Source of the DNA: an uncultured Thermoplasmata archaeon
GTDB taxonomy: Archaea > Thermoplasmatota > Thermoplasmata > Lutacidiplasmatales > UBA184
Assembly (NCBI GenBank): GCA_963773945.1
Contig: CAVZDD010000005.1
Coordinates: 377,077-441,076 of the forward strand
Direction: 5' to 3'
Length of the DNA: 64,000 bases
Shown: positions 1 to 64,000 of the stretch, in pieces
How positions within the stretch are numbered: the first letter of the stretch is position 1
How the letters are laid out: each line of letters begins with the position of its first letter
The notes under the pieces: generated by a model
The model's input: the letters and a program-made list of their open reading frames with translations, nothing else
Database searches by the model: none
What the model was told of the DNA's origin: nothing
Position numbers and translations under genes: made by a program

Positions 1-759
1 GCCACCCGGCCCATCGAGCAGGGGACCTTCGACTACGTCGACCTCGACCCATTCGGCACCCCCGCGCCGTTCGCCGATTCGGCGTTACGCGCCCTCGCCC
101 CCTCCGGAGTGATTGCCGTCACGGCCACGGACCTGCCCGTACTGACGGGCGTCGCCCGGGGAGTGTGCGAGCGACGGTACGGCGCGCGGCCGGTCCGCGG
201 GTCCCAGGGACCGGAGGGTGGGCTCCGGATCTTGATCGCCTATATGATTCGGGAGGCGTCGCGGCGATCCCACGACCTCCGGCCGGTCCTGAGCTACGTT
301 CACGACCATTACGTCCGTGTCTTCCTCGCCTCCCACGCACTCACGTCCCAGTCGGTCGGGAATCTCCGATTGGGAGATCCGGGTCAGATGGGCGACGCGG
401 GCCCCCCGATCGCCGGTACGGGGCCCTTCGGGCCGATGTGGCTCGGACCACTATTCGATCCCGCCTTGGTGGTCCGCTTGCAGGTTCCCCCCACGGCGCA
501 GCGTCCGGAAGAGCTCCGTAAATTCCTCGACCGACTTAAGGAAGAGTCGACGGCCGACCAGCCGTTCTACTACGAACCGAACGCGCTTGCCGCGGAACTG
601 CATCTGAGAGAACCCCCGCCGTTGGCCGCCCTGCTCGCGGCCCTTCGCGCCCGAGGATTTGCCGCCGCCCGAAGCCACGTACGCGCGAGTGCGTTCCGCA
701 CCACGGCGCCCCGGTCTATCGTCGAGCAAGTGGCACGCGAGGCCCGGCCGGTCCCCTAA
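1..759 (+). CDS. trm1: tRNA (guanine26-N2)-dimethyltransferase Trm1, C-terminal part (5' end outside window)
   Basis: Frame-1 translation from nt 1 reads ...VDLDPFGTPAPFADSALRAL...VIAVTATDLPVLTG...CERRYGARP, the conserved Trm1 core. The ORF track shows only 109..759, but the frame is open from position 1. Confidence 0.8.
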   Translation, partial: ATRPIEQGTFDYVDLDPFGTPAPFADSALRALAPSGVIAVTATDLPVLTGVARGVCERRYGARPVRGSQGPEGGLRILIAYMIREASRRSHDLRPVLSYVHDHYVRVFLASHALTSQSVGNLRLGDPGQMGDAGPPIAGTGPFGPMWLGPLFDPALVVRLQVPPTAQRPEELRKFLDRLKEESTADQPFYYEPNALAAELHLREPPPLAALLAALRARGFAAARSHVRASAFRTTAPRSIVEQVAREARPVP

Positions 760-3581
760 TCCCAGAACGCTCGCGTGCGAGCGTAGCTTCGTTCTGCTCG
801 AAGGATCTCGGCGAGGAGAGCGTCTTCGTCCCGATAGTGGCGAGCCAGCAGTCGGCGGGCGGTATCGGGCCCGATCCCCCGTGCCGCCAGCGCGAGGAGT
901 GCCCGTTCGCCGTAGGTGGCGAGGAGCTCCGCGGACGTGTAGGCCGCGCGCAGGCGAGCCGTGAGACCCGCCGACGGCCCCTTCTTCTTGGAGGTGCCCT
1001 TTCGCTTCTCCCGGGCATACTTCGAGATCGCGGCGATCTCCTCGGTCCGGCGCGGCGACAGCACGGCGGAGAGGGTGCCGTGGCAGAGCCGGCAGCTCCG
1101 CGAGCCATCGGTGGCCGACCGAGCCGGCGTCGTCGTCCGAGTGAATCCGCACCGCAGACACACGAGGGTCAACTCTTCGCCCTGGAGTCGGTCGCGGATC
1201 GCCTTGAGGAGGGTGGGAGGGGGAATATCGGGCAGGAACTGCCATTTGAGGGTCTCGAGAATCCGGTCGCTCCACCGGTCCGCGGGCGCGGTAACGACCT
1301 CGAGACTTTGGTCCCGGATGCGGCTCAGGACCTCTCGCGCGTGGACGAGGTCGTGGCGGTCGTGGAGGGTCTTCTCGAGCGCCTCATCGCCCAGCGGACT
1401 TGTACGGGACTGTTCCATTAGAGAGTCGACAATCCGGAGGTCCCGTGCATCGGCCGACGCCGGCAACACTCCGAGCTTTCGCGCCACGGTGATGAAGACC
1501 CAACGGTACTCCAGGCTCGACGGAACGAGGCGGTCGAGCAGCGTTTCGAGGTGGTCCGGCGGGATCGACAGTCCCTGACGAAGCGCGTCCGCGTCCAGGG
1601 CCATCGGGAGTCCCAGCACGAACCAGGTGGGTTCGACATCCAGCACCTCCACGCGGGCGCCCAGCCGCGCGGCGAGCAACCCGGACATCACCAGACTCAG
1701 CGTCGTGTTCGTTCGGCTGCCGAAGCAGGCGCTGACGGTGACGAGGCGTCCATGGGTCTGCAGCACGACCTTGCGGTCCGTCGCGATGTGGGCCGCCGTC
1801 GCACCGGCGTGCAGCCGCTCTTCCAGCCGGGTCCGGGCTTCCAGCGAGAGGGGGTAGCCGACGTAACTTCCCTCCCGGCGGAGTCGGCCCACCTCCTGGG
1901 CCGCCTCGAAGGGGACCGGAAGCTCCTCCCCCACCCATCGGGGCTCCTGGCCGAACTCCGCCGCCGCTTCGACGAGGATCTCCCCATCCCGGAACTCAAC
2001 GACCCGCCAGGGGGTGCCGTGCAGGAGGAACACGAGATCGGGTTGCCCGATGACCTGGGTCATCACAAAGCGTTCATCGAGGGTGCCGATGATGCGGCGG
2101 GTGCCGATGTCCCGAAGCCGGTACGTCCGCTCTTCGGGGATCAGCGAGAGGGTGGAGTAGAACCGGTCGAGCGTTCCTCGCCCCGACCGGAGCCGGCCCT
2201 CGGCGAGTCGTACGAGTCCCAGACTCTCGAGGTAGTTCGCGAGGTCCCGCCAATCCCCGTCCGAGAGGTCGTGAAGCGCGGCGGCGTGACGCAGCCGGTG
2301 CGCGATCTCCTTCGGGTCGACCGTTCCCTCCGCCCGCAGCGAGCCGAGGATCTGCTGCGAAGCGGCGAGGCGGTTCCGAGTCCGCCAGGTCGTCGGTTCG
2401 ACCTCCCCCGAAAGCGCCCGACGAGCGAGGACCGCGGCCTCTTCGAGGTCCTCGTCGTCCCGGGCGACGACAATCCCCTTCGACGTGCGGTCGAGCCGGT
2501 GACCGGCCCGTCCCACCCGTTGCAGGAGGCGGGTCGCTTGGCGCGGTGAGCCAAACTGCAGGACGAGGTCCACCGCCCCCACGTCGATACCGAGCTCGAG
2601 CGAGGAGGTCGCAATCAGCGCCCGCAGCTTGCCGGCCCGGAAATCGCGCTCGGCTTCTTCTCGGACTTCGCGCGAGAGGGAACCGTGATGGACCGCGAGC
2701 GGAAGGTCGGGCGCGAGTCGATGCAGTCGGGCCGCGAGGCCCTCGGCGGTGGGCCGGGTGTTGACGAAGACAAGCGTGGTGTGATGGGCGCGGACGGCCC
2801 GCTCGACCTCGCGCAGCGCCGCCAGGTAGTGCGAATCCACGCGCATCTCGGCTTCGAGCTTGGCGTCTCCTCGTTCGGGCGGCGCCACCGGCCATCGGAC
2901 CTCGATCTGGAGGTCCCGGGGCTCCTTCGCGATCCGGGTCTCGACCCGACGGGGCTTCGGGGACAGGAATCGGGCGACCTCCTCCGGGTTGCCGACGGTC
3001 GCGGAAAGTCCAATCCGGCGCACGGGTCGGCCGACGAATGAGTCGAGCCGCTCAAGGGTGACGGCGAGCTGCGCGCCCCGGTCTGAGGGGAACAGTTCGT
3101 GGACTTCATCGACGATTACGGCGGTGAGGCCCCGGAGGCCCTCCCGGAGGCGCTTGCCGACGAGCAGTAACTGCAACGTCTCGGGCGTGGTGATCAGGAG
3201 GTCCCGCGGGTGCCCGGATTGACGGAGCCGCTCGTTCGCGGGCGTGTCCCCGTGGCGGACTCCGGCCGTGAGTCCCGCCGCTTCGACCAGGGAGATCAGT
3301 CGCTGTTCGAGGTCCCGGTTCAATGCCCGCAGGGGGGTGATGTAGAGCAGGGCGGTGGGCGGCGAGAGTTTACGAAGCCGACGCGAGAGCAGCGGGAGAA
3401 GTGCCGCTTCGGTTTTCCCGGTGCCGGTCGGAGCGACCAGCAGCGCGTCGTGGTCGGTCTCGAGGAGCAGGTCGAGCGAAAGTCGCTGGATCTCCGTCGG
3501 GGTGCGGATTTCTCGCCTTTCAAGCCAAGTCTGGAGGCGGGGCTCGAGCGCAGTGAACGGAGCGTCGACGGAGTCGGGCAT
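756..3581 (-). CDS. lhr: Lhr-family ATP-dependent DEAD/DEAH-box helicase (941 aa)
   Basis: Walker A APTGTGKTEAALLP, DEVH box (IVDEVHELF) and helicase C motifs. The long C-terminal extension with a Cys cluster (CLRCG...CRLCHG) is typical of Lhr-core proteins. Confidence 0.85.
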   Translation of the reverse strand: MPDSVDAPFTALEPRLQTWLERREIRTPTEIQRLSLDLLLETDHDALLVAPTGTGKTEAALLPLLSRRLRKLSPPTALLYITPLRALNRDLEQRLISLVEAAGLTAGVRHGDTPANERLRQSGHPRDLLITTPETLQLLLVGKRLREGLRGLTAVIVDEVHELFPSDRGAQLAVTLERLDSFVGRPVRRIGLSATVGNPEEVARFLSPKPRRVETRIAKEPRDLQIEVRWPVAPPERGDAKLEAEMRVDSHYLAALREVERAVRAHHTTLVFVNTRPTAEGLAARLHRLAPDLPLAVHHGSLSREVREEAERDFRAGKLRALIATSSLELGIDVGAVDLVLQFGSPRQATRLLQRVGRAGHRLDRTSKGIVVARDDEDLEEAAVLARRALSGEVEPTTWRTRNRLAASQQILGSLRAEGTVDPKEIAHRLRHAAALHDLSDGDWRDLANYLESLGLVRLAEGRLRSGRGTLDRFYSTLSLIPEERTYRLRDIGTRRIIGTLDERFVMTQVIGQPDLVFLLHGTPWRVVEFRDGEILVEAAAEFGQEPRWVGEELPVPFEAAQEVGRLRREGSYVGYPLSLEARTRLEERLHAGATAAHIATDRKVVLQTHGRLVTVSACFGSRTNTTLSLVMSGLLAARLGARVEVLDVEPTWFVLGLPMALDADALRQGLSIPPDHLETLLDRLVPSSLEYRWVFITVARKLGVLPASADARDLRIVDSLMEQSRTSPLGDEALEKTLHDRHDLVHAREVLSRIRDQSLEVVTAPADRWSDRILETLKWQFLPDIPPPTLLKAIRDRLQGEELTLVCLRCGFTRTTTPARSATDGSRSCRLCHGTLSAVLSPRRTEEIAAISKYAREKRKGTSKKKGPSAGLTARLRAAYTSAELLATYGERALLALAARGIGPDTARRLLARHYRDEDALLAEILRAERSYARTRAFWD

Positions 3582-3639
3582 CGGGGTATGGCCAGCAGCA
3601 GTGACTCAGGAAAACGACTCCGTAGTCCGAGAGCCGTCT

Positions 3640-4092
3640 CTACGGGGGGGCGAGACGCGTCGGCTCCAGGTCGAGCTTTCGGAGGCCGAGGGTCTCGTCG
3701 ATGGGCCGGCCGAAGACGCGTCCCGGGAACGTCTCGAGGAGGATCTCGTTCAATACCCATACCGTGCCCCGCATGAGGTGGCCACCGACCAGCTCGTGGC
3801 CGGGTGCCGCGAGTGCCGCATGAAGGTGAATCGACGGCCCATCCGCCTCCGCGATCGAACCGTGGAGGCCGACGAGCTCGTGCGGCTCCGCGAGGTCCTT
3901 CCGGACGTACTCCGAACCGTTCCAGTACCCGATCCCAACGTCCTTGAGCATCCCGATTCCGGAGACGACCGCCGCCGCCCGAATGTTGTGCTCACGCGCA
4001 ATATCGCTCAAGGTGGCGAAGAGGTCCTGACCCTGTTCCAGCCGGAGCATCCATCGGTTTCCCTCGGAGACCGCTTGCATCGCCGGCCGCAT
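3640..4092 (-). CDS. PPC (DUF296/PD1-like) domain DNA-binding protein
   Basis: The 150-aa product has a PPC-domain signature (HIHAAL...GGHL..G.VWVLNE). It is co-directional with lhr and lies 58 nt upstream of it. Confidence 0.65.
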   Translation of the reverse strand: MRPAMQAVSEGNRWMLRLEQGQDLFATLSDIAREHNIRAAAVVSGIGMLKDVGIGYWNGSEYVRKDLAEPHELVGLHGSIAEADGPSIHLHAALAAPGHELVGGHLMRGTVWVLNEILLETFPGRVFGRPIDETLGLRKLDLEPTRLAPP

Positions 4093-4159
4093 CGGGGGCT
4101 TCTCTTAAGGGTGTTTCGGCAACCCCCGGGCAAAGTCTAATGGTCGTTCCACGGATTCG

Positions 4160-4990
4160 ATGGGGTACATGGTTCTGACCTCCTCTCCGGCCCCCATCCA
4201 CCCGGCGGCAGCCCCCTCCGTAATCGAGGCCCGTCTCTCCGCCGGGGGCCCGACCCTCGTCGCCCTCTCGGGCGGCGTGGACTCGTCGGTCGTGGCGATG
4301 TTGGCGCATCGGGCGCTGGGCGCGAAGTCGGTGGCCGTCACGCTGACCGGCCCGGCGGTGTCCTCCGAGGAGCTCGGAAGCGCCAGGGCCGTGGCCCGGC
4401 GGATCGGGATCCGGCACGTGGTGCTCACATCGGACCCGCTCTCAGACGATCGATACGCCGAGAACCCAACGAACCGATGCTACTTCTGCCGGAATCACGA
4501 GGGGGACCTTCTACGAAAATGGGGAACCGAAAACTCCGTTGAGGTCTACCTGGACGGGATTCATGTGGACGACCTGGGCGATGACCGCCCGGGGCTGCAA
4601 GCGATGAACGAGCACGGGTTCCGCCATCCCCTGGCCGAAGCCGGATGGTCGAAGATGGAGGTCCGAGCCTTCGCGCGTTCCGAAGGGCTTCCGAATTGGG
4701 AGCGACCGTCCAACGCGTGTCTGGCGTCGCGCATCACCCACGGACAACTGATCACGGTCCCGCTCCTCGAACGCGTGGGACGGGCCGAAGAGTGGCTCGC
4801 GGCCCGCGGATTCCGCCGGGTCCGCGTCCGAGTCGTAGGAGACCACGCTCGGGTCGAGGTGGGTTCCGACGAGGTTCCACGGCTGCTCGAAGCGACCAAC
4901 GCCGAGCCGCTCCGGGAAGCGCTACTGGGTTTCGGGTTCGCGTCCGTGGAGATTGATCCCGCCGGTTACCGGCCCCGGTTGAATGCATGA
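4160..4990 (+). CDS. PP-loop ATP pyrophosphatase, LarE/TIGR00268-like sulfur transferase family
   Basis: LVALSGGVDSSVV PP-loop and a conserved Cys (CYFCR). Its stop overlaps the following uvrB start as ATGA. Confidence 0.75.
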   Translation: MGYMVLTSSPAPIHPAAAPSVIEARLSAGGPTLVALSGGVDSSVVAMLAHRALGAKSVAVTLTGPAVSSEELGSARAVARRIGIRHVVLTSDPLSDDRYAENPTNRCYFCRNHEGDLLRKWGTENSVEVYLDGIHVDDLGDDRPGLQAMNEHGFRHPLAEAGWSKMEVRAFARSEGLPNWERPSNACLASRITHGQLITVPLLERVGRAEEWLAARGFRRVRVRVVGDHARVEVGSDEVPRLLEATNAEPLREALLGFGFASVEIDPAGYRPRLNA

Positions 4991-7053
4991 CGCCGGCTCG
5001 ACGCGCTTCCCAGCTCCGGGGCCGAGCGCCGGCCCGGATGGACCCTACCCAGCAGTTCGAGCTCGACACGGAGCTGACGCCGCAGGGGGACCAGCCGAAG
5101 GCGATCGCCGAGCTGATCCGTCGGCTCCGGGCCGGGGAGCGCAACGAAACGTTGCTCGGTGTGACCGGCTCCGGCAAAACGTTCACGATGGCCCACGTAG
5201 TCCAGGAGCTTCAGCGGCCTACGTTGGTCGTCTCCCACAATAAGACACTCGCCGCGCAGCTCGTGAGCGAGTTCCGGGCGCTCTTCCCGCGGAACGCCGT
5301 CGAATATTTCGTCAGCTATTACGACTATTACCAACCGGAAGCCTACGTCCCCCAGATCGACCTCTACATCGAGAAGGACGCCTCGATCAACGAGGAGATC
5401 GACAAGCTCCGCCACCGGGCGACCCAGGCGCTCCTGACGCGACGGGACGTGTTGATCGTTTCGTCGGTGAGCTGCATCTATGGTCTCGGCTCGCCGGAGG
5501 AGTACCGCGAGAACACCCTCATCCTGCGAAAGGGAGAATCGATCGGCCGACAGGCCCTCTTGGACCATCTGGTCCGCCTCAAGTATTCCCGCAATGACAC
5601 CGAGTTTCAGCGTGGCCGCTTCCGGGTCCGCGGCGGCACGATCGATGTTCAGGGCGCCGGCGAGTCGCTCCACAGGGTCCTGCTCGAGGGCGATATCATC
5701 GTCGGACTCTACGAACTCGACCACCTGACTCAGGAGGAGGTCCGCGAGGTCTCCGCTTTCACGGTGTTCCCGGCGACCCACTTCCTGACCATCGATACCC
5801 GGCTGGAGGAGGTCCTGGGCCAGATCGATGCGGACAAGGTGACCCGCGTCAAGGAGCTCAACGCCGGGGGGCACCTCGTCGAGGCCCAGCGGCTGAAGAG
5901 CCGGACCGAGTACGACCTCGAGATGATCCGGGAGACCGGCTATTGCAATGGGATCGAGAACTACTCGCGGTACTTTTCGGGCCGTCAACCCGGGGACCCC
6001 CCCTACACCCTGCTCGACTTCTTTCCCCCCGATTTTCTAACGTTCATCGACGAGTCGCATGTGACCCTCCCCCAGCTGCAAGGCATGTACAAGGGGGACC
6101 GGAGCCGAAAGGACAACCTCGTGGAGTTTGGCTGGCGGCTCCCCTCCTGCCGGGACAATCGCCCCCTCAAGTTCCCGGAGTTCCTGGGCCACGTCGGCCA
6201 GACCGTCTTCGTGTCGGCCACGCCCGGTCCCTTCGAGCTCAAGCATTCCGCGGGGATCGTCGAGCAGATCATCCGACCGACGGGCCTCGTCGACCCGATC
6301 ATCGACGTCCGGCCGCTGAAGGGCCACATCGCCGACCTGATCGAGGAACTTCGACGCCAGGTGGAACACAACGAGCGGTCGCTCGTCACCACGCTCACCA
6401 AGGCGACGTCCGAGGAACTCTCGGCCTACCTGGCGAACCTGAACTTCAAGGTCCGATACCTCCACTCCGATGTCGAGACGCTGAAGCGGATCGAGATCCT
6501 GCGCGACCTTCGAGTCGGCCGGTTCGACATTCTCGTGGGCATCAACCTCCTTCGGGAGGGGCTCGACCTTCCCGAGGTGAGCCTGGTCGCGATCCTCGAC
6601 GCCGACAAGGAGGGGTACTTCCGGAGCGACACCTCGTTGATCCAGACGGCCGGGCGAGCGAGCCGCAACGTGGCCGGCCGCGTGGTCCTCTACGCCGACC
6701 GAGTGACCGGTTCGATGGCCCGGGCCATCGCCGAGACGACGCGCCGTCGGGAGATCCAGCTGGCCTACAACCGGGAGCACGGCATCGTGCCCGAGTCGAT
6801 TGTCAAGGAGGTCCGCTCGCTGCTCGCCACGTCGGACGAAGCGGAGTCCGGCGAACTTTCGACCTCGGGTCTCGGCAAGAAGTGGAAGGAGCGGCTACCG
6901 ATGCTTATGGCGAACCTCGAGGAGGAAATGCGCCTCGCGGCGGAGCGCCTCGACTTCGAAGAGGCGGCGCGGATCCGGGACCGGATCCGCGATATCGAAC
7001 GGAAGGCGGGCCTTACCCGGGGCATGCGGTCATCGGCCCGCGCGTCCGCCTAG
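4987..7053 (+). CDS. uvrB: Excinuclease ABC subunit B (UvrB)
   Basis: GDQPKAI, GVTGSGKTFT Walker A, YVPQ beta-hairpin region, helicase motifs and the UvrB C-terminal UvrC-interaction motif (ERLDFEEAARIRDRI). An alternative start is at 5038 (MDPTQQFEL). Confidence 0.9.
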   Translation: MTPARRASQLRGRAPARMDPTQQFELDTELTPQGDQPKAIAELIRRLRAGERNETLLGVTGSGKTFTMAHVVQELQRPTLVVSHNKTLAAQLVSEFRALFPRNAVEYFVSYYDYYQPEAYVPQIDLYIEKDASINEEIDKLRHRATQALLTRRDVLIVSSVSCIYGLGSPEEYRENTLILRKGESIGRQALLDHLVRLKYSRNDTEFQRGRFRVRGGTIDVQGAGESLHRVLLEGDIIVGLYELDHLTQEEVREVSAFTVFPATHFLTIDTRLEEVLGQIDADKVTRVKELNAGGHLVEAQRLKSRTEYDLEMIRETGYCNGIENYSRYFSGRQPGDPPYTLLDFFPPDFLTFIDESHVTLPQLQGMYKGDRSRKDNLVEFGWRLPSCRDNRPLKFPEFLGHVGQTVFVSATPGPFELKHSAGIVEQIIRPTGLVDPIIDVRPLKGHIADLIEELRRQVEHNERSLVTTLTKATSEELSAYLANLNFKVRYLHSDVETLKRIEILRDLRVGRFDILVGINLLREGLDLPEVSLVAILDADKEGYFRSDTSLIQTAGRASRNVAGRVVLYADRVTGSMARAIAETTRRREIQLAYNREHGIVPESIVKEVRSLLATSDEAESGELSTSGLGKKWKERLPMLMANLEEEMRLAAERLDFEEAARIRDRIRDIERKAGLTRGMRSSARASA

Positions 7054-8258
7054 CCGGACCTGGCGCCTGGTGCCACCGACCTCTCGCCGCCCGTCGGTAC
7101 GGACGGAGGGGCCTTGCGGCCCCGACGTCCCCGAACGTAGAATCCCTCGATCGCGATCAACGAGACCGCCGTGGCACCGATGGAGAAGACGAACAGGCCG
7201 ACCGGCCCCGCGAGGAAGAACGCGGCGCTTCCCGCGAGCGGGCCGAGGCTCCACAGCGTGGAGTTGATGAGCGAGAAGAGACCGAGGTACTCCGCCCGTC
7301 GACCCGCCGGCGCCAGGCGGGCCACCCACGACAGCATCGCGGGGCTCAGGAACGCGAAACCGAGGTTTCGGAAGCCCTGGGCCGGCAGCAGCTGGACCCA
7401 GTTGGTCGCCACGAGGAACGCCACGATACCGACGATCGAAAGACCGGTGCCCCATAGCAAGCCCTTAATCTCGCCGATATCGTCGACGAGCCGGCCGATC
7501 GGGAGGGCCGTGAGCGCCATCGTGGCGAGGCCCGCGATCGCCACGAGGGATACCTCGAAGAGATTCGCGCCGAGGACACCGGCGTAGATCCCGTAGAACG
7601 CGCCGACGGCCCCGGCGCCGAGCGAGCGGACCGAGACGGTCGTCGAAAAGTAGGCCACCTCCTTCATTTCCCCCAACGGGCGCCGGGTCGGCGTGCCGAC
7701 CTTCCGGTCGTCGGGAACTCGAATCAGGAGGATCGCCAGCGTTCCGACCTGTACCAGGGCCACGAAGTAGAACAGGAAGTGGAAGCCCAGGTCGAGGACG
7801 AGCACGCCGACGATCAGGAACCCCGCGATGCCTCCTCCGGAACTCGCTGCATTCAGGAGGCCGTAGGCGCCGCCTCGCTGCTTGTCCCTCGTGACATCGG
7901 CGACATAGGCGTTCAGCGCGGGGCCGCCCATCGATAGGATCGTGGTTCCGGCAATGAAGGCGAACCCGGCGGCGAGGTAGCCGGGCTGGAACGGGATCGA
8001 AAGATAGAGAGGGAGGGCGCCCAGTTCGGCCCCAATCAGAAACGGTCGCCGGCGGCCGACGCGGTCCGACCAGCGGCCGGCCAGCGGTTGGACGAGGCTG
8101 CCCGCGACGTACGCCACGGAGGTGAAGGCCAGCGTGAGCGGGATCGGCGCATGGTCGACCTCGACCATGAAGACCGGGAAAAAGACGAGGAAGACCCCGG
8201 ACCGGTTGCTCGACAGCAGGGAATAGAGGGAGAGGCCCACCAGGGTCCGGTCGACCAC
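7050..8258 (-). CDS. MFS transporter
   Basis: 12-TM hydropathy and an MFS motif (GRWSDRVGRRRPFL). Confidence 0.85.
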   Translation of the reverse strand: MVDRTLVGLSLYSLLSSNRSGVFLVFFPVFMVEVDHAPIPLTLAFTSVAYVAGSLVQPLAGRWSDRVGRRRPFLIGAELGALPLYLSIPFQPGYLAAGFAFIAGTTILSMGGPALNAYVADVTRDKQRGGAYGLLNAASSGGGIAGFLIVGVLVLDLGFHFLFYFVALVQVGTLAILLIRVPDDRKVGTPTRRPLGEMKEVAYFSTTVSVRSLGAGAVGAFYGIYAGVLGANLFEVSLVAIAGLATMALTALPIGRLVDDIGEIKGLLWGTGLSIVGIVAFLVATNWVQLLPAQGFRNLGFAFLSPAMLSWVARLAPAGRRAEYLGLFSLINSTLWSLGPLAGSAAFFLAGPVGLFVFSIGATAVSLIAIEGFYVRGRRGRKAPPSVPTGGERSVAPGARSG

Positions 8259-8347
8259 AATCCCTCGGACCGCGACCCATATTTAGGCCGCGCGCCGGCC
8301 CGGACGCTTCGGCGAGCCTCTTTTGAGCCGGGGGCGGTCCGGCCGAC

Positions 8348-9163
8348 GTGGCATCCCCCGCGCCGGCCCCGGACCGCTCGACCGGACTCGGGCTGCTCCG
8401 ACGCAGCGGCGCGGTGACCGAGCTGCTCTTCCTGCACGAGTGCGCGACGCGCGAAGTCGCCCAGCTGCGCCCCGTGGCGCAGCGGTTGGGCCTCACGGTG
8501 CAGGCCGCCTCGCACATTTTCCGACAGCTACGACGACGCGGGCTCGCCGAGGTGCGGAACGACCTCTATCGTCCCACCGTGGCCGGCATCGCCTGGTTGC
8601 ATGCGGCCTTCGGGTCCGTCCGGGAAGACCTGGACGAGCGGTTGGCCCGATTGCACGTCATCCGATCCACGCGGGCGGTAGCCCGTGGCCCCATCGTGGC
8701 GAACGGCCGGGTCGTTCTCGAGGTCCGGCGCGGGGTCCTTGAGGCCCGGGCGGGGACCCAGGGCTCTTCCCGCGGAAGGGCCAGACACCGGGCGCGCACC
8801 GGCGACCTCGTGGAGGTGGTGGATCTCGAGGGGATTGTCCCGCTCGAATCGGCCGAGATCCGGATCGTGACCGTTCCCGACTCGGATGCCCTCGACCCGC
8901 GGGTGTTGGGCCAGCTCCGAACGTTGGTGAAGGAGACCCCCGAAGGGTTACTGGCCGCCTCCGGCGTCGAAGCCTATCATTGGCTCGGGCGAGCCTCCCC
9001 TCGGCCGGTCCTTCGCTACGCGGTCGCCGCCTCGGCTCTGGAGGCGTCCCGGGTCGGTGTACCGACCACCCTCGTGGTACTGGAGAGCGACCTCCCGCGA
9101 CTGCTGGCGCGATTCGACCAGCCCCAGCCGCCGCCGATCACGGTCCGTCGATTACGAGGATAA
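8348..9163 (+). CDS. putative winged-helix transcriptional regulator with C-terminal domain of unknown function
   Basis: N-terminal wHTH-like segment (LTVQAASHIFRQLRRRGLAEVRNDLYRPTVAGIAWL). Divergent from the MFS gene; its 3' end overlaps the ABC ATPase gene by 12 nt. Confidence 0.45.
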   Translation: MASPAPAPDRSTGLGLLRRSGAVTELLFLHECATREVAQLRPVAQRLGLTVQAASHIFRQLRRRGLAEVRNDLYRPTVAGIAWLHAAFGSVREDLDERLARLHVIRSTRAVARGPIVANGRVVLEVRRGVLEARAGTQGSSRGRARHRARTGDLVEVVDLEGIVPLESAEIRIVTVPDSDALDPRVLGQLRTLVKETPEGLLAASGVEAYHWLGRASPRPVLRYAVAASALEASRVGVPTTLVVLESDLPRLLARFDQPQPPPITVRRLRG

Positions 9164-10489
9164 CGCGGGTTCCGCGTGCTCGTCCGGCGAAGACGGAGGA
9201 AAGGGAACGCGGAGGTCCGCGCGCAGTCGCGCGATGAGCTCGGGGATGTCCGCGGCGTCCCGGGCTCCGGCCGCCAGAAGTCGCGCGCGGATCTTCTGGG
9301 CTGCTCCGCCCGTGAAATCGCGTTTCGCGAGGGTCCCTCCGTCGAGGAAGTAGACCGGGCAGTGTTCTGCGAAGGGGAGTACATCCTCCAGGTTGGCTAC
9401 GTTGGCCGGCCCGACCGCGAACGGGGCCAGCACGATAGCCCTGGCGGCACCCAGGAGCCGGCGGTTCTGCTGCCGGGCCTCCTCTCCGATGGCGGAAAAC
9501 GGGGCCTCCACCGCCGTGGGCACCCCCAGCTCCTGGGCGGTCTCGGTGTCGGTGTCAAGGAGGGCCAGCACGCCGGCGCTGAGCACGAACCCTTCTTCGA
9601 TGAGCGTGTGCAGGCAGGGCGAGGCGGCCCCGCCGCCGCCCACGATGTGCACCGGACCGAGCAACCGCCCCGGTGAGCCCGGGGGCGGTTCGAGATGGAA
9701 GGGAAGGGTCGGGAGAATGTACGGGAGTCCCGTGCGAGCGTCCCGTCGGATCTCCGCGTCGATCCCCCACACGCTCCGGAGGAGGGCCGTGGAGAGGACC
9801 TGCTCCGGGCGACCGTCTTCGACGACGCGGCCCCGGGAGAAGACCACCACCCGGTCCGCGTACCGCGTCGCGAGGTTGAGGTCGTGCATCGCCGCGACCA
9901 CACACCGCTCGGCCCCCCGGCGCCACCTCTGCAAGCGGTCCAGCAGCTCGAGTTGGTGCGCGATGTCGAGATGGGAGGTCGGCTCGTCGAGCAGCAGGAT
10001 CGGGGCATCCTGGGTCAGCGCGCGGGCGAGCAGAACCCGTTGTCGCTCGCCTCCGCTGATCTCCCAGATTCCCGACGTTCGTCGGTCCCAAAGATTCACC
10101 GAACGCAAGGCCTCCTCGGCGCGCGCGTAGTCGTCCGAGTTCTCGGAGTAGAACGGGGGAACGTGGGCGTACCGGCCAAAGAGAACGTAATCAAGGATCG
10201 CCACGTTCTCCTGGGGCTGTTCCTCCTGCGGCAGCCAGGCCATCCGCCGGGCGCGCTCCCGGAACGAGAGCGCGCTGACCGAGGTTCCTTGGACGTGGAT
10301 CTGTCCCTCGGCCGGCGGGATCAACCCGAGGACGGCCCGGACGAACGTCGTCTTCCCGGCCCCATTCGGACCCACCAGGGCCACGAGTTCCCCGGGGCGG
10401 ATGGTGAGCGAAACGCTCTGGATGCCGATCCGGGTCCCGTACCGCACCGTCAGTCCCACGATGTCGAGGAGGGGCGACGTCTCCGTCAT
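9152..10489 (-). CDS. ABC transporter ATP-binding protein (FecE/BtuD iron-siderophore/cobalamin type) with an extra ~190-aa C-terminal domain
   Basis: GPNGAGKTT Walker A, LSGGERQR signature, LLLDEPTSHLD Walker B. The C-terminal region begins HIVGGGGAASP... and is not part of the ABC fold. Confidence 0.85.
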   Translation of the reverse strand: MTETSPLLDIVGLTVRYGTRIGIQSVSLTIRPGELVALVGPNGAGKTTFVRAVLGLIPPAEGQIHVQGTSVSALSFRERARRMAWLPQEEQPQENVAILDYVLFGRYAHVPPFYSENSDDYARAEEALRSVNLWDRRTSGIWEISGGERQRVLLARALTQDAPILLLDEPTSHLDIAHQLELLDRLQRWRRGAERCVVAAMHDLNLATRYADRVVVFSRGRVVEDGRPEQVLSTALLRSVWGIDAEIRRDARTGLPYILPTLPFHLEPPPGSPGRLLGPVHIVGGGGAASPCLHTLIEEGFVLSAGVLALLDTDTETAQELGVPTAVEAPFSAIGEEARQQNRRLLGAARAIVLAPFAVGPANVANLEDVLPFAEHCPVYFLDGGTLAKRDFTGGAAQKIRARLLAAGARDAADIPELIARLRADLRVPFPPSSPDEHAEPALSS

Positions 10490-11625
10490 GGCGTCGAGGG
10501 CGTCCCGGGCGTAGCGGGCCGTCGGTACAAAAGATACAGGAAGAAGAGGGCGCCGGTGAACGCCATCGGGACCCCCACGGGGACCTCGGTGCCCGGGAAT
10601 GCCACGAGGGCCAGGTCGCGGGCGCCGAGCACGAAGATCGCGCCCACCAGCGCGGACGCCGGGATGACGCGGCGGTAATCAACCCCGATGAGACGACGCA
10701 CGACGTGCGGCGATACGAGGCCCACGAACCCAATGATGCCGGCGAACGCGACCGCGAAGGAGGTACAGAGCGAAGCCAGGAGGATCGTCCGGATCCGGAC
10801 TTGCCGGGCGTTGACGCCCAGGCTCTGTGCCACCTCGGGACCCAACTGCAGTAGGTTCAGGTCCCGCCCGTATACCGCGAGGAGGGCGCCGGTCGCCGCG
10901 ACCCCGGCCAGGACGATGCCCACCTGGGTCCAGGTCGCCCCGTCCAATCCTCCCAGCAGCCAGAAACTCACCTGCAGATCACCGTTCACATTGTAGAGCA
11001 GCGCGAGCACCAGGAGCGCGGAAAAAAACGAGCTGAGAGCAACGCCCGTGAGCAGCAGGGTGGTCACCGAGCTCCTCGGGCTCCGGGCCGCCACCAGGAC
11101 GACCACGCCGGAAAAGAGCGCTCCTCCGAATGCGAACAACGGGAGCGTCAGGTTGGCCTCGGCGAGCCCGATGTGCAGCACGAAGAGCAGGGCCGCACCG
11201 ACCGCCGCGCCCGAAGAAAGTCCGAGAAGATACGGGTCCGCCAGGGGGTTACGGAACGTCCCCTGCAGGGAGGCGCCCGAGAGGCCGAGCGCCGCTCCGA
11301 CGAGCAGTCCAAGCAGCACCTGGGGAACGTAGTTTTCCCAGACGATCTGGATCAGGATCGCGCAGCGGCTCGCCGATAGCGACGGGACGGCGCAGGCCCC
11401 TCCGGGAAGCGCTCCTCCCAGAAGCCGTTGCGCCACAATCCCGAGGGTAGTGGAGTACGGGATGGGGACGTCGCCCAGTAGCACGGACCCGAGGATGAGC
11501 GCCCCGAGCCCCCCGAAAAGGACCAGGAGATTTCGTCGCGGAGCGTGCCGGACGACGTCAGGGGAAGCGGATTCCCGGGCCTCGCTCCGGAGGCCGAGGT
11601 GGCGGGAAGCGTCCCCCGCGACCAA
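10486..11625 (-). CDS. ABC transporter permease, FecCD family
   Basis: About 9-10 TM helices and FecCD-type conserved blocks. It is translationally coupled to the ATPase (overlap). Confidence 0.85.
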   Translation of the reverse strand: MVAGDASRHLGLRSEARESASPDVVRHAPRRNLLVLFGGLGALILGSVLLGDVPIPYSTTLGIVAQRLLGGALPGGACAVPSLSASRCAILIQIVWENYVPQVLLGLLVGAALGLSGASLQGTFRNPLADPYLLGLSSGAAVGAALLFVLHIGLAEANLTLPLFAFGGALFSGVVVLVAARSPRSSVTTLLLTGVALSSFFSALLVLALLYNVNGDLQVSFWLLGGLDGATWTQVGIVLAGVAATGALLAVYGRDLNLLQLGPEVAQSLGVNARQVRIRTILLASLCTSFAVAFAGIIGFVGLVSPHVVRRLIGVDYRRVIPASALVGAIFVLGARDLALVAFPGTEVPVGVPMAFTGALFFLYLLYRRPATPGTPSTP

Positions 11626-11629
11626 GGTC

Positions 11630-12682
11630 TTACGCGCCCGGCAGGTTCGGATAGAGGATCTGGATGAACATCGGGACGGACAGGACCATGGTCGGCCCCA
11701 CCTCCGTCATCACGGTGACATCGATGCCGGTCACATTCCCGTTCTGCACCGCGGGGATGCTCGACCAGTCGGGGCCGGCCTGGTACGCGGTCAGGTTGAT
11801 GCCGAAACCGGTTCCGTAGATGACCACCGACGGATTATCGAAGAGCACCTGGCTCCCGGAAAGTTCCGGCGACGAGGTGGGAGCGTTGCCCGCGATGTTC
11901 ACCCCGCCCGCCAGTTCGATGAGGGATTGCCCGAAGCTGCCGGGGCCGAACGTGTAGTACCCAGCGTCCGGTTCACCGGCGGCGATCGGGTAGAACGTCA
12001 TCAGTACCGATCGCAGGGCGGTGCCGTTGTTCGTCAGATTGGTCAGGAAGGACGAGGACTGGCTCAGGACCGTCTGCAGCTGGGTGACGAGGTGCGCCGA
12101 GGAGGCTCCGGCCCCGAAGATCGTCGCGGTCATCTCCACATCATACACGACGCTGCCGAGGGTGCTCGGGCCATAGAACACGACCGGAATCCCGTAGGTC
12201 GACGACCACTCCTCGAGTCCGGACACTTCGACGATGGTCGCGGCGAGGACGACCTGAGGGCTGAAGTCGAGCATGTCGGCCGAGCTTACGTGGGGATACG
12301 CCAGGATGCACATGGAAGGCGTCAGGTCCCAGAGAGTGACTTGGGCCGGGGCGTAGTCGCCCTCGAGGCCTCCGAGGGAGGCGTTCGAGCAGTCGATGCC
12401 CACGACGTGACTGCGCAACCCGAGGCGGTACATCGTATCCATGACACTGGGGCCCAGTACCACGGCCCGGGCGGGATTGGCCGGCAAGGTCACGGACCGA
12501 CCGAGATCGTCGGTTACAGTCACGGCGGAGTGCGCGGTCGAGGTGGGGCGGAGTTCGAAATAGACGGCAGTTCCTCCCACCGAGACGCCGGCGACGACGA
12601 CCGCCACGGCGATGACCAAACTCAGGGGAACCGCATGTCGAGGCGCCGGGCTCGGGACGCCCGGAGACGAATTCAAAGACAT
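11630..12682 (-). CDS. ABC transporter substrate-binding protein (iron-siderophore/cobalamin class III PBP), secreted/anchored
   Basis: N-terminal hydrophobic anchor followed by a Peripla_BP_2-like fold (RAVVLGPSVMDTMYRLGL, VVGID). Confidence 0.8.
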   Translation of the reverse strand: MSLNSSPGVPSPAPRHAVPLSLVIAVAVVVAGVSVGGTAVYFELRPTSTAHSAVTVTDDLGRSVTLPANPARAVVLGPSVMDTMYRLGLRSHVVGIDCSNASLGGLEGDYAPAQVTLWDLTPSMCILAYPHVSSADMLDFSPQVVLAATIVEVSGLEEWSSTYGIPVVFYGPSTLGSVVYDVEMTATIFGAGASSAHLVTQLQTVLSQSSSFLTNLTNNGTALRSVLMTFYPIAAGEPDAGYYTFGPGSFGQSLIELAGGVNIAGNAPTSSPELSGSQVLFDNPSVVIYGTGFGINLTAYQAGPDWSSIPAVQNGNVTGIDVTVMTEVGPTMVLSVPMFIQILYPNLPGA

Positions 12683-12699
12683 TGTAATTCAGGCAAACA

Positions 12700-12718
12700 C
12701 AGTTTACTATAAATCCTT
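12700..12718 (-). promoter_or_regulatory. archaeal TATA-box promoter for the ABC importer operon
   Basis: The minus-strand sequence GGATTTATAGTAAA lies 21-34 nt upstream of the ATG at 12682. Confidence 0.5.
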
Positions 12719-12760
12719 CTGGCCCAGGAACCTTGCCGCCGTCGGATTTCGGGGCGTCCC

Positions 12761-13678
12761 CTAGGGGTCGACGCGTTCGAACGCGTCGCCAGGACCGGAC
12801 CACCCGAACTCGTCCGGATGGAAGAGGTGGGCGAACAGCCGGGCCCCTTGCGCGACGCGGGGGCCCGGGCGGGAGACGTATGAATCGGCGTCCACGGCGA
12901 ACACGCGACCGTTCCGAACGGCGGGGATCGACTCCCAGCCGGGCAGGTCCTTCAACCGAGCCGCCTCCTCCCGGACCCGCGGTAAGTGATACCCGCACGG
13001 TGCTACGACCAGCACTTCCGGGGCCCACCGGAGCACCTCTTCCCACGGGATTCGGGTGGAGTCCACGCCCCGGTGCGCGAGGCCGTCCACCCCACCTGCC
13101 GCGTCGACCATCTCGGGCACCCAATGGCCCGCGCAGAAGACCGGGTCTACCCACTCCATGCAGAAGACCCGGGGGCGTGACAGTCCCCGAGCCGTTTCGG
13201 CCCGGAGTTCCGCCAGGTCGTCCTGCATCGAGGCCGTGAGGCGATTCGCCTCCGCTTCCCGCCCGGCATGGCTTCCGAGGTCGCGGATATTGTCGAAGAT
13301 CCCGTCCAGCGAGTGCGGCGTCATCCACAGGACCTTGGGAGGGGGATGCAGTCCGGCCAGCGCCCGGGTCACCTCGGTACCCGATGGGGCGCAGACTTGG
13401 CAGAGGTTCTGGGTCATCAGGAGGTCCGGGTGGGCGGCCCGAAGGATCTCCTCGTCCACGAGATAGAGCGTCCCCTGTTCGTGCACCTGGCGGCTTACCC
13501 GGGCGTCGATCTCCTTCGCCGAGAGCCCGGTCAGGTCGACGGCGAGGTGCACCACGACCGGCTTGGACCGGGCTTCGACGGGATAATCGCACTCGTGAGA
13601 GACCGCTCGCAGTTCGCCGCCAAGTCCGAGGGCATAGGCCATCTCGGTCGCGGCGGGCAAGAACGAGACGATGTTCAT
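12761..13678 (-). CDS. cytoplasmic BtuF-like (Peripla_BP_2) cobalamin/iron-complex-binding protein, no signal peptide
   Basis: An internal ATG (MNIVSFLPAATEMAYALGLGGELRAVSHECDYP) was chosen. The upstream part of the 438-aa ORF is Arg-rich and lacks a signal peptide. Confidence 0.65.
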   Translation of the reverse strand: MNIVSFLPAATEMAYALGLGGELRAVSHECDYPVEARSKPVVVHLAVDLTGLSAKEIDARVSRQVHEQGTLYLVDEEILRAAHPDLLMTQNLCQVCAPSGTEVTRALAGLHPPPKVLWMTPHSLDGIFDNIRDLGSHAGREAEANRLTASMQDDLAELRAETARGLSRPRVFCMEWVDPVFCAGHWVPEMVDAAGGVDGLAHRGVDSTRIPWEEVLRWAPEVLVVAPCGYHLPRVREEAARLKDLPGWESIPAVRNGRVFAVDADSYVSRPGPRVAQGARLFAHLFHPDEFGWSGPGDAFERVDP

Positions 13679-13816
13679 CGAGGGCGAGTCTCCATCGGGA
13701 CGGTGCCCGCCCGACGGGCTACGCCTAGAAGACTTCTCCGGGTCGGCGACGGCAGGTTTCATCCCGCACCATTTCTTTGCCCGCCCGCGCGGCCTCGAGG
13801 CGAGCTGGCGGTTCGA

Positions 13817-14812
13817 ATGACGACGACGACCGAAACGACGACGGAAACCTCTCCGGAACTCCGTCAAGCGGCGGCGGAGCTCCGGGAGCTGGTAATCCAG
13901 GCTACGGCGCGACGGCCCGCCCAGTGCATGCTGCTCTCCGGCGGACTTGACACCGCCGTCTTGGCGCCGCTTGCAGCGGCCGGCGGCATGCAGGCGGCCG
14001 TAACGGTGCTCACCGCTCCCGACGCCCCCGATCGCCCCTTCGCACAGACCATCGCCGTCAACCAGGGGTGGACGCATTCCGTCGTCGAAGCCTCTTTCGA
14101 GGATCTACTCATCGAGGTCGATTTCGTGGTTCGGACGCTCCGAACATTCGACCCAATGGAGATCCGGAACAGCATCGTGATCGCTCGCGGCCTCCGGGAA
14201 GTATCGCGTTTGGGCTACACCACGGCAATGACGGGCGATGCGGCGGACGAATTGTTCGGAGGGTACTCTTTCATGTGGGGCAAGAGCCCCGAGGAGTTCG
14301 AGGAGTATTCCCGGCGAATGGCCACCACGATGAAGTTCTCCTCGACCCTACTCGGCCACGCACTGGGCGTGGAGGTACGGGCCCCCTACACAGACCCCGA
14401 GGTGATCCGCTTCGCGACCAGACTTCCCAAGGCCCTCAAGGTGGCGCAACGCGACGGAGCGACCGTCGGGAAATGGGTCCTCCGCTGGGCCTTTCCCGAG
14501 TGCCCGAGCCGCTGGAGGCGAAAGGACGCGATCGAGGTGGGTTCCGGAGCGACCCGTCTCCCGGTCTGGTTCGCCGCGCGGATGCCTGCGGCGGTTCTTT
14601 CCGCCGAGCGGGATCGGATCGCCGGCGAGGACAGGATTGAGATCCGGGACGCCGAACACCTGGCGTACTACCAGGCGTTTCGGAAGGTGTTTCCCCGCGC
14701 CCTCTCTGAACGGACCGGGGGCGCGGAGGCGTGCGCCCACTGCGGATTCCCGCTTCCTCGCCCGGATTCCACGTTCTGCACCACTTGCGGGGCGTACCCG
14801 GCCCGACTCTGA
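13817..14812 (+). CDS. asparagine-synthetase-C-domain-like PP-loop ATP pyrophosphatase (no glutaminase domain)
   Basis: Start at MTTTTETTTE (ATG at 13817, frame verified). LSGGLDTAVLA PP-loop and a C-terminal Cys cluster (CAHCGF...CTTCG). Confidence 0.7.
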   Translation: MTTTTETTTETSPELRQAAAELRELVIQATARRPAQCMLLSGGLDTAVLAPLAAAGGMQAAVTVLTAPDAPDRPFAQTIAVNQGWTHSVVEASFEDLLIEVDFVVRTLRTFDPMEIRNSIVIARGLREVSRLGYTTAMTGDAADELFGGYSFMWGKSPEEFEEYSRRMATTMKFSSTLLGHALGVEVRAPYTDPEVIRFATRLPKALKVAQRDGATVGKWVLRWAFPECPSRWRRKDAIEVGSGATRLPVWFAARMPAAVLSAERDRIAGEDRIEIRDAEHLAYYQAFRKVFPRALSERTGGAEACAHCGFPLPRPDSTFCTTCGAYPARL

Positions 14813-14818
14813 GGCGCT

Positions 14819-15529
14819 GTGCCCGTCGACGTTTCCCCGCCTCGGAAGACGGCGGCGCCCCGCGCCATACTCTCGTGGAGCAGCGGAAAGGACGCCGCCT
14901 TTGCCCTCCACCGGGTGCGACAGGACCGCAGCTACGACGTGGTCGGGCTGCTCACCACAGTCGTGGCGTCGTCGGGCCGGGTGGCTACGCACGGAGTCCG
15001 AGGGGAGTTGCTCGCCCGACAGGTGGAGTCCATTGGGATTCCCCTCACCCGCGTTCGGCTCCCTCGATCCCCCTCGAACGTCGTCTACGAACGCGGGATG
15101 ACGATGGCGCTTCAGCCGTTCGTGGAAATGGGAATACGCCACGTGATCTTCGGCGACCTGTTCCTCGAGGAGATCCGCGCCTACCGGGAGCGTCAAATGT
15201 CGGAGCTGGGCCTGGAGTGCGTGTTTCCTCTGTGGAGGACCGACACGAATCTGTTGGCCCGCGAGATGCTCGGGGCGGGGCAGCGCGCCCGCCTGGTATC
15301 GGTCGACACCCGGCGACTACCGGCGTCATGGGCCGGCCGATCGTTTGACCGAGCGTTGCTGGAGGAGCTCCCCCCGGGGGTCGATCCGTGTGGCGAGAAC
15401 GGCGAGTTCCACACCTTCGTGACCGACGGGCCGGTGTTGCGGCACCCGGTGCGCGTCCGAGTGCAATCCGTCCGGGAGCGGGACGGTTTCGCCACGGCGG
15501 ACCTCCGCCTCGAAAATACGAGTGGCTGA
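14819..15529 (+). CDS. DUF71/Dph6-like (MJ0570 family) PP-loop ATP-binding protein
   Basis: AILSWSSGKDAAFAL PP-loop, with EFHTFV and GE...Y motifs typical of diphthine-ammonia-ligase-like proteins. It starts 7 nt after the preceding gene. Confidence 0.75.
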   Translation: MPVDVSPPRKTAAPRAILSWSSGKDAAFALHRVRQDRSYDVVGLLTTVVASSGRVATHGVRGELLARQVESIGIPLTRVRLPRSPSNVVYERGMTMALQPFVEMGIRHVIFGDLFLEEIRAYRERQMSELGLECVFPLWRTDTNLLAREMLGAGQRARLVSVDTRRLPASWAGRSFDRALLEELPPGVDPCGENGEFHTFVTDGPVLRHPVRVRVQSVRERDGFATADLRLENTSG

Positions 15530-15584
15530 GGGGTACCGTTCCCGCACAAAGCATAAGTCGAGGAGCGTCCCCGAGGGGACGGGA

Positions 15585-15746
15585 GGGAGCATAGGCTAAT
15601 CTGGCAGACCAGCGGGCTCCAGTCAGATCTCCCGCGAGGGGGATCTTTGCATTGGGTCAGCGGAGGGACGCTTCGGCGTACCGATGACGAGTGACTGGAG
15701 CGCGCGGAGAGACCCGCATATCGGGGTTCAAATCCCCGTGCTCCCA
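15585..15746 (+). tRNA. tRNA-Trp(CCA) with an 89-nt intron after nucleotide 37
   Basis: Hand-folded. Acceptor GGGAGCA/TGCTCCC and discriminator A. D-arm GGCT-AATCTGGCA-GACC. Anticodon stem GCGGG/CCCGC with loop CTCCAG|A. T-arm CGGGG-TTCAAAT-CCCCG. The intron occupies 15623..15711 and no CCA is encoded. Anticodon loop and T-arm are of the type known from euryarchaeal tRNA-Trp (recalled from memory, not aligned). Confidence 0.65.
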
Positions 15747-15971
15747 TTGCCCACGCCCGCATCGTAGCGTCAGCTCCAGACAATCCGGTCGCATTGGTCG
15801 GACCCCGCGACCCGCTGATCGTGGGGTCCCATTAGACAACCCTCATGGTAGAAAACGGTCGAACGCCCGTCGGGCACGGGGCCGTCGCGGAAAGTGCCCC
15901 TTTGAAATCCAGACGGGGATGCCGTTGATGAATCCGAGAGTTCTTGGCGTCATGTAACCTCAGGGTCGCCG

Positions 15972-16889
15972 ATGGATTCCTTGGACATCCGGCTCTTACG
16001 TGCGATGTTCGTAGGAAACATCCTGTCGATCGGGGGTTTCGACCCTAGACTGTCGATCCAGGAGCTCGCACGATCGGTCGGGGCCAGTCGAGTCACCGTG
16101 CGTCGCCGCCTCGCCCGTTGGCGAGATGAAGGTTTTTGCAAAAGGGTCACCACGTTTCCGAACCCGGACGCACTTGGAACCTCGTTTCAGATGCAGTCTA
16201 TCGCACTCGACCGGGGAAGAACACGGAGCCGGTCTGAGACCGCACTGGTCGACCTCCTGGAACCCGCGTTCCTCTTCCAATCCGAGGACATCTATACCCC
16301 TGTCCTCATCGTAGAGGCTCCTAAGGTCTCCGACCGCCGCCAGAGCAGTCTCCGTGAAGTTGATGGAGTGAATGTCCTCTGTCCCCCTCTACCGTTCCCA
16401 TGCCCATCTTCCTCGGTACCGCTCGGGCTGAGGGACTGGAAGATCATCCGGTCTATGCGCCGATTTCCCTTTCCCGATTGGCCCGCGGTGTCGAAGGAAG
16501 TGGGGCTGACGGTCCGCGGTTTGCAACGAAGGGTGGCACGTCTCACGCAAGGCAACGCCCTCATGTTCCATCCCGAGCTCGACTTTCGTCGTTCGTCCAG
16601 CCCGGTGGCCTGGGTTGGTGTCCTTTTCGGTAGGGACGTCGAGAAGGCGCTGTTTGAGAAGGACATGATCCAACGATACCCTGACCTCCTTCGCGTGGAG
16701 CCAATACGAACGGGAGAATGCCCACCGCATGTCCGAAATGGCAAGTGGATGACCCTGTGGAGGTCCAACCAAGCCTTTGGGCCGGTACGATCAGGGATCA
16801 GGAGAGAATCATGCGAAGCAGAAGCGGAGAATTCCACGGGTCACGACGATTCCGGCAAGCGACTCTGTCATTCTTGGTCGCAGGGGTGA
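15972..16889 (+). CDS. tandem-HTH transcriptional regulator (two Lrp/AsnC-type HTH modules)
   Basis: LDIRLLRAMFVGN...IQELARSVGASRVTVRRRLARWRDEG, followed by a second module DWKIIRSMRR...VSKEVGLTVRGLQRRVARL. The 3' end overlaps the next gene, so the true stop or frame is uncertain. Confidence 0.5.
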   Translation: MDSLDIRLLRAMFVGNILSIGGFDPRLSIQELARSVGASRVTVRRRLARWRDEGFCKRVTTFPNPDALGTSFQMQSIALDRGRTRSRSETALVDLLEPAFLFQSEDIYTPVLIVEAPKVSDRRQSSLREVDGVNVLCPPLPFPCPSSSVPLGLRDWKIIRSMRRFPFPDWPAVSKEVGLTVRGLQRRVARLTQGNALMFHPELDFRRSSSPVAWVGVLFGRDVEKALFEKDMIQRYPDLLRVEPIRTGECPPHVRNGKWMTLWRSNQAFGPVRSGIRRESCEAEAENSTGHDDSGKRLCHSWSQG

Positions 16890-17572
16890 TGGTCTTTGCC
16901 ACGTTCATCGCGCTGGCGTTCGCACCGACGGCCGGAGCCACATCGCTGGCGCCCATCTCCCAGCAGAATGCAGCGCTGGACTGTTCACCTACCCTCGCAC
17001 AGGTCGAGGGGATCCCGGTGCCGGCCGGATCGAAAGTCATTCTCCACGTCTCTTTCGTAGACACAAACGTCGAAGACGGAGGGAATCTCGGCTATTGGGC
17101 TCTTGACACGTTGTACTTTACTGACACCTTTTGGCAGGCGACCGACGGGTCAATATATTTTCATCTTTCCATCGTGGGGACTTGGACCACCTTCGCTGGG
17201 GCGTTGAGCCCCCAGCAGGGGGTCACCGAGCCGAAGACCGGAAGCGGGCTGCTTATCTGGGAATTTTCCGGCCACTCCGTCACGGCCTTTGAGCCTGGCT
17301 CACGTCCGACGTCAGGCTTCATTGGGGTGTTTAACGCCGGTGGAACCGAATCTGACATCCTCTTGGGAACGTACGCGCTCCAACAGGGTAACAACGCATT
17401 TTTCAACTCTGATGGGGGAGACATTGGCCCCCTCTACTTCGATTTCACCCCCCCCTACCCCATCTTCCTCGCCCTAGCGTTCTCCGAAATTTACTTCTTG
17501 CACGGTTCCCCGGCCGATTGCTACGCAGGCACGCTGACTAGTTTCATCTTTGAGGGGGACGTCGTAACGTAA
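16811..17572 (+). CDS. secreted hypothetical protein (signal peptide/N-terminal TM), lower-GC
   Basis: An internal start at MRSRSGEFHGSRRFRQATLSFLVAGVMVFATFIALAFAPTAGA gives a signal-like N-terminus. The Gly/Thr/Phe-rich body is unlike the surrounding genes. Confidence 0.5.
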   Translation: MRSRSGEFHGSRRFRQATLSFLVAGVMVFATFIALAFAPTAGATSLAPISQQNAALDCSPTLAQVEGIPVPAGSKVILHVSFVDTNVEDGGNLGYWALDTLYFTDTFWQATDGSIYFHLSIVGTWTTFAGALSPQQGVTEPKTGSGLLIWEFSGHSVTAFEPGSRPTSGFIGVFNAGGTESDILLGTYALQQGNNAFFNSDGGDIGPLYFDFTPPYPIFLALAFSEIYFLHGSPADCYAGTLTSFIFEGDVVT

Positions 17573-18163
17573 CACGGTCTTGACGGGAGCCTGGAGGCCC
17601 CCTAGGTATCGCGCAGAGCAGCTATCAGACTGAGGCGAGAGACTCAGCCCCGATCGGACAGCCTCAGCGCCGGCGTCGATTGGAAAGCTCGGTTCCCTGA
17701 AGGGGTAACCCGGCCGGAGAGCGACCGGGGAGGTAGCATTACGGCCTCGTACTCACTACGAGCCTACCAATCGGCGTCGTGAGGGGGGAACGGCCCCTCT
17801 GTCTCGTCTAGGCTCGTGGAAAGTTTTCTGACCGGAGCATCCGCAGCTAGGGCCACTGATCGATCAAGCTGGTCAGGGCCGAGCAGTTTCGTTGGCGTAG
17901 AGATTCTCGGTTCACCTAGCTGACCTTACCACTGCGTTGACAACGGACCCCTTTCTAGAGGTCACAAGACCTGGCCGCGCGCTAGGGCGCCCCCGCATGA
18001 GGGACTCCCGAACCCACCGGGCTGACTCCGTTCAATTCGATTTTTCCGCGGCCTTCTACCGCCGGTAGTAAGATATTGGGGACCCACAAAATGGGGTGGG
18101 AACCCGTGCTCCCACCCTCCCCCCCGCCAGAACCTGCATGCAGGGGCCCGACCGGCACGGGTA

Positions 18164-19036
18164 CTATCGCGGGGCGGCCTTGCGGACCCGGGTGCGAGTC
18201 TCCGGGTGATCCGGCTCATCGTTGGCTTGGAATCGCCGGGGTTGACGGCCGTCTTCATCCTTGAAACCGTAGCGGCGAGCGAGATCCCCAACGTAGAGGA
18301 TCCGGCCCGAAAGTCTTGCGACGTTCGGGTCCCCCGCCAGCGCCACGACCGCCTTTCCGAGGTAACTGGGCGATTCAGTAGGAGCCAGGTCGAAGGGGTG
18401 GGCCCGATGGGCCGCCATCACCCGTTCCGTACGCATGAATCCTGGTGCCAAGGCAACGGCCTGGATTCCATGGGACTTCAGTTCCATCGCCATTCCTCGG
18501 GCCATCCGAATCATAGCGTTCTTCGCCACGTCGTAGTACAAGTTCCCCAGATAGCCGCCGCTCAGCCACGCAACGGTGTTCACGATGAGCCCCTTCTTTC
18601 GCGGGAGCATGAGTGGAACGAGTCGTGCCGACGTGAGAAGAGTCGCGCGAACTCCCGCGGTAAACATCCCTTCCCAGTGGTGGGTCGGCTGCTTCCAGAA
18701 AGGGTCCCCAAAGGTCGCAAGGTCGTGCCGCTCGTACCCTCCCCAGACGTTGTTCACTAACAGGTCCGGAGGGTGGCCGAGTTTCGTGATGGTGGCCACC
18801 AGGCGGTAGATTTCCGCCAATTGCGTGTGGTCGCATACGACAGGGATTCCATGGCCACCAGCGGCGTCAATTCCCGCGGCGGTCTCTTCGACAGTCCCCC
18901 CCAGTCCTTCGGAGTCGGGACGTCCTCGCGTGCTGCGCCCCGTCACAAATACCGTCCAACCGCCGCTGCCCAGCTGGAGAGCGATGGCCTTTCCCCCTCC
19001 GCGAGAAGCTCCGGTCACTACCGCTGTACGCGCCAT
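18164..19036 (-). CDS. SDR-family short-chain dehydrogenase/reductase
   Basis: TGASRGGGKAIA Rossmann motif and YxxxK (YYDVAK). Confidence 0.85.
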   Translation of the reverse strand: MARTAVVTGASRGGGKAIALQLGSGGWTVFVTGRSTRGRPDSEGLGGTVEETAAGIDAAGGHGIPVVCDHTQLAEIYRLVATITKLGHPPDLLVNNVWGGYERHDLATFGDPFWKQPTHHWEGMFTAGVRATLLTSARLVPLMLPRKKGLIVNTVAWLSGGYLGNLYYDVAKNAMIRMARGMAMELKSHGIQAVALAPGFMRTERVMAAHRAHPFDLAPTESPSYLGKAVVALAGDPNVARLSGRILYVGDLARRYGFKDEDGRQPRRFQANDEPDHPETRTRVRKAAPR

Positions 19037-19213
19037 GTCTCCGTTCGTTCTCGACGCCGAACGATAACCCTGAGCTTGAAGGACGGGTGGGGGTGGCGAA
19101 ACAGGGTGTGGACGAACATGTTCCCGCTGGGGGTTGCTGCGTGGCTGGCTGCGCGGGCTCCCCTCGCCTCGCTGGAAGACTTATCGCCGACGGGATTTCT
19201 GGGAGTCTCCGTC

Positions 19214-19963
19214 ATGAAGAACTCACTCAGGAAGCGTCTCGTCTCTTCCAAGGAACCCTGCTTCGGCACCTGGATCTCGTCGTCCTCGCTGGTGAACCTC
19301 GATGCCCTCAAGGGGATGGGGTTCGAGTGGTTCATGATCGACACCGAACACGCTCCCGTGAACCCCGAGACCCTGGCCGCGATGGTCGCGATATTGACCG
19401 ACCACGGTCCCACGCCTCTCGTACGGGTCGGGAACATCGACCAGTACCTGGTCAAACAGGCCCTGGACTCGGGCGCGCACGGTGTACTCGTTCCGTTGGT
19501 GAGTACGGAGGCCCAGGCGAAGGCGGCCGTCGCCTATGCCAAGTACCCCCCGGAGGGAGTGCGGGGAGCCGCGGCGGCGGCCGCCTCCCGATACGGCCTG
19601 GAACTCGCGTCCTATCTCCGGAGCGCCAACGCCGAGACCCTCGTCGGGGTACAGATCGAGACCAAAGAGGCGTTGGACAACCTCGAAGCGATTGCGGCCG
19701 TTACGGGCGTGGACATCCTGTTCGTCGGGCCCCAGGATCTCACGCTGAGCCTGGGTCTCCTGGACGACCGAAAAAACCCCAGAGTGCGGGAGGCCATGCG
19801 CTCCGTCGTAGCGGCGTGCGATCGGCACGGCAAGATTCCCGGGACGTTGGTCATCGACCCTGAAGAAAAGCGAATCGCGGTCGACCTGGGCTTCCGATTC
19901 ATCTCGCTGGCGTCGGATGTACGATTCCTGATCGACGGTGCCCGAGCCTATCGAGCCGCTTGA
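19214..19963 (+). CDS. HpcH/HpaI family 2-keto-3-deoxy-acid aldolase
   Basis: An internal ATG at 19214 (MKNSLRKRL..., frame verified). Motifs FGTWI, EWFMIDTEHAP and LVRV are typical of the family. Confidence 0.8.
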   Translation: MKNSLRKRLVSSKEPCFGTWISSSSLVNLDALKGMGFEWFMIDTEHAPVNPETLAAMVAILTDHGPTPLVRVGNIDQYLVKQALDSGAHGVLVPLVSTEAQAKAAVAYAKYPPEGVRGAAAAAASRYGLELASYLRSANAETLVGVQIETKEALDNLEAIAAVTGVDILFVGPQDLTLSLGLLDDRKNPRVREAMRSVVAACDRHGKIPGTLVIDPEEKRIAVDLGFRFISLASDVRFLIDGARAYRAA

Positions 19964-20048
19964 TTCGTGGCCCACGGAGGGCGAGCGCCGCCGAAGGAGA
20001 CGCCCGGCGGAGCGACGGACGTTTCTAGCGGGCTCCGGGAGAGGCGGC

Positions 20049-20321
20049 TTACGAAGTCGGCATCGGGGCGTTCGAGTGCGCCGGGTAGCAGCGATTGTAG
20101 AGGTACGCGAAAATCGCCACGTAAATGACCACGGCGCCCACGAGGGCGACGATGATGGAGCCGTCTATGCCCAGAGGTCCGTCGGGAGACACATAACCCA
20201 ACATGGTCGCCAGCATGATGGTGGCGATCAGTCCCACGATCACTTGGGTCGTGGTGGGTCGGCGTGTGTAGAATACGAGAGGGATGAGGCCCGGGAGAAA
20301 CTTCGGCGCGACGCGAGCCAC
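20049..20321 (-). CDS. small hypothetical membrane protein (2 TM)
   Basis: Hydrophobic C-terminal two-thirds. The start was placed at an internal GTG because the annotated M would overlap the divergent neighbour. Confidence 0.25.
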   Translation of the reverse strand: MARVAPKFLPGLIPLVFYTRRPTTTQVIVGLIATIMLATMLGYVSPDGPLGIDGSIIVALVGAVVIYVAIFAYLYNRCYPAHSNAPMPTS

Positions 20322-20403
20322 GACCGCTAATAAGCATGAATTTCCCGGGCCCGGACTCCGACGTGTTATAGCCGAGCGAGAGTCCGGCAGCTGGAGGAGC
20401 ACC

Positions 20404-20943
20404 GTGGGACTCGACATCTCCGTGGTCACCATCACGGCCGCCGCCACCTGGGGCCTCGCGGTGGGGACCGTCGTACTGCTCTGGTGGCAAACCCGGGTCT
20501 CTCAGCGACTCAACAGCGCGAACGCGGTCCTGACGCTTCGGGAGCGATTCGATTCCCCCGCGTTTCGTCGGCGTCGGAAAGGGCTCGCGGATCGATTGCT
20601 CGCCGGGCGCCATGACGACATCACCAACTTGGAGGTCGCGGCATTCTTCGAACTGATCGGCTCGCTCACGCATGCCCGGGTCCTGGACCGCTACTTGGTA
20701 TGGGAAGCGTTCGGAACCTGGATCAACGGCTACTACTACGCGCTCCGCAATCCCGTGGACGTGATCGGCCGGGCTCGTACCGCGCTCAAGGACCCCCTGA
20801 TCATGCACGAGTACGAGTGGCTCTACGGACTGGTCCAGCAGATGGACCGCAAGATGATGGACGCCGAAGCCGACATGGCGGAGGCGACCCGCGATGAGTC
20901 CACGGCCCTGCTGCGCCGAGAGGCCGAGCTCGAACCGGACTGA
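20404..20943 (+). CDS. DUF4760-like protein, N-terminal TM anchor (paralog of 50308..50823)
   Basis: GTG start. N-terminal TM (ISVVTITAAATWGLAVGTVVLLWWQ) followed by a conserved core shared with the second copy (FESRSF/YQYEL vs FDSPAF, DRYL/DYLL, WEAFGTW vs DFMRYTVV). Confidence 0.5.
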   Translation: MGLDISVVTITAAATWGLAVGTVVLLWWQTRVSQRLNSANAVLTLRERFDSPAFRRRRKGLADRLLAGRHDDITNLEVAAFFELIGSLTHARVLDRYLVWEAFGTWINGYYYALRNPVDVIGRARTALKDPLIMHEYEWLYGLVQQMDRKMMDAEADMAEATRDESTALLRREAELEPD

Positions 20944-21028
20944 ACGGGGATCGACCGGGAGCGGGTGCGACTGGACGAGCCTCCGGTCATGTTCTATATG
21001 GGGAGCGGTCGACCTAGGTGGAGAAGAG

Positions 21029-21193
21029 ATGACCACGGTCTGCGAGACGCCCGGCTGTCTGCATCAGCGCCGATTGCACGGGGAGGACGGACATTGTCGG
21101 GCCTGTGCCTGCACCGTGTACACCCGGACCGGTCCGGGCCACCAAACGAAAGCGGCGAGAAAGCAGGCGGCCCAAGCCCTTCGTAGCTGGTAA
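21029..21193 (+). CDS. small Cys/His-rich (zinc-ribbon-like) protein, 54 aa
   Basis: MTTVCETPGCLHQRRLHGEDGHCRACACTVY..., preceded by GGTGGAGAAGAG. It falls below the ORF-track size cut-off in this frame segment. Confidence 0.3.
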   Translation: MTTVCETPGCLHQRRLHGEDGHCRACACTVYTRTGPGHQTKAARKQAAQALRSW

Positions 21194-21316
21194 ACCCGAG
21201 CCGAAGACGGCGGTACGGCCAACCGCTATCGCCTGCGGGAAGCCACGGCCCTTGCATGCGGGATGAAATACCCCCGCCCTGTTGGCTTCGGAAGGCCCGC
21301 AGGAGCGAAGAATTTC

Positions 21317-22057
21317 ATGAAACTCACCTTTCTTGGCACAGGCGCCGGGAACTTTCAGGGTAGCCGCCGGCATATGTCCAGTGCGCTGTTCGAGGGGGTC
21401 CTTCTCGACTGTGGGGCAGGAACGACCGGCCGCCTGTACGATGCCGGGTTGCTCGAACGGGTCGACGGCATTCTGATCTCGCACCTGCACTCCGACCACT
21501 TCGCCGGGCTCTTCGATTTCCTGTTGCACACCCTGATCTCTGGCCGGAAGCGGCCGCTCACGATCGTCTCTCCCCCGGGGCTGGCGCCCATACTGCGAGC
21601 GGCGATCAACGTCGGAGCGATGGTCAAGGACCCGGCCGATCTCTATGAGTTTCACTTACTCGAGGCGCTCCGCCCCGATGTGACGATCGGTCCGTGGCGA
21701 GTGCAAGGTATTCCGTTGGTCCACAGCGTGTACAACCTCGGGTACCACCTCGCCGCGGACGGTGCGTCCCTCTTCTACACGGGCGACACGCGTCAGCCAT
21801 CGGTGCCGGAAGGCGTCCGCGCGGACTTCGTCATCCACGAGTCAACCTACGCGGACCGGCATGTGCAGCTCGCCCACGAATTCGGACACTCCACTGCCTC
21901 CCAAGCCGCGAAAGCGGCGACCGCGATGGGGGCCCGGCGATTGTTCCTGACCCATCTCGGGAGCCAGGAGGGTACCGACGCCGAAGTTCTCCGCGAAGTC
22001 CGCGCGGGATTCCGCGACTCGACGGTCGCCGAGGACAATAGCCAACACGACCTCTGA
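21317..22057 (+). CDS. MBL-fold metallo-hydrolase
   Basis: HLHSDH motif (ILISHLHSDHFAGL) and downstream His/Asp ligands. Start at MKLTFLGTGAG (ATG at 21317 verified). Confidence 0.8.
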   Translation: MKLTFLGTGAGNFQGSRRHMSSALFEGVLLDCGAGTTGRLYDAGLLERVDGILISHLHSDHFAGLFDFLLHTLISGRKRPLTIVSPPGLAPILRAAINVGAMVKDPADLYEFHLLEALRPDVTIGPWRVQGIPLVHSVYNLGYHLAADGASLFYTGDTRQPSVPEGVRADFVIHESTYADRHVQLAHEFGHSTASQAAKAATAMGARRLFLTHLGSQEGTDAEVLREVRAGFRDSTVAEDNSQHDL

Positions 22058-22084
22058 ACCGCCCTCCACGGCGGCGCCTCGAGC

Positions 22085-23464
22085 TCAATCGCGTCGTCGA
22101 ACGTCGGCGGCGACTCGGAGGATCGCGGCGAGCGACCGATCCATGTCCTCGGTCGTGGTGGCCCACGAGCTGACACTGATCCGCATGGCCGTCCGACCCT
22201 GCCAGCGCGTGCCGCCACACCAGCAGGTGCCGTCCGATTGCACCCCCGAGACGACTCGCGCGGTGGTGGCGTCATCCCCGAACGCCACCACCACCTGATT
22301 CAGGACAACTTCGTTCAGCACGTCGTAACCGGCCGCCCGGAGACCATCAGCGATGTGGGAAGCGTGGCGGCAGGTCCGCTCCACCAGGTCTGCGATGCCG
22401 GCCCGCCCAAGGGAGCGAATCGCCGCCCAGGCCTCCACCCCCCGGGCCCTTCGGGACAGTTCGGGCGTAAAGTGCGAGGGCTCCCGCTGGCCACTCTGTA
22501 CGAGATACTCAGCCGGCCCGATCGACATGGCGGCGCGGAGGTGTTCCGGCTTTCGGACAAACACCATGCCGCTGTCGTACGGGACGTTGAGCCACTTGTG
22601 ACCGTCCGCCGCCCAGGAGTCGGCGAGGGCCATCCCTTCCGTCAGATGGCGATACGAGGGGGCGACGGCCGCCCAGAGGCCAAAGGCCCCGTCGACGTGC
22701 ACCCACGCCCCACTCTCCTTCGCGCGGGGGTAGATCTCTCGGATTGGGTCGAACCCGCCGCCGTTCACGTTGCCCGCCTGGACCAAGACGATGGAAGGCC
22801 CCGATAACCGAGGCAGAGCGTCCGCCCGCATCCGACCCTGCGAGTCGACCGGAACGCGAACGACCCGCTCCCGCCCGAGACCCAGCATGGAGACAGCCTT
22901 CAACACCGTGGCGTGAACCTCCTCCCCGACCACCACGGTGATGGGTGGAGCGCCGGCCAGCCCTTGATCCTCAACGTCCCAACCGACCTCGGCCAGCACG
23001 GCGTGGCGCGCGGCCGCGAGCGCCACAAAGTTTGCCATCGTATCGCCGGTCAGGAACGCGCCTTCGGCTCCCTCCGGAAGGCCGAGGAGCTCGCGCGTCC
23101 ATCGAAGGGAGATCTCCTCCAGACGGGCCCCGACGGGAGACGTCGCGAAGAACGCTGCATTCTGATTCCACGCGCCGGCCATCCAGTTCGCTCCCAGCGC
23201 CGCGGGGAGTGCGCCGCCGATCACGAATCCGAAGTACCGCCCTCCGGCCGACCCGATGGCGGCGGGCGACCCCACCTCGTCGAGCATCTGGATCACCTTG
23301 CCCGGGTCGGTGCCCGCGTCCGGCACCGGCCCATCAAGCAGATCGAGACGTCGGACCTCCGCGTCCGTCGGACCGACCCGTCGATCCCGAAGGCCCCGCA
23401 GGAACCGAAGGCTCCGCTCGGTCGCCTCGCGGAGTACAGATTGGGTTTCCACGTCGTCGGGCAT
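22085..23464 (-). CDS. PLP-dependent group II amino-acid decarboxylase
   Basis: Fold-type I signature with PLP-lysine motif (SWAADGHKWLNVPYDSG). Confidence 0.85.
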   Translation of the reverse strand: MPDDVETQSVLREATERSLRFLRGLRDRRVGPTDAEVRRLDLLDGPVPDAGTDPGKVIQMLDEVGSPAAIGSAGGRYFGFVIGGALPAALGANWMAGAWNQNAAFFATSPVGARLEEISLRWTRELLGLPEGAEGAFLTGDTMANFVALAAARHAVLAEVGWDVEDQGLAGAPPITVVVGEEVHATVLKAVSMLGLGRERVVRVPVDSQGRMRADALPRLSGPSIVLVQAGNVNGGGFDPIREIYPRAKESGAWVHVDGAFGLWAAVAPSYRHLTEGMALADSWAADGHKWLNVPYDSGMVFVRKPEHLRAAMSIGPAEYLVQSGQREPSHFTPELSRRARGVEAWAAIRSLGRAGIADLVERTCRHASHIADGLRAAGYDVLNEVVLNQVVVAFGDDATTARVVSGVQSDGTCWCGGTRWQGRTAMRISVSSWATTTEDMDRSLAAILRVAADVRRRD

Positions 23465-23671
23465 CCGGAACTTCCCCCTCGCTCGGGCGGGGCCTCCGCC
23501 TGAATCGGGGGGTGCCCTTCAATCTGACGCTCGGCCTCCCATCCAAGCGGGCCCGGTAATCCGGTTCCGGTTCACGGGCTTTATGTCCCGGGTCGCGGTG
23601 CCCCTCCGAGCCAGGGACGACGCGCTCTTACCTCGGAGTGCGCGGCCGCCCATCGTGGCGGAGAATCGAAC

Positions 23672-24262
23672 GTGAGCACCCGCGGAATGTACGTCGTCAT
23701 CGAAGGGATTGATGGGACGGGCAAGACCGAGCTGGCCTCGCGCCTCGTGCCCGCGCTGCTCGGACGCGGCCACTCCATTTCCAGCTTCCACGAGCCCGCT
23801 GACAAATTCCTGCGGGAGGAGTTCCAGCGACTCAAGAAGAGCGATTCGTTCGCCGCCGCCCTCTGCCTAACCGTTGATCGGGAGATGCTGCGACCGCAGG
23901 TGGAGCGAGCCCTCGAGCACGGGGACGTGGTCGTCCAGGACCGGTCGTTCTACTCGACGCTGGCCTATCAGTACGCCGCCCTGAGCAGCGACCGTTGGCG
24001 CGAACTAGAGCGGATCGAGCTCGCGCTCGCCCTCGAGCCGGACATCGTCCTCTATCTCGACGCCCCCGTCGACCTTGCCGTGAAGCGGGTGGAGGCGACG
24101 GGACAGTTGGACCCGGACGAGGGGCCCCAGTACATCGAACGCGTCCGGCGAAAGTTCGAACAGATGTTTCAACCGCCTCGGTGGGTCCGGGTCGATGCCA
24201 AGGGCACCCCGGAGCGGACCCATCAGCTCGCGATGAACCTGTTGATGGCCGCCGGACTCTAG
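23672..24262 (+). CDS. tmk: thymidylate kinase
   Basis: P-loop IEGIDGTGKT, DRSFYSTLAYQ and LID region. Confidence 0.8.
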   Translation: MSTRGMYVVIEGIDGTGKTELASRLVPALLGRGHSISSFHEPADKFLREEFQRLKKSDSFAAALCLTVDREMLRPQVERALEHGDVVVQDRSFYSTLAYQYAALSSDRWRELERIELALALEPDIVLYLDAPVDLAVKRVEATGQLDPDEGPQYIERVRRKFEQMFQPPRWVRVDAKGTPERTHQLAMNLLMAAGL

Positions 24263-24307
24263 GACCCCCCGCCGCCTTCCGGCCGACAGTCGCCGGCCGT
24301 AGGTGAA

Positions 24308-25069
24308 ATGCCCCGCTCCATCCCCGCGTATGAACCCTTATCCGACCGACCGTTTTGGAGGGCGCCAGGGAGAAAAGTGCCCGCGACCGAGGAGAACGAC
24401 GCGAAGTTCACCCCCGATTCTTTCCGATTCCTCCGGGAACTTGCGCAGCACAACAACCGGGAATGGTTTACCGCCAACAAGGCACGCTACGAGCAGACCG
24501 TCCGGGACCCGTCATTTGCCTTCGTCCGCGCCGTCGGTACTCCCCTGGCGAAATTGAGCCGCCATTTGGTGGCGGATCCCCGACCCGTCGGGGGATCGAT
24601 CATGCGGATCTACCGGGACATCCGATTCTCGAAAGACAAGAGTCCGTACCGCACTTCGATCGGGATCCATTTCTCGCACGAGGGGACGGGTGGGGAGGAG
24701 GAACACCTGCCCGGGTTCTTCCTGCGCCTCGCTCCCGGCGACTCGTGGTTGTACTCCGGAGTGTGGCAACCGGAACCCGCTCGGCTCCATCAGATCCGGA
24801 AGGCGCTGATCGAGCGGTCGGCCGAATGGAAGCGGGTCCGGGCCGCCGTTCCACCCATCGAGGGCGAATCCCTCAAGCGACCGCCGCCCGGCTTCGACCC
24901 CGCCCATCCCCTCATCGAGGATCTCAAGCGCAAGGGATTCACGTCCGGGCGCTCCATCAAGGACTCCACGGTGACGGGAACGTCATTCCCGGAGGAATTC
25001 GTGAAGCTCTGTCGATCGCTCGACCCGCTGAATCGCTTCCTCGCCCGGGCGATGGGCGTCGACTACTGA
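24308..25069 (+). CDS. DUF2461/TIGR02453 family protein
   Basis: FLRELAQHNNREWFTANKARYE, IMRIYRDIRFSKDKSPY and GFFLRL blocks. Confidence 0.75.
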   Translation: MPRSIPAYEPLSDRPFWRAPGRKVPATEENDAKFTPDSFRFLRELAQHNNREWFTANKARYEQTVRDPSFAFVRAVGTPLAKLSRHLVADPRPVGGSIMRIYRDIRFSKDKSPYRTSIGIHFSHEGTGGEEEHLPGFFLRLAPGDSWLYSGVWQPEPARLHQIRKALIERSAEWKRVRAAVPPIEGESLKRPPPGFDPAHPLIEDLKRKGFTSGRSIKDSTVTGTSFPEEFVKLCRSLDPLNRFLARAMGVDY

Positions 25070-25767
25070 TGCGGAGAATGGCCCCGGGCCCTCGGAGGGG
25101 GACTGAGGCCGAGATTCTCCAGCAGCCGCCGATGGTCCTGGGGGCTCACCCATTCCACTTCGAGGTAGGTCCGAAGGAACGAATCGGGCACCCCGACCTG
25201 CCGGGCGGCGGCGATCGCAAAACGGTAGGCCTCGAGCTCGGTCGGGCTGTCCACGTACCCGTGGTTTTCGTCCCATAGCTCCCGACCGGCGTCCCGTTGC
25301 AGGATGTGGCAAAATTCGTGGTAGATGTCCATGTAGAGCGTGATCGAGGGGCTCTCCGCCAGGTGCTTGTGCCCTACCACGATGCAGTTGCTGCGGCTCG
25401 TGTGCGGCTTCCACCCGGCCGCTGCCGCCCAGGGAGGGGGCTCGAGCGGCGCAACGTACATCCACGTCTCATCTCGGACTATCTGGATGCTGGTTCCTTC
25501 GGCCAAGGCCCGGGTTTTCTGGGGGGGTCCCGGATACTCTCGGAATGGGGCGGCGTCCTGAAATCCGGGGAAAACCTGGGACAGTGGATAGTTTCCGGGA
25601 GCGAGCTCTCGGGAGATCCCGAAGGGCGGCGGTGCCTCCGGCAACCCGGTCGGGGGCTTGCGTGGTTTCAGCTTGTAGAACCTTGGCGTCAGACGCCGGA
25701 GCCGCCGCCGCCGAGGGGAAGGGGTCGGGCGGCGTTTTCCTTTCGCCCTCGGGCGCTTGGCGGGCAT
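25063..25767 (-). CDS. hypothetical protein with highly basic N-terminus and HExxH (zincin-like) motif
   Basis: N-terminus is PAKRPRAKGKRRPTPSPRRRRLRRL; the C-terminal half carries YHEFCHILQ plus a downstream Glu. Confidence 0.4.
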   Translation of the reverse strand: MPAKRPRAKGKRRPTPSPRRRRLRRLTPRFYKLKPRKPPTGLPEAPPPFGISRELAPGNYPLSQVFPGFQDAAPFREYPGPPQKTRALAEGTSIQIVRDETWMYVAPLEPPPWAAAAGWKPHTSRSNCIVVGHKHLAESPSITLYMDIYHEFCHILQRDAGRELWDENHGYVDSPTELEAYRFAIAAARQVGVPDSFLRTYLEVEWVSPQDHRRLLENLGLSPPPRARGHSPHQ

Positions 25768-25864
25768 GAGCGGCCGTAGAAATCGGGGCTTATAGCGCGC
25801 GTCGAAACCGAACGAGGGGGCCGGCGATGAAGGAGATTCTTATGGGTCGGTAGACCCTTCAACA

Positions 25865-26242
25865 GTGGTGCCCGCAATCGAAGTAATCCGGGAGGCAGAC
25901 CTCCGGCCCGGGGACCCTACCGCGGGGATTGTCCGCCAGAAGGCCTTCGACGCGGGAGGCGTGACCGTCGCGCAATCGCGAATCGCCGCGGGCGTCGTGT
26001 CCGGGTGGCACCATCATGGCGGCCGGACCGTTTTCGGGTACCTGGTGTCGGGTCGGTTGCGATTCGACTTTGGGCTCGGAGGAAAAGATTCCGTGGAGGT
26101 GCATCCGGGCGAGTACTTCCGGATCCCCCTTCGCGCGATCCACCGGGACGTGAATCCGAGTTCTACAGAGGAAGCGGTGGTCGTGAACGTAATGGTGGGC
26201 GAGGGACCCGCGCTGGTGAACGTCGCCGGGCCGGCCCGCTAA
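25865..26242 (+). CDS. cupin-domain protein
   Basis: Two-His cupin motif (GWHHHGG...VHPGEY). Confidence 0.7.
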   Translation: MVPAIEVIREADLRPGDPTAGIVRQKAFDAGGVTVAQSRIAAGVVSGWHHHGGRTVFGYLVSGRLRFDFGLGGKDSVEVHPGEYFRIPLRAIHRDVNPSSTEEAVVVNVMVGEGPALVNVAGPAR

Positions 26243-26528
26243 CGACGTTGGGGATCCCGCGCGAGTCGACGGGGACGTCCCGCGTGAATCCTCCGTCGAT
26301 GTGCGCGCTCGAGCGCCTTCCGACGGATTCGCCATAATCCTCGGACGAAGTCTTCGACCGGCCTCTTCGGCGAGCGCGGTCCCTTCGAGAGGCCCGCGGG
26401 TTTCGCCTTCCATCGCATCTCCCACCGCGTCCGGTTTCCGGATAACTCCGTGAGATTGTACTCGAGGAGAGCTTCGCGGCAGTTGCAGTACCACCCGGCC
26501 GAGTGCCAGGGGTCGGGTGGCGTCAGCG

Positions 26529-26900
26529 TCAGGGGGGGCGCTCCCGAGCCCATTCCGCTCGGTGGTCGTAGAGATTTTCAAAGATGACGTTCCGGTAGGT
26601 CCGTTCAATGATACGTCGCTGGAGGCCGAACATCTTGTCCTCGCCAGCTATCTTCACGTCGTCGGACGAGTAATCCGTGCACCCTTCGAAGGCAAAACGC
26701 AGCGGAGCTTGGAACACGGCCGAGATATGGAATGCTCGGAAACCGCGGTCCGCCGCGCTCGTCCCGTATCGGCAACGGTAGAGGTGAATTGCTTGCTGAA
26801 CGGGCCCGTTCCCGCCGGAAGGGTATCCTCCGGGGAGGGTCATTCCAAGGGAAGTGCTGATGAGAACCGTCAAGATGGTGGCGTAGAATGACGGTTCCAA
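26529..26900 (-). CDS. hypothetical protein (N-terminal TM)
   Basis: Low Arg content and coding-like composition. A second ORF (26239..26553) continues in another frame, so a frameshift is possible. Confidence 0.35.
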   Translation of the reverse strand: MEPSFYATILTVLISTSLGMTLPGGYPSGGNGPVQQAIHLYRCRYGTSAADRGFRAFHISAVFQAPLRFAFEGCTDYSSDDVKIAGEDKMFGLQRRIIERTYRNVIFENLYDHRAEWARERPP

Positions 26901-27436
26901 GGCTGCGGGGGCGAGGGGTCGAGCTCCGACCGTTGCGTCCCGCCGACGCTCCGGCGTTGCACCTCGTTCTGCGAGACCGTCGAGCGACTCGCTTCCTACC
27001 GCCCCGGGTACGGCGAGAGACCGGCCGACAATTCGTCACGCGAGTCCTTCGGGAGGAGCGGAGGGGCGCCGGCGTCGCGTTTGCGATCGTTCCCCTCGGT
27101 TCGAAGGAGGCTATCGGGCAACTCCGACTGTTCAACTGGTCTCCGCTGAACGGAGAGGCGGAGATCGGGTACTGGATCCGTCGGAAGCACTGGGGCCGTG
27201 GCTTTGGCACAGAAGCCGTTCGAATGGCCTGCCGATTCGGGTTCCGCGCGATGTCCCTGCACCGGATCGAGGCGATTGTGGTCGTCGGTAACGGCGGGTC
27301 TCGCCGGATCTTGGAAAAGGCGGGCTTTCGGGCCGAAGGGCGCAGTCGTCAGGCTTCGCGTATCGGTCCGCGGTGGGTGGATGAGTGGCGATTCGGCCTG
27401 CTTCGAGGCGAGCTGGTCGACCCGAAATCTCGTTAG
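26888..27436 (+). CDS. GNAT N-acetyltransferase (RimJ/RimL-like)
   Basis: Acetyl-CoA motif RRKHWGRGFGTEAV. Confidence 0.8.
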   Translation: MTVPRLRGRGVELRPLRPADAPALHLVLRDRRATRFLPPRVRRETGRQFVTRVLREERRGAGVAFAIVPLGSKEAIGQLRLFNWSPLNGEAEIGYWIRRKHWGRGFGTEAVRMACRFGFRAMSLHRIEAIVVVGNGGSRRILEKAGFRAEGRSRQASRIGPRWVDEWRFGLLRGELVDPKSR

Positions 27437-28410
27437 GTCGGCCCCGCCCGCTGGAGGACCCGCAGCGCGAGATAGGTGACCCATCGGCTCGGGTAACCCG
27501 GAAACTCGAGGATGAACGGGAACACGGGGGGCTTGGGATGATACTCCTCCTCGGGGGGGATGTCGGGATGGGCCGCGTCCAAGTTCCACGTTCCATCGGA
27601 ATTCTGCTTTGCTCGTAGCTCGTCCAAGGCGGGTCGCATTCGAGGATCATGGCCGTACCCGAGGGCGGTGAGCATGTCGAGTCCCACGAGCACGTCGTAG
27701 TAATAGTGGGACGGGTAGTGGAGCCGGTGCCAGGGCGCGTACTCGACCCTATCGCTTTCACGGAGCAGTCCTCGTTCGAGGTAGAATTCGGCGCCGCGTT
27801 CGATAGAACGCCGAACCTTCTCGCTCCGGTCGGCCGCCGGAATGGCGGCGAAGGCGGCGAGAGCCTCCCAACAGTCCAGCGTTCCTTTCTCGGAGGTAAA
27901 GCAGTGCCACCCGCCGTCGGGCTTCTGAGTCTGGACCAGCCAATCGATGGACCGAAGGATCCGAGGGTCGTCCCCTCGGCCGAACCGGAGCATCATCCGG
28001 ACCACGTTGCCGGTGATGCAGAGCTCGCTCCCCGGTTCTCCAAACACTCCTTCCTTTTCGTCCGACCAAAATTTGAACAGCAGGTCCGTGGCGCGGGCGA
28101 TGCGGGCGTCCTGGACGGTCATTCCGAGGTCGGAGAGCACGAGGAGTCGCCAGTTGGTGGCGAAGTACTTGGGACCGTAGAGGTCGCCGCCGTCGTCCCG
28201 GAAGATTCCCCAGTACCCGAGGGGATTCTGGTCCGCCAGGATCCCGGCGGCCCAGCCGGCATGGCCGATTTCCTGCAGCGCCTTGACCACCTCGGGGTCG
28301 TCGGCGGGCCGTCCCAGGAGGTCCCGCATAACGCTGACCCGGAGGCTCGGGTCCGTTTCCTTCAGAAGAAAATCCGATTGGTGAGGCGTGAGATTCATCG
28401 TGCCGCTCAT
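27433..28410 (-). CDS. prenyltransferase/squalene-oxidase-repeat (alpha/alpha-toroid) protein
   Basis: Repeated QxxDGGW motifs (QNPLGYWG, QKPDGGWH, QNSDGTWN). Confidence 0.7.
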   Translation of the reverse strand: MSGTMNLTPHQSDFLLKETDPSLRVSVMRDLLGRPADDPEVVKALQEIGHAGWAAGILADQNPLGYWGIFRDDGGDLYGPKYFATNWRLLVLSDLGMTVQDARIARATDLLFKFWSDEKEGVFGEPGSELCITGNVVRMMLRFGRGDDPRILRSIDWLVQTQKPDGGWHCFTSEKGTLDCWEALAAFAAIPAADRSEKVRRSIERGAEFYLERGLLRESDRVEYAPWHRLHYPSHYYYDVLVGLDMLTALGYGHDPRMRPALDELRAKQNSDGTWNLDAAHPDIPPEEEYHPKPPVFPFILEFPGYPSRWVTYLALRVLQRAGPT

Positions 28411-28475
28411 GTCCCAATGTCCAGGTCTACACCGCGACGTTCACGACCGCATGAAGGTGGTGGTCGAGGGCATAC

Positions 28476-28778
28476 TCAGTGAACGGCCTCGGGGCCTCCC
28501 CGAACGGCTTTCGGTACGTAATCGAAGAATTTCTCCGTTCGACCCTCCGCCGTCCACTCGGCCCGTAGCCGGGTCCGCCGCTCGACCCGGCGCAGTTCGG
28601 TCAGCAGGGACCGGTTCAATTCCGGGGCGCTGTCCCCCTCCTGCTCTGCCTGCAGCACGAGCTCTTTGGGGTCCCCGGTGAGCGTTACGGAAGCCTCCGG
28701 AAACAGCCGCCGCAGGACCGGCCGGATGGCTGCCGGGTCCTCCGTATGGATCTTCGCCCGGATGATGAAGTGCGGCAC
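28476..28778 (-). CDS. hypothetical small protein
   Basis: Only the C-terminal ~100 aa (VPHFIIRAKIHTED...) avoids overlap with the upstream gene. The GTG start is inferred. Confidence 0.25.
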   Translation of the reverse strand: MPHFIIRAKIHTEDPAAIRPVLRRLFPEASVTLTGDPKELVLQAEQEGDSAPELNRSLLTELRRVERRTRLRAEWTAEGRTEKFFDYVPKAVRGGPEAVH

Positions 28779-28830
28779 GGGTGTAGCGCCGGGACCGGAC
28801 GCCGCGGATTCGTAAGGAGATTGCGCTCGC

Positions 28831-29943
28831 TTACTCGAGGGGGCGACGCGCTTCGAGAATCTGTCCCCCGTGAGGTCCGGACTCGAAGAACGCAACCACC
28901 TCTGGAGGAAGCCCGGCCGCGCGAGCGAAGCTTCCCATCTCCGGACGATCGACCTTGATCTGTTCAAGACCGGCCGCGCGGGCGAGCGCGGTCAGCTCGT
29001 AATCCTCGTACCAGTGTACCCGGCTGGCGACCGGTTCCGGCGCCGCCGGCGTCCCGCGCAACTCCTTGGTTCCGTTGAACAGCACGAGCCGACCGCCGGG
29101 CTTGAGTACCCGTCGGATCTCCGAGAGACCTTCGACCGGCTGGTCCCAGAAGCCGAAGGAGCCGGTCGTCACCGCGCAGGTGCAGAGGGCGTCCGGGAAA
29201 GGCAAGTTCTCGGCACTGGCCTCCTGGACCTCCAGGCGCTTCTCGTCGACCGCCTGTCGATTCTGTTCTCGCGCGAGTTGGACCATCGTCGGGCTGTGGT
29301 CGATCGCCCACGCCGTGCAGCCGCTCGCGAGGGCGTCTTTCAGAAAGGCCCCCCCGCCACAACCGACCTCGAGCAGGCGGTCGTCGGGTGTAAGATGAAG
29401 GCGTCCGAGGATTGCCAGAAAGTTCGGGCGGTGGTAAATCGGGTCGGCATAGGTTTCCCGGGCTTTTGGTCCGGACGGTCGTCGCGCCACCCGGTCGGTC
29501 CACCAATCTCCGAACGCGAGGGGCGCGGTAGCGGAGAGAATCGAAGGCAGAAGCCCGGAGGCGAACCAACCCAACCGTTCCCGGCCCTCCTGGAGTGGAC
29601 TGGAGGGGGGCCACTCTCCGTACTCGATGGAGATCTTGGTCCCTCCCTCCACTCCCTCGAAACGATAGAGGACAGAAACGAGGGGCGAATCAGCCAGTCG
29701 ATCCACTGGATTCCATGCAAACGCGATCCGTTGGCCACGCTCCCAGGCCGTGACCTTGGCAAACTCACGTTCCTCGCCTCCTGCGCCGGATTGGAGCATG
29801 CGGCCGTCGGGCCCGGGCTCTAGTCGGAGGCCGGAGGACGTCAGAGCGCCGAGCAACTCGGAGACCAGAAAATCGAACGTCGATTCCGGACTTAGGTCCG
29901 GGACTATGAGCTCTAGCCGCAGACTGGGGGCGTTCGTCACCAT
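28831..29943 (-). CDS. fusion protein: N-terminal SRPBCC/AHSA1-like domain + C-terminal class I SAM-dependent methyltransferase
   Basis: LLEVGCGGGAFL SAM motif I and VLKPGGRLVL motif in the C-terminal half; the N-terminal ~150 aa is SRPBCC-like. Confidence 0.7.
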   Translation of the reverse strand: MVTNAPSLRLELIVPDLSPESTFDFLVSELLGALTSSGLRLEPGPDGRMLQSGAGGEEREFAKVTAWERGQRIAFAWNPVDRLADSPLVSVLYRFEGVEGGTKISIEYGEWPPSSPLQEGRERLGWFASGLLPSILSATAPLAFGDWWTDRVARRPSGPKARETYADPIYHRPNFLAILGRLHLTPDDRLLEVGCGGGAFLKDALASGCTAWAIDHSPTMVQLAREQNRQAVDEKRLEVQEASAENLPFPDALCTCAVTTGSFGFWDQPVEGLSEIRRVLKPGGRLVLFNGTKELRGTPAAPEPVASRVHWYEDYELTALARAAGLEQIKVDRPEMGSFARAAGLPPEVVAFFESGPHGGQILEARRPLE

Positions 29944-30011
29944 GGTGCGAGACTAGCCCGGAAGCAGATTAAACGCGCGACTGGTGGACACGGACGGAGC
30001 CAGCCCGCGGC

Positions 30012-30844
30012 TTAGAACGCCTTCCCGAGAACGTCGGCGATGGGCCGAACATCCCGGAGGCGAACCTCGGTGCCGGTCTTGAACGGTCCCCCGGGGACCC
30101 CTTTCTCGACTCGAAGAGTTGCCTGCCCCCAGGCGGCGGGGTCGTTCCCCTGCGGGTGAAGGATCTTCTCGAATGAACGACGATGTTCCGGCGCCGCGTC
30201 GACGAAGCCCATCAGGAATATCGCCCCGGCTTTGACGATCGCCTGGGGAATCCATCCCACGAAAGCAGCTGGGTAGAGCGCCAGGATACGCGGCCCATTG
30301 GACAGGACCGCTGGCATCGGTGGGCCGCCCGGGGGAAGACAAGCGAGAAGTTGCTGCGACCGGGCCGGCAGCATCAGAAAGCCCGGCGCCCTCGCGGCCG
30401 CGCCCCCGGAGGGTGGGCCCGCGCCGACAGGCCCCGTTGCACTGCGGGCGAGCTCGCTCGGATACATGAACCTCGGTTGGCCGGCGGGCTGATGTTCCGG
30501 GCGAACAGGTCGTTCTTGTCAAAGAGCTCGCCGGAGATTCGGCCATCGGTCCACAGGAAACCGGGATACGCGTCGAGGGCCAGCCCGTCGGTAATCCAGT
30601 TGAGTACCGGACGGCTGCTCCCCCCGAGGAAAACGGTGGTGGGGCGATTAAAAAGGGGTCGCAGTGGCACCGCGTTCCTTGACAGCCCATAGAAGCCGCT
30701 CCAGAAATGGAGGTAGCTGAAACTTAGGAACGCGATGGCGGACGGATCTCTGGGGCGGGACCGGAAGGCCGACGCGCGGCTGCAACCAATGTTGCACCCT
30801 ACGGGGTCCTTACACCCAGCCCTTGGAGTAAAAGAAGCCTGCAC
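30012..30844 (-). pseudogene. frameshifted gene of unknown function (two overlapping ORF segments)
   Basis: ORFs 30374..30844 and 30012..30467 both have protein-like, low-Arg composition. They abut in different frames with a ~90-nt overlap. Confidence 0.3.
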
Positions 30845-30958
30845 CCCGCTCCCCCCGGGCTTGGGGTCCGACGAGCTTCAACTACCCTCTCGGCATTCAC
30901 GCTCCGGAAGCCCCGGAGGCCGCCTGAAGGCGACGCCGGAACCACGGAGCAGAGCGGA

Positions 30959-33043
30959 ATGGACCCAACGAGCTTGGAGTACTTCGCCATCGCCCTCTTC
31001 GCGGCGCTCGTCATCGGTGCGTTCCTAGAACGCGGGCTGTACCTGATCCACGAAAACCAAGTCGGCATCGCCACGCGGTCGATTTTCGGTCGCAAGATGC
31101 CTCCGGGGCAGGTCATCGCACGCCATGGGCAAATCGGCGTGCAGGCCGCGACGATGGTCCCGGGACTCTACTTTCGGATGCCCATCGTATGGTCGGTCTC
31201 CAAGGTCCCGATCATCGAAGTGGGTCCGGACAACATCGCCACGGTCGAGTCGATCGATGGACGGCCCCTTCCGCCCGGACGCCGCCTCGGAGACGAAGCG
31301 GATGCCAACCAGTTCCAGGACGGCGAGAAGTTCCTGGACGGGGGTGGATTTAAGGGGCCACAGGTCGGGTTTCTCCGGCCCGGACGCTACCGAGTCAACA
31401 CGAGGCTCTTCGCGACCGGCATAACTCCGGCGATCCGGATCCCCGCCGGAAAGGTAGGGTTAGTGACCGCCCAGGACGGTCGACCCCTCCCCTCGAGACT
31501 GCTCGTCGCGCCCCAGCCCGAACGGGAGGTAACTACCGCATTCCCGAAGGCCCGGGACCATACGTACTTCCAGAACGGCCAGGCCTTTCTCGACAGCGGA
31601 GGATACCGGGGTCCTCAGGCCGATACCATCCAACCCGGAACCTACTACGTGAATCCGCTCCTCTTCGAAGTGGGTGTGATCGACACCTACGAGGTACCGC
31701 CGGGTTTCGTGGCGGTTCTCAGGTCGAATATCGGTGAAGAGCTCGAGCGGCCGGAGGAGAAACCCCTCCCCGTCGCTACCGATCCGGACTTCGACCAGCG
31801 CTTGACGGCGGAGGTCGAGAGCCTGCTCACTACCGACAGGAACAAGCGGGGGATCTGGCGGAATCCGCTGGCCCCCGGTCGTTACAACCTGAACACGAAG
31901 GCGTTCACCGCCTATCTCGTCCCCACGAGCGCGATCATGGTCGACTGGGCAAGCTCCGAACGGCCGAGCGCCCCGAGCATGTCCCGGCCCTCCGCCACTC
32001 CGCAAAAGGACCGTTCCGACTACCCGTACTTGACGGACGAGTCCATCGGGGGGGCTGAGTTCTTCAAGTTCAATCAGTTGAAGGTCACCTCCAAGGATGG
32101 GTTCCAGCTCGAAGTCGACGTTCGAATGGTCATTCGCATCCTTCCCGAGAACGCGGCCTTCGTGATCGCGCGGTTCGGGTCGGTTTTCAACCTGATCCAG
32201 CAGATCGTTCACCCGTTGATCGACGCGGAGTTCCGGAACAACGCCGGCCAGAAACAGGCGCTCGAGTTCGTTCGGAGCCGCTCCCAGCTTCAGGAAGAGG
32301 CCGTTGACAAGGCCCGCCAGGTCTTCCGGAAGTACATGGTCGAGGCGCAGAACCTCCTGATCTCCTATATCCAGGTCGACGAAGCCCTGCTGGCGACGCA
32401 GACGAAGAAGGAGATCGCCGTCCAGGAACAGGCGCAGTACGTGGAGCAGGCTATTGCCGAGGAGCGGCGGATCTCGCTCCAGGCCATGACCGCCCGGGCC
32501 AATCTCCAGCCGCAGGTCGTTCAGGCCGACCTCCAGATCGTCATCAACGAGAACAACGCCAAGGCCGCCGTCAAGCGGGCGGAGGGTATCCGCGATTCCA
32601 CGCGGATCGAGGCAGACGGCCAAGCCGCCGCGATTCGGCGAGTCGGGGAAGCTCAGGGGGATGCCTACCACGCCCAGGCGGACGTGATTGGACCGGACAA
32701 GGTCGCGCTGATCAAAACGGTGGATCTGCTCCAAGCAGGAAAGGTGCGCATCACGCCCGACACCCTGGTAGAGAGCGGCGGAGGCAGCGAGGGACCGAAC
32801 ACCATGTTCTCCGCGTACCTCGCAACCCTCCTGTCCGAGAAGAATTCCCACGGACCGAACAAGCCGTACAGCCCATCCACGGAGCCGGACTATGTGTCGC
32901 CCCTCAACGCCTCGACCCCGGCCCAGGACCCGAGCATTCCGCTACCGGTCGCCCCGCCGATGACCTCTACCCCCGCGGCCCCTCCGGCCCCGAAGCCCAA
33001 AGAACCCAAGGTGACCCGCCAGGCCACCCCCGCGGATACTTGA
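30959..33043 (+). CDS. flotillin-like SPFH/Band-7 domain membrane protein (694 aa)
   Basis: N-terminal TM, SPFH core and a long coiled-coil EA-rich region (AQYVEQAIAEERRISLQA...) typical of YqiK/flotillin. Confidence 0.85.
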   Translation: MDPTSLEYFAIALFAALVIGAFLERGLYLIHENQVGIATRSIFGRKMPPGQVIARHGQIGVQAATMVPGLYFRMPIVWSVSKVPIIEVGPDNIATVESIDGRPLPPGRRLGDEADANQFQDGEKFLDGGGFKGPQVGFLRPGRYRVNTRLFATGITPAIRIPAGKVGLVTAQDGRPLPSRLLVAPQPEREVTTAFPKARDHTYFQNGQAFLDSGGYRGPQADTIQPGTYYVNPLLFEVGVIDTYEVPPGFVAVLRSNIGEELERPEEKPLPVATDPDFDQRLTAEVESLLTTDRNKRGIWRNPLAPGRYNLNTKAFTAYLVPTSAIMVDWASSERPSAPSMSRPSATPQKDRSDYPYLTDESIGGAEFFKFNQLKVTSKDGFQLEVDVRMVIRILPENAAFVIARFGSVFNLIQQIVHPLIDAEFRNNAGQKQALEFVRSRSQLQEEAVDKARQVFRKYMVEAQNLLISYIQVDEALLATQTKKEIAVQEQAQYVEQAIAEERRISLQAMTARANLQPQVVQADLQIVINENNAKAAVKRAEGIRDSTRIEADGQAAAIRRVGEAQGDAYHAQADVIGPDKVALIKTVDLLQAGKVRITPDTLVESGGGSEGPNTMFSAYLATLLSEKNSHGPNKPYSPSTEPDYVSPLNASTPAQDPSIPLPVAPPMTSTPAAPPAPKPKEPKVTRQATPADT

Positions 33044-33110
33044 CGGCGCGCCTCAATCCGGCGGTCCGTGGCCCCCCCGGTCGACGCACGACCGAGCGCG
33101 GCGAACGAAA

Positions 33111-33572
33111 TCAGGCGGTAGAGCCGGCGGACATTTCCGACGGGGGTTTAATGGACGTTCCCTGCGTAGGTTTCCAGGCAGACCACAAAAGCCCGATGCA
33201 GGCACCGAAAGCGACCAGAAACATCACGCCCATTCCGAACGAGTAGATCGGATCGTTGGGAGTGGTGGTGACGAACATCCGTCCAAAGATTCCGGCCAGA
33301 CCGATGGCAATCAATATGACCAGGGCCTGGGCCACGGGTCGCGGATTCTTCGACAGGACCGCCACGATGACCATCACGAGGGCCACGACGCCGACAAGGT
33401 AGCCGAGTGCGATGTGGCCCGCGTACGCGGCTGTGTTAGGAGTGGTCGTGAATATCGCCGGGGCATACGCGCTCGCCCAGAGACCCAGGAGGTACTGGAC
33501 GGCGAGCAGCCCCAATGTGATCCCGGCCAGGACCCCCAAGGCCCGCGGGACCCAGGGTTGGACTTTCGACAC
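33111..33572 (-). CDS. hypothetical 4-TM membrane protein
   Basis: Four hydrophobic helices. Confidence 0.55.
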   Translation of the reverse strand: MSKVQPWVPRALGVLAGITLGLLAVQYLLGLWASAYAPAIFTTTPNTAAYAGHIALGYLVGVVALVMVIVAVLSKNPRPVAQALVILIAIGLAGIFGRMFVTTTPNDPIYSFGMGVMFLVAFGACIGLLWSAWKPTQGTSIKPPSEMSAGSTA

Positions 33573-33674
33573 GCCGGTTGGAGAAATTCCGCGGTAGATA
33601 AGCGGTGGGGCTCTAAGGAACGCCTACCCCGCCGCGTGCGGGTGCAATCTGCATTCAACCCTGACGGCCCAGCG

Positions 33675-34004
33675 TTAGGACTTCCCTGGGGGCCGGTACA
33701 TGGCCTTGCCGGACTTTCCCAGAGCGTCGACCACGTCTTTGGCGGAGTAAAGGCGAGTGGTCTTCGTCGACTTGAGCGCGCCGCTCGCGACGACGGCGAG
33801 CACCGCGGCGTTCGCCGTGGTGTCGTCAGCCAGTTCAAGGATCGCCGTCCCGTCGTACTCACCAAAGTGATAGTAGAGCGCTACGAGTCGCCCGCCGAGA
33901 GACTTGGCGATAGTTTCCACGACACCCGTCCGGTCCTCGGGTTTCTTGACGAGGGCGGCCCAGGAGTCCTGGCTGTAGGCGAACTGTAACATGTAGTGCG
34001 GCAT
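33675..34004 (-). CDS. GYD-domain protein
   Basis: Motifs YYHFGEYDGTAI and LAVVASGA are GYD-family hallmarks. Confidence 0.75.
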   Translation of the reverse strand: MPHYMLQFAYSQDSWAALVKKPEDRTGVVETIAKSLGGRLVALYYHFGEYDGTAILELADDTTANAAVLAVVASGALKSTKTTRLYSAKDVVDALGKSGKAMYRPPGKS

Positions 34005-34200
34005 CGTAATTTTCCTCTCTGTTTTTCCTGCCCGTAGATTCCCGGGCTGGATGGTGCGCGACGGCTTCGGGATAATTCAACCTTCCGCGCAGGAGGCGCC
34101 CTTGCCGAAGGAGAGTCGGCGCCGAAGCTAGTTGCAACCAGCATTGCACCGTGCCCGTCGGCGGTGCGGGGCTTAATCTAACGAATCGGCATCTCGGCCC

Positions 34201-36141
34201 GTGGCCCCGAACCGACGACTCGCCGCACTGATGTTCACCGACATCGTGGGTTACACGGCCCTGACGCAGGCCGATGAATCAACCGCACTGAAGCTCTTGG
34301 AGCGGCACAATGGGCTCCTCCGACCCTTCTTTCCACGGTTCCATGGCCGAGAGATCAAAACAGAGGGAGACAAATTTCTCGTCGAATTCGATAGTGCCCT
34401 CGACGCCACAACGTGCGCGGTCGAACTACAGCGGCTTCTGTACGAGCACAATCTCTCCGCGGGGGCCGATGCCAAGATCGTGATCCGCATCGGAATTCAT
34501 CTCGGCGACGTCGTGCACACCGGCGACGACATCCTGGGGGACTCCGTCAACATCGCCTCCCGCATCGAACCGCTGGCGACACCGGGAGGGATCTGCGTCA
34601 CGGAGCCGGTGTATAGCCAAGTTCGGAACAAGATTCCGAACCGTCTCGAGAAGCTAGCGCCCCAGACTTTGAAGAATGTTCGATTCCCCATCGACGTGTA
34701 TCAGGTGGTCCTCCCATGGTTGGCCGGCGGCGCGTCCCCGGTGGGAGGCGACCACCCTCGGCTTGCTGTCCTACCTTTCTCCAACATCAGTCCGGATCCC
34801 AAGGACGATTACATCTCGGACGGCCTTACGGAGGAGCTGATCACGGTCATTTCGCAATTGCCGGGGGTCCGGGTCATCGCACGAACCTCGGTCATGCAGT
34901 ACCGGGCGACCACCAAGGCGGTGGCCCAGATTGGCGCTGAGCTGGGCGCCTCCTCCATTCTGGAAGGCAGCGTACGAAAGGCCGGGAATCGGCTCCGTAT
35001 CACCGCCCAGCTGATCGACGCAAGTTCCCAAGAACACTTGTGGGCCAGCACCTACGAGCGTGAGCTCAACGATGTGTTCGCCGTCCAGGCCGAGATTGCC
35101 AAGCAGGTCGCGGAAGCGTTGCGAATTGAGCTGCGGCCGCAGGAAGAGGCACGATTGGATACTCGGCGGAGCGTACGGCCCGAGTCTTATCTCGCCTATC
35201 TGAAGGGCCGCGCACTACTGTACCCAGGGTCGCGCAACGGCCAGCTGGCCGCGAAAGAACAATTCGAACTCGCGATCTCGTTAGACCCCCAGAATGGGGC
35301 GGCCTATGCAGGGCTGGCCACCGTTGTTCGAAGGATAGGCTGGTTCTTCGACCCTCGTCCTCGCGAGGTATGGGACGCTGAGGGGCGCCACGCCGCTGCG
35401 AGAGCTCTCGAATTGGAGCCGAACCTTTCCGAGGCCCACACGGCTTTATCGCTGATCTACTGGGACGACTTCGACTACGGGGCGGCCGAACGGGAAGTGA
35501 AGAGGGCTCTAGCACTCAATCCCAGCAACGCCGAGGCACACTACGTCTATGCTATGGTTCTCGAGGACCTAGCTCGGGCGGAAGAGGCGATCGTAGAGCA
35601 CCAGCTCGCTGCGGCCGCAGACCCTCTCGGGGGGGAGACGCTCGACCATTACGCCACATTGCTGATATGGCTCGGTCGAACCGACGAGGCGCTCCCGGTG
35701 ATTGAAAGGCGTAACCGGCTGATTGCGGATCCGAGGCGCTCGCACGACCTCCTGTCGGATTACCACCTAGCCCGCGGGGACCACAAGCGGGCTCTCGAAG
35801 AAGTAGACCTGCAGCTCGCGGAGGGCACTGACCCGGACGACGTCAGTGGCGAGTGGCAAGAACTGACCATCGCCTGGCGTTGCTTCTTGATTGGGGACAA
35901 AACTGGGGCCCGGTCGGTTCTGGCCAAAGTCGAATCTTCCCCTGCGGGCCCACTCTCGCTCTATCTCTGCGGACTGTACTATGCGCAACTCGGGGACATC
36001 GACGGCTGTTTCCGCTGTTGGGAGCGAGCCGCGCGGAACCGAGGCCTTCCGGCCCAAGGTCTGAGACTCGATCCGACCTTGGAGCCGGTGAGAAAGGACC
36101 CTAGGTTTCCGCATCTGTTACACGAACTGGGCCTCGCGTAG
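34201..36141 (+). CDS. class III adenylate/guanylate cyclase fused to TolB-N-like domain and TPR/bTAD repeats (646 aa)
   Basis: Cyclase core (MFTDIVGYTAL...KTEGDKFLVEF...RIGIHLGDV...GDSVNIASR), then LAVLPFSNISPDPKDDYISDGLTEELI, then C-terminal TPR repeats. Confidence 0.85.
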   Translation: MAPNRRLAALMFTDIVGYTALTQADESTALKLLERHNGLLRPFFPRFHGREIKTEGDKFLVEFDSALDATTCAVELQRLLYEHNLSAGADAKIVIRIGIHLGDVVHTGDDILGDSVNIASRIEPLATPGGICVTEPVYSQVRNKIPNRLEKLAPQTLKNVRFPIDVYQVVLPWLAGGASPVGGDHPRLAVLPFSNISPDPKDDYISDGLTEELITVISQLPGVRVIARTSVMQYRATTKAVAQIGAELGASSILEGSVRKAGNRLRITAQLIDASSQEHLWASTYERELNDVFAVQAEIAKQVAEALRIELRPQEEARLDTRRSVRPESYLAYLKGRALLYPGSRNGQLAAKEQFELAISLDPQNGAAYAGLATVVRRIGWFFDPRPREVWDAEGRHAAARALELEPNLSEAHTALSLIYWDDFDYGAAEREVKRALALNPSNAEAHYVYAMVLEDLARAEEAIVEHQLAAAADPLGGETLDHYATLLIWLGRTDEALPVIERRNRLIADPRRSHDLLSDYHLARGDHKRALEEVDLQLAEGTDPDDVSGEWQELTIAWRCFLIGDKTGARSVLAKVESSPAGPLSLYLCGLYYAQLGDIDGCFRCWERAARNRGLPAQGLRLDPTLEPVRKDPRFPHLLHELGLA

Positions 36142-36213
36142 GTGTAACGGCCATTGCACACGCGCCCCTCGAACAGATGATATAGTTCTCATACATGTAA
36201 CAAATGTATATCC

Positions 36214-36459
36214 ATGGCCTCCAAGACGGTTGCCCTCGATGTGGAGGCCTACGAGCTGCTGAAGCGTCAGAAGAAGGCGGACGAGAGTTTTAGCGACGCT
36301 GTCAAGCGACTCGCTCGACCTCGTCGGCCGCTCTCCACCTTCGCGGGCATCTGGAGCGACATGTCCCCGAAAGAACGGGAGGTGGTGGACCGCGTCTACT
36401 CCGTCCAGCGTGAGGCGGACCGGCGCCGGGAGGAGAAAATCCGGAAGATGTGGAGTTAG
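36214..36459 (+). CDS. VapB-type antitoxin
   Basis: 81 aa, immediately upstream of and coupled to the PIN gene. Confidence 0.55.
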   Translation: MASKTVALDVEAYELLKRQKKADESFSDAVKRLARPRRPLSTFAGIWSDMSPKEREVVDRVYSVQREADRRREEKIRKMWS

Positions 36460-36462
36460 GAC

Positions 36463-36849
36463 GTGAAGTGTCTCGACTCTACGTTTTGCATTGACCTCGC
36501 CAACGGGTTGGAAGCCGCACGGGCGAAGGCGGACGAGCTTTCCCAGGCCGGGGAGCGTCTTTCGATCCCAGCACCCGCTCTCACAGAATTCCTCGTGGGG
36601 GCCTTCCACCAAGGCGGTACCCGACTCAAACAGGCCCTGGCGCTCGCTTCGGAGCTGGAGGTTCTTGACGTCACAGAGCCGATCTGCGTGGACGCCGCCC
36701 GCCTGGGGGCGGAGTGTGCGCGTCGTGGATCTCCAGTGGGCACCTTGGACCTCCTCATTGCCGCAACGGCGAAGCATCACCACGCGCCGCTACTTAGTCG
36801 GGACAAGGACTTCAGCCGGATTCCTAACCTGACCATCGAGACCTACTGA
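36463..36849 (+). CDS. vapC: PIN-domain toxin VapC
   Basis: PIN acidic residues (FCIDLAN...E...D...D) and a 128-aa length. Confidence 0.75.
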   Translation: MKCLDSTFCIDLANGLEAARAKADELSQAGERLSIPAPALTEFLVGAFHQGGTRLKQALALASELEVLDVTEPICVDAARLGAECARRGSPVGTLDLLIAATAKHHHAPLLSRDKDFSRIPNLTIETY

Positions 36850-36909
36850 CCCCACCCCGGATGGGGTAGCTGGCACGACCCACGGGGCCCCCCGGGGAAA
36901 AAGGTCGGC

Positions 36910-37299
36910 CTAATCGGTCCGGTTCGATATCACGAATTCATTTCCGTCGGGGTCGGCGACCACCGCCAAAACGAACTTTACCCCGGGGAATTCGATCACC
37001 CGGGGTTCAGTGGTTACCGCGCCGCCGCGTCGCTTGATCTCCGCGCAGGAGGCCGCAGGGTCGGGGTGTCGGAGGATTAAGCCGGTTACCGTACCGGGTT
37101 CTCGCCCGCCTTCATCCCCTCCCTGGATGTGCATCGTCAGGAGTGTCGTCGTGCCCGGTAGGGCGAAGACGGCCCGGTTTCGACTCTCGTTGAAACTCAG
37201 CTCATGGAGACCGAGTACTTCCCGGTAGAACTTCCGCGCCTTCTGGATATCCGAAATGTGGATTGTCACTGCGTGCAGACCCGTGATCACGTCGTCCAT
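36910..37299 (-). CDS. VOC-family (glyoxalase/bleomycin-resistance fold) protein
   Basis: Tandem beta-alpha-beta-beta-beta modules and ADPDGNEF. Confidence 0.75.
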   Translation of the reverse strand: MDDVITGLHAVTIHISDIQKARKFYREVLGLHELSFNESRNRAVFALPGTTTLLTMHIQGGDEGGREPGTVTGLILRHPDPAASCAEIKRRGGAVTTEPRVIEFPGVKFVLAVVADPDGNEFVISNRTD

Positions 37300-37412
37300 G
37301 ATTCTGGATTTTCCGGGCCTTGTTAAGTTCTCCTGGGCCGGACCAGCACCGGGCTCACGGAGCCGTGTTCTAAGGGACTCCGTTCGAGTCGAGCCGGATA
37401 GACGTAGGGAAT

Positions 37413-37709
37413 ATGCCCCCCCCAGCCCACTCGGGGCCGGTGACCAACATGGCGGACGCCATTACAAGTCAGTCGACGATTTCTTCCCACGCGCGAGAGA
37501 ACGATTTGCCCCTCCGAGCCCGCATCGTGGCCTCGATCATCGGGCCGGTGGCCTGGCTTTCTTTCACGCTACTGTACGTGGGATTCTGGGCGAAGGGATT
37601 CACCCTCTTCCAGAGCCTAATCGTGATTCTGGTCTCGATCGTCATCTTGGCGGGCCTGATGGGGGCCCTGTGGGCTTCCTTGGGGTTCCGGTACCGCAAC
37701 TGGACGTAG
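37413..37709 (+). CDS. small 2-TM membrane protein
   Basis: Two hydrophobic helices; the start is uncertain (MADAITS at 37449 is possible). Confidence 0.35.
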   Translation: MPPPAHSGPVTNMADAITSQSTISSHARENDLPLRARIVASIIGPVAWLSFTLLYVGFWAKGFTLFQSLIVILVSIVILAGLMGALWASLGFRYRNWT

Positions 37710-37736
37710 GACCACTAAATCGCGCCGAGGGGGTGC

Positions 37737-38699
37737 CTACAGGGCGCCCCCCACCCCGTCGAGGAAAGTGGCCGAGGGCACGAAGAACAGGTTCCCAGTC
37801 ACGGCCCGACTGAAATCCAGGAGCCGGTCGTAGTTTCCGGGGGGATTGCCCACGAACATATTCTGGAGCATCTGCTCGGTAGTCCGTGGCGAGCGGCTGT
37901 ACCCGATGAAGTAGGTTCCAAACTCTCCCTGGGCCGGGTGGCCGAACGGCATGTTGTCCCGTAGGATCTTGACCTCCTTCCCATGCTCGACAATGGTGGT
38001 CAGCGAGTTGTGGGCGTTGGTGGGTTTGACCGAGTCGTCCAACTCGATGTCGTCTAGCTTCGTGCGACCGACGATGCGCTCCTGTTCCTCTGTCGGGAGC
38101 TTGTTCCACGCCGCGAGGTCGTGGAGATATTTTTGAACGATCACGTAACTCCCAGAGGCGAACGTCGGGTCTTCCGTACCGATGAGCACGGTGTCGATGG
38201 CAGCTTGTCCCTTCGGATTCTCCGTGCCATCGACGAAGCCGATCAGGTCGCGGCTGTCGAAGTATCGGAACCCTTGCACCTCGTCAACCGGCGAGACGGC
38301 AGGCCCAAGGCGAGTCAAGATCTTGGTCTCTAACTCGAAGCAGAGGTCCGCACGGTCCGCCCGGATATGAAACAGGATATCGCCCGGGGTCGAAACGGCG
38401 ACCCGACCCCCAGCTCGGATCTCGCGAAACTCGTGCAATTCGGTCGGCCGCGGCGCTCCGAACAGGTCGTCCCAAGCCCGCGATCCAAATCCCACGACAC
38501 AGGAGAGGCTCTCATGCAATTCCCGGAAGCCTACCGAGCGGACAAGCGAGGCCATGTCGGCACAAACGGTTTGGATAGTGGTGAGGTTCTCGGGACTCCG
38601 GTTGATCGTGACCACCAGGAAGACGGCGGCTCGCGTCAGTGGGCCAGCAACGTCCTGGGGGTCGGCACTGGCGTTCTCGGTTGCCCTAGGGTTCGACAT
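37737..38699 (-). CDS. Dyp-type peroxidase
   Basis: An internal ATG at 38699 was verified (MSNPRATEN...). The C-terminal block GEFGTYFIGY...FF matches the Dyp family. Confidence 0.8.
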   Translation of the reverse strand: MSNPRATENASADPQDVAGPLTRAAVFLVVTINRSPENLTTIQTVCADMASLVRSVGFRELHESLSCVVGFGSRAWDDLFGAPRPTELHEFREIRAGGRVAVSTPGDILFHIRADRADLCFELETKILTRLGPAVSPVDEVQGFRYFDSRDLIGFVDGTENPKGQAAIDTVLIGTEDPTFASGSYVIVQKYLHDLAAWNKLPTEEQERIVGRTKLDDIELDDSVKPTNAHNSLTTIVEHGKEVKILRDNMPFGHPAQGEFGTYFIGYSRSPRTTEQMLQNMFVGNPPGNYDRLLDFSRAVTGNLFFVPSATFLDGVGGAL

Positions 38700-38799
38700 T
38701 TGCGAGGAGAGGTCCAGTGCGCCGCGGGTTGTTAGAGTTTGGAGGGAGGCGGGCGCAACGCGCATTGCAACCGAAGCGGATGACGGCTCGGGGTTTGAG

Positions 38800-39486
38800 C
38801 TAGGTAGGCGCGGGGTCAAGGTGCCCCGGTGGAGGTTTCGTCCCGTGAGCCCGGAGCCGAAGGTACGCATCGGTGTAGGCCCCCGCGAACAGGAAGTAGG
38901 CGACGAACAGAGGGGCTATCACGAAGGCCAGTGGCGCGAATGAGACGATCAGCCCCAATGGATTGGTGAAGAACTGGTGCAGCAGTTTTTGAAACTCACT
39001 CCCAACCATATAGCCGGCCAAAACCGCGACCCCGAGGGACCATGCGAAGGCGAGCCAGGAAATCACTCGTCCCACCGGGCCGACGAGGCGTTCGACCAGA
39101 ACGACCAGGCCGAGGAAGAAATTGCCGAACGCGAGCGCGACCAGACCCCCGACGATCCACGCGAGCACGGCCGGTGGACCCCCATGGCCCGGCCCCCCCT
39201 CCAACGAACCGAGGACCGCGATGATCGCTGCTGCCCCGATGAAAATCCCGAGCGCTGCCCACAGCAACCGGTGGCCCCGGCGGATGCTGTGTCGATGGGA
39301 CTCGGTCCATTCGTGGCGGCCTCGGTACATCAGGTAGAAGCCGACCCCCGTGGTGATGAGACCGAAATAGTAGAGTCCAATCCACACCTGGTGACCGCCA
39401 CTCAGGAATTGGTACACCTCCGTGCCGCCCTCTACGACAAAACCAAACACGAAAGTCTCCAACGCGATCCGGATGGCCCGGGTCAT
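38800..39486 (-). CDS. hypothetical 6-TM membrane protein
   Basis: Hydropathy profile. Confidence 0.55.
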   Translation of the reverse strand: MTRAIRIALETFVFGFVVEGGTEVYQFLSGGHQVWIGLYYFGLITTGVGFYLMYRGRHEWTESHRHSIRRGHRLLWAALGIFIGAAAIIAVLGSLEGGPGHGGPPAVLAWIVGGLVALAFGNFFLGLVVLVERLVGPVGRVISWLAFAWSLGVAVLAGYMVGSEFQKLLHQFFTNPLGLIVSFAPLAFVIAPLFVAYFLFAGAYTDAYLRLRAHGTKPPPGHLDPAPT

Positions 39487-39640
39487 CGGAGGGTCCCCCG
39501 CACGAGCGAGCAGTGGAGTCTCCGCGAAAGAGCGCGGGGGTCCCGATCGTTCAAACCGGCCGCCCTACGAACCTATATCGGGGTCGTCGTGATGGGGCCA
39601 TTGCCGAAAGGCGAGGTCGTCGAAAATGAGCTGCGGAGCC

Positions 39641-39784
39641 ATGAAAGTCGCCTGCGAGGACGGATTCGAGATCGTGACGAAGGACCAGAAAGAACTGGTT
39701 GCCATGACCCAGTGGCACGTCGAGCACTCGCACAACAAGAAGGTTAGCGAGTCCGAAGTCATGGCCATGTCCAAGCACCCCTGA
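39641..39784 (+). CDS. DUF1059-family small metal-binding protein (47 aa) missed by ORF track
   Basis: Manual translation gives MKVACEDGFEIVTKDQKELVAMTQWHVEHSHNKKVSESEVMAMSKHP* with TGA at 39782-39784. The minus-strand ORFs listed here are antisense artefacts. Confidence 0.6.
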   Translation: MKVACEDGFEIVTKDQKELVAMTQWHVEHSHNKKVSESEVMAMSKHP

Positions 39785-39865
39785 GTCCGACTCCCCCTCC
39801 CGTGGCCGGCCCGGTACGGGGCCGGCTGCCCGGGTGCGACGACTCTTGCAACAGTTTCAACTCCT

Positions 39866-41037
39866 AGTGCCGCTTCTAGCCAGGTAGTTCGACCTTCCGA
39901 CCGAAAAAGCTAGTGCCGGGGAGCGCATGCTCCCCGAGCATGGTCCGCCGGGTTCGAACGATCTCCAACGAGGAAGGTCAGAAGCTCGCCCGATTGTGCC
40001 GTCATCCGAGCGATGCCATCGAGCTCCATCGTGCGATGGTGATCCTCTCGAGCGCCCAAGGGTTCACGCCGCCCTACATCGCTCGATTGGTGGGCTACTC
40101 GCCCGACTGGGTTCGGACCCTCATTCGCGAGTTCAACCTCCACGGCTTCAAGATGCTCAAGCCGAACTGGAAGGCCGGAGGGAACTGGAAGTTCACCCAA
40201 GAACAGAAGGACCAACTGGTGGCGCTCGCCACCCGTCGACCAAGGGACCTCGGCCTCCCGTTCTCCCAGTGGTCCCTCGCCCGACTGCGGGACGAGGCGA
40301 GGAACCAGCGGATCGTCGACTCGATCTCGTTGGAGTGGCTGCGCATCGTACTGGACGAGGCGGACATGAGCCATCAGTCGATCAAGACCTGGAAGGCGTC
40401 AAAGGACCCGAAATTCGAGGAGAAACGACGGCGGATCGACCGGTTGACCCACCAGAAGCACAACCCGCCGATCGTGCTCAGCATGGACGAGATCGGCCCG
40501 ATCTCGCTCCAGCCCCATGGAGGGAAAGGATGGTTCCGCTCGGGGCACCCCGAGCGGATCCCCTCGACCTACAAGCGGCTCAAGGGCACTCGGTACCTCT
40601 ACCTCACACTGAACGTCTACCATCAGCGGCTCAGCGGTCGACTCTATCGGCACAAGGGCGGGGAACCCTGGCTCGATTACGTGCAGCGCGAGGTCGAGAA
40701 GTACCCCAAGGACCAACGGGTCTACTTGATCCAAGACAACCTGAGCGCCCACTGGACCCCCGACGTGCGGGGGTGGGCGAAGGACAATCGGGTGACGTTG
40801 GTGGCCTCGGCGACCCAAGCGAGTTGGATGAACCCCGTCGAGAGCCACGCGGGAGATCTGCAGAAGCTGGTGCTGGCGGGGTCGAACTTCGGGTCGTGGA
40901 CCGAAGTGCGGAGAGAGGTGGCGCGAGCGATCGCCTTTCGGAATCGGGAACGAGGACTACGCAAGAAGAGGTTCCGGGACACCCAGATGCGAAAGTGGAA
41001 AGTTCACCGACGACCTATCTGGAAGCGGCACTAGTTC
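39866..41037 (+). mobile_element. IS630-family insertion sequence with ~13-bp terminal inverted repeats
   Basis: Left end CTAGTGCCGCTTC (39867-39879) is the reverse complement of the right end GAAGCGGCACTAG (41025-41037). It encloses the transposase gene. Confidence 0.75.
39913..41034 (+). CDS. IS630-family DDE transposase
   Basis: N-terminal HTH (LIREFNLHGFKMLKP) and DDE_3 core (LSMDEIGP...LIQDNLSAH...NPVE). Confidence 0.85.
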   Translation: MPGSACSPSMVRRVRTISNEEGQKLARLCRHPSDAIELHRAMVILSSAQGFTPPYIARLVGYSPDWVRTLIREFNLHGFKMLKPNWKAGGNWKFTQEQKDQLVALATRRPRDLGLPFSQWSLARLRDEARNQRIVDSISLEWLRIVLDEADMSHQSIKTWKASKDPKFEEKRRRIDRLTHQKHNPPIVLSMDEIGPISLQPHGGKGWFRSGHPERIPSTYKRLKGTRYLYLTLNVYHQRLSGRLYRHKGGEPWLDYVQREVEKYPKDQRVYLIQDNLSAHWTPDVRGWAKDNRVTLVASATQASWMNPVESHAGDLQKLVLAGSNFGSWTEVRREVARAIAFRNRERGLRKKRFRDTQMRKWKVHRRPIWKRH

Positions 41038-41265
41038 CATGACACCAAGCTCTGGATGGTGCCCCGAGAAGATTCGGGACCAAGAACGTTTGCGGGTCGA
41101 GCACGGACTCGAAAGTGTCCGAAGAGTGGTATCGCGGGGCCGTCCGAGGACGCTAGATTATTCAACTTGCGCCGGGTTCCCGCGGCTGTGCCGGCCGACC
41201 CTTCTGCTATCCCCTCCGATGTACGCGGAGCCCTGGAAAGTAACGCGATCGCCTTTTTCTCACGT

Positions 41266-42027
41266 ATGGCAGGCGCCCCGAAAGGAAATCTGGAGGAAAG
41301 CGCCCAAGGAATCCGAATCTGTTCCGGTGTCCCATTCCCCATCTTCAACTGGGTTCTTCGGAACCGCTTTTCCGAATCGGAGGCGGACGAGCAGATCAGC
41401 GCCACGATTCACCACTTCCGCGCACGCGGGCTACCATTCTACTGGGGGATTTTCCCGGATGATCGACCTCGAAACCTAAGAGAGAGGTTGCTGGCCGCGG
41501 GGTTCGAGGCGGAAGAGGCGCCGGCCATGGCGATAGAGCTCGACCGCCCTCCGACCCCTCCGCCGCGGAAGGGTCTCTCGATTGAACCCGTGCGGACCAT
41601 GGAACAAGTTCGGGTGTTCGCCGAGACGCTCAACGCCGGCGACTTCCAAGCGGCCCCCGAAGTCGCCGAGACCATACCCGATGTCTTGCGGCCGTCTCTC
41701 TCCTCGGGGAGTGCCGAACCGCACCTGCGTTGCTTCGTGGGTTACCATGATGGCAAGCCCGTCGCGACTTCCGCCCGGTTCCTCAGCGGCGGGGTGGTCG
41801 GGATCTACGGGATCGCCACCGTTCCGGCCGCCCGCCGTCGAGGTTTCGGAATGTCGATGACCCTGGCCGCGCTCGAGGACGGGCGAACTCTGGGGTACCG
41901 ATCCGGTGTTCTCACAGCCACGACGATGGGAGAGCCCCTGTACCGTCATCTCGGCTTCCGCGAATTGTATCGTCTGACCCAGATCGTCGTGCCGGCCACA
42001 AACGAACCGCCCCAAGCACACGCCTAA
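41266..42027 (+). CDS. GNAT-family acetyltransferase
   Basis: Acetyl-CoA motif RRRGFGMSMT. The ORF opens at 41056, only 19 nt after the IS end, so the native N-terminus or promoter may have been displaced by the insertion. Confidence 0.65.
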   Translation: MAGAPKGNLEESAQGIRICSGVPFPIFNWVLRNRFSESEADEQISATIHHFRARGLPFYWGIFPDDRPRNLRERLLAAGFEAEEAPAMAIELDRPPTPPPRKGLSIEPVRTMEQVRVFAETLNAGDFQAAPEVAETIPDVLRPSLSSGSAEPHLRCFVGYHDGKPVATSARFLSGGVVGIYGIATVPAARRRGFGMSMTLAALEDGRTLGYRSGVLTATTMGEPLYRHLGFRELYRLTQIVVPATNEPPQAHA

Positions 42028-42051
42028 GCAGGCCTCGGACGGGGGAGATCA

Positions 42052-42720
42052 ATGCCCGAGATGAATCGCGTCGCGCGCTTCTTCGTGAACAACTTCACGG
42101 GGCGCATCAACCTGCGTCGATATCGATGGCTGACTGCGAACCTTCGCCTGCCCTCGCACGCGAGCTGTTTGGAGATCGGGTGCGGAAACGGGGACTTGGC
42201 GGCCCGGATTATCGATGGCCTCTCTCCGGCGCGCTATGTGGCAACCGACCTCGACCCTCAACAGATCCAAGCCGCGCGTCGACACCTCGCCCGTCGCTAC
42301 GCCAACGGGCTCCCACCCACCCTCGAGCTCCGGACGGCCAACATGCTCGAGCTCCCGTTCCCGCCGGCTTCGTTTGACGCTGTGTTGGCGTTTGTGGTGA
42401 TCCACCATGCGAGTTCGGAGCATCGGGACTTTACGAACGTCCCCCGGGCATTGTCCGAGGTCAGCCGCGTGCTTCGGCCCGGCGGAAGCCTCGTCTACGA
42501 GGAGTTTCTCCACAAGGATCGGATACGCACGTGGCTCACCGAGCGCGGCTACGTTCTGGCGGCGGTGGAACACCACCGGGCTCGAGAAACGGTGGTGGCA
42601 ATCAAACCGGCCGCGAATTCTGGATCCGTTAGCGGGAACCCATCAGCCGGCGCTTGGCGATCCTCGCGGGGAAAATTGTCGATACCCGACGGGGGTAGAC
42701 ATCCCGGGGCTTCCGAAGCA
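42052..42720 (+). CDS. class I SAM-dependent methyltransferase (3' end uncertain)
   Basis: LEIGCGNGDLA motif I, DAVLAFVVIHH and VLRPGGSLVY. The ORF reads on without a stop to 43155 across the convergent HxlR gene, so the true 3' end is probably near 42.7 kb or there is a frameshift. Confidence 0.5.
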
Positions 42721-43128
42721 CTACGCGCGGCCGACGATCGAGACCGACGAGACGACGGTGAGCGTGTTGTGGCTCGCCCACACATCCATCTCGCGGAACA
42801 GCTGACCGAGCTCCCGGGCCTTCAGCGTCGCCTCGTACTCCACGCGGGGAGGAATCTCGGAGTACCGATGGCGCACCAGGAGCCCTGCCTCTACGAGGGC
42901 CTTCAGTCGGTGCGAGAGGGTACGGGGGGAAAGGTCCAGATCGCGCTGGAGCTTGCCGAACCGGATGGGTTGAGCGGATTCGTTGAGGAAGGCATGGAGG
43001 ACCTGCAGCATGTGGGGCTGACCCAACATGGCGAAGAGCGATCCCACCGGACACCCCCCCGCGTCGCGCGGGCCTGCCGCTGTGGGAGCAGACTTTGGAG
43101 CCCCGACCTTGGATCCTGCCATCGTCAC
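42721..43128 (-). CDS. HxlR-family winged-helix transcriptional regulator
   Basis: CPVGSLFAMLGQPHMLQVL...RFGKLQRDL...SPRTLSHRLKALVEAGLL...PPRVEYEAT. Confidence 0.85.
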   Translation of the reverse strand: MTMAGSKVGAPKSAPTAAGPRDAGGCPVGSLFAMLGQPHMLQVLHAFLNESAQPIRFGKLQRDLDLSPRTLSHRLKALVEAGLLVRHRYSEIPPRVEYEATLKARELGQLFREMDVWASHNTLTVVSSVSIVGRA

Positions 43129-43239
43129 GCATGCCTATCTAATGGAAAGCAATAAAGGTTCGCACAGGTAATATTCGAAAGCCCTGATGGACCAAGCGGC
43201 CGTTTGTGCGCGGTGGGCGTGACATCACTTCACATATGC

Positions 43240-43270
43240 AATCATAAATACTATTGAATATATAGTATAG
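43240..43270 (+). promoter_or_regulatory. AT-rich TATA-type promoter between hxlR and LUD gene
   Basis: CATAAATACTATTGAATATATAGTATAG lies directly upstream of the GTG/ATG at 43271/43274. It is the only strongly AT-rich stretch nearby. Confidence 0.4.
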
Positions 43271-43960
43271 GTGATGTCCGAATCCGAGTCCCTCCCAACG
43301 CCGGGCCTGCCGACCGCGTCTAACCAACCCGCGGAAGCGTCGCTCTCCGAGAGGTACGAGCTACTCCCGGACTCTTCGTGTATCGACGCCACCGCGCGAA
43401 ATCTCGAGGCCAATGGAATGCACACGATCGTCGTCTCCTCAGGGCAGGAGGCCCGAGCAGCGGTGGAGAAACTCCTTCCGGAAGGAGCCGAGGTCTTCGA
43501 TTCTACCTCGATCACCCTGCAGGAGACCGGAATCGCCCGATTGATTCAGGATTCCGGCCGCTACCATGCGGTCCGCCCCACGCTCGTCCAGTTGGGCGCC
43601 GAAGGCAAGAAGGCGGAACAGCGTCGATTGGGGTCGGCCCCGGAGTACATCGTTGGAAGCGTCCACGCGGTCACCGAGAAGGGGCAGGTGGTAGTCGCCT
43701 CGGGCTCGGGAAGCCAACTAGGCCCCTACGCGCACGGCGCGGAGCATGTCATCTGGGTCGTGGGGACGCAGAAGATCGTTTCCGACCTCGACCAGGCCTT
43801 CGACCGGATCTACTGGTACACGCTTCCGAAGGAGAGCGAGCGCGCCCGGAAGGCCTACGGGGTGCCGGGCAGCTTCGTATCCAAGATGCTGATCGTGAAC
43901 CGCGAGTTCCAGCCGGGGCGCATCACGGTCGTTCTCGTGAACGAACGCCTCGGGTTCTGA
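43271..43960 (+). CDS. LUD-domain (LutC/YkgG-like) protein
   Basis: DUF162/LUD fold blocks (VVASGSGSQLGPYAHGAEHVIWVVGTQKIV). It is divergent from the HxlR regulator. Confidence 0.75.
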   Translation: MMSESESLPTPGLPTASNQPAEASLSERYELLPDSSCIDATARNLEANGMHTIVVSSGQEARAAVEKLLPEGAEVFDSTSITLQETGIARLIQDSGRYHAVRPTLVQLGAEGKKAEQRRLGSAPEYIVGSVHAVTEKGQVVVASGSGSQLGPYAHGAEHVIWVVGTQKIVSDLDQAFDRIYWYTLPKESERARKAYGVPGSFVSKMLIVNREFQPGRITVVLVNERLGF

Positions 43961-43987
43961 GGTCGTCGAGCCGAGCCGACGCTCGAA

Positions 43988-45109
43988 TCAGCTGTAGGTC
44001 GCTGCCGCGCCGGGGGGAGGAGACATTCTCCCCAACGGCGCGGACGTCGGGAACTTTCGATACAGGTGGCGGAAGAGGAGGATAGCGAGCAGGTCCGCCA
44101 CGAGAACGAAGGGGACCAAGATCTGAGCCGCGGCTCCGATGACGATCAGCGGAAGGATGAGCCCAAACGCAAAGGTGATCAATTGTCGTTCATGCCCGAC
44201 AGTTCCAGAGTTCCGAAGGACCCACCAGAGGTAGACTCCGCAGTAGGCCGGGATGGACAGGGCGACCAGAATGGGCGGCACGTGCGTGTTCTCTAGAACG
44301 TTGACCATGAGGATGGTGCCGAGGTAGAACAGGCTCCCTACGATTCCAAAGGCAAGCGGTCCCCTCGTGGGGGGACCCGGGCGCGGGTGGAGCAGATTCT
44401 TGGGAAGCAGGTAGGCCAGGAGGCAGATTCCCGCCACGGCAAGGAGGGCGCCCAGCAGCACCCCGTCCCCCATCCAATAGCCGATGAGCCGACTGACGAA
44501 GATGACCAGAATCGTGATGTCGACGGTGGGGATCGCACCCACGGTCAGTGTTCCCCGGTTCGAAAGCAGGCTCTTCCCCCGGAGCTCCGGGAAAACGTAC
44601 GCGAAGAGGAGGAGGGGGATTCCGATACTGAAGACCATGTGGATTAGCATGACCTCGGGAACCCAGACCCAGTTCACTCCGAGAAAGTGACCGTAGTTTC
44701 CGGCCGCCCCGAAGGGGGTGGTCTTGGGGCTGAACATCGTGCTGAGACCGATCCCTTCCTCCACGATCGCGTAGGCCGCCGCCAACGCGAGCACGGTCGC
44801 CCAGCCCTTGTTCCATCGAACCTGGGCTTCCCGGATAAGAAGAACCCCGGGAACGTACATCCCCAGATTGAAGAGCAAGCCCAAGACGAACCACCCAGGG
44901 TTCAGGAGGATGTTCGCGAAGGCGCTGGATCCGGAGAGATACTCCGGAATCCCCGGGGTGAGCAGCGCGAGGAAGAGAATCGGATGGGCCCGCAAATAGC
45001 GTCCGACCCGTGCCAGGATCCCGTTTCGTCGCGGAGTCGGAGGCGGAGGGGGCTCGATCATCAGCGGTTCACGGTATGAAATCGCCTGGGGGCGTATTTG
45101 AACCCTCAC
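43988..45109 (-). CDS. hypothetical polytopic membrane protein (~8 TM)
   Basis: Hydropathy; start uncertain. Confidence 0.55.
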   Translation of the reverse strand: MRVQIRPQAISYREPLMIEPPPPPTPRRNGILARVGRYLRAHPILFLALLTPGIPEYLSGSSAFANILLNPGWFVLGLLFNLGMYVPGVLLIREAQVRWNKGWATVLALAAAYAIVEEGIGLSTMFSPKTTPFGAAGNYGHFLGVNWVWVPEVMLIHMVFSIGIPLLLFAYVFPELRGKSLLSNRGTLTVGAIPTVDITILVIFVSRLIGYWMGDGVLLGALLAVAGICLLAYLLPKNLLHPRPGPPTRGPLAFGIVGSLFYLGTILMVNVLENTHVPPILVALSIPAYCGVYLWWVLRNSGTVGHERQLITFAFGLILPLIVIGAAAQILVPFVLVADLLAILLFRHLYRKFPTSAPLGRMSPPPGAAATYS

Positions 45110-45195
45110 GGAGAAGTCCGTGCCCCGGTGAGGTTCTACGCCGCCTTCCGATGGGGGCCAGCGGGGCTTAATCTAACGGGAGGGATTCGCGGACC

Positions 45196-47150
45196 GTGGC
45201 TTCGAACCGTCGCCTCGCCGCGGTCATGTTCCTGGATATGGTGGGGTACACCGCGGCGACTCAGGCCGATGAGGCCCGGACCCTGGTCCTCTTGGAGGAA
45301 CAAGAGGAGCTTCTTCGTCCGGCGTTGTTGTTGTACAAGGTCGAGAAGTCAAGTCGACCGGCGATGGATTTCTCGTGGAGTTCGACAGCGCACTCAAGGC
45401 GACCCAGTGCGCCGTTGAGATCCAGCGCCGAATCCACGAACGCAACGCAAAGAAGGACGCCTCCCCCCTCCGTTTGCGCATCGGAATCCATCTGGGCGAC
45501 GTGGAGCAACGGGGCAGCGATATTTTCGGAGACGCCGTAAATATTGCGTCCCGGATTCAACCCGTGGCCGAGCCCGGTGGAATCTGCATTTCCAACGCAG
45601 TGCAGGAACAGGTTCGGAACAAGATTTCCGACCGACTGGAAAGGCTGCCGCCTGCGAAGCTCAAGGGTCTCGAGGGACCGGTGGAACTCTACCGGGTCGT
45701 ACTGCCCTGGGAGGTCTCGGTCTCCCCGGCGCCGGGTTCGCAACGGGCCCGGCTCGCGGTCCTCCCGTTGGCCAACATCAGCCCCGACCCCAAGGACGAG
45801 TACTTCGCGGATGGTCTCACGGAGGAGCTGATCACGGTGCTCTCCAAGATTCGGGAGCTCCGGGTCATCGCCCGAACCTCGGTGAGCCAGTACAAGGGCA
45901 GTTCAAAGTCCGTCTCCCAGATCGGGGCCGAACTCGGGGTCGCCTCCGTCCTGGAGGGCAGTGTGCGCAAGGCCGGCAATCAGTTACGCATTACGCTGCA
46001 ACTCATTGACGTGGCCACCGAGGAGCACACGTGGGCCGAGAGCTACGACCGGGAGCTCGCCAATGTATTCGCCATCCAGGGGGAGATTGCCGAGAAGACC
46101 GCCGGGGCTCTTCGGGTGGAGCTGCTGGGCCCCGACCGGGAATCCATCCGCAAGCGGCCCACCTCCAACCTCACTGCGTACAATCTCTACCTGAAGGGGC
46201 TGCACGCCGGGCATGGGGCGTCCTACGAATTCTATGCCGAGGCCATCAAGTTCTTCGAGGAGGCGATACAAAAGGATCCGAGTTTCGGGGTGGTCCACGC
46301 CGTTCTCGCGAACGAGTACATCAGTCTGGCCGGGGAAACGGTCGCCCCGAACGAGGCTTTTCCCCGCGCCCGGGAGCTTATCGCGAAGGCGCTCGAGCTG
46401 GACCCGAACTCCTCGGAAGCTCACTTGGCGCGGGCCAACCTCGCCATGCAAGACGACTTCAACTGGGCCGTCGCCGAGATGGAGTTCGAGCGCGCCATCG
46501 CGCTGAACCCGAGCAGCGCGCAGGCCCATTTCTGGTACGCGATGCTCCTCCGGATCCTCCAGAGATATGACGAGGCGATCGACGAGCTCCGAACCGCGTC
46601 CGAGCTGGACCCCTTGTGGAAACTTCTGGAGTCGTCGCTGGGAGAAACGTACGTCCGATCGGGAGATTTCGCGACGGCGTTGAGCCTGGCCGAAGAACAA
46701 CGGGACCGAGATCCCGGTGACGCCGACCCGCATTTGCTCCTGGGCTTCATCTACTTGCGCGCGGGTCGGCGACCCGAGGCCCAGCGGGAGGCGGAACTCG
46801 CGGTCGGGCCCCTCGACCTCGGGGACCGGAGACGCCGCGCCGCCCTCTGGGCCCTGCTGGGGAAGCCCGACGAAGCGCGGAAAATCGTTGCGGAGATGCA
46901 GGACCCCGCGCGAGGGCAATATGCCAGTCCTTGGCAGCTCGCCGCCCTCCTCTCGAGCATGGGGGAGAAGGAGGCCGCGCTCGCGGTGCTGGAACGCGAC
47001 GAGCGGGAGGGTGGCAAGGGGGGCCTCTGGTTCCACTCCGGGGAGGTCGCGTTCGACCCGATTCGACGGGATCCTCGCTTTCAGTCGTTGCTGAGGAATC
47101 TCAACCTTCCCGGGGACGAGAAAGGCTCCGCCTCCGCGGGCGCCAAGTGA
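45196..47150 (+). pseudogene. second adenylate/guanylate cyclase-TolB-N-TPR gene, frameshifted in a GTT repeat
   Basis: ORF 45196..45540 encodes the cyclase N-terminus (MASNRRLAAVMFLDMVGYTAAT...). The paralogous sequence then continues in the +1 frame (GREVKSTGDGFLVEFDSALKATQCAVEIQRR...). The switch falls in gcgttgttgttgtac, around 45318-45336. Confidence 0.7.
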
Positions 47151-47263
47151 GCGACGGCAGGGTGCAACGACGAATGCACCTTTGGCTTTCCCGCGTCGTG
47201 GGTGCCGGCCGTTGCTCCCGCGGAAGGTAGATAGTCAGGATGGTGTAACACGCGGGGTTCCGC

Positions 47264-47617
47264 TTGCAGCTCCAAGCCGGCGAGATCATCCTCGCGCAAC
47301 AGCCGACAGCGTTGTACTCTCAATTTGGACGGCCCTCCGGTCTCCTGGTCTTGACCAACGTTCGGCTCACGTTCGAGGTGTATTCGGCCGGGTACCTCCT
47401 TCCCTCTGTAGACCTGGGGCTGGACAAGCTCCTCAACGCCTACCCGATGCCCACCCAGGGGGACCTGATCATCGATTCTAAGACTCTGCTCACGGTGGAC
47501 ACGACCCAGGGCCGGTTACAGTTCGATCTTATGAACGCCCCCCAGTGGGCCCAATTGATCCTTCAGGCTCGTGCGAGCGTCCCTCCGCCACCCCCGCCCC
47601 CGCCGCCTCCGGTCTAA
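47264..47617 (+). CDS. hypothetical bacterial-PH-like domain protein with C-terminal poly-Pro tail
   Basis: 117 aa ending in PPPPPPPPPPPV. Confidence 0.45.
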   Translation: MQLQAGEIILAQQPTALYSQFGRPSGLLVLTNVRLTFEVYSAGYLLPSVDLGLDKLLNAYPMPTQGDLIIDSKTLLTVDTTQGRLQFDLMNAPQWAQLILQARASVPPPPPPPPPPV

Positions 47618-47681
47618 CGCCCGGAGGGGCACAATCTCTACCCTTAATCTAAAGGAACGGGTACCGTCTTTGGGTGCGATC

Positions 47682-48740
47682 ATGGCAGTTGATCCGGAGA
47701 AGTTGAATGCGTTCATGGGGAAGTTCGTCCAGGATCTTGGAGCGAATTTTCACGGGCCTTCTGTATTGATCGGGGAGCAGCTCGGGCTCTACAAAGCCCT
47801 CGCGGCCGCGGGACCCTCCACCTCGGCCCAGCTCGCGGAGCGCACGGGGGTGGGGGAGCGGTACCTTCGGGAGTGGCTGGCCGCCCAGGCCGCTTCGGGC
47901 TATGTGGAGTACGACCCGACCACCCACCAATTCTCGATGACGCCCGAGCAGAAGTTCGCGTTGACCGATGAGGAGAGTCCGGCCTACATTCCTGGGGCGT
48001 TCTACAGCGCCGCCTCCCTCTACAAAGACCAGCGGAAGATTGCGGACGCGGTTCGGGCCGGCAATGGCCTCGGATGGCACGAGCACCACAACGACCTGTT
48101 CGTCGGGACCCGAAAATTCTTCCGGCCCGGTTACCTGGCGAACCTCGTCAGTGCCTGGCTACCCGCTCTAGAAGACGTCGTGCCGAAGCTGAAGGCGGGC
48201 GCGCAAGTGGCCGACGTGGGATGCGGCCTCGGAGCCTCCACGATCATCATGGCCAAGGCCTTCCCCAAATCGAAGTTCCTGGGGTTCGACTACCATCTCG
48301 AGTCGATCGAATGGGCCCGGAACGACGCCGTGTCCCAAGGGGTGACTCAAAACGCCGATTTCGAATTCGCGACCGCGAAGAGTTTCCGGGGCCAGGACTA
48401 CGATCTCGTGACGTTCTTCGATTGCCTGCACGACATGGGGGACCCGGTAGGGGCGGTGGAGCATGTGCGGAAGTCCCTCAAACCCGATGGCACGCTGATG
48501 GCGGTCGAGCCATTCGCCCACGAGCACCTGGAAGAGAATCTCAACCCCGTGGGCCGCGTCTTCTACAGCGCATCGATGCTGATCTGCGTTCCGTGTTCCC
48601 TCTCGCAAGAGGTGGGGAAGGGCCTGGGAGCCCAGGCCAGCGACTCGAGTCTTTTCGAGGTGTTCCGGGCCGGAGGGTTCACCCGGGTGCGCAAGCCGGT
48701 CGAAACGCCGTTCAACCGGGTCTTCGAGGCGCGACCGTAG
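47682..48740 (+). CDS. SAM-dependent O-methyltransferase-like protein with N-terminal winged-helix/dimerisation domain
   Basis: ATG at 47682 verified in frame. VADVGCGLGASTI motif I, DLVTFFDCLHDM and LKPDGTLM. Confidence 0.75.
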   Translation: MAVDPEKLNAFMGKFVQDLGANFHGPSVLIGEQLGLYKALAAAGPSTSAQLAERTGVGERYLREWLAAQAASGYVEYDPTTHQFSMTPEQKFALTDEESPAYIPGAFYSAASLYKDQRKIADAVRAGNGLGWHEHHNDLFVGTRKFFRPGYLANLVSAWLPALEDVVPKLKAGAQVADVGCGLGASTIIMAKAFPKSKFLGFDYHLESIEWARNDAVSQGVTQNADFEFATAKSFRGQDYDLVTFFDCLHDMGDPVGAVEHVRKSLKPDGTLMAVEPFAHEHLEENLNPVGRVFYSASMLICVPCSLSQEVGKGLGAQASDSSLFEVFRAGGFTRVRKPVETPFNRVFEARP

Positions 48741-48848
48741 GGCCCCAATCGGTCGTTGAGCCGTGGAACGCCCCCGGAAAGGAATCCGTCAACGGCAGCT
48801 AGCAAAGGACCGTGCCGGCGGTGCCGGATCGGGGGGGGTCGACCGATA

Positions 48849-49259
48849 TCACTCGATCTCCGAGCGAAGCAGGACTGCACGATATCCGATGGGCACGTCC
48901 GCCAGCATCACCGGCCAGGAACCGCCGAACCGCGCGGGATCTGTCGTGAATTCTAGGTGGAGATTGGCCGCCAGCTTCTCGAAGCCCTGCTGGAGTTGCC
49001 CCGCGAACCGGTTCAAGTCGCTCGATCGGCTATCGACTGGAACGAGCCGAAGCTGAGCCTCGTTCAGCGAGGCATTCACGTCGAGGTAGCCGGCATAGGC
49101 ACTGACAGAGATTTCGGGTTCGTGGAGCTGGAAATTCGATCGGAATAGATCCGCTCCCAACATGACGTCCCGGACGGCGGTGAAGACACGAAATTTCAGC
49201 CGTTCTCGGACCTTCATGGCCCGTTCCTGTTCTCGCCGAGAAAGCTGCGCCGGATCCAT
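48849..49259 (-). CDS. hypothetical protein
   Basis: An internal ATG at 49259 (MDPAQLSRREQ...). The upstream part of the ORF is Arg/Pro-rich noise. Confidence 0.35.
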   Translation of the reverse strand: MDPAQLSRREQERAMKVRERLKFRVFTAVRDVMLGADLFRSNFQLHEPEISVSAYAGYLDVNASLNEAQLRLVPVDSRSSDLNRFAGQLQQGFEKLAANLHLEFTTDPARFGGSWPVMLADVPIGYRAVLLRSEIE

Positions 49260-49474
49260 GGGCGTTCCTGTCCGGCGGGAATTCGTGCGTACTAAAGACG
49301 CTCGCGTCGGCGAGCCGATCCTCACATCAGCCTCCAGCCTGAGTCCGAAGTCGGGCCCCGGAGGAGAAGAACGCGGCGCCGTCCCACGGCCATCTCCAGG
49401 TCCCCTGGAATGGGGGTGCAACCCCCATAGTACCCTTCAGCCACTTCCGATGACGCGATGGAACCCGGGGTTTG

Positions 49475-50167
49475 TCAGACCGTGCGTCGCTCGGTCAGGA
49501 TTAACTGCCGATCGATACCTCGGGAACGGACGTCCATGGCTCGATCGAAATCAGCGCTCGAGAGTCGCTGGTCGGCTCCCAAGTCGGGGTCGTGGAACTG
49601 GACCCAGCCGCCCTCCAGACCGGTAACGACCACCCAGTGCAGAACCCCCTCCGGAAAGTTGGGGTCCGGGGCGTAGGATCCCTGATTCACCATCACGATC
49701 GCCGGGCGACCCAACGCGTCCGGCTGCCGGAGCCGGTCGACGGTGACCGTTTCAACCTGAAGGTGCACTCCGGCTCGGCGAGCTTGCCACTCCTGGAATC
49801 GGGCCCCCGGGGTGGCCAGGTACCCGAAGACTTTGCCAATCTTGTCGAAATTCGACCCGGATTCCGGGCGGAACTGGAATCGGGGCCGTTCCTTCACCAC
49901 GGTCACTCGCGCGCCGGAGCTGAGGAGAAGGGTGGCGAGACCGAAGGATTCCGTCATGCTGAATGGAGCGATCCAGCTGCGTACCCACGGCACCATGTCC
50001 GATCCTTTCGGAACCACGGGGGATCCGTCGAGCCATCCACGGACCATTTGGACGCACGCGGGTCCGCAGCTCCCGAGCATGGTCTGCTTGAAGTACGGGA
50101 CGGGAAGGGCCACAGGCGGCGAGAGCGGTCGTGCCCTTAACGGGTACGGGGTCGCGGCGAAGTCCAC
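49475..50167 (-). CDS. peptidase C39-like (papain-fold, BtrH-N-like) protein
   Basis: VPYFKQTMLGSCGPACVQMV with catalytic Cys context, and a downstream His region (HWVVVTG). Confidence 0.55.
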   Translation of the reverse strand: MDFAATPYPLRARPLSPPVALPVPYFKQTMLGSCGPACVQMVRGWLDGSPVVPKGSDMVPWVRSWIAPFSMTESFGLATLLLSSGARVTVVKERPRFQFRPESGSNFDKIGKVFGYLATPGARFQEWQARRAGVHLQVETVTVDRLRQPDALGRPAIVMVNQGSYAPDPNFPEGVLHWVVVTGLEGGWVQFHDPDLGADQRLSSADFDRAMDVRSRGIDRQLILTERRTV

Positions 50168-50307
50168 TGGCTACCAACCGGGTAGGGGTGCCACAATCGA
50201 GGGGGGCAGGGACGAAGTCCTCAACACGCGCAGCGATGTGAATCTCCCTCGAATCGTTGAGCTCGCCGAAACGATACTGATTCGTAGGGAGGCGTTGGTC
50301 CCGCCGC

Positions 50308-50823
50308 ATGAGTCTCGCAGAGGTGCAGACGTGGGTGAGCATCGCGGCGTCGTTGGCGCTCGTGGCATCGGTGATGATTTTAGCATACAACGTGCGGGCA
50401 AGCCGGATCGACGCGCGACGAAACCTAGCTTTCTCGATGATGGAACGACTTACCTCAGCGGACTTTGCGGAGCGCCGATGGAAAATGCACCAATCGGTCG
50501 AGGCCGCCGCTGCCGCCGGTTGGCGGGAGTTCGGCAATAGTCTGGAGGATTTTGAAAGCCGGTCCTTCGCCTATCAGTATGAACTCATCGGCCAGATGGT
50601 GAAGTCGGGAACGCTGGACTACTTGCTAGTCCGGGATTTCATGCGGTACACTGTAGTGACGGACTGGAACGCATTCGAGCCGTTGGATACGCATCTCAAG
50701 GAACGGTATCCGGGACGCCCGAGCCCCTGGACTCGGTTCCGGCAATTGGCCAAGCGGATCACCACAGAACTAGAAGGTCCACAGCTGAGGGGAGAGGAAC
50801 CTCCCGCCCCCAGCGTATATTGA
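50308..50823 (+). CDS. DUF4760-like protein, N-terminal TM anchor (paralog of 20404..20943)
   Basis: TM WVSIAASLALVASVMILAYN, then the shared core with the first copy. Confidence 0.5.
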   Translation: MSLAEVQTWVSIAASLALVASVMILAYNVRASRIDARRNLAFSMMERLTSADFAERRWKMHQSVEAAAAAGWREFGNSLEDFESRSFAYQYELIGQMVKSGTLDYLLVRDFMRYTVVTDWNAFEPLDTHLKERYPGRPSPWTRFRQLAKRITTELEGPQLRGEEPPAPSVY

Positions 50824-50983
50824 ACGCGCTTCCTGGAAGACCGGTTAAGTTCCTATCTCCGCGCCGCTCGGGGAGAAATCGGTCATTCCGGCGACATCCA
50901 AACCGGTTCTCGCCCAACTGCTTGCGGCAGATGTAACTAGTGACGACGGCTTCCCCTTCGGTGAGTGTCGGGGGGGACCGAGA

Positions 50984-52120
50984 TTGCTAGTAGGCGCAGC
51001 GGAAGTGGAGTTCGCCGGAAGGATGGCCATGATGGCAGCAGCACAGGGAGCCGCTTCGATCCAAGCAGCTGCCGCGGCAGCGATGCATGGAACCGAGGCT
51101 ATCCGAGGGACGTTAGCGCTCCGTGGATCGGAAATGATCCGGGGGACGAGCCTGGTTGCCGGTCGAATGGCTCGCGGAACGGAAGCGTTGAGGGGCGCGC
51201 TCGCCCTACATGGGTCGGAAGCGATCCGGGGGGCAAGGATGGTTCCCGGTCGGATGGCTCGCGGAACGGAAGCGTTGAGGGGCGCGCTCGCCTTACATGG
51301 GTCGGAAGCGATCCGGGGGGCAAGGATGGTTCCCGGTCGGATGGCTCGGGGAACGGAGGCTTTGACCGGCGCGCTCGCCCTACATGGGTCGGAAGCGATT
51401 CGGGGGACGAGCCTGGTTGCCGGTCGGATGGCTCGGGGAACGGAAGCCTTGAGGGGCGCGCTCGCCTTACATGGGTCGGAGGCGATCCCGGGGGCACGCA
51501 TTGTTCCCGGTCGGATCGCTCGCGGCGCAGACGAATTGAGTGGAGCGCTCGCGCTTCGTGCATCGGAAGCGATTCGGGGGGCAAGCATTGTTCCTGGCCG
51601 GGTCGCGCGCGGAACTGATGAATTGAGGGGCGCGCTCGCCCTACATGGGTCGGAAGCGATCCGGGGGGCAAGCCTGGTTGCCGGTCGGATGGCTCGGGGA
51701 ACGGAAGCTTTGACTGGCGCGCTCGCCTTACATGGGTCGGAAGCGATTCGGGGGGCGAGCACCGTTCCCGGTCGGATGGCTCGCGGAACGGAAGCTTTGA
51801 CCGGCGCGCTCGCCTTACATGGATCGGAAGCGATTCGGGGGGCGAGCACCGTTCCCGGTCGGTTGGCTCGCGGCACCGAGGCCCTGAGAGGTACGATGGC
51901 ACTCGGGGCGGCGGACCTGATGCGAGGAGCGAACGCGGCTCACGATCGGATTGCGGCCCAAGGCGCGGCGGCGACCCGTTTCTGGGCAGGGGTAGCGGCT
52001 CGGGGCGCGGCAGCGATTCACGCCATGGCCGCTCTCCAAGGACTTGTGGCCAAGGGGATCGGTACGAAGGCACTGGGCCTCAAAGCGTTGGCAAACCGAG
52101 GGGCGATTATCGCTCGGTGA
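50984..52120 (+). CDS. repeat protein with ~9.5 tandem 29-aa Ala/Gly/Arg-rich repeats (strand assignment tentative)
   Basis: GRMARGTEALRGALALHGSEAIRGARMVP reiterated. It has unique N- and C-terminal tails and is preceded by a 160-nt intergenic region. The minus strand also carries long ORFs (50845..51876) over the same repeats. Confidence 0.4.
   Translation: MLVGAAEVEFAGRMAMMAAAQGAASIQAAAAAAMHGTEAIRGTLALRGSEMIRGTSLVAGRMARGTEALRGALALHGSEAIRGARMVPGRMARGTEALRGALALHGSEAIRGARMVPGRMARGTEALTGALALHGSEAIRGTSLVAGRMARGTEALRGALALHGSEAIPGARIVPGRIARGADELSGALALRASEAIRGASIVPGRVARGTDELRGALALHGSEAIRGASLVAGRMARGTEALTGALALHGSEAIRGASTVPGRMARGTEALTGALALHGSEAIRGASTVPGRLARGTEALRGTMALGAADLMRGANAAHDRIAAQGAAATRFWAGVAARGAAAIHAMAALQGLVAKGIGTKALGLKALANRGAIIAR
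51075..51900. repeat. 87-bp near-identical tandem repeat array (~9.5 copies)
   Basis: Units such as ATGGCTCGCGGAACGGAAGCGTTGAGGGGCGCGCTCGCCCTACATGGGTCGGAAGCGATCCGGGGGGCAAGGATGGTTCCCGGTCGG recur head-to-tail with a few substitutions. Confidence 0.85.
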
Positions 52121-52216
52121 AACTCCAGCACGCCGGCAGCTGGAAGCTGCGGGGCCACTCTTGGGTCCCGATCGTTGACATCGATGACTAACGCGTCGCC
52201 GGTCGGGGAGGAACTC

Positions 52217-52657
52217 CTACTCAGCTAGCGCGTTGTTGGCCGCGCGGAGCCGACGGCTCATCTCCGCGAGAACACTGAGCACCACCACTGGTTCGCTCGC
52301 GGCGTACGCCCAAAACTCCCACTTCGACAGGGTGGCGAGCCTCGACGGACGGAGCGTCACCACATCGGCGGACCGGGGTTGATCGTCGAACAGCGACATT
52401 TCGCCGAAGAATTGCCCAGTGCCCAATCGCGCGAGGCGACGACTCCCGATCCGGACCTCCGTCGATCCTTCGAGGATCAGAAAGAGCCCATTCCCGGACT
52501 CCCCGCGTTTGACAACGGTCTCGCCCGCTGCAAAGTCGACCACCTTCGCATATTTCGCGAGGGTCGATAATTGACGTGGGGAAAGCACTCCGAGGATTGT
52601 GACCTTCTTGAGCCGTTTCACCAACTGGCTCGCCGAATACGTCGACGACTTCGACAT
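52217..52657 (-). CDS. standalone cyclic-nucleotide-binding (CAP-effector-type) domain protein, no DNA-binding domain
   Basis: GQFFGEMSLF and RSADVVT phosphate-binding cassette. The protein ends right after the C-helix (146 aa). Confidence 0.8.
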   Translation of the reverse strand: MSKSSTYSASQLVKRLKKVTILGVLSPRQLSTLAKYAKVVDFAAGETVVKRGESGNGLFLILEGSTEVRIGSRRLARLGTGQFFGEMSLFDDQPRSADVVTLRPSRLATLSKWEFWAYAASEPVVVLSVLAEMSRRLRAANNALAE

Positions 52658-52883
52658 GAGACCTCAACCTTCTACCTGAATTAAAACGTATCTCCGATTC
52701 GCCGTGGTTCGGTTCGGATGATCTGCGGTAGTCAGGGAGGCGGTCGGGGGTTCAGAACCAAAAGCTCCTGGTCCGCGTCCTAAAACGGCGGAACGCGGGA
52801 TGCAATCACCATTGCAACCATTGGACCTGTGAGGCGCGAACCGGAACATTTTTCTCGGGCGTCGTCGGTAAGGCGATGATTGT

Positions 52884-53180
52884 ATGTCGCTGCCAGGCAA
52901 CCCCCCTCTCGACCACTCATGTTCCTCGTGCGGGGAACCCATGGAGGCAGGCTCCGTAATCGGCCGGACGGTAACTGGGGGAAAAGACCCTGCGACAATC
53001 GGTTGGCTGCCGAAAGACAACGACCCCTCGAGCCACTTGTTCGGGGATAGGTGGGCTGCGGAACCCCTCGGAAAGCTCGGGGTTACCATCTTCTCTTCGA
53101 TTCCACACTTTCCGGCCCGGCGTTGTACCCAGTGCCATCGTGTCGAACTCACGTACGGCGACGCGGTGGTGTATCCTTAA
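52884..53180 (+). CDS. small zinc-ribbon-like protein
   Basis: CSSCGEP...CTQCH pair of CxxC motifs. Confidence 0.4.
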   Translation: MSLPGNPPLDHSCSSCGEPMEAGSVIGRTVTGGKDPATIGWLPKDNDPSSHLFGDRWAAEPLGKLGVTIFSSIPHFPARRCTQCHRVELTYGDAVVYP

Positions 53181-53259
53181 TCAGATACGGTTCTCCGCGG
53201 TGCAACCTCCGTTGCACCTGCCGCGCTAAGTCCTTGAGTTCAGTAGCCATTCCTAACCC

Positions 53260-53667
53260 ATGTCGGCGACAGCAGCGCCCCCGGACGTGTCGAACCCGTT
53301 CGCACCCCCGACCGACATGACCATCGTCACGACCCCGTTCCTCTCGGGACATCGCGTGACGCGCGTCATCGGTGCGACGTTTGGATTGATAGTGCGATCC
53401 AGGGGCCTCGGGCAGAACATCGCCGCGTATTTCCGAGCATGGGGGGGCGGAGAGATCAAGTTGTACACCCAGCTACTCGAGCAGGCACGCCACCAGGCCA
53501 TCGAGCGACTTGCTGCGCACGCGAAGAGCCTGGGCGCGAACGCCGTCGTCGCGGTCGGATTCGATACTACCGAGATGGTAGGCTCGATGACCGAGGTTCT
53601 TGCTTATGGGACGGCGGTCGTCGTGGAGCCGGATACCTCACCGGCGCAGTCCGTCGTGCTCCGTTAA
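53260..53667 (+). CDS. YbjQ/UPF0145 (DUF74) family protein
   Basis: Blocks IVTTPFLSGHRV, EQARHQAIERLAAHAKSLGANAVVAVGFD and SMTEVLAYGTAVVVE. Confidence 0.8.
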   Translation: MSATAAPPDVSNPFAPPTDMTIVTTPFLSGHRVTRVIGATFGLIVRSRGLGQNIAAYFRAWGGGEIKLYTQLLEQARHQAIERLAAHAKSLGANAVVAVGFDTTEMVGSMTEVLAYGTAVVVEPDTSPAQSVVLR

Positions 53668-53715
53668 CGGGATGCACGGGTGCAATCTCTATTGGGCGTT
53701 CGGATTAAGACACTT

Positions 53716-54144
53716 TCAATCGCGACGTTGTGCCAGAGATATGGGGTTCCCGTCCGGATCAGCCACCCACGCTGTGCGGAGATTGGGGAGGAAATCGTGC
53801 GGCGGTCTCAGAGAGGATGCCCCTTCGGCGGTCAGTCGCGTGTATGCCGCGTCGGTGTCGCGCGTCCAGAGTAGGATGTAGACGGGACGTCCCCCCAGGT
53901 CCGGGTTCAATCCGTGACTGGCGATGGCCGCGTCCACCGAGGAGACTGCAATCGTCAACCCCGCCAGCTTCAGCTCCACATGTTCCGGCGGGCCTGTCGT
54001 AGGGTTCCGGTACGTCTCGCGGAAACCAAGTCCCTCGTAGAACTTCACGAGCCGGATCACGTTGCGCGTGAAGAGTCCGATGGATGGATCCTGAAATGCG
54101 ACCGCAGGGGTGCCACCTTGGATTGCCGGGTGTTCACTGGTCAT
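53716..54144 (-). CDS. VOC-family (glyoxalase-fold) protein
   Basis: VKFYEGLGF, ADPDGNPISL. Confidence 0.75.
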   Translation of the reverse strand: MTSEHPAIQGGTPAVAFQDPSIGLFTRNVIRLVKFYEGLGFRETYRNPTTGPPEHVELKLAGLTIAVSSVDAAIASHGLNPDLGGRPVYILLWTRDTDAAYTRLTAEGASSLRPPHDFLPNLRTAWVADPDGNPISLAQRRD

Positions 54145-54315
54145 AACTGTGCTTCAAGCGCATCCAATCATAAGTCTAATCGATTCGGATTTCACCCAGT
54201 CAATTAGAGAGTCCTGCCCGTTCTCCAGATGGGGGGGGGAACAGCAATCCGCGGGTGCAACCCGCATGCACCCGTGCCAGCGAGCAATCTTTGGCCGGCC
54301 GGGCCGTCGGAGGGT

Positions 54316-55419
54316 TCACCCGCGCATCTGCAGCGGCTTTCCGTCAACCTCGACCGTAGCCCCGGCGTTGATCACCCATTGGAAGAACGGTGCCGAATTC
54401 TTGCCGCCGTAGAACTTGTTGTTTCCAAGGGAGACCATGACGGCACCGAGTTCGCGATCCTCCAGCTGGGGCGTGTTGTGCAATTCCGGATTCAATCCGA
54501 TTCGCATCTGGCCCGGCTGGTCTCGCCCCTTCCCTCCCTTCTTGAACTCCCGGTTGAACCGATCGAGCCCCTCCACGAACTCTGCATGGGTCAACTTCCC
54601 GTTTCGGAACTGGAAGTTCCCACCGGTGGCGACCGCGTCATCGTAGTAGTTGGTCCGATTGGCGACGATGGTTCCGTCGGCTACCGATTCGTCCAAAGCG
54701 ACGCTCACCGCTCCCGATGGAAGCGTGACGAGCTGATTGAAGGGACGCTTCCGTTCCGCGGGAGTGGGGAGTCCAGTGTCGACCCGCGCAGGTCGGTGCA
54801 GGAGACCCAACGTGAGGTCAGTGCCCTGGCCGTCCAGGATTCTCAGGCGCTTCCCTCGCTCGAGCGCTCGCGCGATCGGGCGTCCGACACGGGCCATCGC
54901 GTCGGAGCTGACCATAGTTCCCCGCACCAACTCGGAAATCCACTTACCCTCGTCGGTTTTGTACGCCTTCGTCAGCGCAGGATAAGGCCGACCGATCTCG
55001 AGTCGGGCTCCTCGGACTCCCCGCTTCTGGGCGGTGGCGTACCACTTGTTGTTGAACTCAAACAGCCGGTTAAGTTGAGCCGCCGGAAGGGCGTTGAGCC
55101 GCATGCGATCCCCCGGGCCCCACATGTGGATGTATACGTTTGTGTTTGCGAGAGCTGCCCATTCGTGGGCGGCTGGCTTTCCCAGGACTCGTTCGTGCCC
55201 GCCCCGAACCAAGTCCCAGTACGCTTCCTCATCCTCGTACGGGACTAGAACTTGTGCTCCCATCTGTCGGGCTTCGCGCGCGATGGCAACGGCCCACGGG
55301 AGGGTGTGGGTCCACGCCTCTACGATGACCCTTTCTCCAGATTTCACGTGAAGGTGGTCTTTCAGAACGGACCGCGCAAATTTTGCTTGGGTCGCGGGCG
55401 ACACCGGTGAGCTCGTCAT
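54316..55419 (-). CDS. M29-family aminopeptidase (AmpS/PepS-like)
   Basis: Length and conserved blocks (ANTNVYIHMWGPGD, GGNFQFRNGKLTHAEF). Confidence 0.75.
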   Translation of the reverse strand: MTSSPVSPATQAKFARSVLKDHLHVKSGERVIVEAWTHTLPWAVAIAREARQMGAQVLVPYEDEEAYWDLVRGGHERVLGKPAAHEWAALANTNVYIHMWGPGDRMRLNALPAAQLNRLFEFNNKWYATAQKRGVRGARLEIGRPYPALTKAYKTDEGKWISELVRGTMVSSDAMARVGRPIARALERGKRLRILDGQGTDLTLGLLHRPARVDTGLPTPAERKRPFNQLVTLPSGAVSVALDESVADGTIVANRTNYYDDAVATGGNFQFRNGKLTHAEFVEGLDRFNREFKKGGKGRDQPGQMRIGLNPELHNTPQLEDRELGAVMVSLGNNKFYGGKNSAPFFQWVINAGATVEVDGKPLQMRG

Positions 55420-55603
55420 GCCCGGCGCCTAACTCATGCACTCAATATGAACTTGGAGGGGACAGTCTATCCAAACTACCGAAGGTTCGACCGCAGGCCC
55501 CTCAAGCTTCGGGGGTGTAAACGCTCGAAATGCGTCCAATCCGCAATGCACCTTCGGGGGTGCGGGCCCTAGCAATCGCCCCGAAATGGGAAGAAAGGCC
55601 TCT

Positions 55604-56056
55604 CTACCAGTCGTAGGGGGATCGAAGATCGTGCCCGTTTTCAAGGACCGACTTGAGGTTCATCATGAAATACGTCCAACCCCGGATGGCCCCCTCGTAG
55701 AGATCGGTCCACGCGCTTCCGCGTCGGAATCCGGAGTGAGTAAACCGCAGAATAGTTCCGCCGCTATGAGGTTCGACGGACAGTTTCAATCTCGTAACGC
55801 CCAGTTTCTCCAAGCCGGGCCACTGCCAAGTCAACACTAGCTGTCTTCCACGAACGAACTGCACAACCTTCCCTGTATGAGTTGGGCCGCCTTCCCAAGC
55901 AAATGAGTAGCTCCCGCCTCTCCGCGCTGAAAGCGTAGCCTGGTCCATGAACCAACGGGTAAGAACTTTCGGTTCACTGATCGCCTTGAACACCCTCTTA
56001 GGTGACGCGTGAATGAAGATGGGCAACCGGATGGTCCGAGAGCCAGACGTCGACAT
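55604..56056 (-). CDS. SRPBCC (AHSA1-like) domain protein
   Basis: IFIHASPKRVFKAISEPKVLTRWF signature. Confidence 0.75.
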   Translation of the reverse strand: MSTSGSRTIRLPIFIHASPKRVFKAISEPKVLTRWFMDQATLSARRGGSYSFAWEGGPTHTGKVVQFVRGRQLVLTWQWPGLEKLGVTRLKLSVEPHSGGTILRFTHSGFRRGSAWTDLYEGAIRGWTYFMMNLKSVLENGHDLRSPYDW

Positions 56057-56274
56057 TGCAAATTGGCAAGTGGTCTACCCGCAAAAAGTCAATGCTTGCG
56101 CGATTGCCGCGAACACTCCGGCCCCTCCTCGACCGGCGGTCGCCTCCGCCGAGCGGGGTCCGTCGGGATGTTGGCCCTCATCCGATCCAGCCTTCAGCTC
56201 TTGCGAAACGGTGGTGTGCAATCCTCCTTGCACCCTCAGGCGGGGGTTGACCTCGTCCTTGTCTGCCCTTGGAT

Positions 56275-57033
56275 CTAACGTGCGGATGCCGGTCGACCAC
56301 CGAAGCGCACCGTCGCAGCGACGGCCACCGCACCCAGGATGGCCGCTGTGAGGATTGGAGGGGTCACTCGGGCAAACACCACGAGAGTCCCCCCGACCGC
56401 CGCCCCGGAGAAGAGGAAGATCACGGCGAACAACGCGCGACGCTGACCGGGACCCGTGATTCCGAGCGCTGGGAGGTCCATCATGAATCCCGTCAATGCC
56501 ATGGTGACGACCGTTGTGGACAGTCCCGGGACTGCGAGGTGTCGTGCAACCGCGTTTTGGAGGCCCATTCCATATGAACTGAGGGCGATCAACAAGTACA
56601 GCCCTGCCCCCGCCGGGTACCCACTTTGGATCACCCAACCGACGGAGAATGCAGCCATGCACGCGAAATGTCCGTACAAGAGCGCTGTGACTCGAGGGGG
56701 CCATCCGGTCGCCGGCTTGACATGTCCTAGGACCCGGCCGGCGAAGATTGCCCCGACCGAGAACCCGGCGAGTGCAATCACCGAATTCAGCGCAATGGAC
56801 AGATCCCGTTGACCGATTGCGAGCGCGAGGAAAATGATGTTACCGGTCATGTTGGCCGTGAAAATCCTTCCGAGCCCGAGGTAACTCACCACGTCGACCG
56901 AGCCAGACGCAAACGTCATGGCGAGCAACAAGAAGTCACGGGAGCGACCATCGGGGTCGACGGCCGGAGAAGCGGGGCGAACTCTACCAACCGAATTCGG
57001 ACGGGCGCTCACTTCGTCCCGGCTTGATTGCAC
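56275..57033 (-). CDS. YoaK/DUF1275 family membrane protein
   Basis: SVDVVSYLGLGRIFTANMTGNIIFLALAIGQRD hallmark. Confidence 0.75.
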   Translation of the reverse strand: MQSSRDEVSARPNSVGRVRPASPAVDPDGRSRDFLLLAMTFASGSVDVVSYLGLGRIFTANMTGNIIFLALAIGQRDLSIALNSVIALAGFSVGAIFAGRVLGHVKPATGWPPRVTALLYGHFACMAAFSVGWVIQSGYPAGAGLYLLIALSSYGMGLQNAVARHLAVPGLSTTVVTMALTGFMMDLPALGITGPGQRRALFAVIFLFSGAAVGGTLVVFARVTPPILTAAILGAVAVAATVRFGGRPASAR

Positions 57034-57182
57034 TCGGTCTTAATCAGGGACACGGGTCCGCACGGAGTACCCTGTTCCGCAACCCTGGAGCAGATCAATC
57101 GCAACCGGCCGCGGAACGCCGGTGCAAGCTGGAACCTGAGTTAGAAGATTAAGAAGGTTGGAGAGATGCCGAAAGAGAGAAA

Positions 57183-57488
57183 ATGGTCGATCGAGTGTAC
57201 AAGGCGGACCTGCCACGAATAAGACGAACCCTCGAGAAAATGCGAGAGGAGTTCTCCATTCGAGACTCTGCGACCAACTGGACCCAACTGAGAGTTGATC
57301 CGTTGCTGGAACACGTTCGGCGTCTTGAACGGGTCATAGGTTCGAGAAAGTTTGCAGGAGAATTTTCTCGACTGCGGAAGGGAGTGGTGTTCTTCCATTC
57401 TGATCTGGTATATCTTAGAACCAATGTCAAGGGGTTAGAGGAAATTCTTCAGCCGGAAAAGGGTCGTCGGGGACGAAAAGAGAAGTGA
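57183..57488 (+). CDS. hypothetical protein with Lys/Arg-rich C-terminus
   Basis: Lower GC, protein-like composition, preceded by AAGGTTGGAGAG. Confidence 0.4.
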   Translation: MVDRVYKADLPRIRRTLEKMREEFSIRDSATNWTQLRVDPLLEHVRRLERVIGSRKFAGEFSRLRKGVVFFHSDLVYLRTNVKGLEEILQPEKGRRGRKEK

Positions 57489-57615
57489 AAGGGCCACGGG
57501 GGGTGCAATCTTGATTGCACCCGGGTGGAAGCCGGGGTGAGGGCCAGCTTCCCAGCTTGGATTCGGCCTCAGGGCCTTGTAACTGAAATAGCGCACCGCA
57601 TCTTGCGGAGAACGC

Positions 57616-58455
57616 GTGAAGCCGCCGAACAAACCCCCCAAGAACCACTCGAAGCTGTGGACCCTAATGGTCTGCATCGCTATCTTACTGATCGGAATCG
57701 AAGGCGGTTATGAAGCGGGCAAGTCGCTGCCTGCTCCGAGCGCCACTCCCTCGACCGTAACGGGCTTGAACCGGCCTGCCGTTACCCCAACCGAGCTTGG
57801 CTGGTATCGCAACCAGTCCATTGTGTACGATAACTACGGACTTAATTCCAACATTACGGCGCCCATTCTGGCCTTTTTTGAGGCGGCGTCCCCCAACACT
57901 TCCGTGGCCGGGCAACGGAACGTCATCGATAGCCTGCCGGGACAGCCGAGCTATTCCGATTTCTGGCTGGTGTACAAGGTACTCGTTCCCGCCGGTTACG
58001 TGGCGAACACCATCCGTTCCTTCGAGGCTGCGGTGGTCTCTCAATACCCGATCGAAGCGACGAACCTCATCGTAAACTGCCCGGTTGAAAATCCAGGTGC
58101 GACCGTCCAAAACTCCTCCGCCGCGTTGGAGGCGGGCTGGTATCGCGGTCAAACGGTCTATTACTTCAACGCGGGAACGAACACCACGGGCTGGGGGGCC
58201 GTGATTCAGACGGCGCCGATTTACACGTTTGCCTACCCCAACGGAACCCCGGTCGCGGGCCAACACAACATTGTCAACGTCTACCCGGGCAACCCGGGCT
58301 ACAGCGACGATTGGAGTATCATCACGGTCGCGGTCAATTCTTCGTACCCCGCGAACAGCGTGAGGTCCGTCGGAGAGATCCTCGCGGAGGTTCGAGGGGG
58401 AGAGTTCTCCCTCCAAGCGACGAGGCTGTTCGTGGATTGCCCGATCGTGACGTAG
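57616..58455 (+). CDS. secreted/anchored glycoprotein-like protein with two internal ~110-aa repeats
   Basis: N-terminal TM (LWTLMVCIAILLIGI). Repeats GWYRNQSIVY...PGQPSYSDFWLV and GWYRGQTVYY...PGNPGYSDDWSI. Many N-x-S/T sequons. Confidence 0.6.
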   Translation: MKPPNKPPKNHSKLWTLMVCIAILLIGIEGGYEAGKSLPAPSATPSTVTGLNRPAVTPTELGWYRNQSIVYDNYGLNSNITAPILAFFEAASPNTSVAGQRNVIDSLPGQPSYSDFWLVYKVLVPAGYVANTIRSFEAAVVSQYPIEATNLIVNCPVENPGATVQNSSAALEAGWYRGQTVYYFNAGTNTTGWGAVIQTAPIYTFAYPNGTPVAGQHNIVNVYPGNPGYSDDWSIITVAVNSSYPANSVRSVGEILAEVRGGEFSLQATRLFVDCPIVT

Positions 58456-58608
58456 ACGGTCGCCGCGAGCTCCCCGAACTCTTCGCCTCTCTCCCTACGC
58501 GTCCCCCCTCGCCAAAATTAATTTGAAGCGGGATCCTGATGGGAGCTCCCCCCCGCGTTGCTCGCACCGCGGTGGTAGCGGGGTTCCATGATGGCCCGGT
58601 TCCGGAGT

Positions 58609-60840
58609 TCATACATTGAAGGTGACCTTCACTTCGACCGGTTCCTTGCCGACCGTCACCGTTCCGGCGGAATGGGACGTCGAATATCCGTGCACCCGCT
58701 TCACCGCGTAATCGTGCGACCCCTGGGCCACCCGTAGCTCAATTCGGGGACTGGTGGCGCTGACCGATACCCCGTCCACCGTGATCGACCACTCGGTTTT
58801 CTCGGGGAGCCCGATTTCAGTAAAGGCCACATTCTTCCGGCGTCGGGGTAGGAAGGCCAATAGCAGCGCGACCAGCAGGATAGCGACCAGGGCTCCGATG
58901 AGCGGATACTCCCACGACGGCGGCGTGTTCTGGGAACCGGGGACGGGGGTGACGGTCACGGTGGCGTGGGCCGTCGCGGTGACCGGGAGGAAGGCGCTGT
59001 CCGTCGCGGTTACACAGTAGGGAGTACTGGCGTCCAGCACCGGGGTCGTGTACACTTGGGCTGTGGCCAGCACCGTGCCCGTGCAGGTGCTTCCCGCGTA
59101 CCAAGCGTAGGTGTCCGCTCCCGTGCCCCCCGTGGGGTTGGCCGTCAGCTGCACGGTCTGCCCACTGCGGAGGGATGGGGCGGTCGGTGTGATCGTGACG
59201 GTCAACGGAACGGCGCTCACCGTCACCGTCGTGGTGGCCGTCGCCGTGACAGGAACGAAAGCGCTGTCGGTGGCCGCCACGCAGAACGCCGAAGCGGCGG
59301 TTAACGCGAGAGTCGTGTAAACTTGGGTCGTGGCGAGTACAGTGCCCGAGCACCCGCCCGCGAACCAGGCGAAGGTATCGGCCCCGGTTCCCCCCGAGGG
59401 ACTGGCGGTAAGTGCCACCGTCTGCCCACGGTCAATCGCGGGGGCATTCGGAGTGATGAGGACCACGAGCGGGAAGGCGCTCACCGTCACGGTGTCGGTG
59501 GCCATCGCGGTCGCGGGAACAGTCGAACTGTCCGTCACCACCACACAATACGTTGCGGTGAGCGTCAAGGCCGGAGTTGTGTACGCCTGGGTGGTGGCCA
59601 GTACGGGGCCCGAGCAAGTGCCCCCTGCGTACCAGGCATAGGTGTCCGCTCCGGTGCCTCCGGAGGGATTGGCCGTCAGCTGAATGGACTGTCCGCTGTC
59701 GATCGAGGGGGCATTCGGGGTGATCGTGACCGTCAGCGCCGGGTCGACCGCGATGGTGGCCACATTCGAGTACACCACCTGAGGGGTCGGCGAACTGCTG
59801 TCGGTGGCCCATACGCAGTAGTAGTCGGTCCCTGCCGAGAGCACGGGAGTCGTGTAGGATTGGCCCGTCGCACCGGGAATCAAGGTGCCCGAGCTGCATG
59901 TACTAGTGGAAGCGGCGTCGTACCATTGGTACGTGATGGGGGGGTTCCCGCCTGTCGCGGCCGTGGTCGAAAGTCCGATGGTCTGGCCCGCGTCAATGGT
60001 CGCGGTGGACGGGCTGACGACTCCGGACACCAGGGGCGAAGCCGCGGGCATCAACGCGACGGCGATCGCCGACCAGGACGCGCTCGTGAAGGTGCCCGAG
60101 AGCGAGATCGCTCCCGTGGTCGCATCGATCTCGTCTAACATGGCTCCGGAATCCAACTCCGCTCCAACGGTCGCCGCGTCGGTCACCCGCGAGTCTCCTC
60201 CGGTCGCCGCAATGGCGGTCGAGGCCCGCACCTCGACTCCGAGGATCACGAGGTCGTTCGCAACGGTGGTCGTCACCGTGGCGGTCGCGGTGGCGCCCGC
60301 CGCCGCCGAGCAGACCCCGGCGCCGGCGGTCTCGAAGGGAGCGGCGGCGGTCCCTTCCACATCGAGCGCGTGGATGGTGTAGAATTCGGCCGCCGGGTAG
60401 TTGACCGTGAAGGTGACGGACGTCTGGGCGGCGACGTCAGCCAGTCCGTAGATCGCCGTCACTCCGTGACCACTTCCGGCGATGCAGGGAGTGGACCCGA
60501 CAAGGGTGAGGTCGACGTCCCCTCCAGAGGTCACTTCTTCCACCAGAGAAGGCGCTCCGGCCGACGTGGTGTATTCGGTCACCACCACCACCAGTGTGTC
60601 TCCGGCGTCCACGTTCGCGATGGCACCCGTCGTGCAGGTGGTCAAGCCGTCGCACGCCACCGCTACGCTGCCCGCCGGCGTAACGAACGGGGAGAGGCCC
60701 ACTCCCGACTGACGTCCGGGCGTGCTCGCCTTCGAATGGGCGTCATTCAACTCGGGGAGAATCGCGACGGCCCCCAGGATCATCAGCGTACAGGCGAAGA
60801 GGGCAGGCAGCAGATGCGCTCGGCGTCCTTCGTGGTTCAT
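58609..60840 (-). CDS. large cell-surface protein with >=4 Ig-like ~85-aa repeats and C-terminal TM anchor
   Basis: Repeats ITPNAPxIDxGQxxxLTAxPSGGTGADTYAWYAGG.C.G.VLATTQ.YTT...YCV..TDS. TM helix YPLIGALVAILLVALLLAFL near the C-terminus. Start set at the internal ATG 60840 (MNHEGRRAHLLPALFACTLMILGAVAIL). Confidence 0.7.
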   Translation of the reverse strand: MNHEGRRAHLLPALFACTLMILGAVAILPELNDAHSKASTPGRQSGVGLSPFVTPAGSVAVACDGLTTCTTGAIANVDAGDTLVVVVTEYTTSAGAPSLVEEVTSGGDVDLTLVGSTPCIAGSGHGVTAIYGLADVAAQTSVTFTVNYPAAEFYTIHALDVEGTAAAPFETAGAGVCSAAAGATATATVTTTVANDLVILGVEVRASTAIAATGGDSRVTDAATVGAELDSGAMLDEIDATTGAISLSGTFTSASWSAIAVALMPAASPLVSGVVSPSTATIDAGQTIGLSTTAATGGNPPITYQWYDAASTSTCSSGTLIPGATGQSYTTPVLSAGTDYYCVWATDSSSPTPQVVYSNVATIAVDPALTVTITPNAPSIDSGQSIQLTANPSGGTGADTYAWYAGGTCSGPVLATTQAYTTPALTLTATYCVVVTDSSTVPATAMATDTVTVSAFPLVVLITPNAPAIDRGQTVALTASPSGGTGADTFAWFAGGCSGTVLATTQVYTTLALTAASAFCVAATDSAFVPVTATATTTVTVSAVPLTVTITPTAPSLRSGQTVQLTANPTGGTGADTYAWYAGSTCTGTVLATAQVYTTPVLDASTPYCVTATDSAFLPVTATAHATVTVTPVPGSQNTPPSWEYPLIGALVAILLVALLLAFLPRRRKNVAFTEIGLPEKTEWSITVDGVSVSATSPRIELRVAQGSHDYAVKRVHGYSTSHSAGTVTVGKEPVEVKVTFNV

Positions 60841-60871
60841 GGGCTCTGGCGGCCAGCCAGAGGCCGACCCT

Positions 60872-60903
60872 GTAGTTATACGACCGAAAAATCTATAAAA
60901 GGC
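60872..60903 (-). promoter_or_regulatory. strong TATA-type promoter for the surface-protein gene
   Basis: The minus strand reads CCTTTTATAGATTTTT...TATAACTA 35-62 nt upstream of the ATG. It is the most AT-rich patch in the window. Confidence 0.5.
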
Positions 60904-61100
60904 TCGGTCAGCGAGTCGCTCCAACTCGCCGCTGTTGCCGAGGTTTCCCGCCGTCGGCGATGTAGCACGCTTCTCTGAATCAGGGCTCGGCCGGCCCGCC
61001 GCAGTGACTTGCCGCTCCCGGGGGGACTACTGTGGGCCACCTCTGAGAGATCCGGTGCAGGTGCACTCAGGGTTGCACCTCCAGCACGCCCCTCCCCCGA

Positions 61101-62999
61101 TCAGTCGACGTAGTCCTGGTTGTACTCGAATTGGAACGGATTGGCCGCCCCCTCGGGGTTCGAGCTGATCCCATGGAGCAGGACGTTGTAGACCTCGAAC
61201 TGGGTCGGAATGACGAGCCAGACGTTCGTGTAGTTGTCGTACATCAGCTGGGTCATCTGGGCGTAGTCCTGGCTGGCGATCGTCGTGTTCAGCTCCCCCG
61301 CACCGGCGACGACGAGGTTGTCCATGGAGGCGTTTGCATACTCGCTCATGCAGACGTTGAATCCTCCGTAGCTGAGTGCATTGGCCTGCGTGGCATCGTC
61401 GGGGGCGATGTAGTCCGCGGTGTAGTAGTCGATGCCGGCGTAGAACGGCCCCCCGTCGTACGATTCCGCCGAGATGCAATTGCCGGTCGACAGGTCGCGG
61501 GCCTGCTCCTCGACGAGGGCGTCCGGCGTGATGCCGGTGAGGTCCAGGGTGATCCCGATGTGGGAGAGGTCGGCCTTCAGCAGCGCGGCGACGACGCCCC
61601 AGTCGCCTGTATCGATGTAATCGAAGCCCAGCGGGCCGCAGCCCGTCGCACACGGGGAGTTCGCGATGAACTGCTTCGCCAGGGTCAGGTTATACGTGTA
61701 CGGGACGAGTCCGACCGGGTTGTAATCCGGATACCCCGGCGGCACGGGTCCCACCCAGCGGGTCGCATTCCCGCCGAAGCCGACCTGGATGATTTGGGAG
61801 TAGTTGATGGCATGAGAGACCGCCGCGCGTACGGACCAGTTGGCGAACGGGTTCATCGGTTCGCCCGGCAGCGCAGGTTGCTGGTCCATGTAGATCCAGC
61901 TCGAGAAGGTGGTCGACCCGTAGACCACGGGAAGCGTCTGGACGGTCAGGCAGTGCTCGTGGCTGAGCTGGGAAATCGTGGACGGCCCGATGAACGCGAA
62001 CGAGGCGGTGGCCGCGGAGCCGGTTTCGAGGTTGGAGGTAATGATTGCCGGGTTTCCCTGGAACGCCACGTCAATCCCCGTTATCGCGGGCTGCAGGTTG
62101 TTGTCCCACGGCATGGCCGCCGCCTCCGCCGTCGCCCAGTAGTTCCGGTTCGGCGCGAGGCTGTATCCGGTGCCCGGGGACCAGAAGGTCAGGTTGTAGG
62201 GCCCGCTGCCCACCATGTCGTTGGACATCCAGGAGTTCTCCTGGTCGGGTACCACGCCCCCGTGCGCCGCGACCACTAAGGGATCGACCGCGGCGAAGAT
62301 CGGCATCGCCATTTGGTCGAGTAGGAAAGCATACGGGATCGGTCCGAGGTAGCCAAATCCGGTGTTGACCTGGATCACGGAGCCATTGATGACGCGGAAG
62401 GATTGGTTCTGGGAGTCCATGTAGGCCAGGACCTCCGGCGCAGGGTTTGTGACGTTGGCGAGGGTGTTGAACGTGCTGACCATCTGAGCGAGCGTGGCGT
62501 TGGAGGCTTGGATCGCGGCTAGCGGCGAGTAGTAGCTGACGTTCGGGGCGTAGAAATTCTCCTGCGCCAGAATGGCGATGGCCTGGTTCATCACGAGCGT
62601 GCGCTCGAGACTGTACCAAACGACGTAGGCGTTGATCGGGTCCCCGTTGGAGAAATACTCGTCGGGCCAGAGGGTGAAATTCCAGTGGAAGCCGTCCGGC
62701 GACTGGGTCCAGTTCTTGGCTAGGAGGGGTTCGTGATTGACATAGCTCGTGCCATTGTACATGACGAGGGTCTGGTAGACCTGCTGGGCCACCCCCCACC
62801 CGGGCGCGGTATAGACTTGAGCAGGGTCCAAGGAATCCGGCACTTCGGGCTGATCGACGACCAGCGGGTTCGTATTCGCCAGAGCACAGGTCGCCGCCTG
62901 TTGCGCGGACTTCGAGAGGGTGTAGTACGCCGATCCCGACGCCGCGACGGTAAGTACCGCGACAAGGATCGCGGTGATTCGAAGGCCCCGTGGATTCAC
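61101..62999 (-). CDS. ABC transporter substrate-binding protein, family 5 (peptide/nickel/oligosaccharide type), N-terminal anchor
   Basis: 632 aa, TM anchor then SBP_bac_5-like fold. Many N-x-S/T sequons. Confidence 0.8.
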   Translation of the reverse strand: MNPRGLRITAILVAVLTVAASGSAYYTLSKSAQQAATCALANTNPLVVDQPEVPDSLDPAQVYTAPGWGVAQQVYQTLVMYNGTSYVNHEPLLAKNWTQSPDGFHWNFTLWPDEYFSNGDPINAYVVWYSLERTLVMNQAIAILAQENFYAPNVSYYSPLAAIQASNATLAQMVSTFNTLANVTNPAPEVLAYMDSQNQSFRVINGSVIQVNTGFGYLGPIPYAFLLDQMAMPIFAAVDPLVVAAHGGVVPDQENSWMSNDMVGSGPYNLTFWSPGTGYSLAPNRNYWATAEAAAMPWDNNLQPAITGIDVAFQGNPAIITSNLETGSAATASFAFIGPSTISQLSHEHCLTVQTLPVVYGSTTFSSWIYMDQQPALPGEPMNPFANWSVRAAVSHAINYSQIIQVGFGGNATRWVGPVPPGYPDYNPVGLVPYTYNLTLAKQFIANSPCATGCGPLGFDYIDTGDWGVVAALLKADLSHIGITLDLTGITPDALVEEQARDLSTGNCISAESYDGGPFYAGIDYYTADYIAPDDATQANALSYGGFNVCMSEYANASMDNLVVAGAGELNTTIASQDYAQMTQLMYDNYTNVWLVIPTQFEVYNVLLHGISSNPEGAANPFQFEYNQDYVD

Positions 63000-63091
63000 G
63001 GCTTCGCCCCAGCCACCACCCCGAGCACGCCCTATCCTAAAGAGTTCACCGAGTCACGTTTTCGGCCTACGAGGCGGGCCCCGGCTCTTGT

Positions 63092-64000
63092 CTAAGAATC
63101 CCGGGAGCTCGCGCTCTCGCCCATGGGAAGTTGTTGGGTGATGCAGTGGACATCACCTCCCCCGATAGCGATGTCCTCGCAACGTACTCCCACCACCTCG
63201 CGCCCCGGGAACAGCGACCGAAGACAGTCGAGGGCCTCAGCATCCGCGGGGTCCCCGAATGTCGGTGCCACGATCCCTCCGTTGGCGATGTAGAAGTTCA
63301 TGAACGTGGCCGAAAGCAGGTGACCGTCGATCCGATGAGGCGCCGGCGATGGGAAGTCAATCACTTCGATCGGACGGCCGCGACCGTCGGTTTCGGACTG
63401 GAGCCGCTCCCGGTTCTCTCGGAAGGGCTGGTGGTTCGGGTCGGAAGGGTCAGGTGCCGATGCTACCAGTATGGCACCGGGACGCACGAAGGCCGCGACA
63501 CCGTCCACGTGACCGTCGATCTGAGTGGCGTGCATCCCCCGGCGCAGCCAGATGACTTTCCGGACGCCGAGGTAGGACTTGAGCGCGGATTCCACTTCGG
63601 CTTTGGTCCGACCCGGGTTCCGGTTGGGGTTGAGCAAGCACGATTCCGTAGTCACCACGGTCCCTTCCCCGTCCACGGCCAGGGCTCCCCCCTCGGCGAC
63701 TATGGGGGCCCGGTAGAGGGGCAACGAGAGGCGCTGGGCGATTACCTCCGGCGCGGTGGCGTCCTTGTCGTACGGGGGATACCGCCCGCCCCACCCGTTG
63801 AATTGGAGTTTCAATGCCGCCAGGCGGCCGTCCCCCGACTTCAGAAAAATGGGACCGTTGTCCCGTATCCAGCTATCGTCGAGGTCCGTGGGCTGGATCT
63901 CGATCTCCTTCCCGAGTTGGCGCCGGGCTCCTGCTACGGCGTCCGGCGGGACGAGCATGATAACGGGCTCGAAGCGTTGGATCGCATGGGCGACGTGGGC
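63092..64000 (-). CDS. agmatine deiminase / porphyromonas-type peptidyl-arginine deiminase family (5' end beyond window)
   Basis: DGHVDGVAAFV, TDGRGRPIEVI and the C-terminal catalytic GGGDVHCITQQ. The frame is open upstream of the listed ATG to the window edge. Confidence 0.8.
   Translation of the reverse strand, partial: AHVAHAIQRFEPVIMLVPPDAVAGARRQLGKEIEIQPTDLDDSWIRDNGPIFLKSGDGRLAALKLQFNGWGGRYPPYDKDATAPEVIAQRLSLPLYRAPIVAEGGALAVDGEGTVVTTESCLLNPNRNPGRTKAEVESALKSYLGVRKVIWLRRGMHATQIDGHVDGVAAFVRPGAILVASAPDPSDPNHQPFRENRERLQSETDGRGRPIEVIDFPSPAPHRIDGHLLSATFMNFYIANGGIVAPTFGDPADAEALDCLRSLFPGREVVGVRCEDIAIGGGDVHCITQQLPMGESASSRDS

Follow-up and report, generated by a model that had tools for sequence, protein, structure and literature searches.

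An intron-containing tRNA-Trp(CCA) gene of an uncultured Thermoplasmata archaeon, with an intron that appears to be a reduced descendant of a box C/D guide RNA

The guides carried by archaeal tRNA-Trp introns are textbook cases of RNAs that direct the modification of their own transcript before they are spliced out, and the box C/D guide encoded in the pre-tRNA-Trp intron of Haloferax volcanii is said to have been described by Clouet d'Orval and co-workers in 2001 and by Singh and co-workers in 2004. Archaeal guide duplexes typically comprise 10-12 bp, and efficient methylation normally needs both the C/D and the C'/D' RNPs, placed 12 nt apart. The H. volcanii intron guides the formation of Cm34 and Um39 on the pre-tRNA and leaves as a circle, and the Haloferax guide can act either in trans or in cis (PMC2584109, PMC7714728). 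In the tRNA-Trp intron sRNAs of 27 archaea, the elements follow one another in the order box C, a 12-nt guide for position 39, box D', a loop, box C', a 12-nt guide for position 34, and box D (PMC2584109, Additional file 4), and in haloarchaea box C is found as GGACGA or UGACGA and box D as CCGA (PMC2584109). As to splicing, a strict hBHBh' motif, in which BHB is the bulge-helix-bulge and h' the outer helix, is reported as a requirement of euryarchaeal endonucleases (PMC7714728, for Haloferax).

The locus considered here lies in a 64-kb stretch of DNA from an uncultured Thermoplasmata archaeon, called the window in the following, and the features of the gene are collected in the table below. 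With introns allowed, ARAGORN makes a single call in the window, a tRNA-Trp(cca) at 15585..15746 on the plus strand with a mature length of 73 nt and an intron of 89 nt, and the hand-spliced sequence is likewise called as tRNA-Trp. When the short region is scanned with cmscan, the tRNA model RF00005 matches 15585-15746 with 42 bits against a gathering score of 29 (E 8.9e-8), and the alignment covers the full model, positions 1-71, with a 93-nt insertion inside the anticodon loop. Neither default ARAGORN nor an Rfam scan of the whole window at gathering thresholds found a tRNA at this place, which is due to the long intron. The anticodon CCA is located at 15619-15621, the spliced 7-nt anticodon loop reads CUCCAGA, and A15746 is the discriminator A73, which is an identity element of archaeal tRNA-Trp; the CCA end is not encoded by the gene. 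A first-pass annotation, made from the letters of the DNA, had called a tRNA-Trp(CCA) with an 89-nt intron at the 37/38 site, and both the call and its coordinates turn out to be exact, as judged from ARAGORN, RF00005 and the BHB register. The euryarchaeal type that it ascribed to the T arm and the anticodon loop is consistent with the relatives found, all of which are Thermoplasmata MAGs.

Features of the tRNA-Trp gene and its intron, in window positions
Feature	Position	Strand	Basis or remark
BRE/TATA-like element CAAAGCATAAGTC	15547..15559	+	ca 26-38 nt upstream of the mature 5' end
tRNA-Trp exon 1: acceptor 5' strand, D arm, anticodon-stem 5' strand, loop to G37	15585..15622	+	ARAGORN, RF00005
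Intron at the canonical 37/38 site, 89 nt	15623..15711	+	ARAGORN, RF00005
Hairpin 1, AGAUCUCCC-GCGA-GGGGGAUCU	15625..15646	+	RNAfold
UUUGCAU at the site of the box C remnant, without GA	15646..15652	+	alignment
D' antisense element UGGGUCAG	15653..15660	+	register and pairing table
Box D' variant CGGA	15661..15664	+	invariant in 38/38 listed; abuts hairpin 2
Hairpin 2, GGGACGC-UUCG-GCGUACC, 18 nt	15665..15682	+	RNAfold, alignment
3-nt kink loop GAU, its last nucleotide being the first of box C' UGACGA (15685-15690)	15683..15690	+	GACGA invariant in 38/38 listed
3' antisense element GUGACUGGAGCG + CGC	15691..15705	+	pairing table, MFE fold, alifold
GGAG (3' strand of the BHB central helix) + AG of the 3' bulge	15706..15711	+	read from sequence; invariant in 38/38 listed
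tRNA-Trp exon 2: A38, anticodon-stem 3' strand, 4-nt variable loop, T arm, acceptor 3' strand, A73	15712..15746	+	ARAGORN, RF00005, alignment

One genome per species was scanned with a pattern composed of the anticodon arm and the T arm, which returned at least 120 loci; those listed are nearly all from Thermoplasmata, Methanomassiliicoccales and other archaeal MAGs. Of the 121 regions tested among the matches listed, the window included, 113 are called by ARAGORN as tRNA-Trp with an intron. At least 37 MAGs agree with the window in exon sequence as well as intron layout; they carry the label Thermoplasmata (or are mis-binned), and most of them come from soil and peat. Five further contigs with this architecture were obtained from a metagenome scan. 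Since the gene and the intron layout recur in this many genomes and contigs, the fold is not there by chance, and 15585-15746 is confirmed as a genuine tRNA-Trp(CCA) gene of an uncultured soil Thermoplasmata archaeon. Counts out of 38 given below refer to 38 sequences of this clade among the matches listed.

From 5' to 3', the clade intron consists of U, hairpin 1, N-GA-W-W (36 of 38 listed), (A/U)GGGUC(U/A)G, CGGA, hairpin 2, 3 nt ending in U, GACGA, (G/U/A)UGACUGGAGCG, CGC, GGAG and AG. Throughout the 38 listed sequences, CGGAG, GACGA and the final 24 intron nucleotides are invariant or nearly so, and exon 1 is invariant except for four columns in the D loop and at position 26. The window belongs to a sub-clade of six genomes and contigs, the others being L010 (isolate JOPF021), which is syntenic upstream of the tRNA with ca 70% nucleotide identity, and four JGI metagenome contigs, syntenic with ca 73% identity. 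Within this sub-clade the exons are 100% identical, and 84-88 of the 89 intron positions are identical as well (94-99%). This is far more than in the flanks, at ca 70-73%, which indicates that the intron is under selection along its whole length, including 15646-15652.

We now consider how the intron would be removed. Exon 1 ends in CUCCAG and exon 2 begins with ACCCGC; the intron begins with UCAG and ends in GGAGAG, such that AG stands before both junctions, three cut positions give an identical mature tRNA, and the cut is ambiguous by 2 nt from the sequence alone. ARAGORN prints the intron at 36-37. The BHB register places the cuts between 15622 and 15623 and between 15711 and 15712, that is, at 37/38. 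In this register, a central 4-bp helix is formed between C32-C35 (15617-15620) and GGAG, flanked by a 5' bulge of A15621 (A36), G15622 (G37) and U15623 and a 3' bulge of A15710, G15711 and A15712 (A38), and the motif adjoins the 5-bp anticodon stem. All nucleotides of the bulges and the central helix are invariant in the 38 listed sequences, and covariation support for the BHB is therefore absent. The ending GGAG-NN directly before the A of exon 2 occurs in other lineages too, for example in L090, L095 and L097.

A continuous outer helix h' was not found in the window, where C15624 faces C15705 and A15625 faces G15704. The 2-nt splice ambiguity opens other registers, and no h' forms in any of them. 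In its place, a local hairpin (hairpin 1) follows the 5' bulge, an arrangement that would give a three-way junction, and we propose that this hairpin acts as a stand-in for h'. The splicing-competent geometry anticipated in the first-pass annotation is accordingly present as far as the two 3-nt bulges and the 4-bp helix are concerned, and lacks the continuous outer helix. Together with the strict motif that euryarchaeal endonucleases are reported to need, this counts against the splicing part of the explanation favoured below.

Hairpin 1 is found at the same site in all 38 listed clade sequences, the sequences of the hairpins being different. Its base is CAGG...CCUG in most members and A15625-U15646 in the window. 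Intron nt 2, directly 3' of the 3-nt 5' bulge, is its first nucleotide in 35 of the 38 aligned sequences; in the window it starts at nt 3, unless the intron C2 pairs with G27 across a UU bulge. For hairpin 2, six pairs show compensatory changes and 97.9% of the cells are paired over the same 38 sequences, and in L010 an A-U pair is replaced by C-G. Considering the 12 testable pairs of both hairpins together, 96.8% of the cells are paired, compared to 86.4% in shuffles, double-change cells number 44 compared to 9.4, and slid registers all give at most 54.2% pairing. Up to six pair types are seen at single stem positions, counted from the hairpin bases, and RNAfold folds both hairpins in every clade genome despite the sequence differences.

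The position of hairpin 2 is as constant as its pairing. In the 38 listed sequences, without exception, it adjoins CGGA on the 3' side and leaves exactly 3 nt between its own end and the GA of box C', and the first nucleotide after CGGA pairs with the third nucleotide before that GA. A helix, a 3-nt loop and tandem G-A pairs constitute a kink-turn arrangement with an internal C'/D' pair of boxes, and hairpin 2 is the canonical (C) helix of this predicted kink-turn. Position 5 of C' is a C and can pair with the G at position 2 of D', where canonical boxes have a U-U.

The assignment of CGGA as box D' and of UGACGA as box C' follows from the register. The segment GCAUUGGGUCAG-CGGA of the window can be aligned in register with published guides, such as ACAACGGGUCUA-CCGA of M. 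mazei, and N5 of the D' antisense, the third G (G15656), is then opposite C39 (15713). The D' duplex of the window has six contiguous pairs, involving G37 (or the intron G-1), A38, C39, C40, C41 and G42, and with the spliced tRNA it reaches 7-8 pairs in most of the relatives listed. In 36 of 38 listed sequences, the distance from D' to the G opposite C39 is 5 nt, with 6-8 contiguous pairs. The shortness of the duplex, 6 bp in the window, counts against a guide. In one relative, L045, the kink-turn is kept with a 5' element that is not complementary to 38-42, and the kink-turn may therefore serve a role other than guiding.

The 7-nt segment between hairpin 1 and the D' antisense is conserved within the window sub-clade, and in the RNAfold prediction it is paired to the C' region, a pairing that might hide the kink-turn. 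The option that it lengthens the D' guide towards C43-U47 of the tRNA was ruled out, as there is no complementarity at all. The suggested membership of TTTGCATTGGG (15646-15656) in a family of repeated dyads did not hold either, since its 10 matches with up to 2 mismatches are at the chance level (8.06 expected, and 30 of 100 shuffles equal the count).

On the 3' side of box C', nucleotides 15692-15701 pair with G31-G37 and intron nt 1-3 (10 bp), and 15703-15705 pair with G29, C28 and G27 (3 bp). Because the latter three nucleotides pair instead of forming box D, the 3' antisense spans G27 to intron nt 3 with one mismatch. The 10+3 bp pairing with exon 1 and the start of the intron is present in 38 of 38 listed sequences. 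The first intron nucleotides and the guide covary, as UCA/UGA in the window clade, UUA/UAA in Methanomassiliicoccales, UGA/UCA in L090 and CUC/GAG in L007. As to an earlier proposal to search the intron for 10-12-nt antisense elements to positions 34 and 39, the 3' element covers G31-G37 and intron nt 1-3 with 10 bp, and position 39 is in register with six pairs.

The two outer boxes of a classical guide are not in place. Taking the box D site as the four nucleotides that lie five positions downstream of the base opposite C34 (15703-15706), it reads CGCG in 37 and CGUG in one of the 38 listed clade sequences, whereas 62 of 75 other tRNA-Trp introns listed have NNGA there (ATGA in 42, CTGA in 8, and others). 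No CUGA or NNGA was found ca 12 nt after C' in the window, and with CGCG at the site the C34 half of a classical guide is not intact. Near the 5' end of the window intron, no box C (RUGAUGA) was found; the sequence there is UUUGCAU, and there is no free GA in the 5' half. A box C remnant, N-GA-W-W, is present in 36 of 38 listed clade sequences, with a perfect GUGAUGA in L102 and L106, and the window, L010 and the four metagenome contigs are without its GA. The GA after hairpin 1 is kept in 36 of 38 listed sequences, a pairing partner was not found for it in the registers tried, and the spacing between C and D' varies from 7 to 12 nt within the clade. The sR3 model RF01133 gives no match in 15500-15850 even at E<=10, while it matches the canonical Poseidoniia intron L012 with 43.4 bits against a gathering score of 41. 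As box C, box D and the Rfam model are all missing, the intron is classified as a reduced variant and not as a member of the family.

A number of other possibilities were also considered for this part of the intron. A second kink-turn was constructed from the box C remnant and the 3' CGGA via GAG/CUC-type helices, as a k-junction in which the BHB helix forms the third arm, and with the same arrangements in the circularised intron, but the geometry is inconsistent across the 38 sequences in each case. A further version, built from hairpin 1 and a D-like UCA, needs an A-C pair at 2b-2n and leaves a complementary CA/UG unpaired. In the window, a second kink-turn is impossible, because the 5' half has no free GA. 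The weak Rfam hits to mascRNA, PhotoRC-I and sR55, the last an archaeal family whose box C end matches weakly at the C' region (cmscan), were regarded as chance or partial box-motif matches.

With these results, the fate of the guide proposal in the first-pass annotation can be stated. It had suggested a box C/D guide directed at C34 and U39, pointing to GAUGACGA (15683-15690) and GACUGG (15693-15698) and to the lack of an exact CUGA. Both motifs are present and CUGA is indeed absent from the intron. The suggestion stands with respect to a real box C' within GAUGACGA, a D' CGGA and an N+5 antisense for position 39, and falls with respect to box C and box D. Of the two targets, position 39 is in register, but the residue is a C, and the C34 half is not intact.

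It is instructive to compare the intron with the described systems. With the euryarchaeal intron guide of the H. volcanii type, it shares the host gene, the 37/38 site, an antisense to the anticodon-stem 3' strand that places position 39 five nt from D', and an antisense to the exon 1-intron junction around C34 that follows box C'. Like the haloarchaeal guides, it has non-consensus boxes (UGACGA in both cases; CCGA there and CGGA here) and a long hairpin between D' and C'. The window clade differs from the euryarchaeal guide in that CGCG replaces box D and the terminal stem is absent, box C is reduced to N-GA-W-W in the relatives and lost in the window, a new 5' hairpin stands in place of h', the C-to-D' spacer is 7-12 nt instead of 12, and C39 is found instead of U39. 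With RF01133, which represents the canonical intron sRNA (consensus ggagAUGAUGAacAaCGGGUCUgCUGAauugUGAUGAaCCGU.UGGAGCaCUGAgc), the antisense cores GGGUC and UGGAGC are common and their order is kept.

The canonical introns of Thermoplasmatota (L090, L012, L097, those of Methanomassiliicoccales, and Thermoplasma acidophilum and T. volcanium in PMC2584109) have near-identical exons in the anticodon arm. The D guide of Thermoplasma, GUGACUGGAxCx, is also identical (PMC2584109), and the ending GGAGAG is that of L090, L095 and L097. These introns differ in that they possess all four boxes, have spacers of 12 nt and use their terminal stem as h' as well. In L090, the terminal stem GAUGGA/UCCAUC is both sRNA stem and h', occupies the position of hairpin 1, and has CUGA just before its 3' strand. 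Read in this way, L090 shows the likely ancestral layout, from which the window clade would have swapped the terminal stem for hairpin 1 and dropped box D.

A single internal kink-turn or K-loop between two antisense elements is also seen in DPANN introns (Micrarchaeota L035, L100 and L104; Altiarchaeota L019, L040, L066 and L105), where, as here, just one antisense element has a D-type box in register. Their order is the mirror image, namely antisense-34, D, hairpin, C, antisense-39, and the box serves C34 rather than C39. We know of no published description of these single-kink-turn DPANN introns, and in the literature searched, the coverage of which was incomplete, no description of a single-kink-turn tRNA-Trp intron was found.

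The best reading of the sequence is an intron derived from the box C/D guide of euryarchaeal tRNA-Trp introns, of which the internal kink-turn alone would have been kept. This one kink-turn, a half guide, probably methylates C39, with the second antisense retained as a clamp. The explanation as a whole, which comprises the descent, the single kink-turn, the methylation of C39, the clamp and splicing assisted by hairpin 1, is the one we favour, with a confidence slightly above even. The gene would be transcribed from its own BRE/TATA-like promoter. On the nascent pre-tRNA, which would first be open, the 3' antisense would clamp G27-G37 and the first three intron nucleotides, opening the anticodon stem such that its 3' strand (A38-G42) becomes free for the D' guide. 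L7Ae would bind the kink-turn made up of CGGA, hairpin 2, the 3-nt loop and UGACGA, and recruit Nop5-fibrillarin, while UGGGUCAG would pair with 37/38-42 and C39, five nt from D', would receive the 2'-O-methyl group. The RNA would next refold to the cloverleaf with the BHB, consisting of the anticodon stem, the bulge AG/A, the CUCC/GGAG helix and the bulge AG/U (slashes indicate cuts), and hairpin 1 would stack on the CUCC/GGAG helix as h'. EndA would then make the two cuts, the exons would be ligated, and the intron would be released, probably as a circle.

The predicted energies are -85.2 kcal/mol for the cis-duplex conformer and -67.8 kcal/mol for the conformer with the BHB cloverleaf, such that the duplex between the 3' antisense and exon 1 is the predicted ground state. 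RNAalifold, applied to the MAFFT alignment, returned the cis-duplex conformer as well. It also returned a GUC/GAC pairing that would destroy the kink-turn, which was treated as an artefact because the columns involved are invariant. A weakness of the half guide is the absent second RNP, and the GA kept after hairpin 1 in 36 of the 38 listed sequences also counts against it.

It has to be considered whether the guide is simply dead, that is, whether the intron is a decaying remnant whose elements serve the folding of the pre-tRNA and its recognition by the endonuclease and direct no methylation. Two of the four boxes are gone, the D' duplex is short, and the sR3 model that recognises L012 gives nothing here. 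Moreover, deletion of the intron is tolerated in H. volcanii (Joardar et al. 2008, as cited in PMC7714728), so that the guide, going by this secondary account, is dispensable in principle. However, decay does not account for the invariance of CGGA and GACGA, for their strict 3-nt distance to hairpin 2, for the constant position of the G opposite C39, 5 nt from D' in 36 of 38 listed sequences amid varying neighbours, or for a rate of evolution of the whole intron that is as low as that of the exons. We regard this alternative as unlikely. Lower still is the probability that we assign to a pure L7Ae platform, in which the kink-turn would chaperone the pre-tRNA into a splice-competent fold or stabilise the circular intron for a role in trans. 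L045, which also keeps hairpin 1 and the 3' antisense next to its kink-turn, would fit this case; the 17 kcal/mol by which the cis duplex lies below the BHB conformer makes a remodelling factor plausible, and the extreme conservation covers segments without an assigned role, such as 15646-15652. On the other hand, the argument is based on one outlier, and the N+5 register to C39, kept in 36 of 38 listed sequences, would be needless for a platform.

In the opposite direction, the intron could be a complete dual guide, with the CGGA at 15705-15708 acting as a displaced box D together with a box C substitute, and with C32 or C34 methylated in addition to C39. The sequence GCGGAG occurs both at this 3' CGGA and at D', and if the former is taken as box D, N1-N13 pair with C28 to A (intron nt 3) with one mismatch, N5 being opposite C32. 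The box C remnant of the relatives, perfect in two of them, would also fit, and in two Micrarchaeota introns, L100 and L104, a CGGA that immediately follows GAGCG is used as box D. Against this, the 3' CGGA is located two nt past the canonical box D site, and its GGA is part of the BHB strand; it needs no box function, since L090, L095 and L097 have the same GGAG-NN ending with a normal box D upstream. In several registers tried, no kink-turn helix could be drawn beside the 3' CGGA and the box C remnant, a free GA is missing from the 5' half of the intron in the window and its five closest relatives listed, and the variable C-to-D' spacing compares poorly with the 12 nt of canonical sRNAs. A dual guide is thus highly improbable in our view, and equally so the specific targets that it would have, C32 by N+5 from the 3' CGGA or C34 with relaxed spacing.

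Returning to the half guide, a broader scenario can be put forward, although tentatively, as we would sooner bet against it than for it. In a soil clade of Thermoplasmata, the dual guide would have been reduced to a one-kink-turn half guide for position 39 alone, the C34 guide would have become a clamp, and a hairpin would complete the splicing motif, with the guide module placed off a three-way junction opposite the 5' splice bulge; the mirror-image reduction in DPANN would have been independent. If true, this would mean that a euryarchaeal splicing endonuclease accepts a non-contiguous h' and that one C'/D' RNP is enough for methylation to be guided in vivo. While the gene itself is ordinary, the form of the intron is new: at least 43 sequences of uncultured Thermoplasmata have the internal kink-turn and the position-39 guide alone, with extra antisense in the place of box D and a local hairpin as the putative outer helix. 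Should they work as proposed, they would be natural tests of methylation by a single RNP in vivo and of how strict the need for hBHBh' is, of interest to those who study sRNPs and tRNA splicing. For annotation, it is relevant that default tRNA and Rfam scans miss the gene and that the sR3 model is blind to the variant.

Finally, as regards the genomic setting, elements resembling CAAAGCATAAGTC (CAAAGGATATCT, AAACCATAAGCC and similar) are found at an equal distance from the tRNA in 15 relatives whose flanks are otherwise divergent, and the element is a putative promoter of the tRNA-Trp gene. On the upstream side, the tRNA gene is preceded by an asparagine-synthase-like gene and by a Diphthami_syn_2 gene that ends at 15529, and downstream an HTH regulator starts at 15972. 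The G+C content of the window is 64%. A contig search with the upstream gene yielded short Logan contigs, which end within the tRNA.

Upstream of the tRNA-Trp(CCA) gene there is a BRE/TATA-like element, counterparts of which (CAAAGGATATCT and AAACCATAAGCC) are found at equal distance in 15 relatives, in flanks that are otherwise divergent. A perfect inverted repeat lies between this element and the tRNA 5' end, and among the matches listed, no sequences but L001, L123, L124 and L126, which are the closest relatives, have kept it, in slightly changed form. A weak match to PhotoRC-I at the repeat is due to chance. The coordinates are collected in the table.

Features at the tRNA-Trp locus (window positions)
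Feature	Position	Strand	Remark
196-aa ORF	15193-15783	-	antisense to the tRNA gene over its full length
BRE/TATA-like element CAAAGCATAAGTC	15547-15559		begins and ends 38 and 26 nt before the 5' end of the tRNA
Inverted repeat CGTCCCC-GA-GGGGACG	15567-15582		perfect
C12-A23	15596 / 15607		D-stem mismatch
Intron segment UUUGCAUUGGG	15646-15656		
C' box region	15681-15690		

In the tRNA itself, the D stem is composed of G10-C25, G11-C24, C12-A23 and U13-G22. Since the C-A mismatch is invariant in all 38 relatives, it is a feature of the lineage and not an error. The antisense ORF gives no Pfam match, and it is almost certainly a spurious product of the high-GC genome.

Within the intron, UUUGCAUUGGG shows near-perfect conservation across genomes whose flanks are ca 27-30% diverged, and it stands where other relatives have the box C remnant (N-GA-W-W after hairpin 1). 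RNAfold predicts that this segment pairs with the C' box region.

We now turn to introns elsewhere. Rfam family RF01133 ('sR3') is the canonical tRNA-Trp intron guide, and its model matches the intron of the Poseidoniia locus L012 (2164-2217, minus strand) with 43.4 bits. At the gathering threshold it misses L103, L010 and the canonical Thermoplasmatota introns L090 and L097, and it therefore under-detects Thermoplasmatota variants.

The DPANN tRNA-Trp introns (L035, L100 and L104 from Micrarchaeota, L019, L040, L066 and L105 from Altiarchaeota, and L025 from Undinarchaeota) have a mirror order, that is, antisense to position 34, D box, short hairpin, C box and antisense to position 39. None of the eight has a D' box in register, which points to an apparently independent reduction to one kink-turn that would serve C34. 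In the tRNA-Trp intron of L045 (Thermoplasmata YS4.bin60), hairpin 1 occurs together with a kink-turn made of CUGA, a hairpin and GAUGACGA, and with the window-type 3' antisense, but the pre-D' element UUGCUAAG has no complementarity to tRNA positions 38-42.

On L125, a metagenome contig that also carries a tRNA-Trp, ARAGORN reports a tRNA-Arg(ccg) at 10863-11027, whose 68-nt intron would be at position 31 and thus outside the canonical site, a call that may be spurious. Finally, archaeal intron-containing tRNA-Trp genes were found in assemblies labelled 'bacterium DX1.bin10' (L027), 'Faecalibacterium sp. CAG:74' (L032) and 'Eggerthellaceae bacterium' (L070), and these contigs are probably archaeal and mis-binned.

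Follow-up and report, generated by a model that had tools for sequence, protein, structure and literature searches.

A polymorphic islet at the 3' end of tRNA-Trp in an uncultured Thermoplasmata archaeon points to a family of small, recombinase-less cassettes

In integrons, intI lies beside the attI platform, and the attC sites are hairpins of 60-140 nt with R and L boxes; archaeal integrons were reportedly described by Ghaly et al. in 2022. IMEXs, such as those of the CTX/TLC/RS1 arrays, exploit the host Xer at dif. CIMEs have intact attL and attR sites, carry no integration or transfer genes and depend on the integrase of another element (PMC6323972). Among archaeal elements, the att core of SNJ2, located within a tRNA gene, measures 13-14 bp and that of Msmi-Pro1 11 bp, and direct repeats flank the insert (PMC8371274). 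Casposons of Thermoplasmatota and Methanosarcina target the 3' ends of tRNA genes, with target-site duplications (TSDs) of fixed length and tandem arrays that have one TSD in common, and recognition by the casposase of A. boonei involves the T-loop motif TCAAATC as well as CC at the leader/TSD border (PMC6614799; PMC4779613).

The islet considered here lies in a 64-kb stretch of DNA from an uncultured Thermoplasmata archaeon (the window, to which positions refer), directly 3' of a gene for tRNA-Trp(CCA) (Table 1). This gene, which was missed by both default ARAGORN and the Rfam gathering run, ends with the discriminator A, no CCA being encoded. Its last 12 nt form what is called the core below; they take in the final 4 nt of the T-stem, all of the 3' acceptor strand and the discriminator, and they begin with CC directly after TCAAATC. 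To the right of exon 2, the flank of attB reads CCTCCCCC; on its B side, attB has no matching half-site and no dyad symmetry. As the first-pass annotation had noticed, the core recurs exactly at the far end of the islet. The window contains no third exact copy, and the identity between the two cores ends at exactly 12 bp on either side. The probability of a chance match, given as about 1e-4 in that annotation, is close to our value of about 5e-4 for this specific 12-mer within 2.4 kb at the base composition of the window. By itself, the repeat is not conclusive, because an unrelated exact 13-mer pair is present in the same 4 kb.

Table 1. Features of the islet and of its chromosomal flanks, in window coordinates
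Feature	Position	Strand	Basis or remark
Dph6-like (Diphthami_syn_2) gene, chromosomal left flank	14819-15529	+	Pfam 3.1e-31; syntenic
tRNA-Trp(CCA), attB	15585-15746	+	ARAGORN with intron option; Rfam tRNA model 42 bits, permissive run
tRNA-Trp exon 1	15585-15621		
tRNA-Trp intron	15622-15710		89 nt, after position 37
tRNA-Trp exon 2	15711-15746		
Proximal 12-bp core (attL), CCCGTGCTCCCA	15735-15746	+	last 12 nt of tRNA-Trp
Left arm, non-coding	15747-15905	+	divergent left-module member; nhmmer E = 0.0066 over 15735-15863
Lrp/AsnC-like regulator, C-terminally truncated	15972-16889	+	Pfam HTH_AsnC-type 1.7e-8 (N-terminal)
Deletion scar	16702-16762	.	60 bp here vs 519 bp in L002 (10731-11250), blastn
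Secreted or membrane-anchored beta-rich protein, 253 aa	16811-17572	+	N-terminal signal or anchor sequence
Non-coding tail of two-gene module, homologous to L002	17573-17760	+	blastn to 17705, MAFFT to ~17760
Right arm, non-coding	17913-18102	+	right-module nhmmer profile E = 2.5e-7 over 18033-18114
Distal 12-bp core (attR), CCCGTGCTCCCA	18103-18114	+	exact repeat of tRNA-Trp end
Chromosomal B' flank, pyrimidine-rich, CCCTCCCCC...	18115-18163	.	
SDR oxidoreductase gene, chromosomal right flank	18164-19036	-	Pfam adh_short 1.2e-25

The question that the repeat leaves open is decided by empty sites in sister strains. In four same-species assemblies (L001, L343, L344 and, on a short contig, L346), with flanks 99.3-99.9% identical to those of the window, tRNA-Trp is followed directly by the SDR gene and a single 12-mer is present, so that relatives of the kind envisaged in the first-pass annotation do exist, with indel boundaries exactly on the repeat. 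For L001, L343 and L344, both flanks align to the window at 99.25-99.93%, the two BLAST segments overlap by exactly the core, and the Dph6-like gene is 99.8-99.9% identical; the SDR protein of the empty-site strains is identical to that of the window, and its gene lies 267 bp from Dph6. A further strain, L345, has the occupied allele's junction on the SDR side (attR); over 2,038 bp, it is collinear with positions 17314-19351 of the window, apart from 2 mismatches. Logan contigs L341 and L342, which have the Dph6 allele of the window, end inside tRNA exon 2, before the T-arm, and are outside the occupancy count. The islet is a real and precisely bounded insertion that is absent from near-identical sister strains, and its presence or absence is polymorphic among strains up to 99.9% identical. 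Farther afield, a search of genome contigs with the Dph6-like protein gave homologues of at most 59% identity among the matches listed, and none of the Thermoplasmata homologues among them has a tRNA-Trp nearby.

Over the 6 kb that follow the junction on its right side, only 2 positions distinguish the window from L001. At SNP 18124, both occupied alleles have C and all four empty ones T, a perfect linkage to occupancy that the SNP at 18485 does not show. It follows from this difference that the occupied allele may have spread within the species by homologous recombination, and the polymorphism alone is no proof of recent site-specific activity. Nor does it give a direction of change, and exact 12-13-mer pairs do arise by chance in this GC-rich DNA. 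One might do without a mobile element altogether, and assume a chance 12-mer pair in vertically inherited DNA from which slipped-strand or microhomology-mediated deletion has produced the 'empty' strains. The probability of such a history appears negligible, given that the repeat is the 3' end of a tRNA, that in many genomes this 12-mer delimits, at the same site, other units whose arms are homologous, without ever occurring upstream (see below), and that the allele split at 18124 speaks against a series of recent deletions starting from the occupied allele. The islet is also compositionally foreign. Over its 2,356 bp, GC amounts to 0.593 vs a window mean of 0.642 (SD 0.026 for same-size windows), a value that only 2.4% of such windows reach at the low end, and by tetranucleotide distance it ranks among the top 3.2%, which confirms the lower GC that had been visible at first reading. 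The GC3 of its two genes is 0.65-0.69, vs 0.75-0.87 for most neighbouring genes.

These two genes had been described as a tandem-HTH regulator overlapping a secreted protein gene. The overlap, of 79 nt, is found as stated, and so is an N-terminal AsnC-type HTH in the regulator, but the second HTH is weakly supported (HTH_24, E = 0.12). The conserved part of the regulator stops near 16703, the final ~60 codons being unrelated read-through; its homologues, of 320-350 aa, cover only 80-84% of it, and in the alignment their conserved C-terminal ~80 aa are missing from the islet protein. The gene has thus been truncated by a later internal deletion of ~460 bp, which shows decay within this copy. 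The secreted protein is the conserved partner of the regulator, with homologues of 64-76% identity on the same contigs as those of the regulator. It has no match in Pfam or NCBIfam, and its AF2 model, of low confidence (pLDDT 64), retrieved no PDB entry with E < 0.3 in Foldseek. Judging from its homologues, the cargo corresponds to a chromosomal two-gene module that is found at ordinary sites in related archaea (L002, L089-L091); homology to the module of L002 starts only at ~15905-15910. The stretch of about 590 nt that had been reported as devoid of credible ORFs is indeed so (591 nt, 17573-18163), and ~150 nt of it (17761-17912) are unassigned.

What bounds the islet at this site recurs in other archaea. 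In a set of 120 metagenomic tRNA-Trp loci from related Thermoplasmata, the 3.5 kb downstream of the tRNA (248 kb in total) contain 9 exact copies of the core, and 17 copies in 12 loci if up to one mismatch is allowed; upstream, no copy is present in 3.5 kb per locus (243 kb in total, 120 loci). The units delimited by the core are cassettes of 0.84-2.4 kb, which occur singly or in tandem and in which a conserved non-coding left arm of ~120 nt and a right arm of ~190 nt enclose unrelated cargo. The left module lies directly 3' of the tRNA in 16 loci, and ten right modules, in 8 loci, each lie directly before a core; all modules (~30 profile matches) have the same orientation. Tandem arrays of two or three units with a core between them are found in L108, L134 and L149, and the final core of each array leads into the same pyrimidine-rich flank as follows the tRNA in 74 distinct cassette-free loci. 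The duplicated length is constant, 12 bp, in type A and type B units, and the type B ends include a 33-bp 'mini unit' that resembles a fusion of two termini, with a core on either side. When L108 is compared with L118, identity is 75-79% for the arms and 79% for the flanking genes, and the cargo genes and the intergenic DNA from the last core to the next gene are outside every alignment. The cargo is diverse and occurs on either strand, with products that look by eye like secreted and membrane proteins, an alpha/beta-hydrolase, a methyltransferase and a glyoxalase. The 13 other cassettes measured have a GC of 0.606-0.657, below that of at least one flank, and below both flanks (0.635-0.682) wherever at least 800 bp of flank is present.

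In the window, the right arm has blocks in common with L097, L134, L149 and L118 and closes with a hairpin, CCCAC....GTGGG, followed by GGGTGGGAA, which abuts the core. The left arm has motifs such as CCCATTAGACAACCCTC in common with the left-module family in a MAFFT alignment, its profile match being weak (E = 0.0066). Across the window, the 120 loci and other loci, the arm profiles match only downstream of tRNA-Trp and always by the same core. Beside the core, the arms contain a short hairpin with covariation, but their consensus fold is not convincing (-14 kcal/mol, with a covariation term of +0.43); as they also lack a conserved reading frame and an Rfam match, the idea that they represent an RNA gene was rejected. 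By its arms and core, the islet belongs to a previously undescribed family of small, recombinase-less cassettes at tRNA-Trp in soil Thermoplasmata. L184, in which a 12-mer pair encloses an IS630-like transposase but without arms, was rejected as a member. At three other loci, ORFs upstream of tRNA-Trp look by eye like periplasmic-binding proteins.

Searches for an enzyme that could move these units covered the islet, its surroundings and its relatives. Neither islet gene is an integrase according to Pfam and NCBIfam, none was seen by eye in six-frame translations of the non-coding parts, and the islet shows no further credible ORF. Pfam annotation of the sister-strain loci, over the interval corresponding to window ~5.8-29 kb plus ~10 kb beyond its left end, revealed no recombinase, and no integrase or Cas1 was recognised by eye among the ORFs of the 120 related loci. 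Cas1-solo and PolB are likewise absent from the islet, the window ORFs scanned and the related loci, and the only recombinase-type match of Pfam on 30 window ORFs is an IS630-like transposase at 39913-41034. An integrase split into Int(N) and Int(C) across attL and attR, as in 'suicidal' elements of the SSV type, was not found; the ORFs that span the cores, at 15691-15957 (+) and 17962-18291 (-), were judged by eye to be Arg-rich off-frame artefacts. No intI adjoins the tRNA-Trp platform, whose neighbours in the window are the Dph6-like and SDR genes. The islet has no BLAST match in phage or plasmid collections; viral contigs, when searched for the arm motifs, for the end of the tRNA and for predicted attP junctions, gave nothing, or chance matches without tRNA context or profile match; and neither a free or circular form nor an autonomous relative of the cassettes was found in the window, the 120 loci or the viral, plasmid and phage collections.

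As no recombinase gene was recognised in any unit, we infer that insertion takes place in trans. We put at roughly 60% the probability that the islet, a site-specific cassette inserted behind tRNA-Trp, is non-autonomous and is moved in trans by a tyrosine integrase with a lambda-like attP as its substrate. The cassette would consist of left arm, cargo and right arm, with both arms abutting the core, and the enzyme, encoded elsewhere, would be of the tyrosine integrase class. Its attP would comprise the right arm (~190 nt), the 12-bp core and the left arm (~120 nt). The intermediate would be circular, and the junction formed by excision would read ...AAAATGGGGTGGGAA-CCCGTGCTCCCA-TTGCCCACGCCC...; insertion would rebuild the tRNA's 3' end at attL and leave a second core at attR. 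One point against such an enzyme is the lack of a matching half-site on the B side of attB; another is that the inverted repeats at the element ends are 12 bp apart. The overlap region of tyrosine recombinases is usually 6-8 bp, shorter than this spacing. On the other hand, att sites of archaeal tyrosine integrases as short as 11-14 bp have been documented (PMC8371274).

The first-pass annotation had proposed an attL/attR-flanked remnant that lost its integrase. A site-specific foreign insertion with att-type 12-bp repeats and no integrase is what we find as well, but the term 'remnant' suits it less, since at least 13 equally small units elsewhere keep both arms. If the islet nevertheless derived from an autonomous tRNA-integrating element, a plasmid or provirus whose own integrase and most other genes were deleted, this would account for intact attL and attR sites without an integrase and for the ~150 unassigned nucleotides; the deletion in the regulator does represent internal decay, and erosion is common at this site, L113, L146, L160 and L166 having kept the left arm and lost the right arm and distal core. 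However, at least 14 units that differ in cargo would each have had to arrive independently at the same outcome, namely a small size, retention of both arms and loss of every mobility gene; in the 120 loci, no integrase-bearing relative occupies the site. In addition, the cargo is a chromosomal module and not a set of plasmid or virus genes, the phage, plasmid and viral collections contain no match, and no integrase-like frame is visible in the six-frame translations. We consider this origin quite improbable; the small size, kept arms and unrelated cargo of the other units are better explained if they are non-autonomous by design than by independent decay.

The termini of the units bear on the class of enzyme. 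In the window, TTGCCCACGCC faces TTCCCACCCC as an imperfect inverted repeat; in the family, TTTCCTCCCAT..GCGGG stands opposite TTCCCACCC....GCGGG, which is the right end in reverse complement. These inverted termini, which match at ~9/11 nt, extend to ~22 nt and abut the 12-bp duplication, fit casposon TIRs and inverted core-type att sites equally. The 12-mer could accordingly be a TSD made in trans by a site-specific, staggered-cutting integrase (a casposase of the Cas1-solo type, or a DDE transposase), and the units non-autonomous casposon-like or MITE-like transposons with cargo. This would agree with the constant duplication in both unit types, with the absence of dyad symmetry on the B side of the target, with the CC that here too directly follows TCAAATC, and with the 33-bp mini unit, which could be an excision footprint. 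Yet no Cas1, PolB or transposase is tied to any unit, and the modules all point one way, whereas either orientation is seen among casposons at tRNA-Leu (PMC4779613). In their length and asymmetry, the arms resemble P and P' of an attP, the inverted repeat being only ~11-22 nt, and the loose likeness of the right end (GGGGTGGGAA-CCCG) to a tRNA T-arm is expected of an attP, not of a transposon end. Known casposon TSDs are at least 14-15 bp, and the A. boonei TIR ends in TCCCC, not GGGAA. Finally, the arms occur solely at the tRNA-Trp core in the sequence searched, and the hallmark of IS elements and MITEs, several genomic sites each with its own TSD sequence, is absent. A transposon-type origin is thus unlikely in our view.

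Assuming a tyrosine integrase, the cassettes would probably be archaeal analogues of CIMEs or of integron cassettes. Like the CIMEs of Firmicutes, they are flanked by intact attL and attR, lack genes for integration or transfer, would depend on the integrase of another element, use the 3' end of a conserved gene or tRNA and accrete in tandem at one att, although tandem accretion is absent in the window itself and present in the three arrays. Unlike CIMEs, which are bacterial and seen as ICE deletion derivatives with a cognate ICE, they have an archaeal host and no autonomous partner was found; they are also smaller, with one or two genes per unit, and combine long conserved arms with swapped cargo. 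Like integron cassettes, they form arrays of small units, mostly of one gene, that carry unrelated cargo, lack a recombinase of their own and repeat one recombination sequence at one platform, and small enzymes and secreted or membrane proteins are over-represented in what they carry. They differ from them in that there is no intI, the platform is a tRNA 3' end and not attI, the cargo lies on either strand, and ~300 nt of asymmetric arms surround a 12-bp core in place of an attC hairpin. With IMEXs, they have in common the lack of a recombinase, a single chromosomal site, an enzyme from elsewhere (here a putative one) and tandem accumulation, but their site is the end of a tRNA gene, not dif. 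SNJ2 and Msmi-Pro1 resemble them in the short identity core and the direct repeats that flank the insert, but they are many-kilobase viruses or plasmids with an integrase gene of their own, and the islet and its relatives encode none. Of the features of autonomous tRNA-integrating elements of the pNOB8/SNJ2 type, the islet shows the att repeats and, in close relatives, the unoccupied attB with one core, but not the internal integrase gene. Casposons, for their part, are several-fold larger than the present cassettes. Those of family 2 (A. boonei, Methanosarcina) are similar in their Thermoplasmatota or euryarchaeal hosts, in the use of a tRNA 3' end by TCAAATC, in a duplication of fixed length, in inverted termini and in tandem arrays with a common duplicated sequence (PMC6614799; PMC4779613). 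In contrast to them, the cassettes have no Cas1 or PolB, a duplication of 12 bp rather than 14-15 bp, a single orientation and another terminal sequence.

A more far-reaching and tentative proposal, which we hold to be somewhat less than an even chance, is that soil Thermoplasmata possess a cassette platform at the 3' end of tRNA-Trp, where circularisable units with swappable cargo of one or two genes are captured, stacked and perhaps exchanged by an unlinked recombinase. Such a platform would be integron-like, or its units would be the first cargo-carrying non-autonomous elements of the casposon type, a form undescribed in either domain. Since the tRNA-Trp gene has an intron and is missed by default finders, automated island finders anchored on tRNAs may overlook the site. 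The cassettes would offer a defined substrate (arm, 12-bp core, arm) for finding the recombinase, and the choice between a tyrosine integrase and a Cas1-type casposase is directly testable. If the family is what it seems, it would help to explain small integrase-less islets of lower GC by tRNA genes, which are usually dismissed as decayed remnants. Archaea would then have, besides integrons, a second route to cassette-style gene acquisition, in which an enzyme whose gene lies elsewhere would insert units of one or two genes behind a tRNA gene and stack them there.

The segment that lies behind the tRNA-Trp gene of the window, here called the islet, is bounded by a 12-mer, CCCGTGCTCCCA (the core), which forms the last 12 nt of the tRNA gene and, as the first-pass annotation had noticed, recurs exactly at 18103-18114. 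The 64 kb contain no third exact copy. This repeat is not decisive on its own, because an unrelated exact 13-mer pair is present in the same 4 kb. The 2,356 bp that it encloses were rightly described as less GC-rich than their surroundings (0.593 vs. 0.642 for the window, among the lowest 2.4% of equally long windows), and the GC3 of the two islet genes is 0.65-0.69, compared with 0.75-0.87 in most neighboring genes. The announced tandem-HTH regulator is a 305-aa protein with an AsnC-type HTH at its N-terminus, its second HTH being weakly supported. Its gene does overlap that of the secreted protein, a 253-aa product that bears a signal or anchor sequence and matches no family; for this protein, Foldseek found no fold match in the PDB (E above 0.3; AF2 model pLDDT 64). 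The 591 nt 3' of the two genes contain no credible ORF, in agreement with the earlier estimate of about 590. The sole near-copy of the core in the window (40257-40268, one mismatch) is located inside the IS630-like transposase gene and appears coincidental. At the distal core (attR), and in the occupied allele only, the junction forms an 8-bp inverted repeat, GGGTGGGA/TCCCACCC (18094-18117), next to which comes CATTTTG on the minus strand; it could be a terminator for the convergent SDR gene.

The tRNA-Trp gene was wholly missed by default ARAGORN and by the Rfam gathering run because of its intron. It ends with the discriminator A at 15746, and CCA is not encoded. The intron harbors a box-C-like GATGACGA, followed by TGACTGGAGCGCGC (15692-15705), which is complementary to the anticodon stem-loop at 15612-15625. 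The intron resembles the box C/D guide described for euryarchaeal pre-tRNA-Trp introns; Rfam returned only a weak sR55 match.

A search for exact matches to the SDR protein (18164-19036, minus strand) retrieved L001, a 2.0-Mb contig of the same species, in which the SDR gene is separated from the Dph6-like gene by 267 bp, compared with 2,635 bp in the window. BLAST aligned L001 1-10934 with window 29034-18103 and L001 10923-20873 with window 15746-5797, and the overlap of the two alignments is exactly the 12-mer. Three other sister loci also have tRNA-Trp directly before the SDR gene, the arrangement that the first-pass annotation had suggested looking for in relatives, while L345, which is collinear with window 17314-19351 and therefore spans attR and not the proximal core (attL), is occupied. 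The islet is therefore an insertion with clean boundaries that segregates within this species, and the empty sites support the attL/attR reading of the first-pass annotation. At 18124, which lies 10 nt past the distal core, the four empty alleles all have T and the two occupied alleles C, a SNP perfectly linked to occupancy in these six alleles; another SNP, at 18485, assorts independently. This pattern fits a single insertion followed by spread of the occupied allele through homologous recombination, by which it seems to move between strain backgrounds, and provides no evidence of recent precise excision among the six alleles. Elsewhere, window 28411-28995 differs from L001 at ~60 positions within 600 bp, compared with only 2 in 18103-24539; the cluster, which L343 and L344 do not share, resembles a tract acquired from a diverged donor by homologous recombination.

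Features of the window and state of the tRNA-Trp site in loci of the same species
Feature or locus	Position or source	Strand or state	Remarks
tRNA-Trp(CCA), archaeal, intron-bearing	15585-15746		aragorn with intron option; Rfam tRNA model 42 bits (permissive run)
tRNA-Trp intron	15622-15710		89 nt
IS630-like transposase	39913-41034	+	DDE_3 plus HTH domains
L001	ERZ25039507 contig_6243	empty	99.25-99.84% identity to window
L343	GCA_049280255.1, Thermoplasmata archaeon	empty	99.90% identity to window
L344	GCA_049581325.1, Thermoplasmata archaeon	empty	99.93% identity to window
L346	short contig	empty junction	99.84% identity to window
L345	short contig, another sample	occupied (attR side only)	2 mismatches in 2,038 bp vs. 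window

A metagenome scan with the 3' 24-mer of tRNA-Trp yielded 120 loci of peat and soil Thermoplasmata. Within 3.5 kb downstream of the tRNA (248 kb over all loci), nine exact copies of the core were found, or 17 in 12 loci with at most one mismatch; within 3.5 kb upstream (243 kb over all loci), there were none. The units bounded by core repeats measure 842-2,428 bp and are single, or in tandem in L108, L134, and L149. They are arranged as core, left module, one or two cargo genes on either strand, right module, and core. The left module (~120 nt) starts with TTTCCTCCCAT.GCGGGAATCCCGGTC and the right module (~190 nt) ends with CCCGC.....GGGTGGGAA; profiles placed left modules directly after the tRNA in 16 loci and 10 right modules immediately ahead of a core, with every match in the same orientation. 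The right arm of the window matches its profile with E = 2.5e-7 (18033-18114), and the left arm matches weakly (E = 0.0066), with recognizable blocks in common. The last core of each array is followed by a pyrimidine-rich flank, CCTCCCCC, also present directly behind the tRNA in 74 distinct cassette-free loci. The cargo is unrelated from unit to unit; by eye, its products resemble secreted and membrane proteins, an alpha/beta-hydrolase, a methyltransferase, and a glyoxalase. The GC content of 13 other measured units (0.606-0.657) is below that of at least one flank in each, and below both flanks (0.635-0.682) where at least 800 bp of flank were available. When L108 is compared with L118, identity is 75-79% in the arms and 79% in the flanking genes, while cargo genes and the intergenic DNA from the last core to the next gene fall outside all alignments. 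With neither a conserved reading frame nor a convincing RNA fold in the arms, we take them to be functional sites at the DNA level.

Some loci show variant structures. 'Type B' ends (L093 +1633, L148 +1382, L108 +1213 and +2115 from the tRNA end) consist of an imperfect core, the 21 nt TCCCCCCGGGGGGTGCGGAAA, and a perfect core; this 21-nt segment resembles a fusion of a left and a right terminus. The hydrolase cassette of L118 is also present in L148, but of the two only L148 has this 33-bp mini unit, which might represent a footprint, a minimal element, or a portion of the arm. The 842-bp unit of L198 (+1 to +842) has arms and no obvious cargo ORF. In L184 (+1 to +3012), the 12-mer recurs exactly and the segment so enclosed encodes an IS630-like transposase and a membrane protein, with neither conserved arms nor a pyrimidine-rich distal flank.

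No recombinase was found in the islet, in the 30 window ORFs scanned with Pfam (the IS630-like transposase apart), in the Pfam-annotated sister-strain loci (window ~5.8-29 kb and ~10 kb beyond its left end), or by eye in the 120 tRNA-Trp loci, and the mover of the units must therefore act in trans. The islet had no match in phage and plasmid collections, where a search had been proposed, and the attP junction, the tRNA-end context, and the arm were all absent from viral contigs. Together, the right arm (~190 nt), the 12-bp core, and the left arm (~120 nt) resemble a lambda-type attP, on which a tyrosine integrase would probably act in trans to insert the units. Tyrosine integrases that use att cores of 11-14 bp have been documented in archaea (PMC8371274). 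The right end of the units, GGGGTGGGAA-CCCG, loosely mimics the tRNA T-arm GGGGTTCAAATCCCCG, which, like insertion in a single orientation, fits this reading. Movement by a casposase or a transposase-type enzyme is a serious rival, since imperfect inverted termini abut a duplication of fixed length in the units, in data that show attP-like features equally. Furthermore, the 12-mer starts with CC immediately after TCAAATC, and the casposase of A. boonei, likewise a member of the Thermoplasmatota, finds its target, a tRNA 3' end, through the T-loop motif TCAAATC and a CC at the border of the duplication; tandem stacking with one TSD in common is also seen in casposons (PMC6614799, PMC4779613). 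The tyrosine-integrase reading is nevertheless the best explanation of the cassettes.

The homologues of the islet regulator and secreted protein are found together on the same contigs as a two-gene module, which in related archaea occupies ordinary chromosomal sites where no tRNA lies close by and the Pfam-annotated neighbors include no integrase. DNA homology to the closest module, L002, is limited to ~15905-17760 (81-83% identity), and the islet ends (15747-15905 and ~17760-18102) are unrelated to it. The window module is ~460 bp shorter (16702-16762 vs. L002 10731-11250), and as a result its regulator lacks the conserved ~80 residues at the C-terminus. In L002 and in a second module locus, L090, the module directly adjoins a guanylate-cyclase-plus-TPR-type gene (at 12557-14374 and 4315-6246, respectively), a neighborhood that may be its native setting; the window has two such paralogues, at 34201-36141 and 45375-47150. 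A second low-GC stretch (~55100-59000; 0.583, the lowest of the window) has the most deviant tetranucleotide usage, encodes AHSA1/START, DUF1275, and DUF7482 proteins and a 771-aa Ig-like protein, and may be a further acquired island.

The proposal of a remnant that lost its integrase is possible for the window copy, because decay is visible in the islet, but it is disfavored as a general explanation because the cassette family is uniform. Our literature search found no description of such a tRNA-Trp cassette system; in function, it comes closest to CIMEs (PMC6323972), integron cassettes, and IMEXs. The islet belongs to a recurrent family of integrase-less cassettes at tRNA-Trp in soil Thermoplasmata, which we rate as CIME-like or integron-like non-autonomous site-specific elements.

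Follow-up and report, generated by a model that had tools for sequence, protein, structure and literature searches.

A co-oriented 22-bp intergenic dyad as a candidate junction of gene modules in Thermoplasmata of soil or peat

Here, we describe a dyad-symmetric sequence that recurs in the gene gaps of a Thermoplasmata archaeon of soil or peat and is found again in related species. It is a directional site of about 22 bp, composed of inverted arms of 8 to 9 bp (R-GG-TGCAA-Y) around an asymmetric core of 4 to 6 bp (GGNG). We propose, with a probability of roughly 40%, that it might be a directional site, recognised by a protein, at which gene modules join or recombine. The observations behind this proposal are the motif and its spacing, its restriction to gene gaps, the equal use of the three gap types with at most one copy per gap, its co-orientation, its conservation across species together with a co-varying variant, and the end of sequence similarity at its copies.

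A directional dyad confined to gene gaps

In the window, by which we mean the whole 64-kb stretch of DNA analysed, the dyad has the consensus R-GG-TGCAAY-N4-RTTGCA-CC-Y, with a palindrome length of 22. Its core, TGCAAY-N4-RTTGCA, has five exact occurrences versus an expectation of 0; when two mismatches are tolerated, there are 17, versus 2.4 expected. A 22-nt profile of the arms only, applied at 10 bits or more, gave 15 matches versus 0.2 in shuffled sequence. All of them lie in gene gaps between 30,778 and 61,080 (Table 1), and the scan of 1-30.7 kb of the window returned none. Two further dyads, at L174 positions 3409 and 4696, are located outside the window, on its 6.5-kb extension (contig JBAPPT010000028.1).

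Table 1. Copies of the dyad in the window
Feature	Position	Strand	Score (bits)	Context
Dyad GGCTGCAACCAATGTTGCACCC	30778..30799	.	25.3	Exact 16-mer core; absent from the earlier list
Dyad	33640..33661	.	20.5	Tandem gap; 16 nt past GYD stop, 70 nt ahead of next start
Dyad	34130..34151	.	22.7	GYD-cyclase 1 divergent gap; 16-17 nt upstream of conserved cyclase promoter GGGGCTTAATCTAACG
Dyad	36140..36161	.	22.8	Overlaps cyclase 1 stop codon; spacer GGCC
Dyad	38751..38772	.	21.4	5' end of Dyp peroxidase gene as called (start uncertain)
Weak dyad	39832..39853	.	10.8	About 10 nt (39854-39863) ahead of IS630 left inverted repeat; missed earlier
Dyad	47160..47181	.	24.9	12 nt past cyclase 2 stop
Dyad	49414..49435	.	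19.2	Spacer CCCC; tandem gap; absent from the earlier list
Dyad	52798..52819	.	24.0	Divergent gap, cNMP-binding gene versus DUF6487 gene
Dyad	53198..53219	.	24.4	Spacer CTCC; 20 nt past a stop, 43 nt ahead of YbjQ start
Weak dyad	53678..53699	.	11.6	YbjQ-VOC convergent gap of 48 nt
Variant dyad GGTGCA-N7-TGCACC	54254..54274	.		One base short (7 not 8 nt); downstream of M29 peptidase gene
Weak dyad	55532..55553	.	12.7	115 nt upstream of M29 start
Dyad	56214..56235	.	24.9	Spacer CCTC; SRPBCC-DUF1275 tandem gap
Best dyad GGGTGCAATCTTGATTGCACCC	57501..57522	.	31.4	9-bp ssDNA hairpin, -9.6 kcal/mol
Dyad	61059..61080	.	23.4	Spacer CAGG; spacer polarity reversed from this site rightwards

Our survey covered about 430 kb of sequence from the clade, with home-made gene calls; relatives' sequences compared with the window carry L numbers (L124, L125, L140, and others). 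The motif-positive loci contained 59 dyad matches in 36 kb of intergenic sequence versus 3 doubtful "coding" matches in 142 kb, and site density reached about one dyad per 2 kb. The distance between GGTGCA and TGCACC was exactly 8 nt in 33 of 43 pairs. In an oriented alignment of 51 sites, information was limited to the 22-mer, the flanks were not conserved, and the arms were strongly constrained, the spacer much less so. Arm mismatches were not accompanied by compensatory changes, and the half-sites showed no RNA-type covariation. The L136 species carries a symmetric variant, TTCAA-N6-TTGAA. Constrained arms, uncompensated mismatches, and this variant fit a dimeric protein that co-evolves with its binding site. 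As single-stranded DNA, perfect copies can form hairpins of -9.6 to -9.9 kcal/mol. At a laxer threshold we found eight close dyad pairs, six of them spaced 28 to 31 nt, and doublets with this spacing are able to fold as a single long hairpin.

These results largely uphold a sequence-only reading of the same stretch, which had reported a recurrent intergenic dyad of 6-N4-6 geometry (equivalent to 5-N6-5). The twelve sites that it named, out of "at least twelve", all exist where it placed them, with 53678 being weak and 54254-54274 an N7 variant, but it missed 30778-30799 (exact), 49414-49435, and the weak 39832-39853. Among its four weak half-sites, 55532-55553 passed our threshold, and 21247, 47627, and 57026 fell below it. 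The site at 57501-57522, described as a perfect palindrome, has perfect arms but is not one, because its spacer, CTTG, is not self-complementary. Site 53678 does lie between convergent genes, and the reported absence of the dyad from the housekeeping block at 0-15 kb holds for the whole of 1-30.7 kb. An archaeal host had been guessed correctly: the relatives found are all Thermoplasmata MAGs, and TATA-like boxes lie about 30 nt ahead of start codons.

Occupancy hardly depended on gap type: dyads were present in 16 of 40 divergent (40%), 15 of 40 convergent (38%), and 26 of 83 tandem gaps (31%). No dyad was found in 106 gaps, one in 55, and two in 2, versus length-weighted Poisson expectations of 118.6, 33.5, and, for two or more, 10.9. 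The genes on either side face both directions, each with its own TATA-like box.

The 4-nt spacer gives the dyad a polarity. Its oriented consensus is GGNG, with G in 35, 30, and 32 of the 51 sites at the three defined positions. Judged by spacer G-versus-C counts, orientation agreed within loci in 10 of 10 sites in L140, 11 of 13 in L125, and 7 of 8 in L166, and was split 5 versus 3 in L163. A recurrent TCAC/GTGA spacer class was co-oriented with GGNG in four loci; if it is read in this way, L125 and L163 are fully uniform. Orientation was independent of the strand of the flanking genes (start/start 11, start/end 10, end/start 8, end/end 8), and no GC skew matched it. The related locus L165 has a different intergenic repeat, which is also co-oriented.

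Possible module junctions and the ends of similarity between relatives

In several comparisons, similarity between species stops at a dyad. L125 and L140 have only the segment 9838-11243 in common, which runs from dyad to dyad around the M29 peptidase gene and is 89% identical, and no similarity was detected between them outside it. Abrupt ends at a dyad were also seen in L163/L166, window/L171, L125/L163, and L124/L125, so that at least five comparisons in all show this pattern. About 5 of 26 alignment ends fell in or at a dyad versus about 1.2 expected, with the breaks 0 to 3 nt from it. An alignment end at a dyad may in part be explained by the dyad being a conserved island within a diverged gap. 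The dyad at 36140 has an ortholog with the same GGCC spacer in L171, and similarity between this relative and the window stops at the distal edge of the dyad.

Two genes are inverted between their flanking dyads with the polarity of the dyads kept: M29, in the window, L124, L128, and L134 versus L125 and L140, and a flavin reductase gene, in L166 versus L172. The accessory genes next to dyads are small (VOC, GNAT, SRPBCC, YbjQ, VapBC, PIN, Fic, SDR, and cyclases). Synteny is near absent, with 103 adjacencies broken versus 4 conserved, and a contingency test on synteny breaks has no power.

We suggest that a dimer of a lineage-specific protein might bind the dyad, and that dyads would be junctions between independently moving modules, a module usually comprising one accessory gene and the TATA-type promoter that belongs to it. 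Through recombination at the dyads or inside them, modules would be inserted, removed, swapped, and occasionally inverted, with a single dyad left per junction and its orientation kept. Protein binding, a recombinase as the bound protein, and recombination as the function of the dyad and not a by-product are inferred.

Several observations bear on how far this can be taken. Strains of the same species (99.1-99.9% identity) showed no gain, loss, or movement of modules and hence no ongoing mobility, and no pair of empty and filled sites was found in the sampled sequence. We detected no gene for a recombinase, an integrase, or an HUH transposase in the 64-kb window and its 6.5-kb extension, nor in the tested larger ORFs of L125 and L140. 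The polarity of dyads in the window is weak between 30 and 47 kb and reverses around 58-61 kb, which counts against a junction of modules, and the differing spacers of neighbouring dyads would hinder a classical tyrosine recombinase. A wider proposal, for which our expectation is tentative and tinged with doubt, is that soil Thermoplasmata may have a chromosomal integron-like gene-cassette system. Its site would be the minimal 22-bp directional dyad, and its recombinase a non-IntI enzyme, possibly of the XerA type or another kind. By reshuffling promoter-bearing modules of one gene each, with inversions and exchanges, such a system would build the accessory genome.

If the dyads are module junctions, they would provide a sequence-readable marker of how the accessory genome is assembled and exchanged in abundant uncultured archaea of soil and peat. 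This would amount to a functional parallel to bacterial integrons and dif modules that relies on a far smaller site and another enzyme. The question would then become testable, and the dyad would serve in practice to delineate the gene modules of these MAGs.

Other explanations for the dyad

An unlikely explanation, albeit one to be taken seriously, is that the dyad is a REP-like element, i.e., a short extragenic palindrome forming a hairpin in single-stranded DNA, which is spread or maintained by an enzyme, for example, of the HUH/Y1 type acting at the replication fork. In that case, rearrangements would arise as a by-product of scattered 22-bp similarity. A fork-acting enzyme of this kind would explain the uniform orientation of the dyads, which is independent of genes as in IS200/IS605 elements, known to target the lagging-strand template. 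The dyad is indeed short, extragenic, palindromic, and present in high copy, its perfect copies fold stably, and its 28- to 31-nt doublets recall REPINs. It is also lineage-specific in its flanks and in the L136 variant family, and the co-oriented repeat of L165 could be a counterpart. However, a GTAG or CGTC tetranucleotide is conserved at one end of REPs (PMC3733652), whereas the dyad has no such terminal tag and no conserved flank. REPs occupy mostly tandem and convergent gaps, often as inverted pairs, whereas dyads use divergent gaps equally, are predominantly single, and do not exceed one per gap. Arms far more conserved than the spacer are unexpected for neutrally decaying copies, and 30 kb of the same chromosome are devoid of the dyad. 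RAYT subclasses have not been reported in archaea, and no RAYT-type transposase was found in the loci read. If the REP-like explanation is nevertheless right, it would carry over to archaea a kind of element that, together with its transposase, has until now been described only in bacteria.

The distribution of one dyad per gap across all three gap types would also suit an insulator, in which an abundant, sequence-specific dimeric protein, bound at one site per gap, separates transcription units by blocking read-through or by forming a topological barrier, and rearrangements survive only outside a dyad-bounded unit. Dyads lie at least about 43 nt from the start codon, never over TATA/BRE, and frequently no more than 55 nt from a stop codon, the arms are constrained, the L136 variant is symmetric, and doublets are spaced about 30-31 bp apart, a distance of three helical turns. 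This explanation leaves unaccounted for the asymmetric spacer and uniform orientation, the many long gaps at 14-30 kb that carry no dyad, and the stop of similarity 0 to 3 nt from the dyad instead of at variable distances beyond it. In some species, moreover, dyads decay without being replaced. Altogether, we consider an insulator improbable.

The sequence-only reading had proposed a regulon or repeat family. The repeat family stands; a regulon controlled by a CRP/FNR-like or other HTH dimer, comprising stress and accessory genes and possibly tied to the adenylate cyclases and cNMP-binding protein encoded nearby, now appears very unlikely. In its favour are the 5-N6-5 geometry, which is that of CRP, half-sites free of RNA-type covariation, the many sites upstream of genes, and the abundance of cyclases and cNMP-binding proteins in the lineage. 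Furthermore, L125 and L140 both keep strong orthologous dyads upstream of M29, about 143 nt from the aligned start. Yet convergent gaps, which are free of promoters, are occupied like the other types, and the sites have essentially no preferred position with respect to gene starts. They lie anywhere from 8 to at least 40 nt away from the core promoter and from about 43 to several hundred nt away from the start codon, without overlap with the TATA/BRE region. A uniform orientation whatever the gene strand and about one site per 2 kb, far too dense for a regulon, argue in the same direction. In L171, the sites upstream of the cyclase are not retained with the gene, and the 3' site is. The cNMP-binding protein (52217-52657) has no HTH or DNA-binding domain, and the protein encoded at 15972-16889 shows weak wHTH/HTH_Crp_2 matches and no sensor domain. 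With a CRP-type on/off switch thus disfavoured, the limit of one dyad per gap, the shared orientation, and the stops of similarity make the dyad look like a junction of shuffled gene modules. More generally, dense intergenic palindromes should not be read as regulons before convergent gaps have been checked.

An RNA-level element, i.e., a 3'-terminal transcript hairpin with the role of a bidirectional terminator or stabiliser, is scarcely credible: many dyads do lie 1 to 55 nt past stop codons or in convergent gaps and could form a stable hairpin, but in 40% of divergent gaps the dyad lies upstream of leaderless-type promoters and would be untranscribed, compensatory changes are absent, no T-tract follows the hairpin, a scan for terminator-like sites showed no excess (13 versus 13.7 expected) and overlapped 1 of 16 dyads (the 54254 variant), and an Rfam search matched no family. 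A MITE-like element was rejected; copying together with flanks, which the earlier reading had offered as an alternative, is not seen because the flanks are unconserved in the 51-site alignment, duplications are absent, and the IS630 inverted repeats are unrelated to the dyad.

Relation to known systems

With CRP/FNR operators (TGTGA-N6-TCACA, TTGAT-N4-ATCAA), the dyad shares a 16-bp core, the 5-N6-5 arrangement, and half-sites recognised by sequence. It differs in not being restricted to promoters or fixed relative to the core promoter, in its asymmetric, co-oriented spacer and excessive density, and in the absence of a CRP-type regulator nearby. REP, BIME, and REPIN elements are likewise extragenic palindromes of 20 to 40 bp, lineage-specific, in high copy, and occasionally in inverted doublets, and rearrangements are known to concentrate at REP elements. 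The dyad departs from them in lacking the GTAG/CGTC tag, in its equal use of divergent gaps, and in being single, co-oriented, and limited to one per gap; furthermore, RAYTs are not known in archaea.

In the Xer/dif modules of Acinetobacter plasmids (pdif), too, short dyad-symmetric sites of recombinase type bound modules of one to a few genes in varying contexts. The single XerA of archaea acts on a site whose two arms resemble each other, as do those of the dyad. However, dif and pdif sites are 28 bp long (11-6-11) versus the 22-bp information content of the dyad, and pdif sites alternate in orientation, whereas dyads are co-oriented and have a chromosomal density of roughly one per 2 kb.

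Integrons differ in several respects. Their attC sites, or 59-base elements, measure 57-141 bp and consist of two simple sites (R''-L''...L'-R') with extrahelical bases, whereas the dyad has 22 bp, single dyads have neither L boxes nor extrahelical bases, and sequence, not structure alone, is conserved. Half of the dyads have ATT where the integron core has GTT (at position 13, 26 of the 51 sites have G and 23 have A). Integron cassettes are promoterless and co-oriented, whereas genes flanked by dyads lie in either direction, each with a promoter of its own. Moreover, the host is an archaeon, and no IntI, attI/Pc platform, or tyrosine recombinase was found in the window or the L174 extension, nor among the larger ORFs of L125 and L140 that we tested. 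The likeness lies in co-oriented sites, one per gene unit, that mark unit boundaries among small, poorly syntenic accessory genes (VOC, GNAT, toxin-antitoxin, and others). The dyad looks like one simple site, with two inverted 7-bp cores, GTGCAAC...GTTGCAC, near RYYYAAC/GTTRRRY and each agreeing with the integron core at 6 of 7 positions, and rare dyad doublets of about 52 nt resemble an attC with two simple sites. The integron simple site and the Xer/dif modules are analogous to the dyad, which is itself a member of neither family.

Sequence and distribution of the dyad

The core TGCAAY-N4-RTTGCA occurs in the window five times as an exact match, with none expected; allowing two mismatches raises the count to 17, against an expectation of 2.4. 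Alignment of 40-55 sites, drawn from both the window and genomes of relatives, defined the complete element as a 22-bp dyad, R-GG-TGCAA-Y-N4-R-TTGCA-CC-Y, with zero information in the flanks beyond these 22 positions. The spacing was exactly 8 nt in 33 of 43 GGTGCA...TGCACC pairs. An arms-only profile (at least 10 bits) detected 15 window sites versus 0.2 in shuffled sequence, all within 30,778-61,080; the first 30 kb hold no dyad, long gene gaps notwithstanding. All twelve sites listed by the sequence-only reading are real, including 54254-54274, which turned out to be a variant one base shorter. Three of its four "weak half-sites" had no score in the profile, and three further sites were absent from its list (see table).

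Single mismatches in one arm are uncompensated in the opposite arm, dyad positions 6 (Y) and 11 (R) vary independently, with C..A common, and conservation is 92-98% in the arms but 59-69% G at the spacer positions. Thus, the arms are constrained by sequence, which fits a putative sequence-specific binding protein. A variant dyad in the related locus L136, GTG-TTCAAG-GAGN-RTTGAA-C (TTCAA-N6-TTGAA), has the same architecture and again a GGAG-like spacer, and differs from TGCAA/TTGCA by a symmetric change in both arms. Together with lineage-specific symmetric flanks (GA-GG...CC-TC versus TG-GG...CC-CA), this variant points to co-evolving specificity of the putative binding protein. As single-stranded DNA, perfect dyad copies are predicted to form hairpins with folding energies of about -9.6 to -9.9 kcal/mol.

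Every relative of the M29-like peptidase gene found among the species-representative genomes came from a "Thermoplasmata archaeon" MAG of soil or peat. Loci L125 and L140, from sister species (500-kb contig CAWBEU010000007.1 and 655-kb contig JAKIWV010000002.1), contain 9-13 dyads per 21 kb, in the majority of gene gaps. The dyad was also found in L166, L163, L134, L128, L127, L124, L171, and L172, and, despite similar M29 identity, was missing from L129-L133, L135, and L137-L149 (L140 aside). A scan of viral contigs with a dyad 20-mer gave, among the matches listed, single chance matches only. A metagenome scan with a CTCC-spacer 20-mer returned 14 stretches, mostly chance matches in unrelated GC backgrounds, with L163 and L162 as the only true relatives. 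The window matches no Rfam family, and nothing relevant on Thermoplasmata intergenic palindromes or archaeal REP/RAYT was located in the literature. L165, a related Thermoplasmata contig lacking the dyad, has another kind of intergenic repeat (ACGCGTTTTCTAAGGTCCAAGTCACGGTCAGCCCAGACCATGTAGA), about 52 nt long and with an internal hairpin, all copies in one orientation. Intergenic repeats that share one orientation may characterise this group in general.

Orientation along loci and breaks in similarity

The orientation of a dyad was inferred from its 4-nt spacer, which is non-random: in the locus-oriented reading it is GGNG, the three Gs being present in 35, 30, and 32 of 51 sites. Scored by spacer G-versus-C count, concordance within loci was 10/10 in L140 and 11/13 in L125, whose sites are only partly independent given their origin from sister species, 7/8 in L166, and 5 versus 3 in L163. 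AAG-TCAC-ATT, a second recurrent spacer class, shares its strand with GGNG in four loci, and L125 and L163 become fully uniform if it is counted as co-oriented. Polarity in the window is clear at 49-57 kb, ambiguous at 30-47 kb, and flipped from 61 kb onward, into 6.5 kb past the window. Dyad orientation was unrelated to flanking gene strand, nearer gene, or gene start or end (the four combinations occurred 11, 10, 8, and 8 times), and no matching GC skew was found.

At E <= 1e-6, L125 and L140 share a single long block, 9838-11243, which spans M29 and is bounded by its upstream and downstream dyads, with 89% identity inside and undetectable similarity outside; a second match of 426 nt lies at non-corresponding positions. 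Similarity is likewise lost abruptly at a dyad edge in four more pairs: L163/L166, window/L171, L125/L163, and L124/L125. The window/L171 edge is the dyad overlapping the cyclase stop codon, and both copies have the spacer GGCC. High-identity alignments ended in or at a dyad in about 5 of 26 cases, compared with about 1.2 if ends fell randomly within gene gaps, a count to be read with the caveat that a conserved island can trivially end an alignment. M29 is inverted between its flanking dyads in some species, as is a flavin reductase in L166 versus L172, and in both cases dyad polarity is unchanged. Gene order is nearly unconserved, with 103 adjacencies broken versus 4 kept; since nearly all are broken and paralogues confound the comparison, a contingency test of breaks against dyads has no power.

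Placement in gene gaps and competing explanations

By our own GC3-based gene calls, which are approximate and were corrected by database calls where present, the motif-positive loci contain 59 intergenic dyads in 36 kb of gap DNA versus 3 doubtful "coding" ones in 142 kb. Occupancy was independent of gap type (divergent, 16/40; convergent, 15/40; tandem, 26/83). Because convergent gaps lack promoters and divergent gaps lack transcript ends, such equal use fits neither promoter-operator nor terminator models. Gaps with zero, one, and two dyads numbered 106, 55, and 2, against length-weighted Poisson expectations of 118.6, 33.5, and 10.9. A laxer threshold revealed eight close pairs, six of them spaced 28-31 nt start to start. 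Most of these doublets combine a TCAC or TCGC spacer with a GGNG-type partner, their inner arms are usually degenerate, and that of L124 is predicted to fold into one long hairpin. TATA-like AT-rich boxes (TTTAAT, CTTAATC) about 30 nt upstream of start codons fit archaeal, largely leaderless promoters. The nearest dyad to any start codon is about 43 nt away, and the distance from dyad to box varies from 8 to at least 40 nt. By inspection, the dyad fits neither a sigma-54-like nor a -35-like promoter in spacing or GG/GC positions, and the host is archaeal.

The best explanation, to which we assign a probability of roughly 40%, is that the dyad is a putative protein-bound site at which gene modules join or recombine. 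This reading rests on a directional dyad with constrained arms, present as a rule at most once per gap independently of transcription direction and co-oriented along the locus, and on conserved blocks that end at dyads in poorly syntenic accessory regions. Counting against this reading, none of the loci read contained an integrase, recombinase, or Y1 transposase; the approximately 430 kb of clade sequence covered yielded no pair of empty and filled sites; and same-species contigs (99.1-99.9% identical to the window, one of them the 2.0-Mb ERZ25039507:contig_6243) showed no module polymorphism or movement. The same species is also represented by a contig of 0.99 Mb.

The main rival, a less probable one, is a REP-like hairpin repeat whose orientation would be set by a single-strand mechanism coupled to replication, rearrangements being a by-product. 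However, the dyad has no GTAG/CGTC tag, RAYTs have not been reported from archaea, and neither the equal use of divergent gaps nor the one-per-gap rule suits such a repeat. An insulator or roadblock site would account for dyad placement but leaves the polarity and the exact breakpoints unexplained, and we regard it as rather improbable. The CRP/FNR-type regulon proposed by the sequence-only reading is poorly supported and quite unlikely: promoterless convergent gaps are occupied, the distance to TATA-like boxes is variable, and a symmetric dimer at its operator gives no reason for a uniform, gene-independent orientation. An RNA terminator is the least credible, as divergent gaps are occupied, no T-run follows the dyads, and a hairpin-plus-T scan showed no excess (13 vs 13.7) and overlapped only one dyad.

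Flanking genes and comparison with known systems

Dyads flank single accessory genes. In the window, these encode GYD, two VOC/glyoxalase, YbjQ, SRPBCC, DUF1275, cNMP-binding, VapBC, GNAT, HxlR, and Dyp peroxidase proteins and TPR adenylate cyclases, and in relatives SDR, aldo-keto reductase, NmrA, Fic, PIN, and MFS proteins. Soil Thermoplasmata show a huge expansion of the TPR adenylate cyclases (7904 proteins at E<=1e-30), often with single-domain cNMP-binding proteins as neighbours, and a cyclase promoter box (GGCTTAATCTAACG), located some 30 nt upstream of the start codon, is kept in three species. On the 2.0-Mb same-species contig (L173), two ORFs (491 and 147 aa) are called in place of cyclase 1, which in the window is an intact gene of 646 aa; the split reflects a frameshift or else an assembly error. 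Another window ORF encodes a 363-aa protein without a Pfam match, and its tandem repeat produces a local GC-skew spike.

The only transposase found belongs to an IS630 element. The inverted repeats of this element bear no relation to the dyad and were rejected as a source of half-sites. An unrelated contig of 57% GC that lacks dyads (L164), probably from another organism, encodes an identical transposase protein. This identity suggests that the element spread horizontally in recent times.

Coordinates of dyads, repeats, and neighbouring genes
Feature	Locus	Position	Details
Dyads absent from first list	window	30778, 49414, 39832	
Dyad with extra half-arm	window	61048-61080	additional GGTGCA immediately before dyad (CCGGTGCAGGTGCACTCAGGGTTGCACC)
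Dyad doublets	L124	18246/18277	
	L125	17630/17661	
	L163	7887/7915, 8903/8933	
	L166	9811/9841	
	L167	9813/9843	
Variant dyads	L136	1963, 2033, 6330, 7092, 7976, 11880, 15482	
Intergenic repeat	L165	6616, 7838, 8750, 9892, 18139, 20018	6 copies
TPR adenylate cyclases	window	34201-36141, 45375-47150	
	L165, L166, L167, L171, L172		
Split cyclase 1	L173	10001-11912	equals window 34201-36141
VapB antitoxin	window	36214-36459	with VapC, directly after dyad overlapping cyclase stop codon
VapC (PIN) toxin	window	36463-36849	
IS630-family insertion sequence	window	39864-41034	25-nt terminal inverted repeats (CTAGTGCCGCTTCTAGCCAGGTAGT)
IS630 transposase	window	39940-41034	
Repeat-containing ORF	window	51029-52120 (+)	
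Tandem repeat in this ORF	window	51124-51881	8.6 in-frame copies of 87 bp (29 residues), 85% alike
M29-like peptidase	window	54316-55419	

As a junction of gene modules, the dyad would work like an integron "simple site" or an Xer/dif-module boundary, while being a member of neither family. Integron attC sites are 57-141 bp long and built of two simple sites, a structure that the dyad lacks, and integrons employ IntI, none of which was found in the dyad loci read. Unlike integron cassettes, the dyad-flanked genes each carry their own promoter and face both ways. Finally, pdif sites measure 28 bp and alternate in orientation, whereas the dyads measure 22 bp and are co-oriented.
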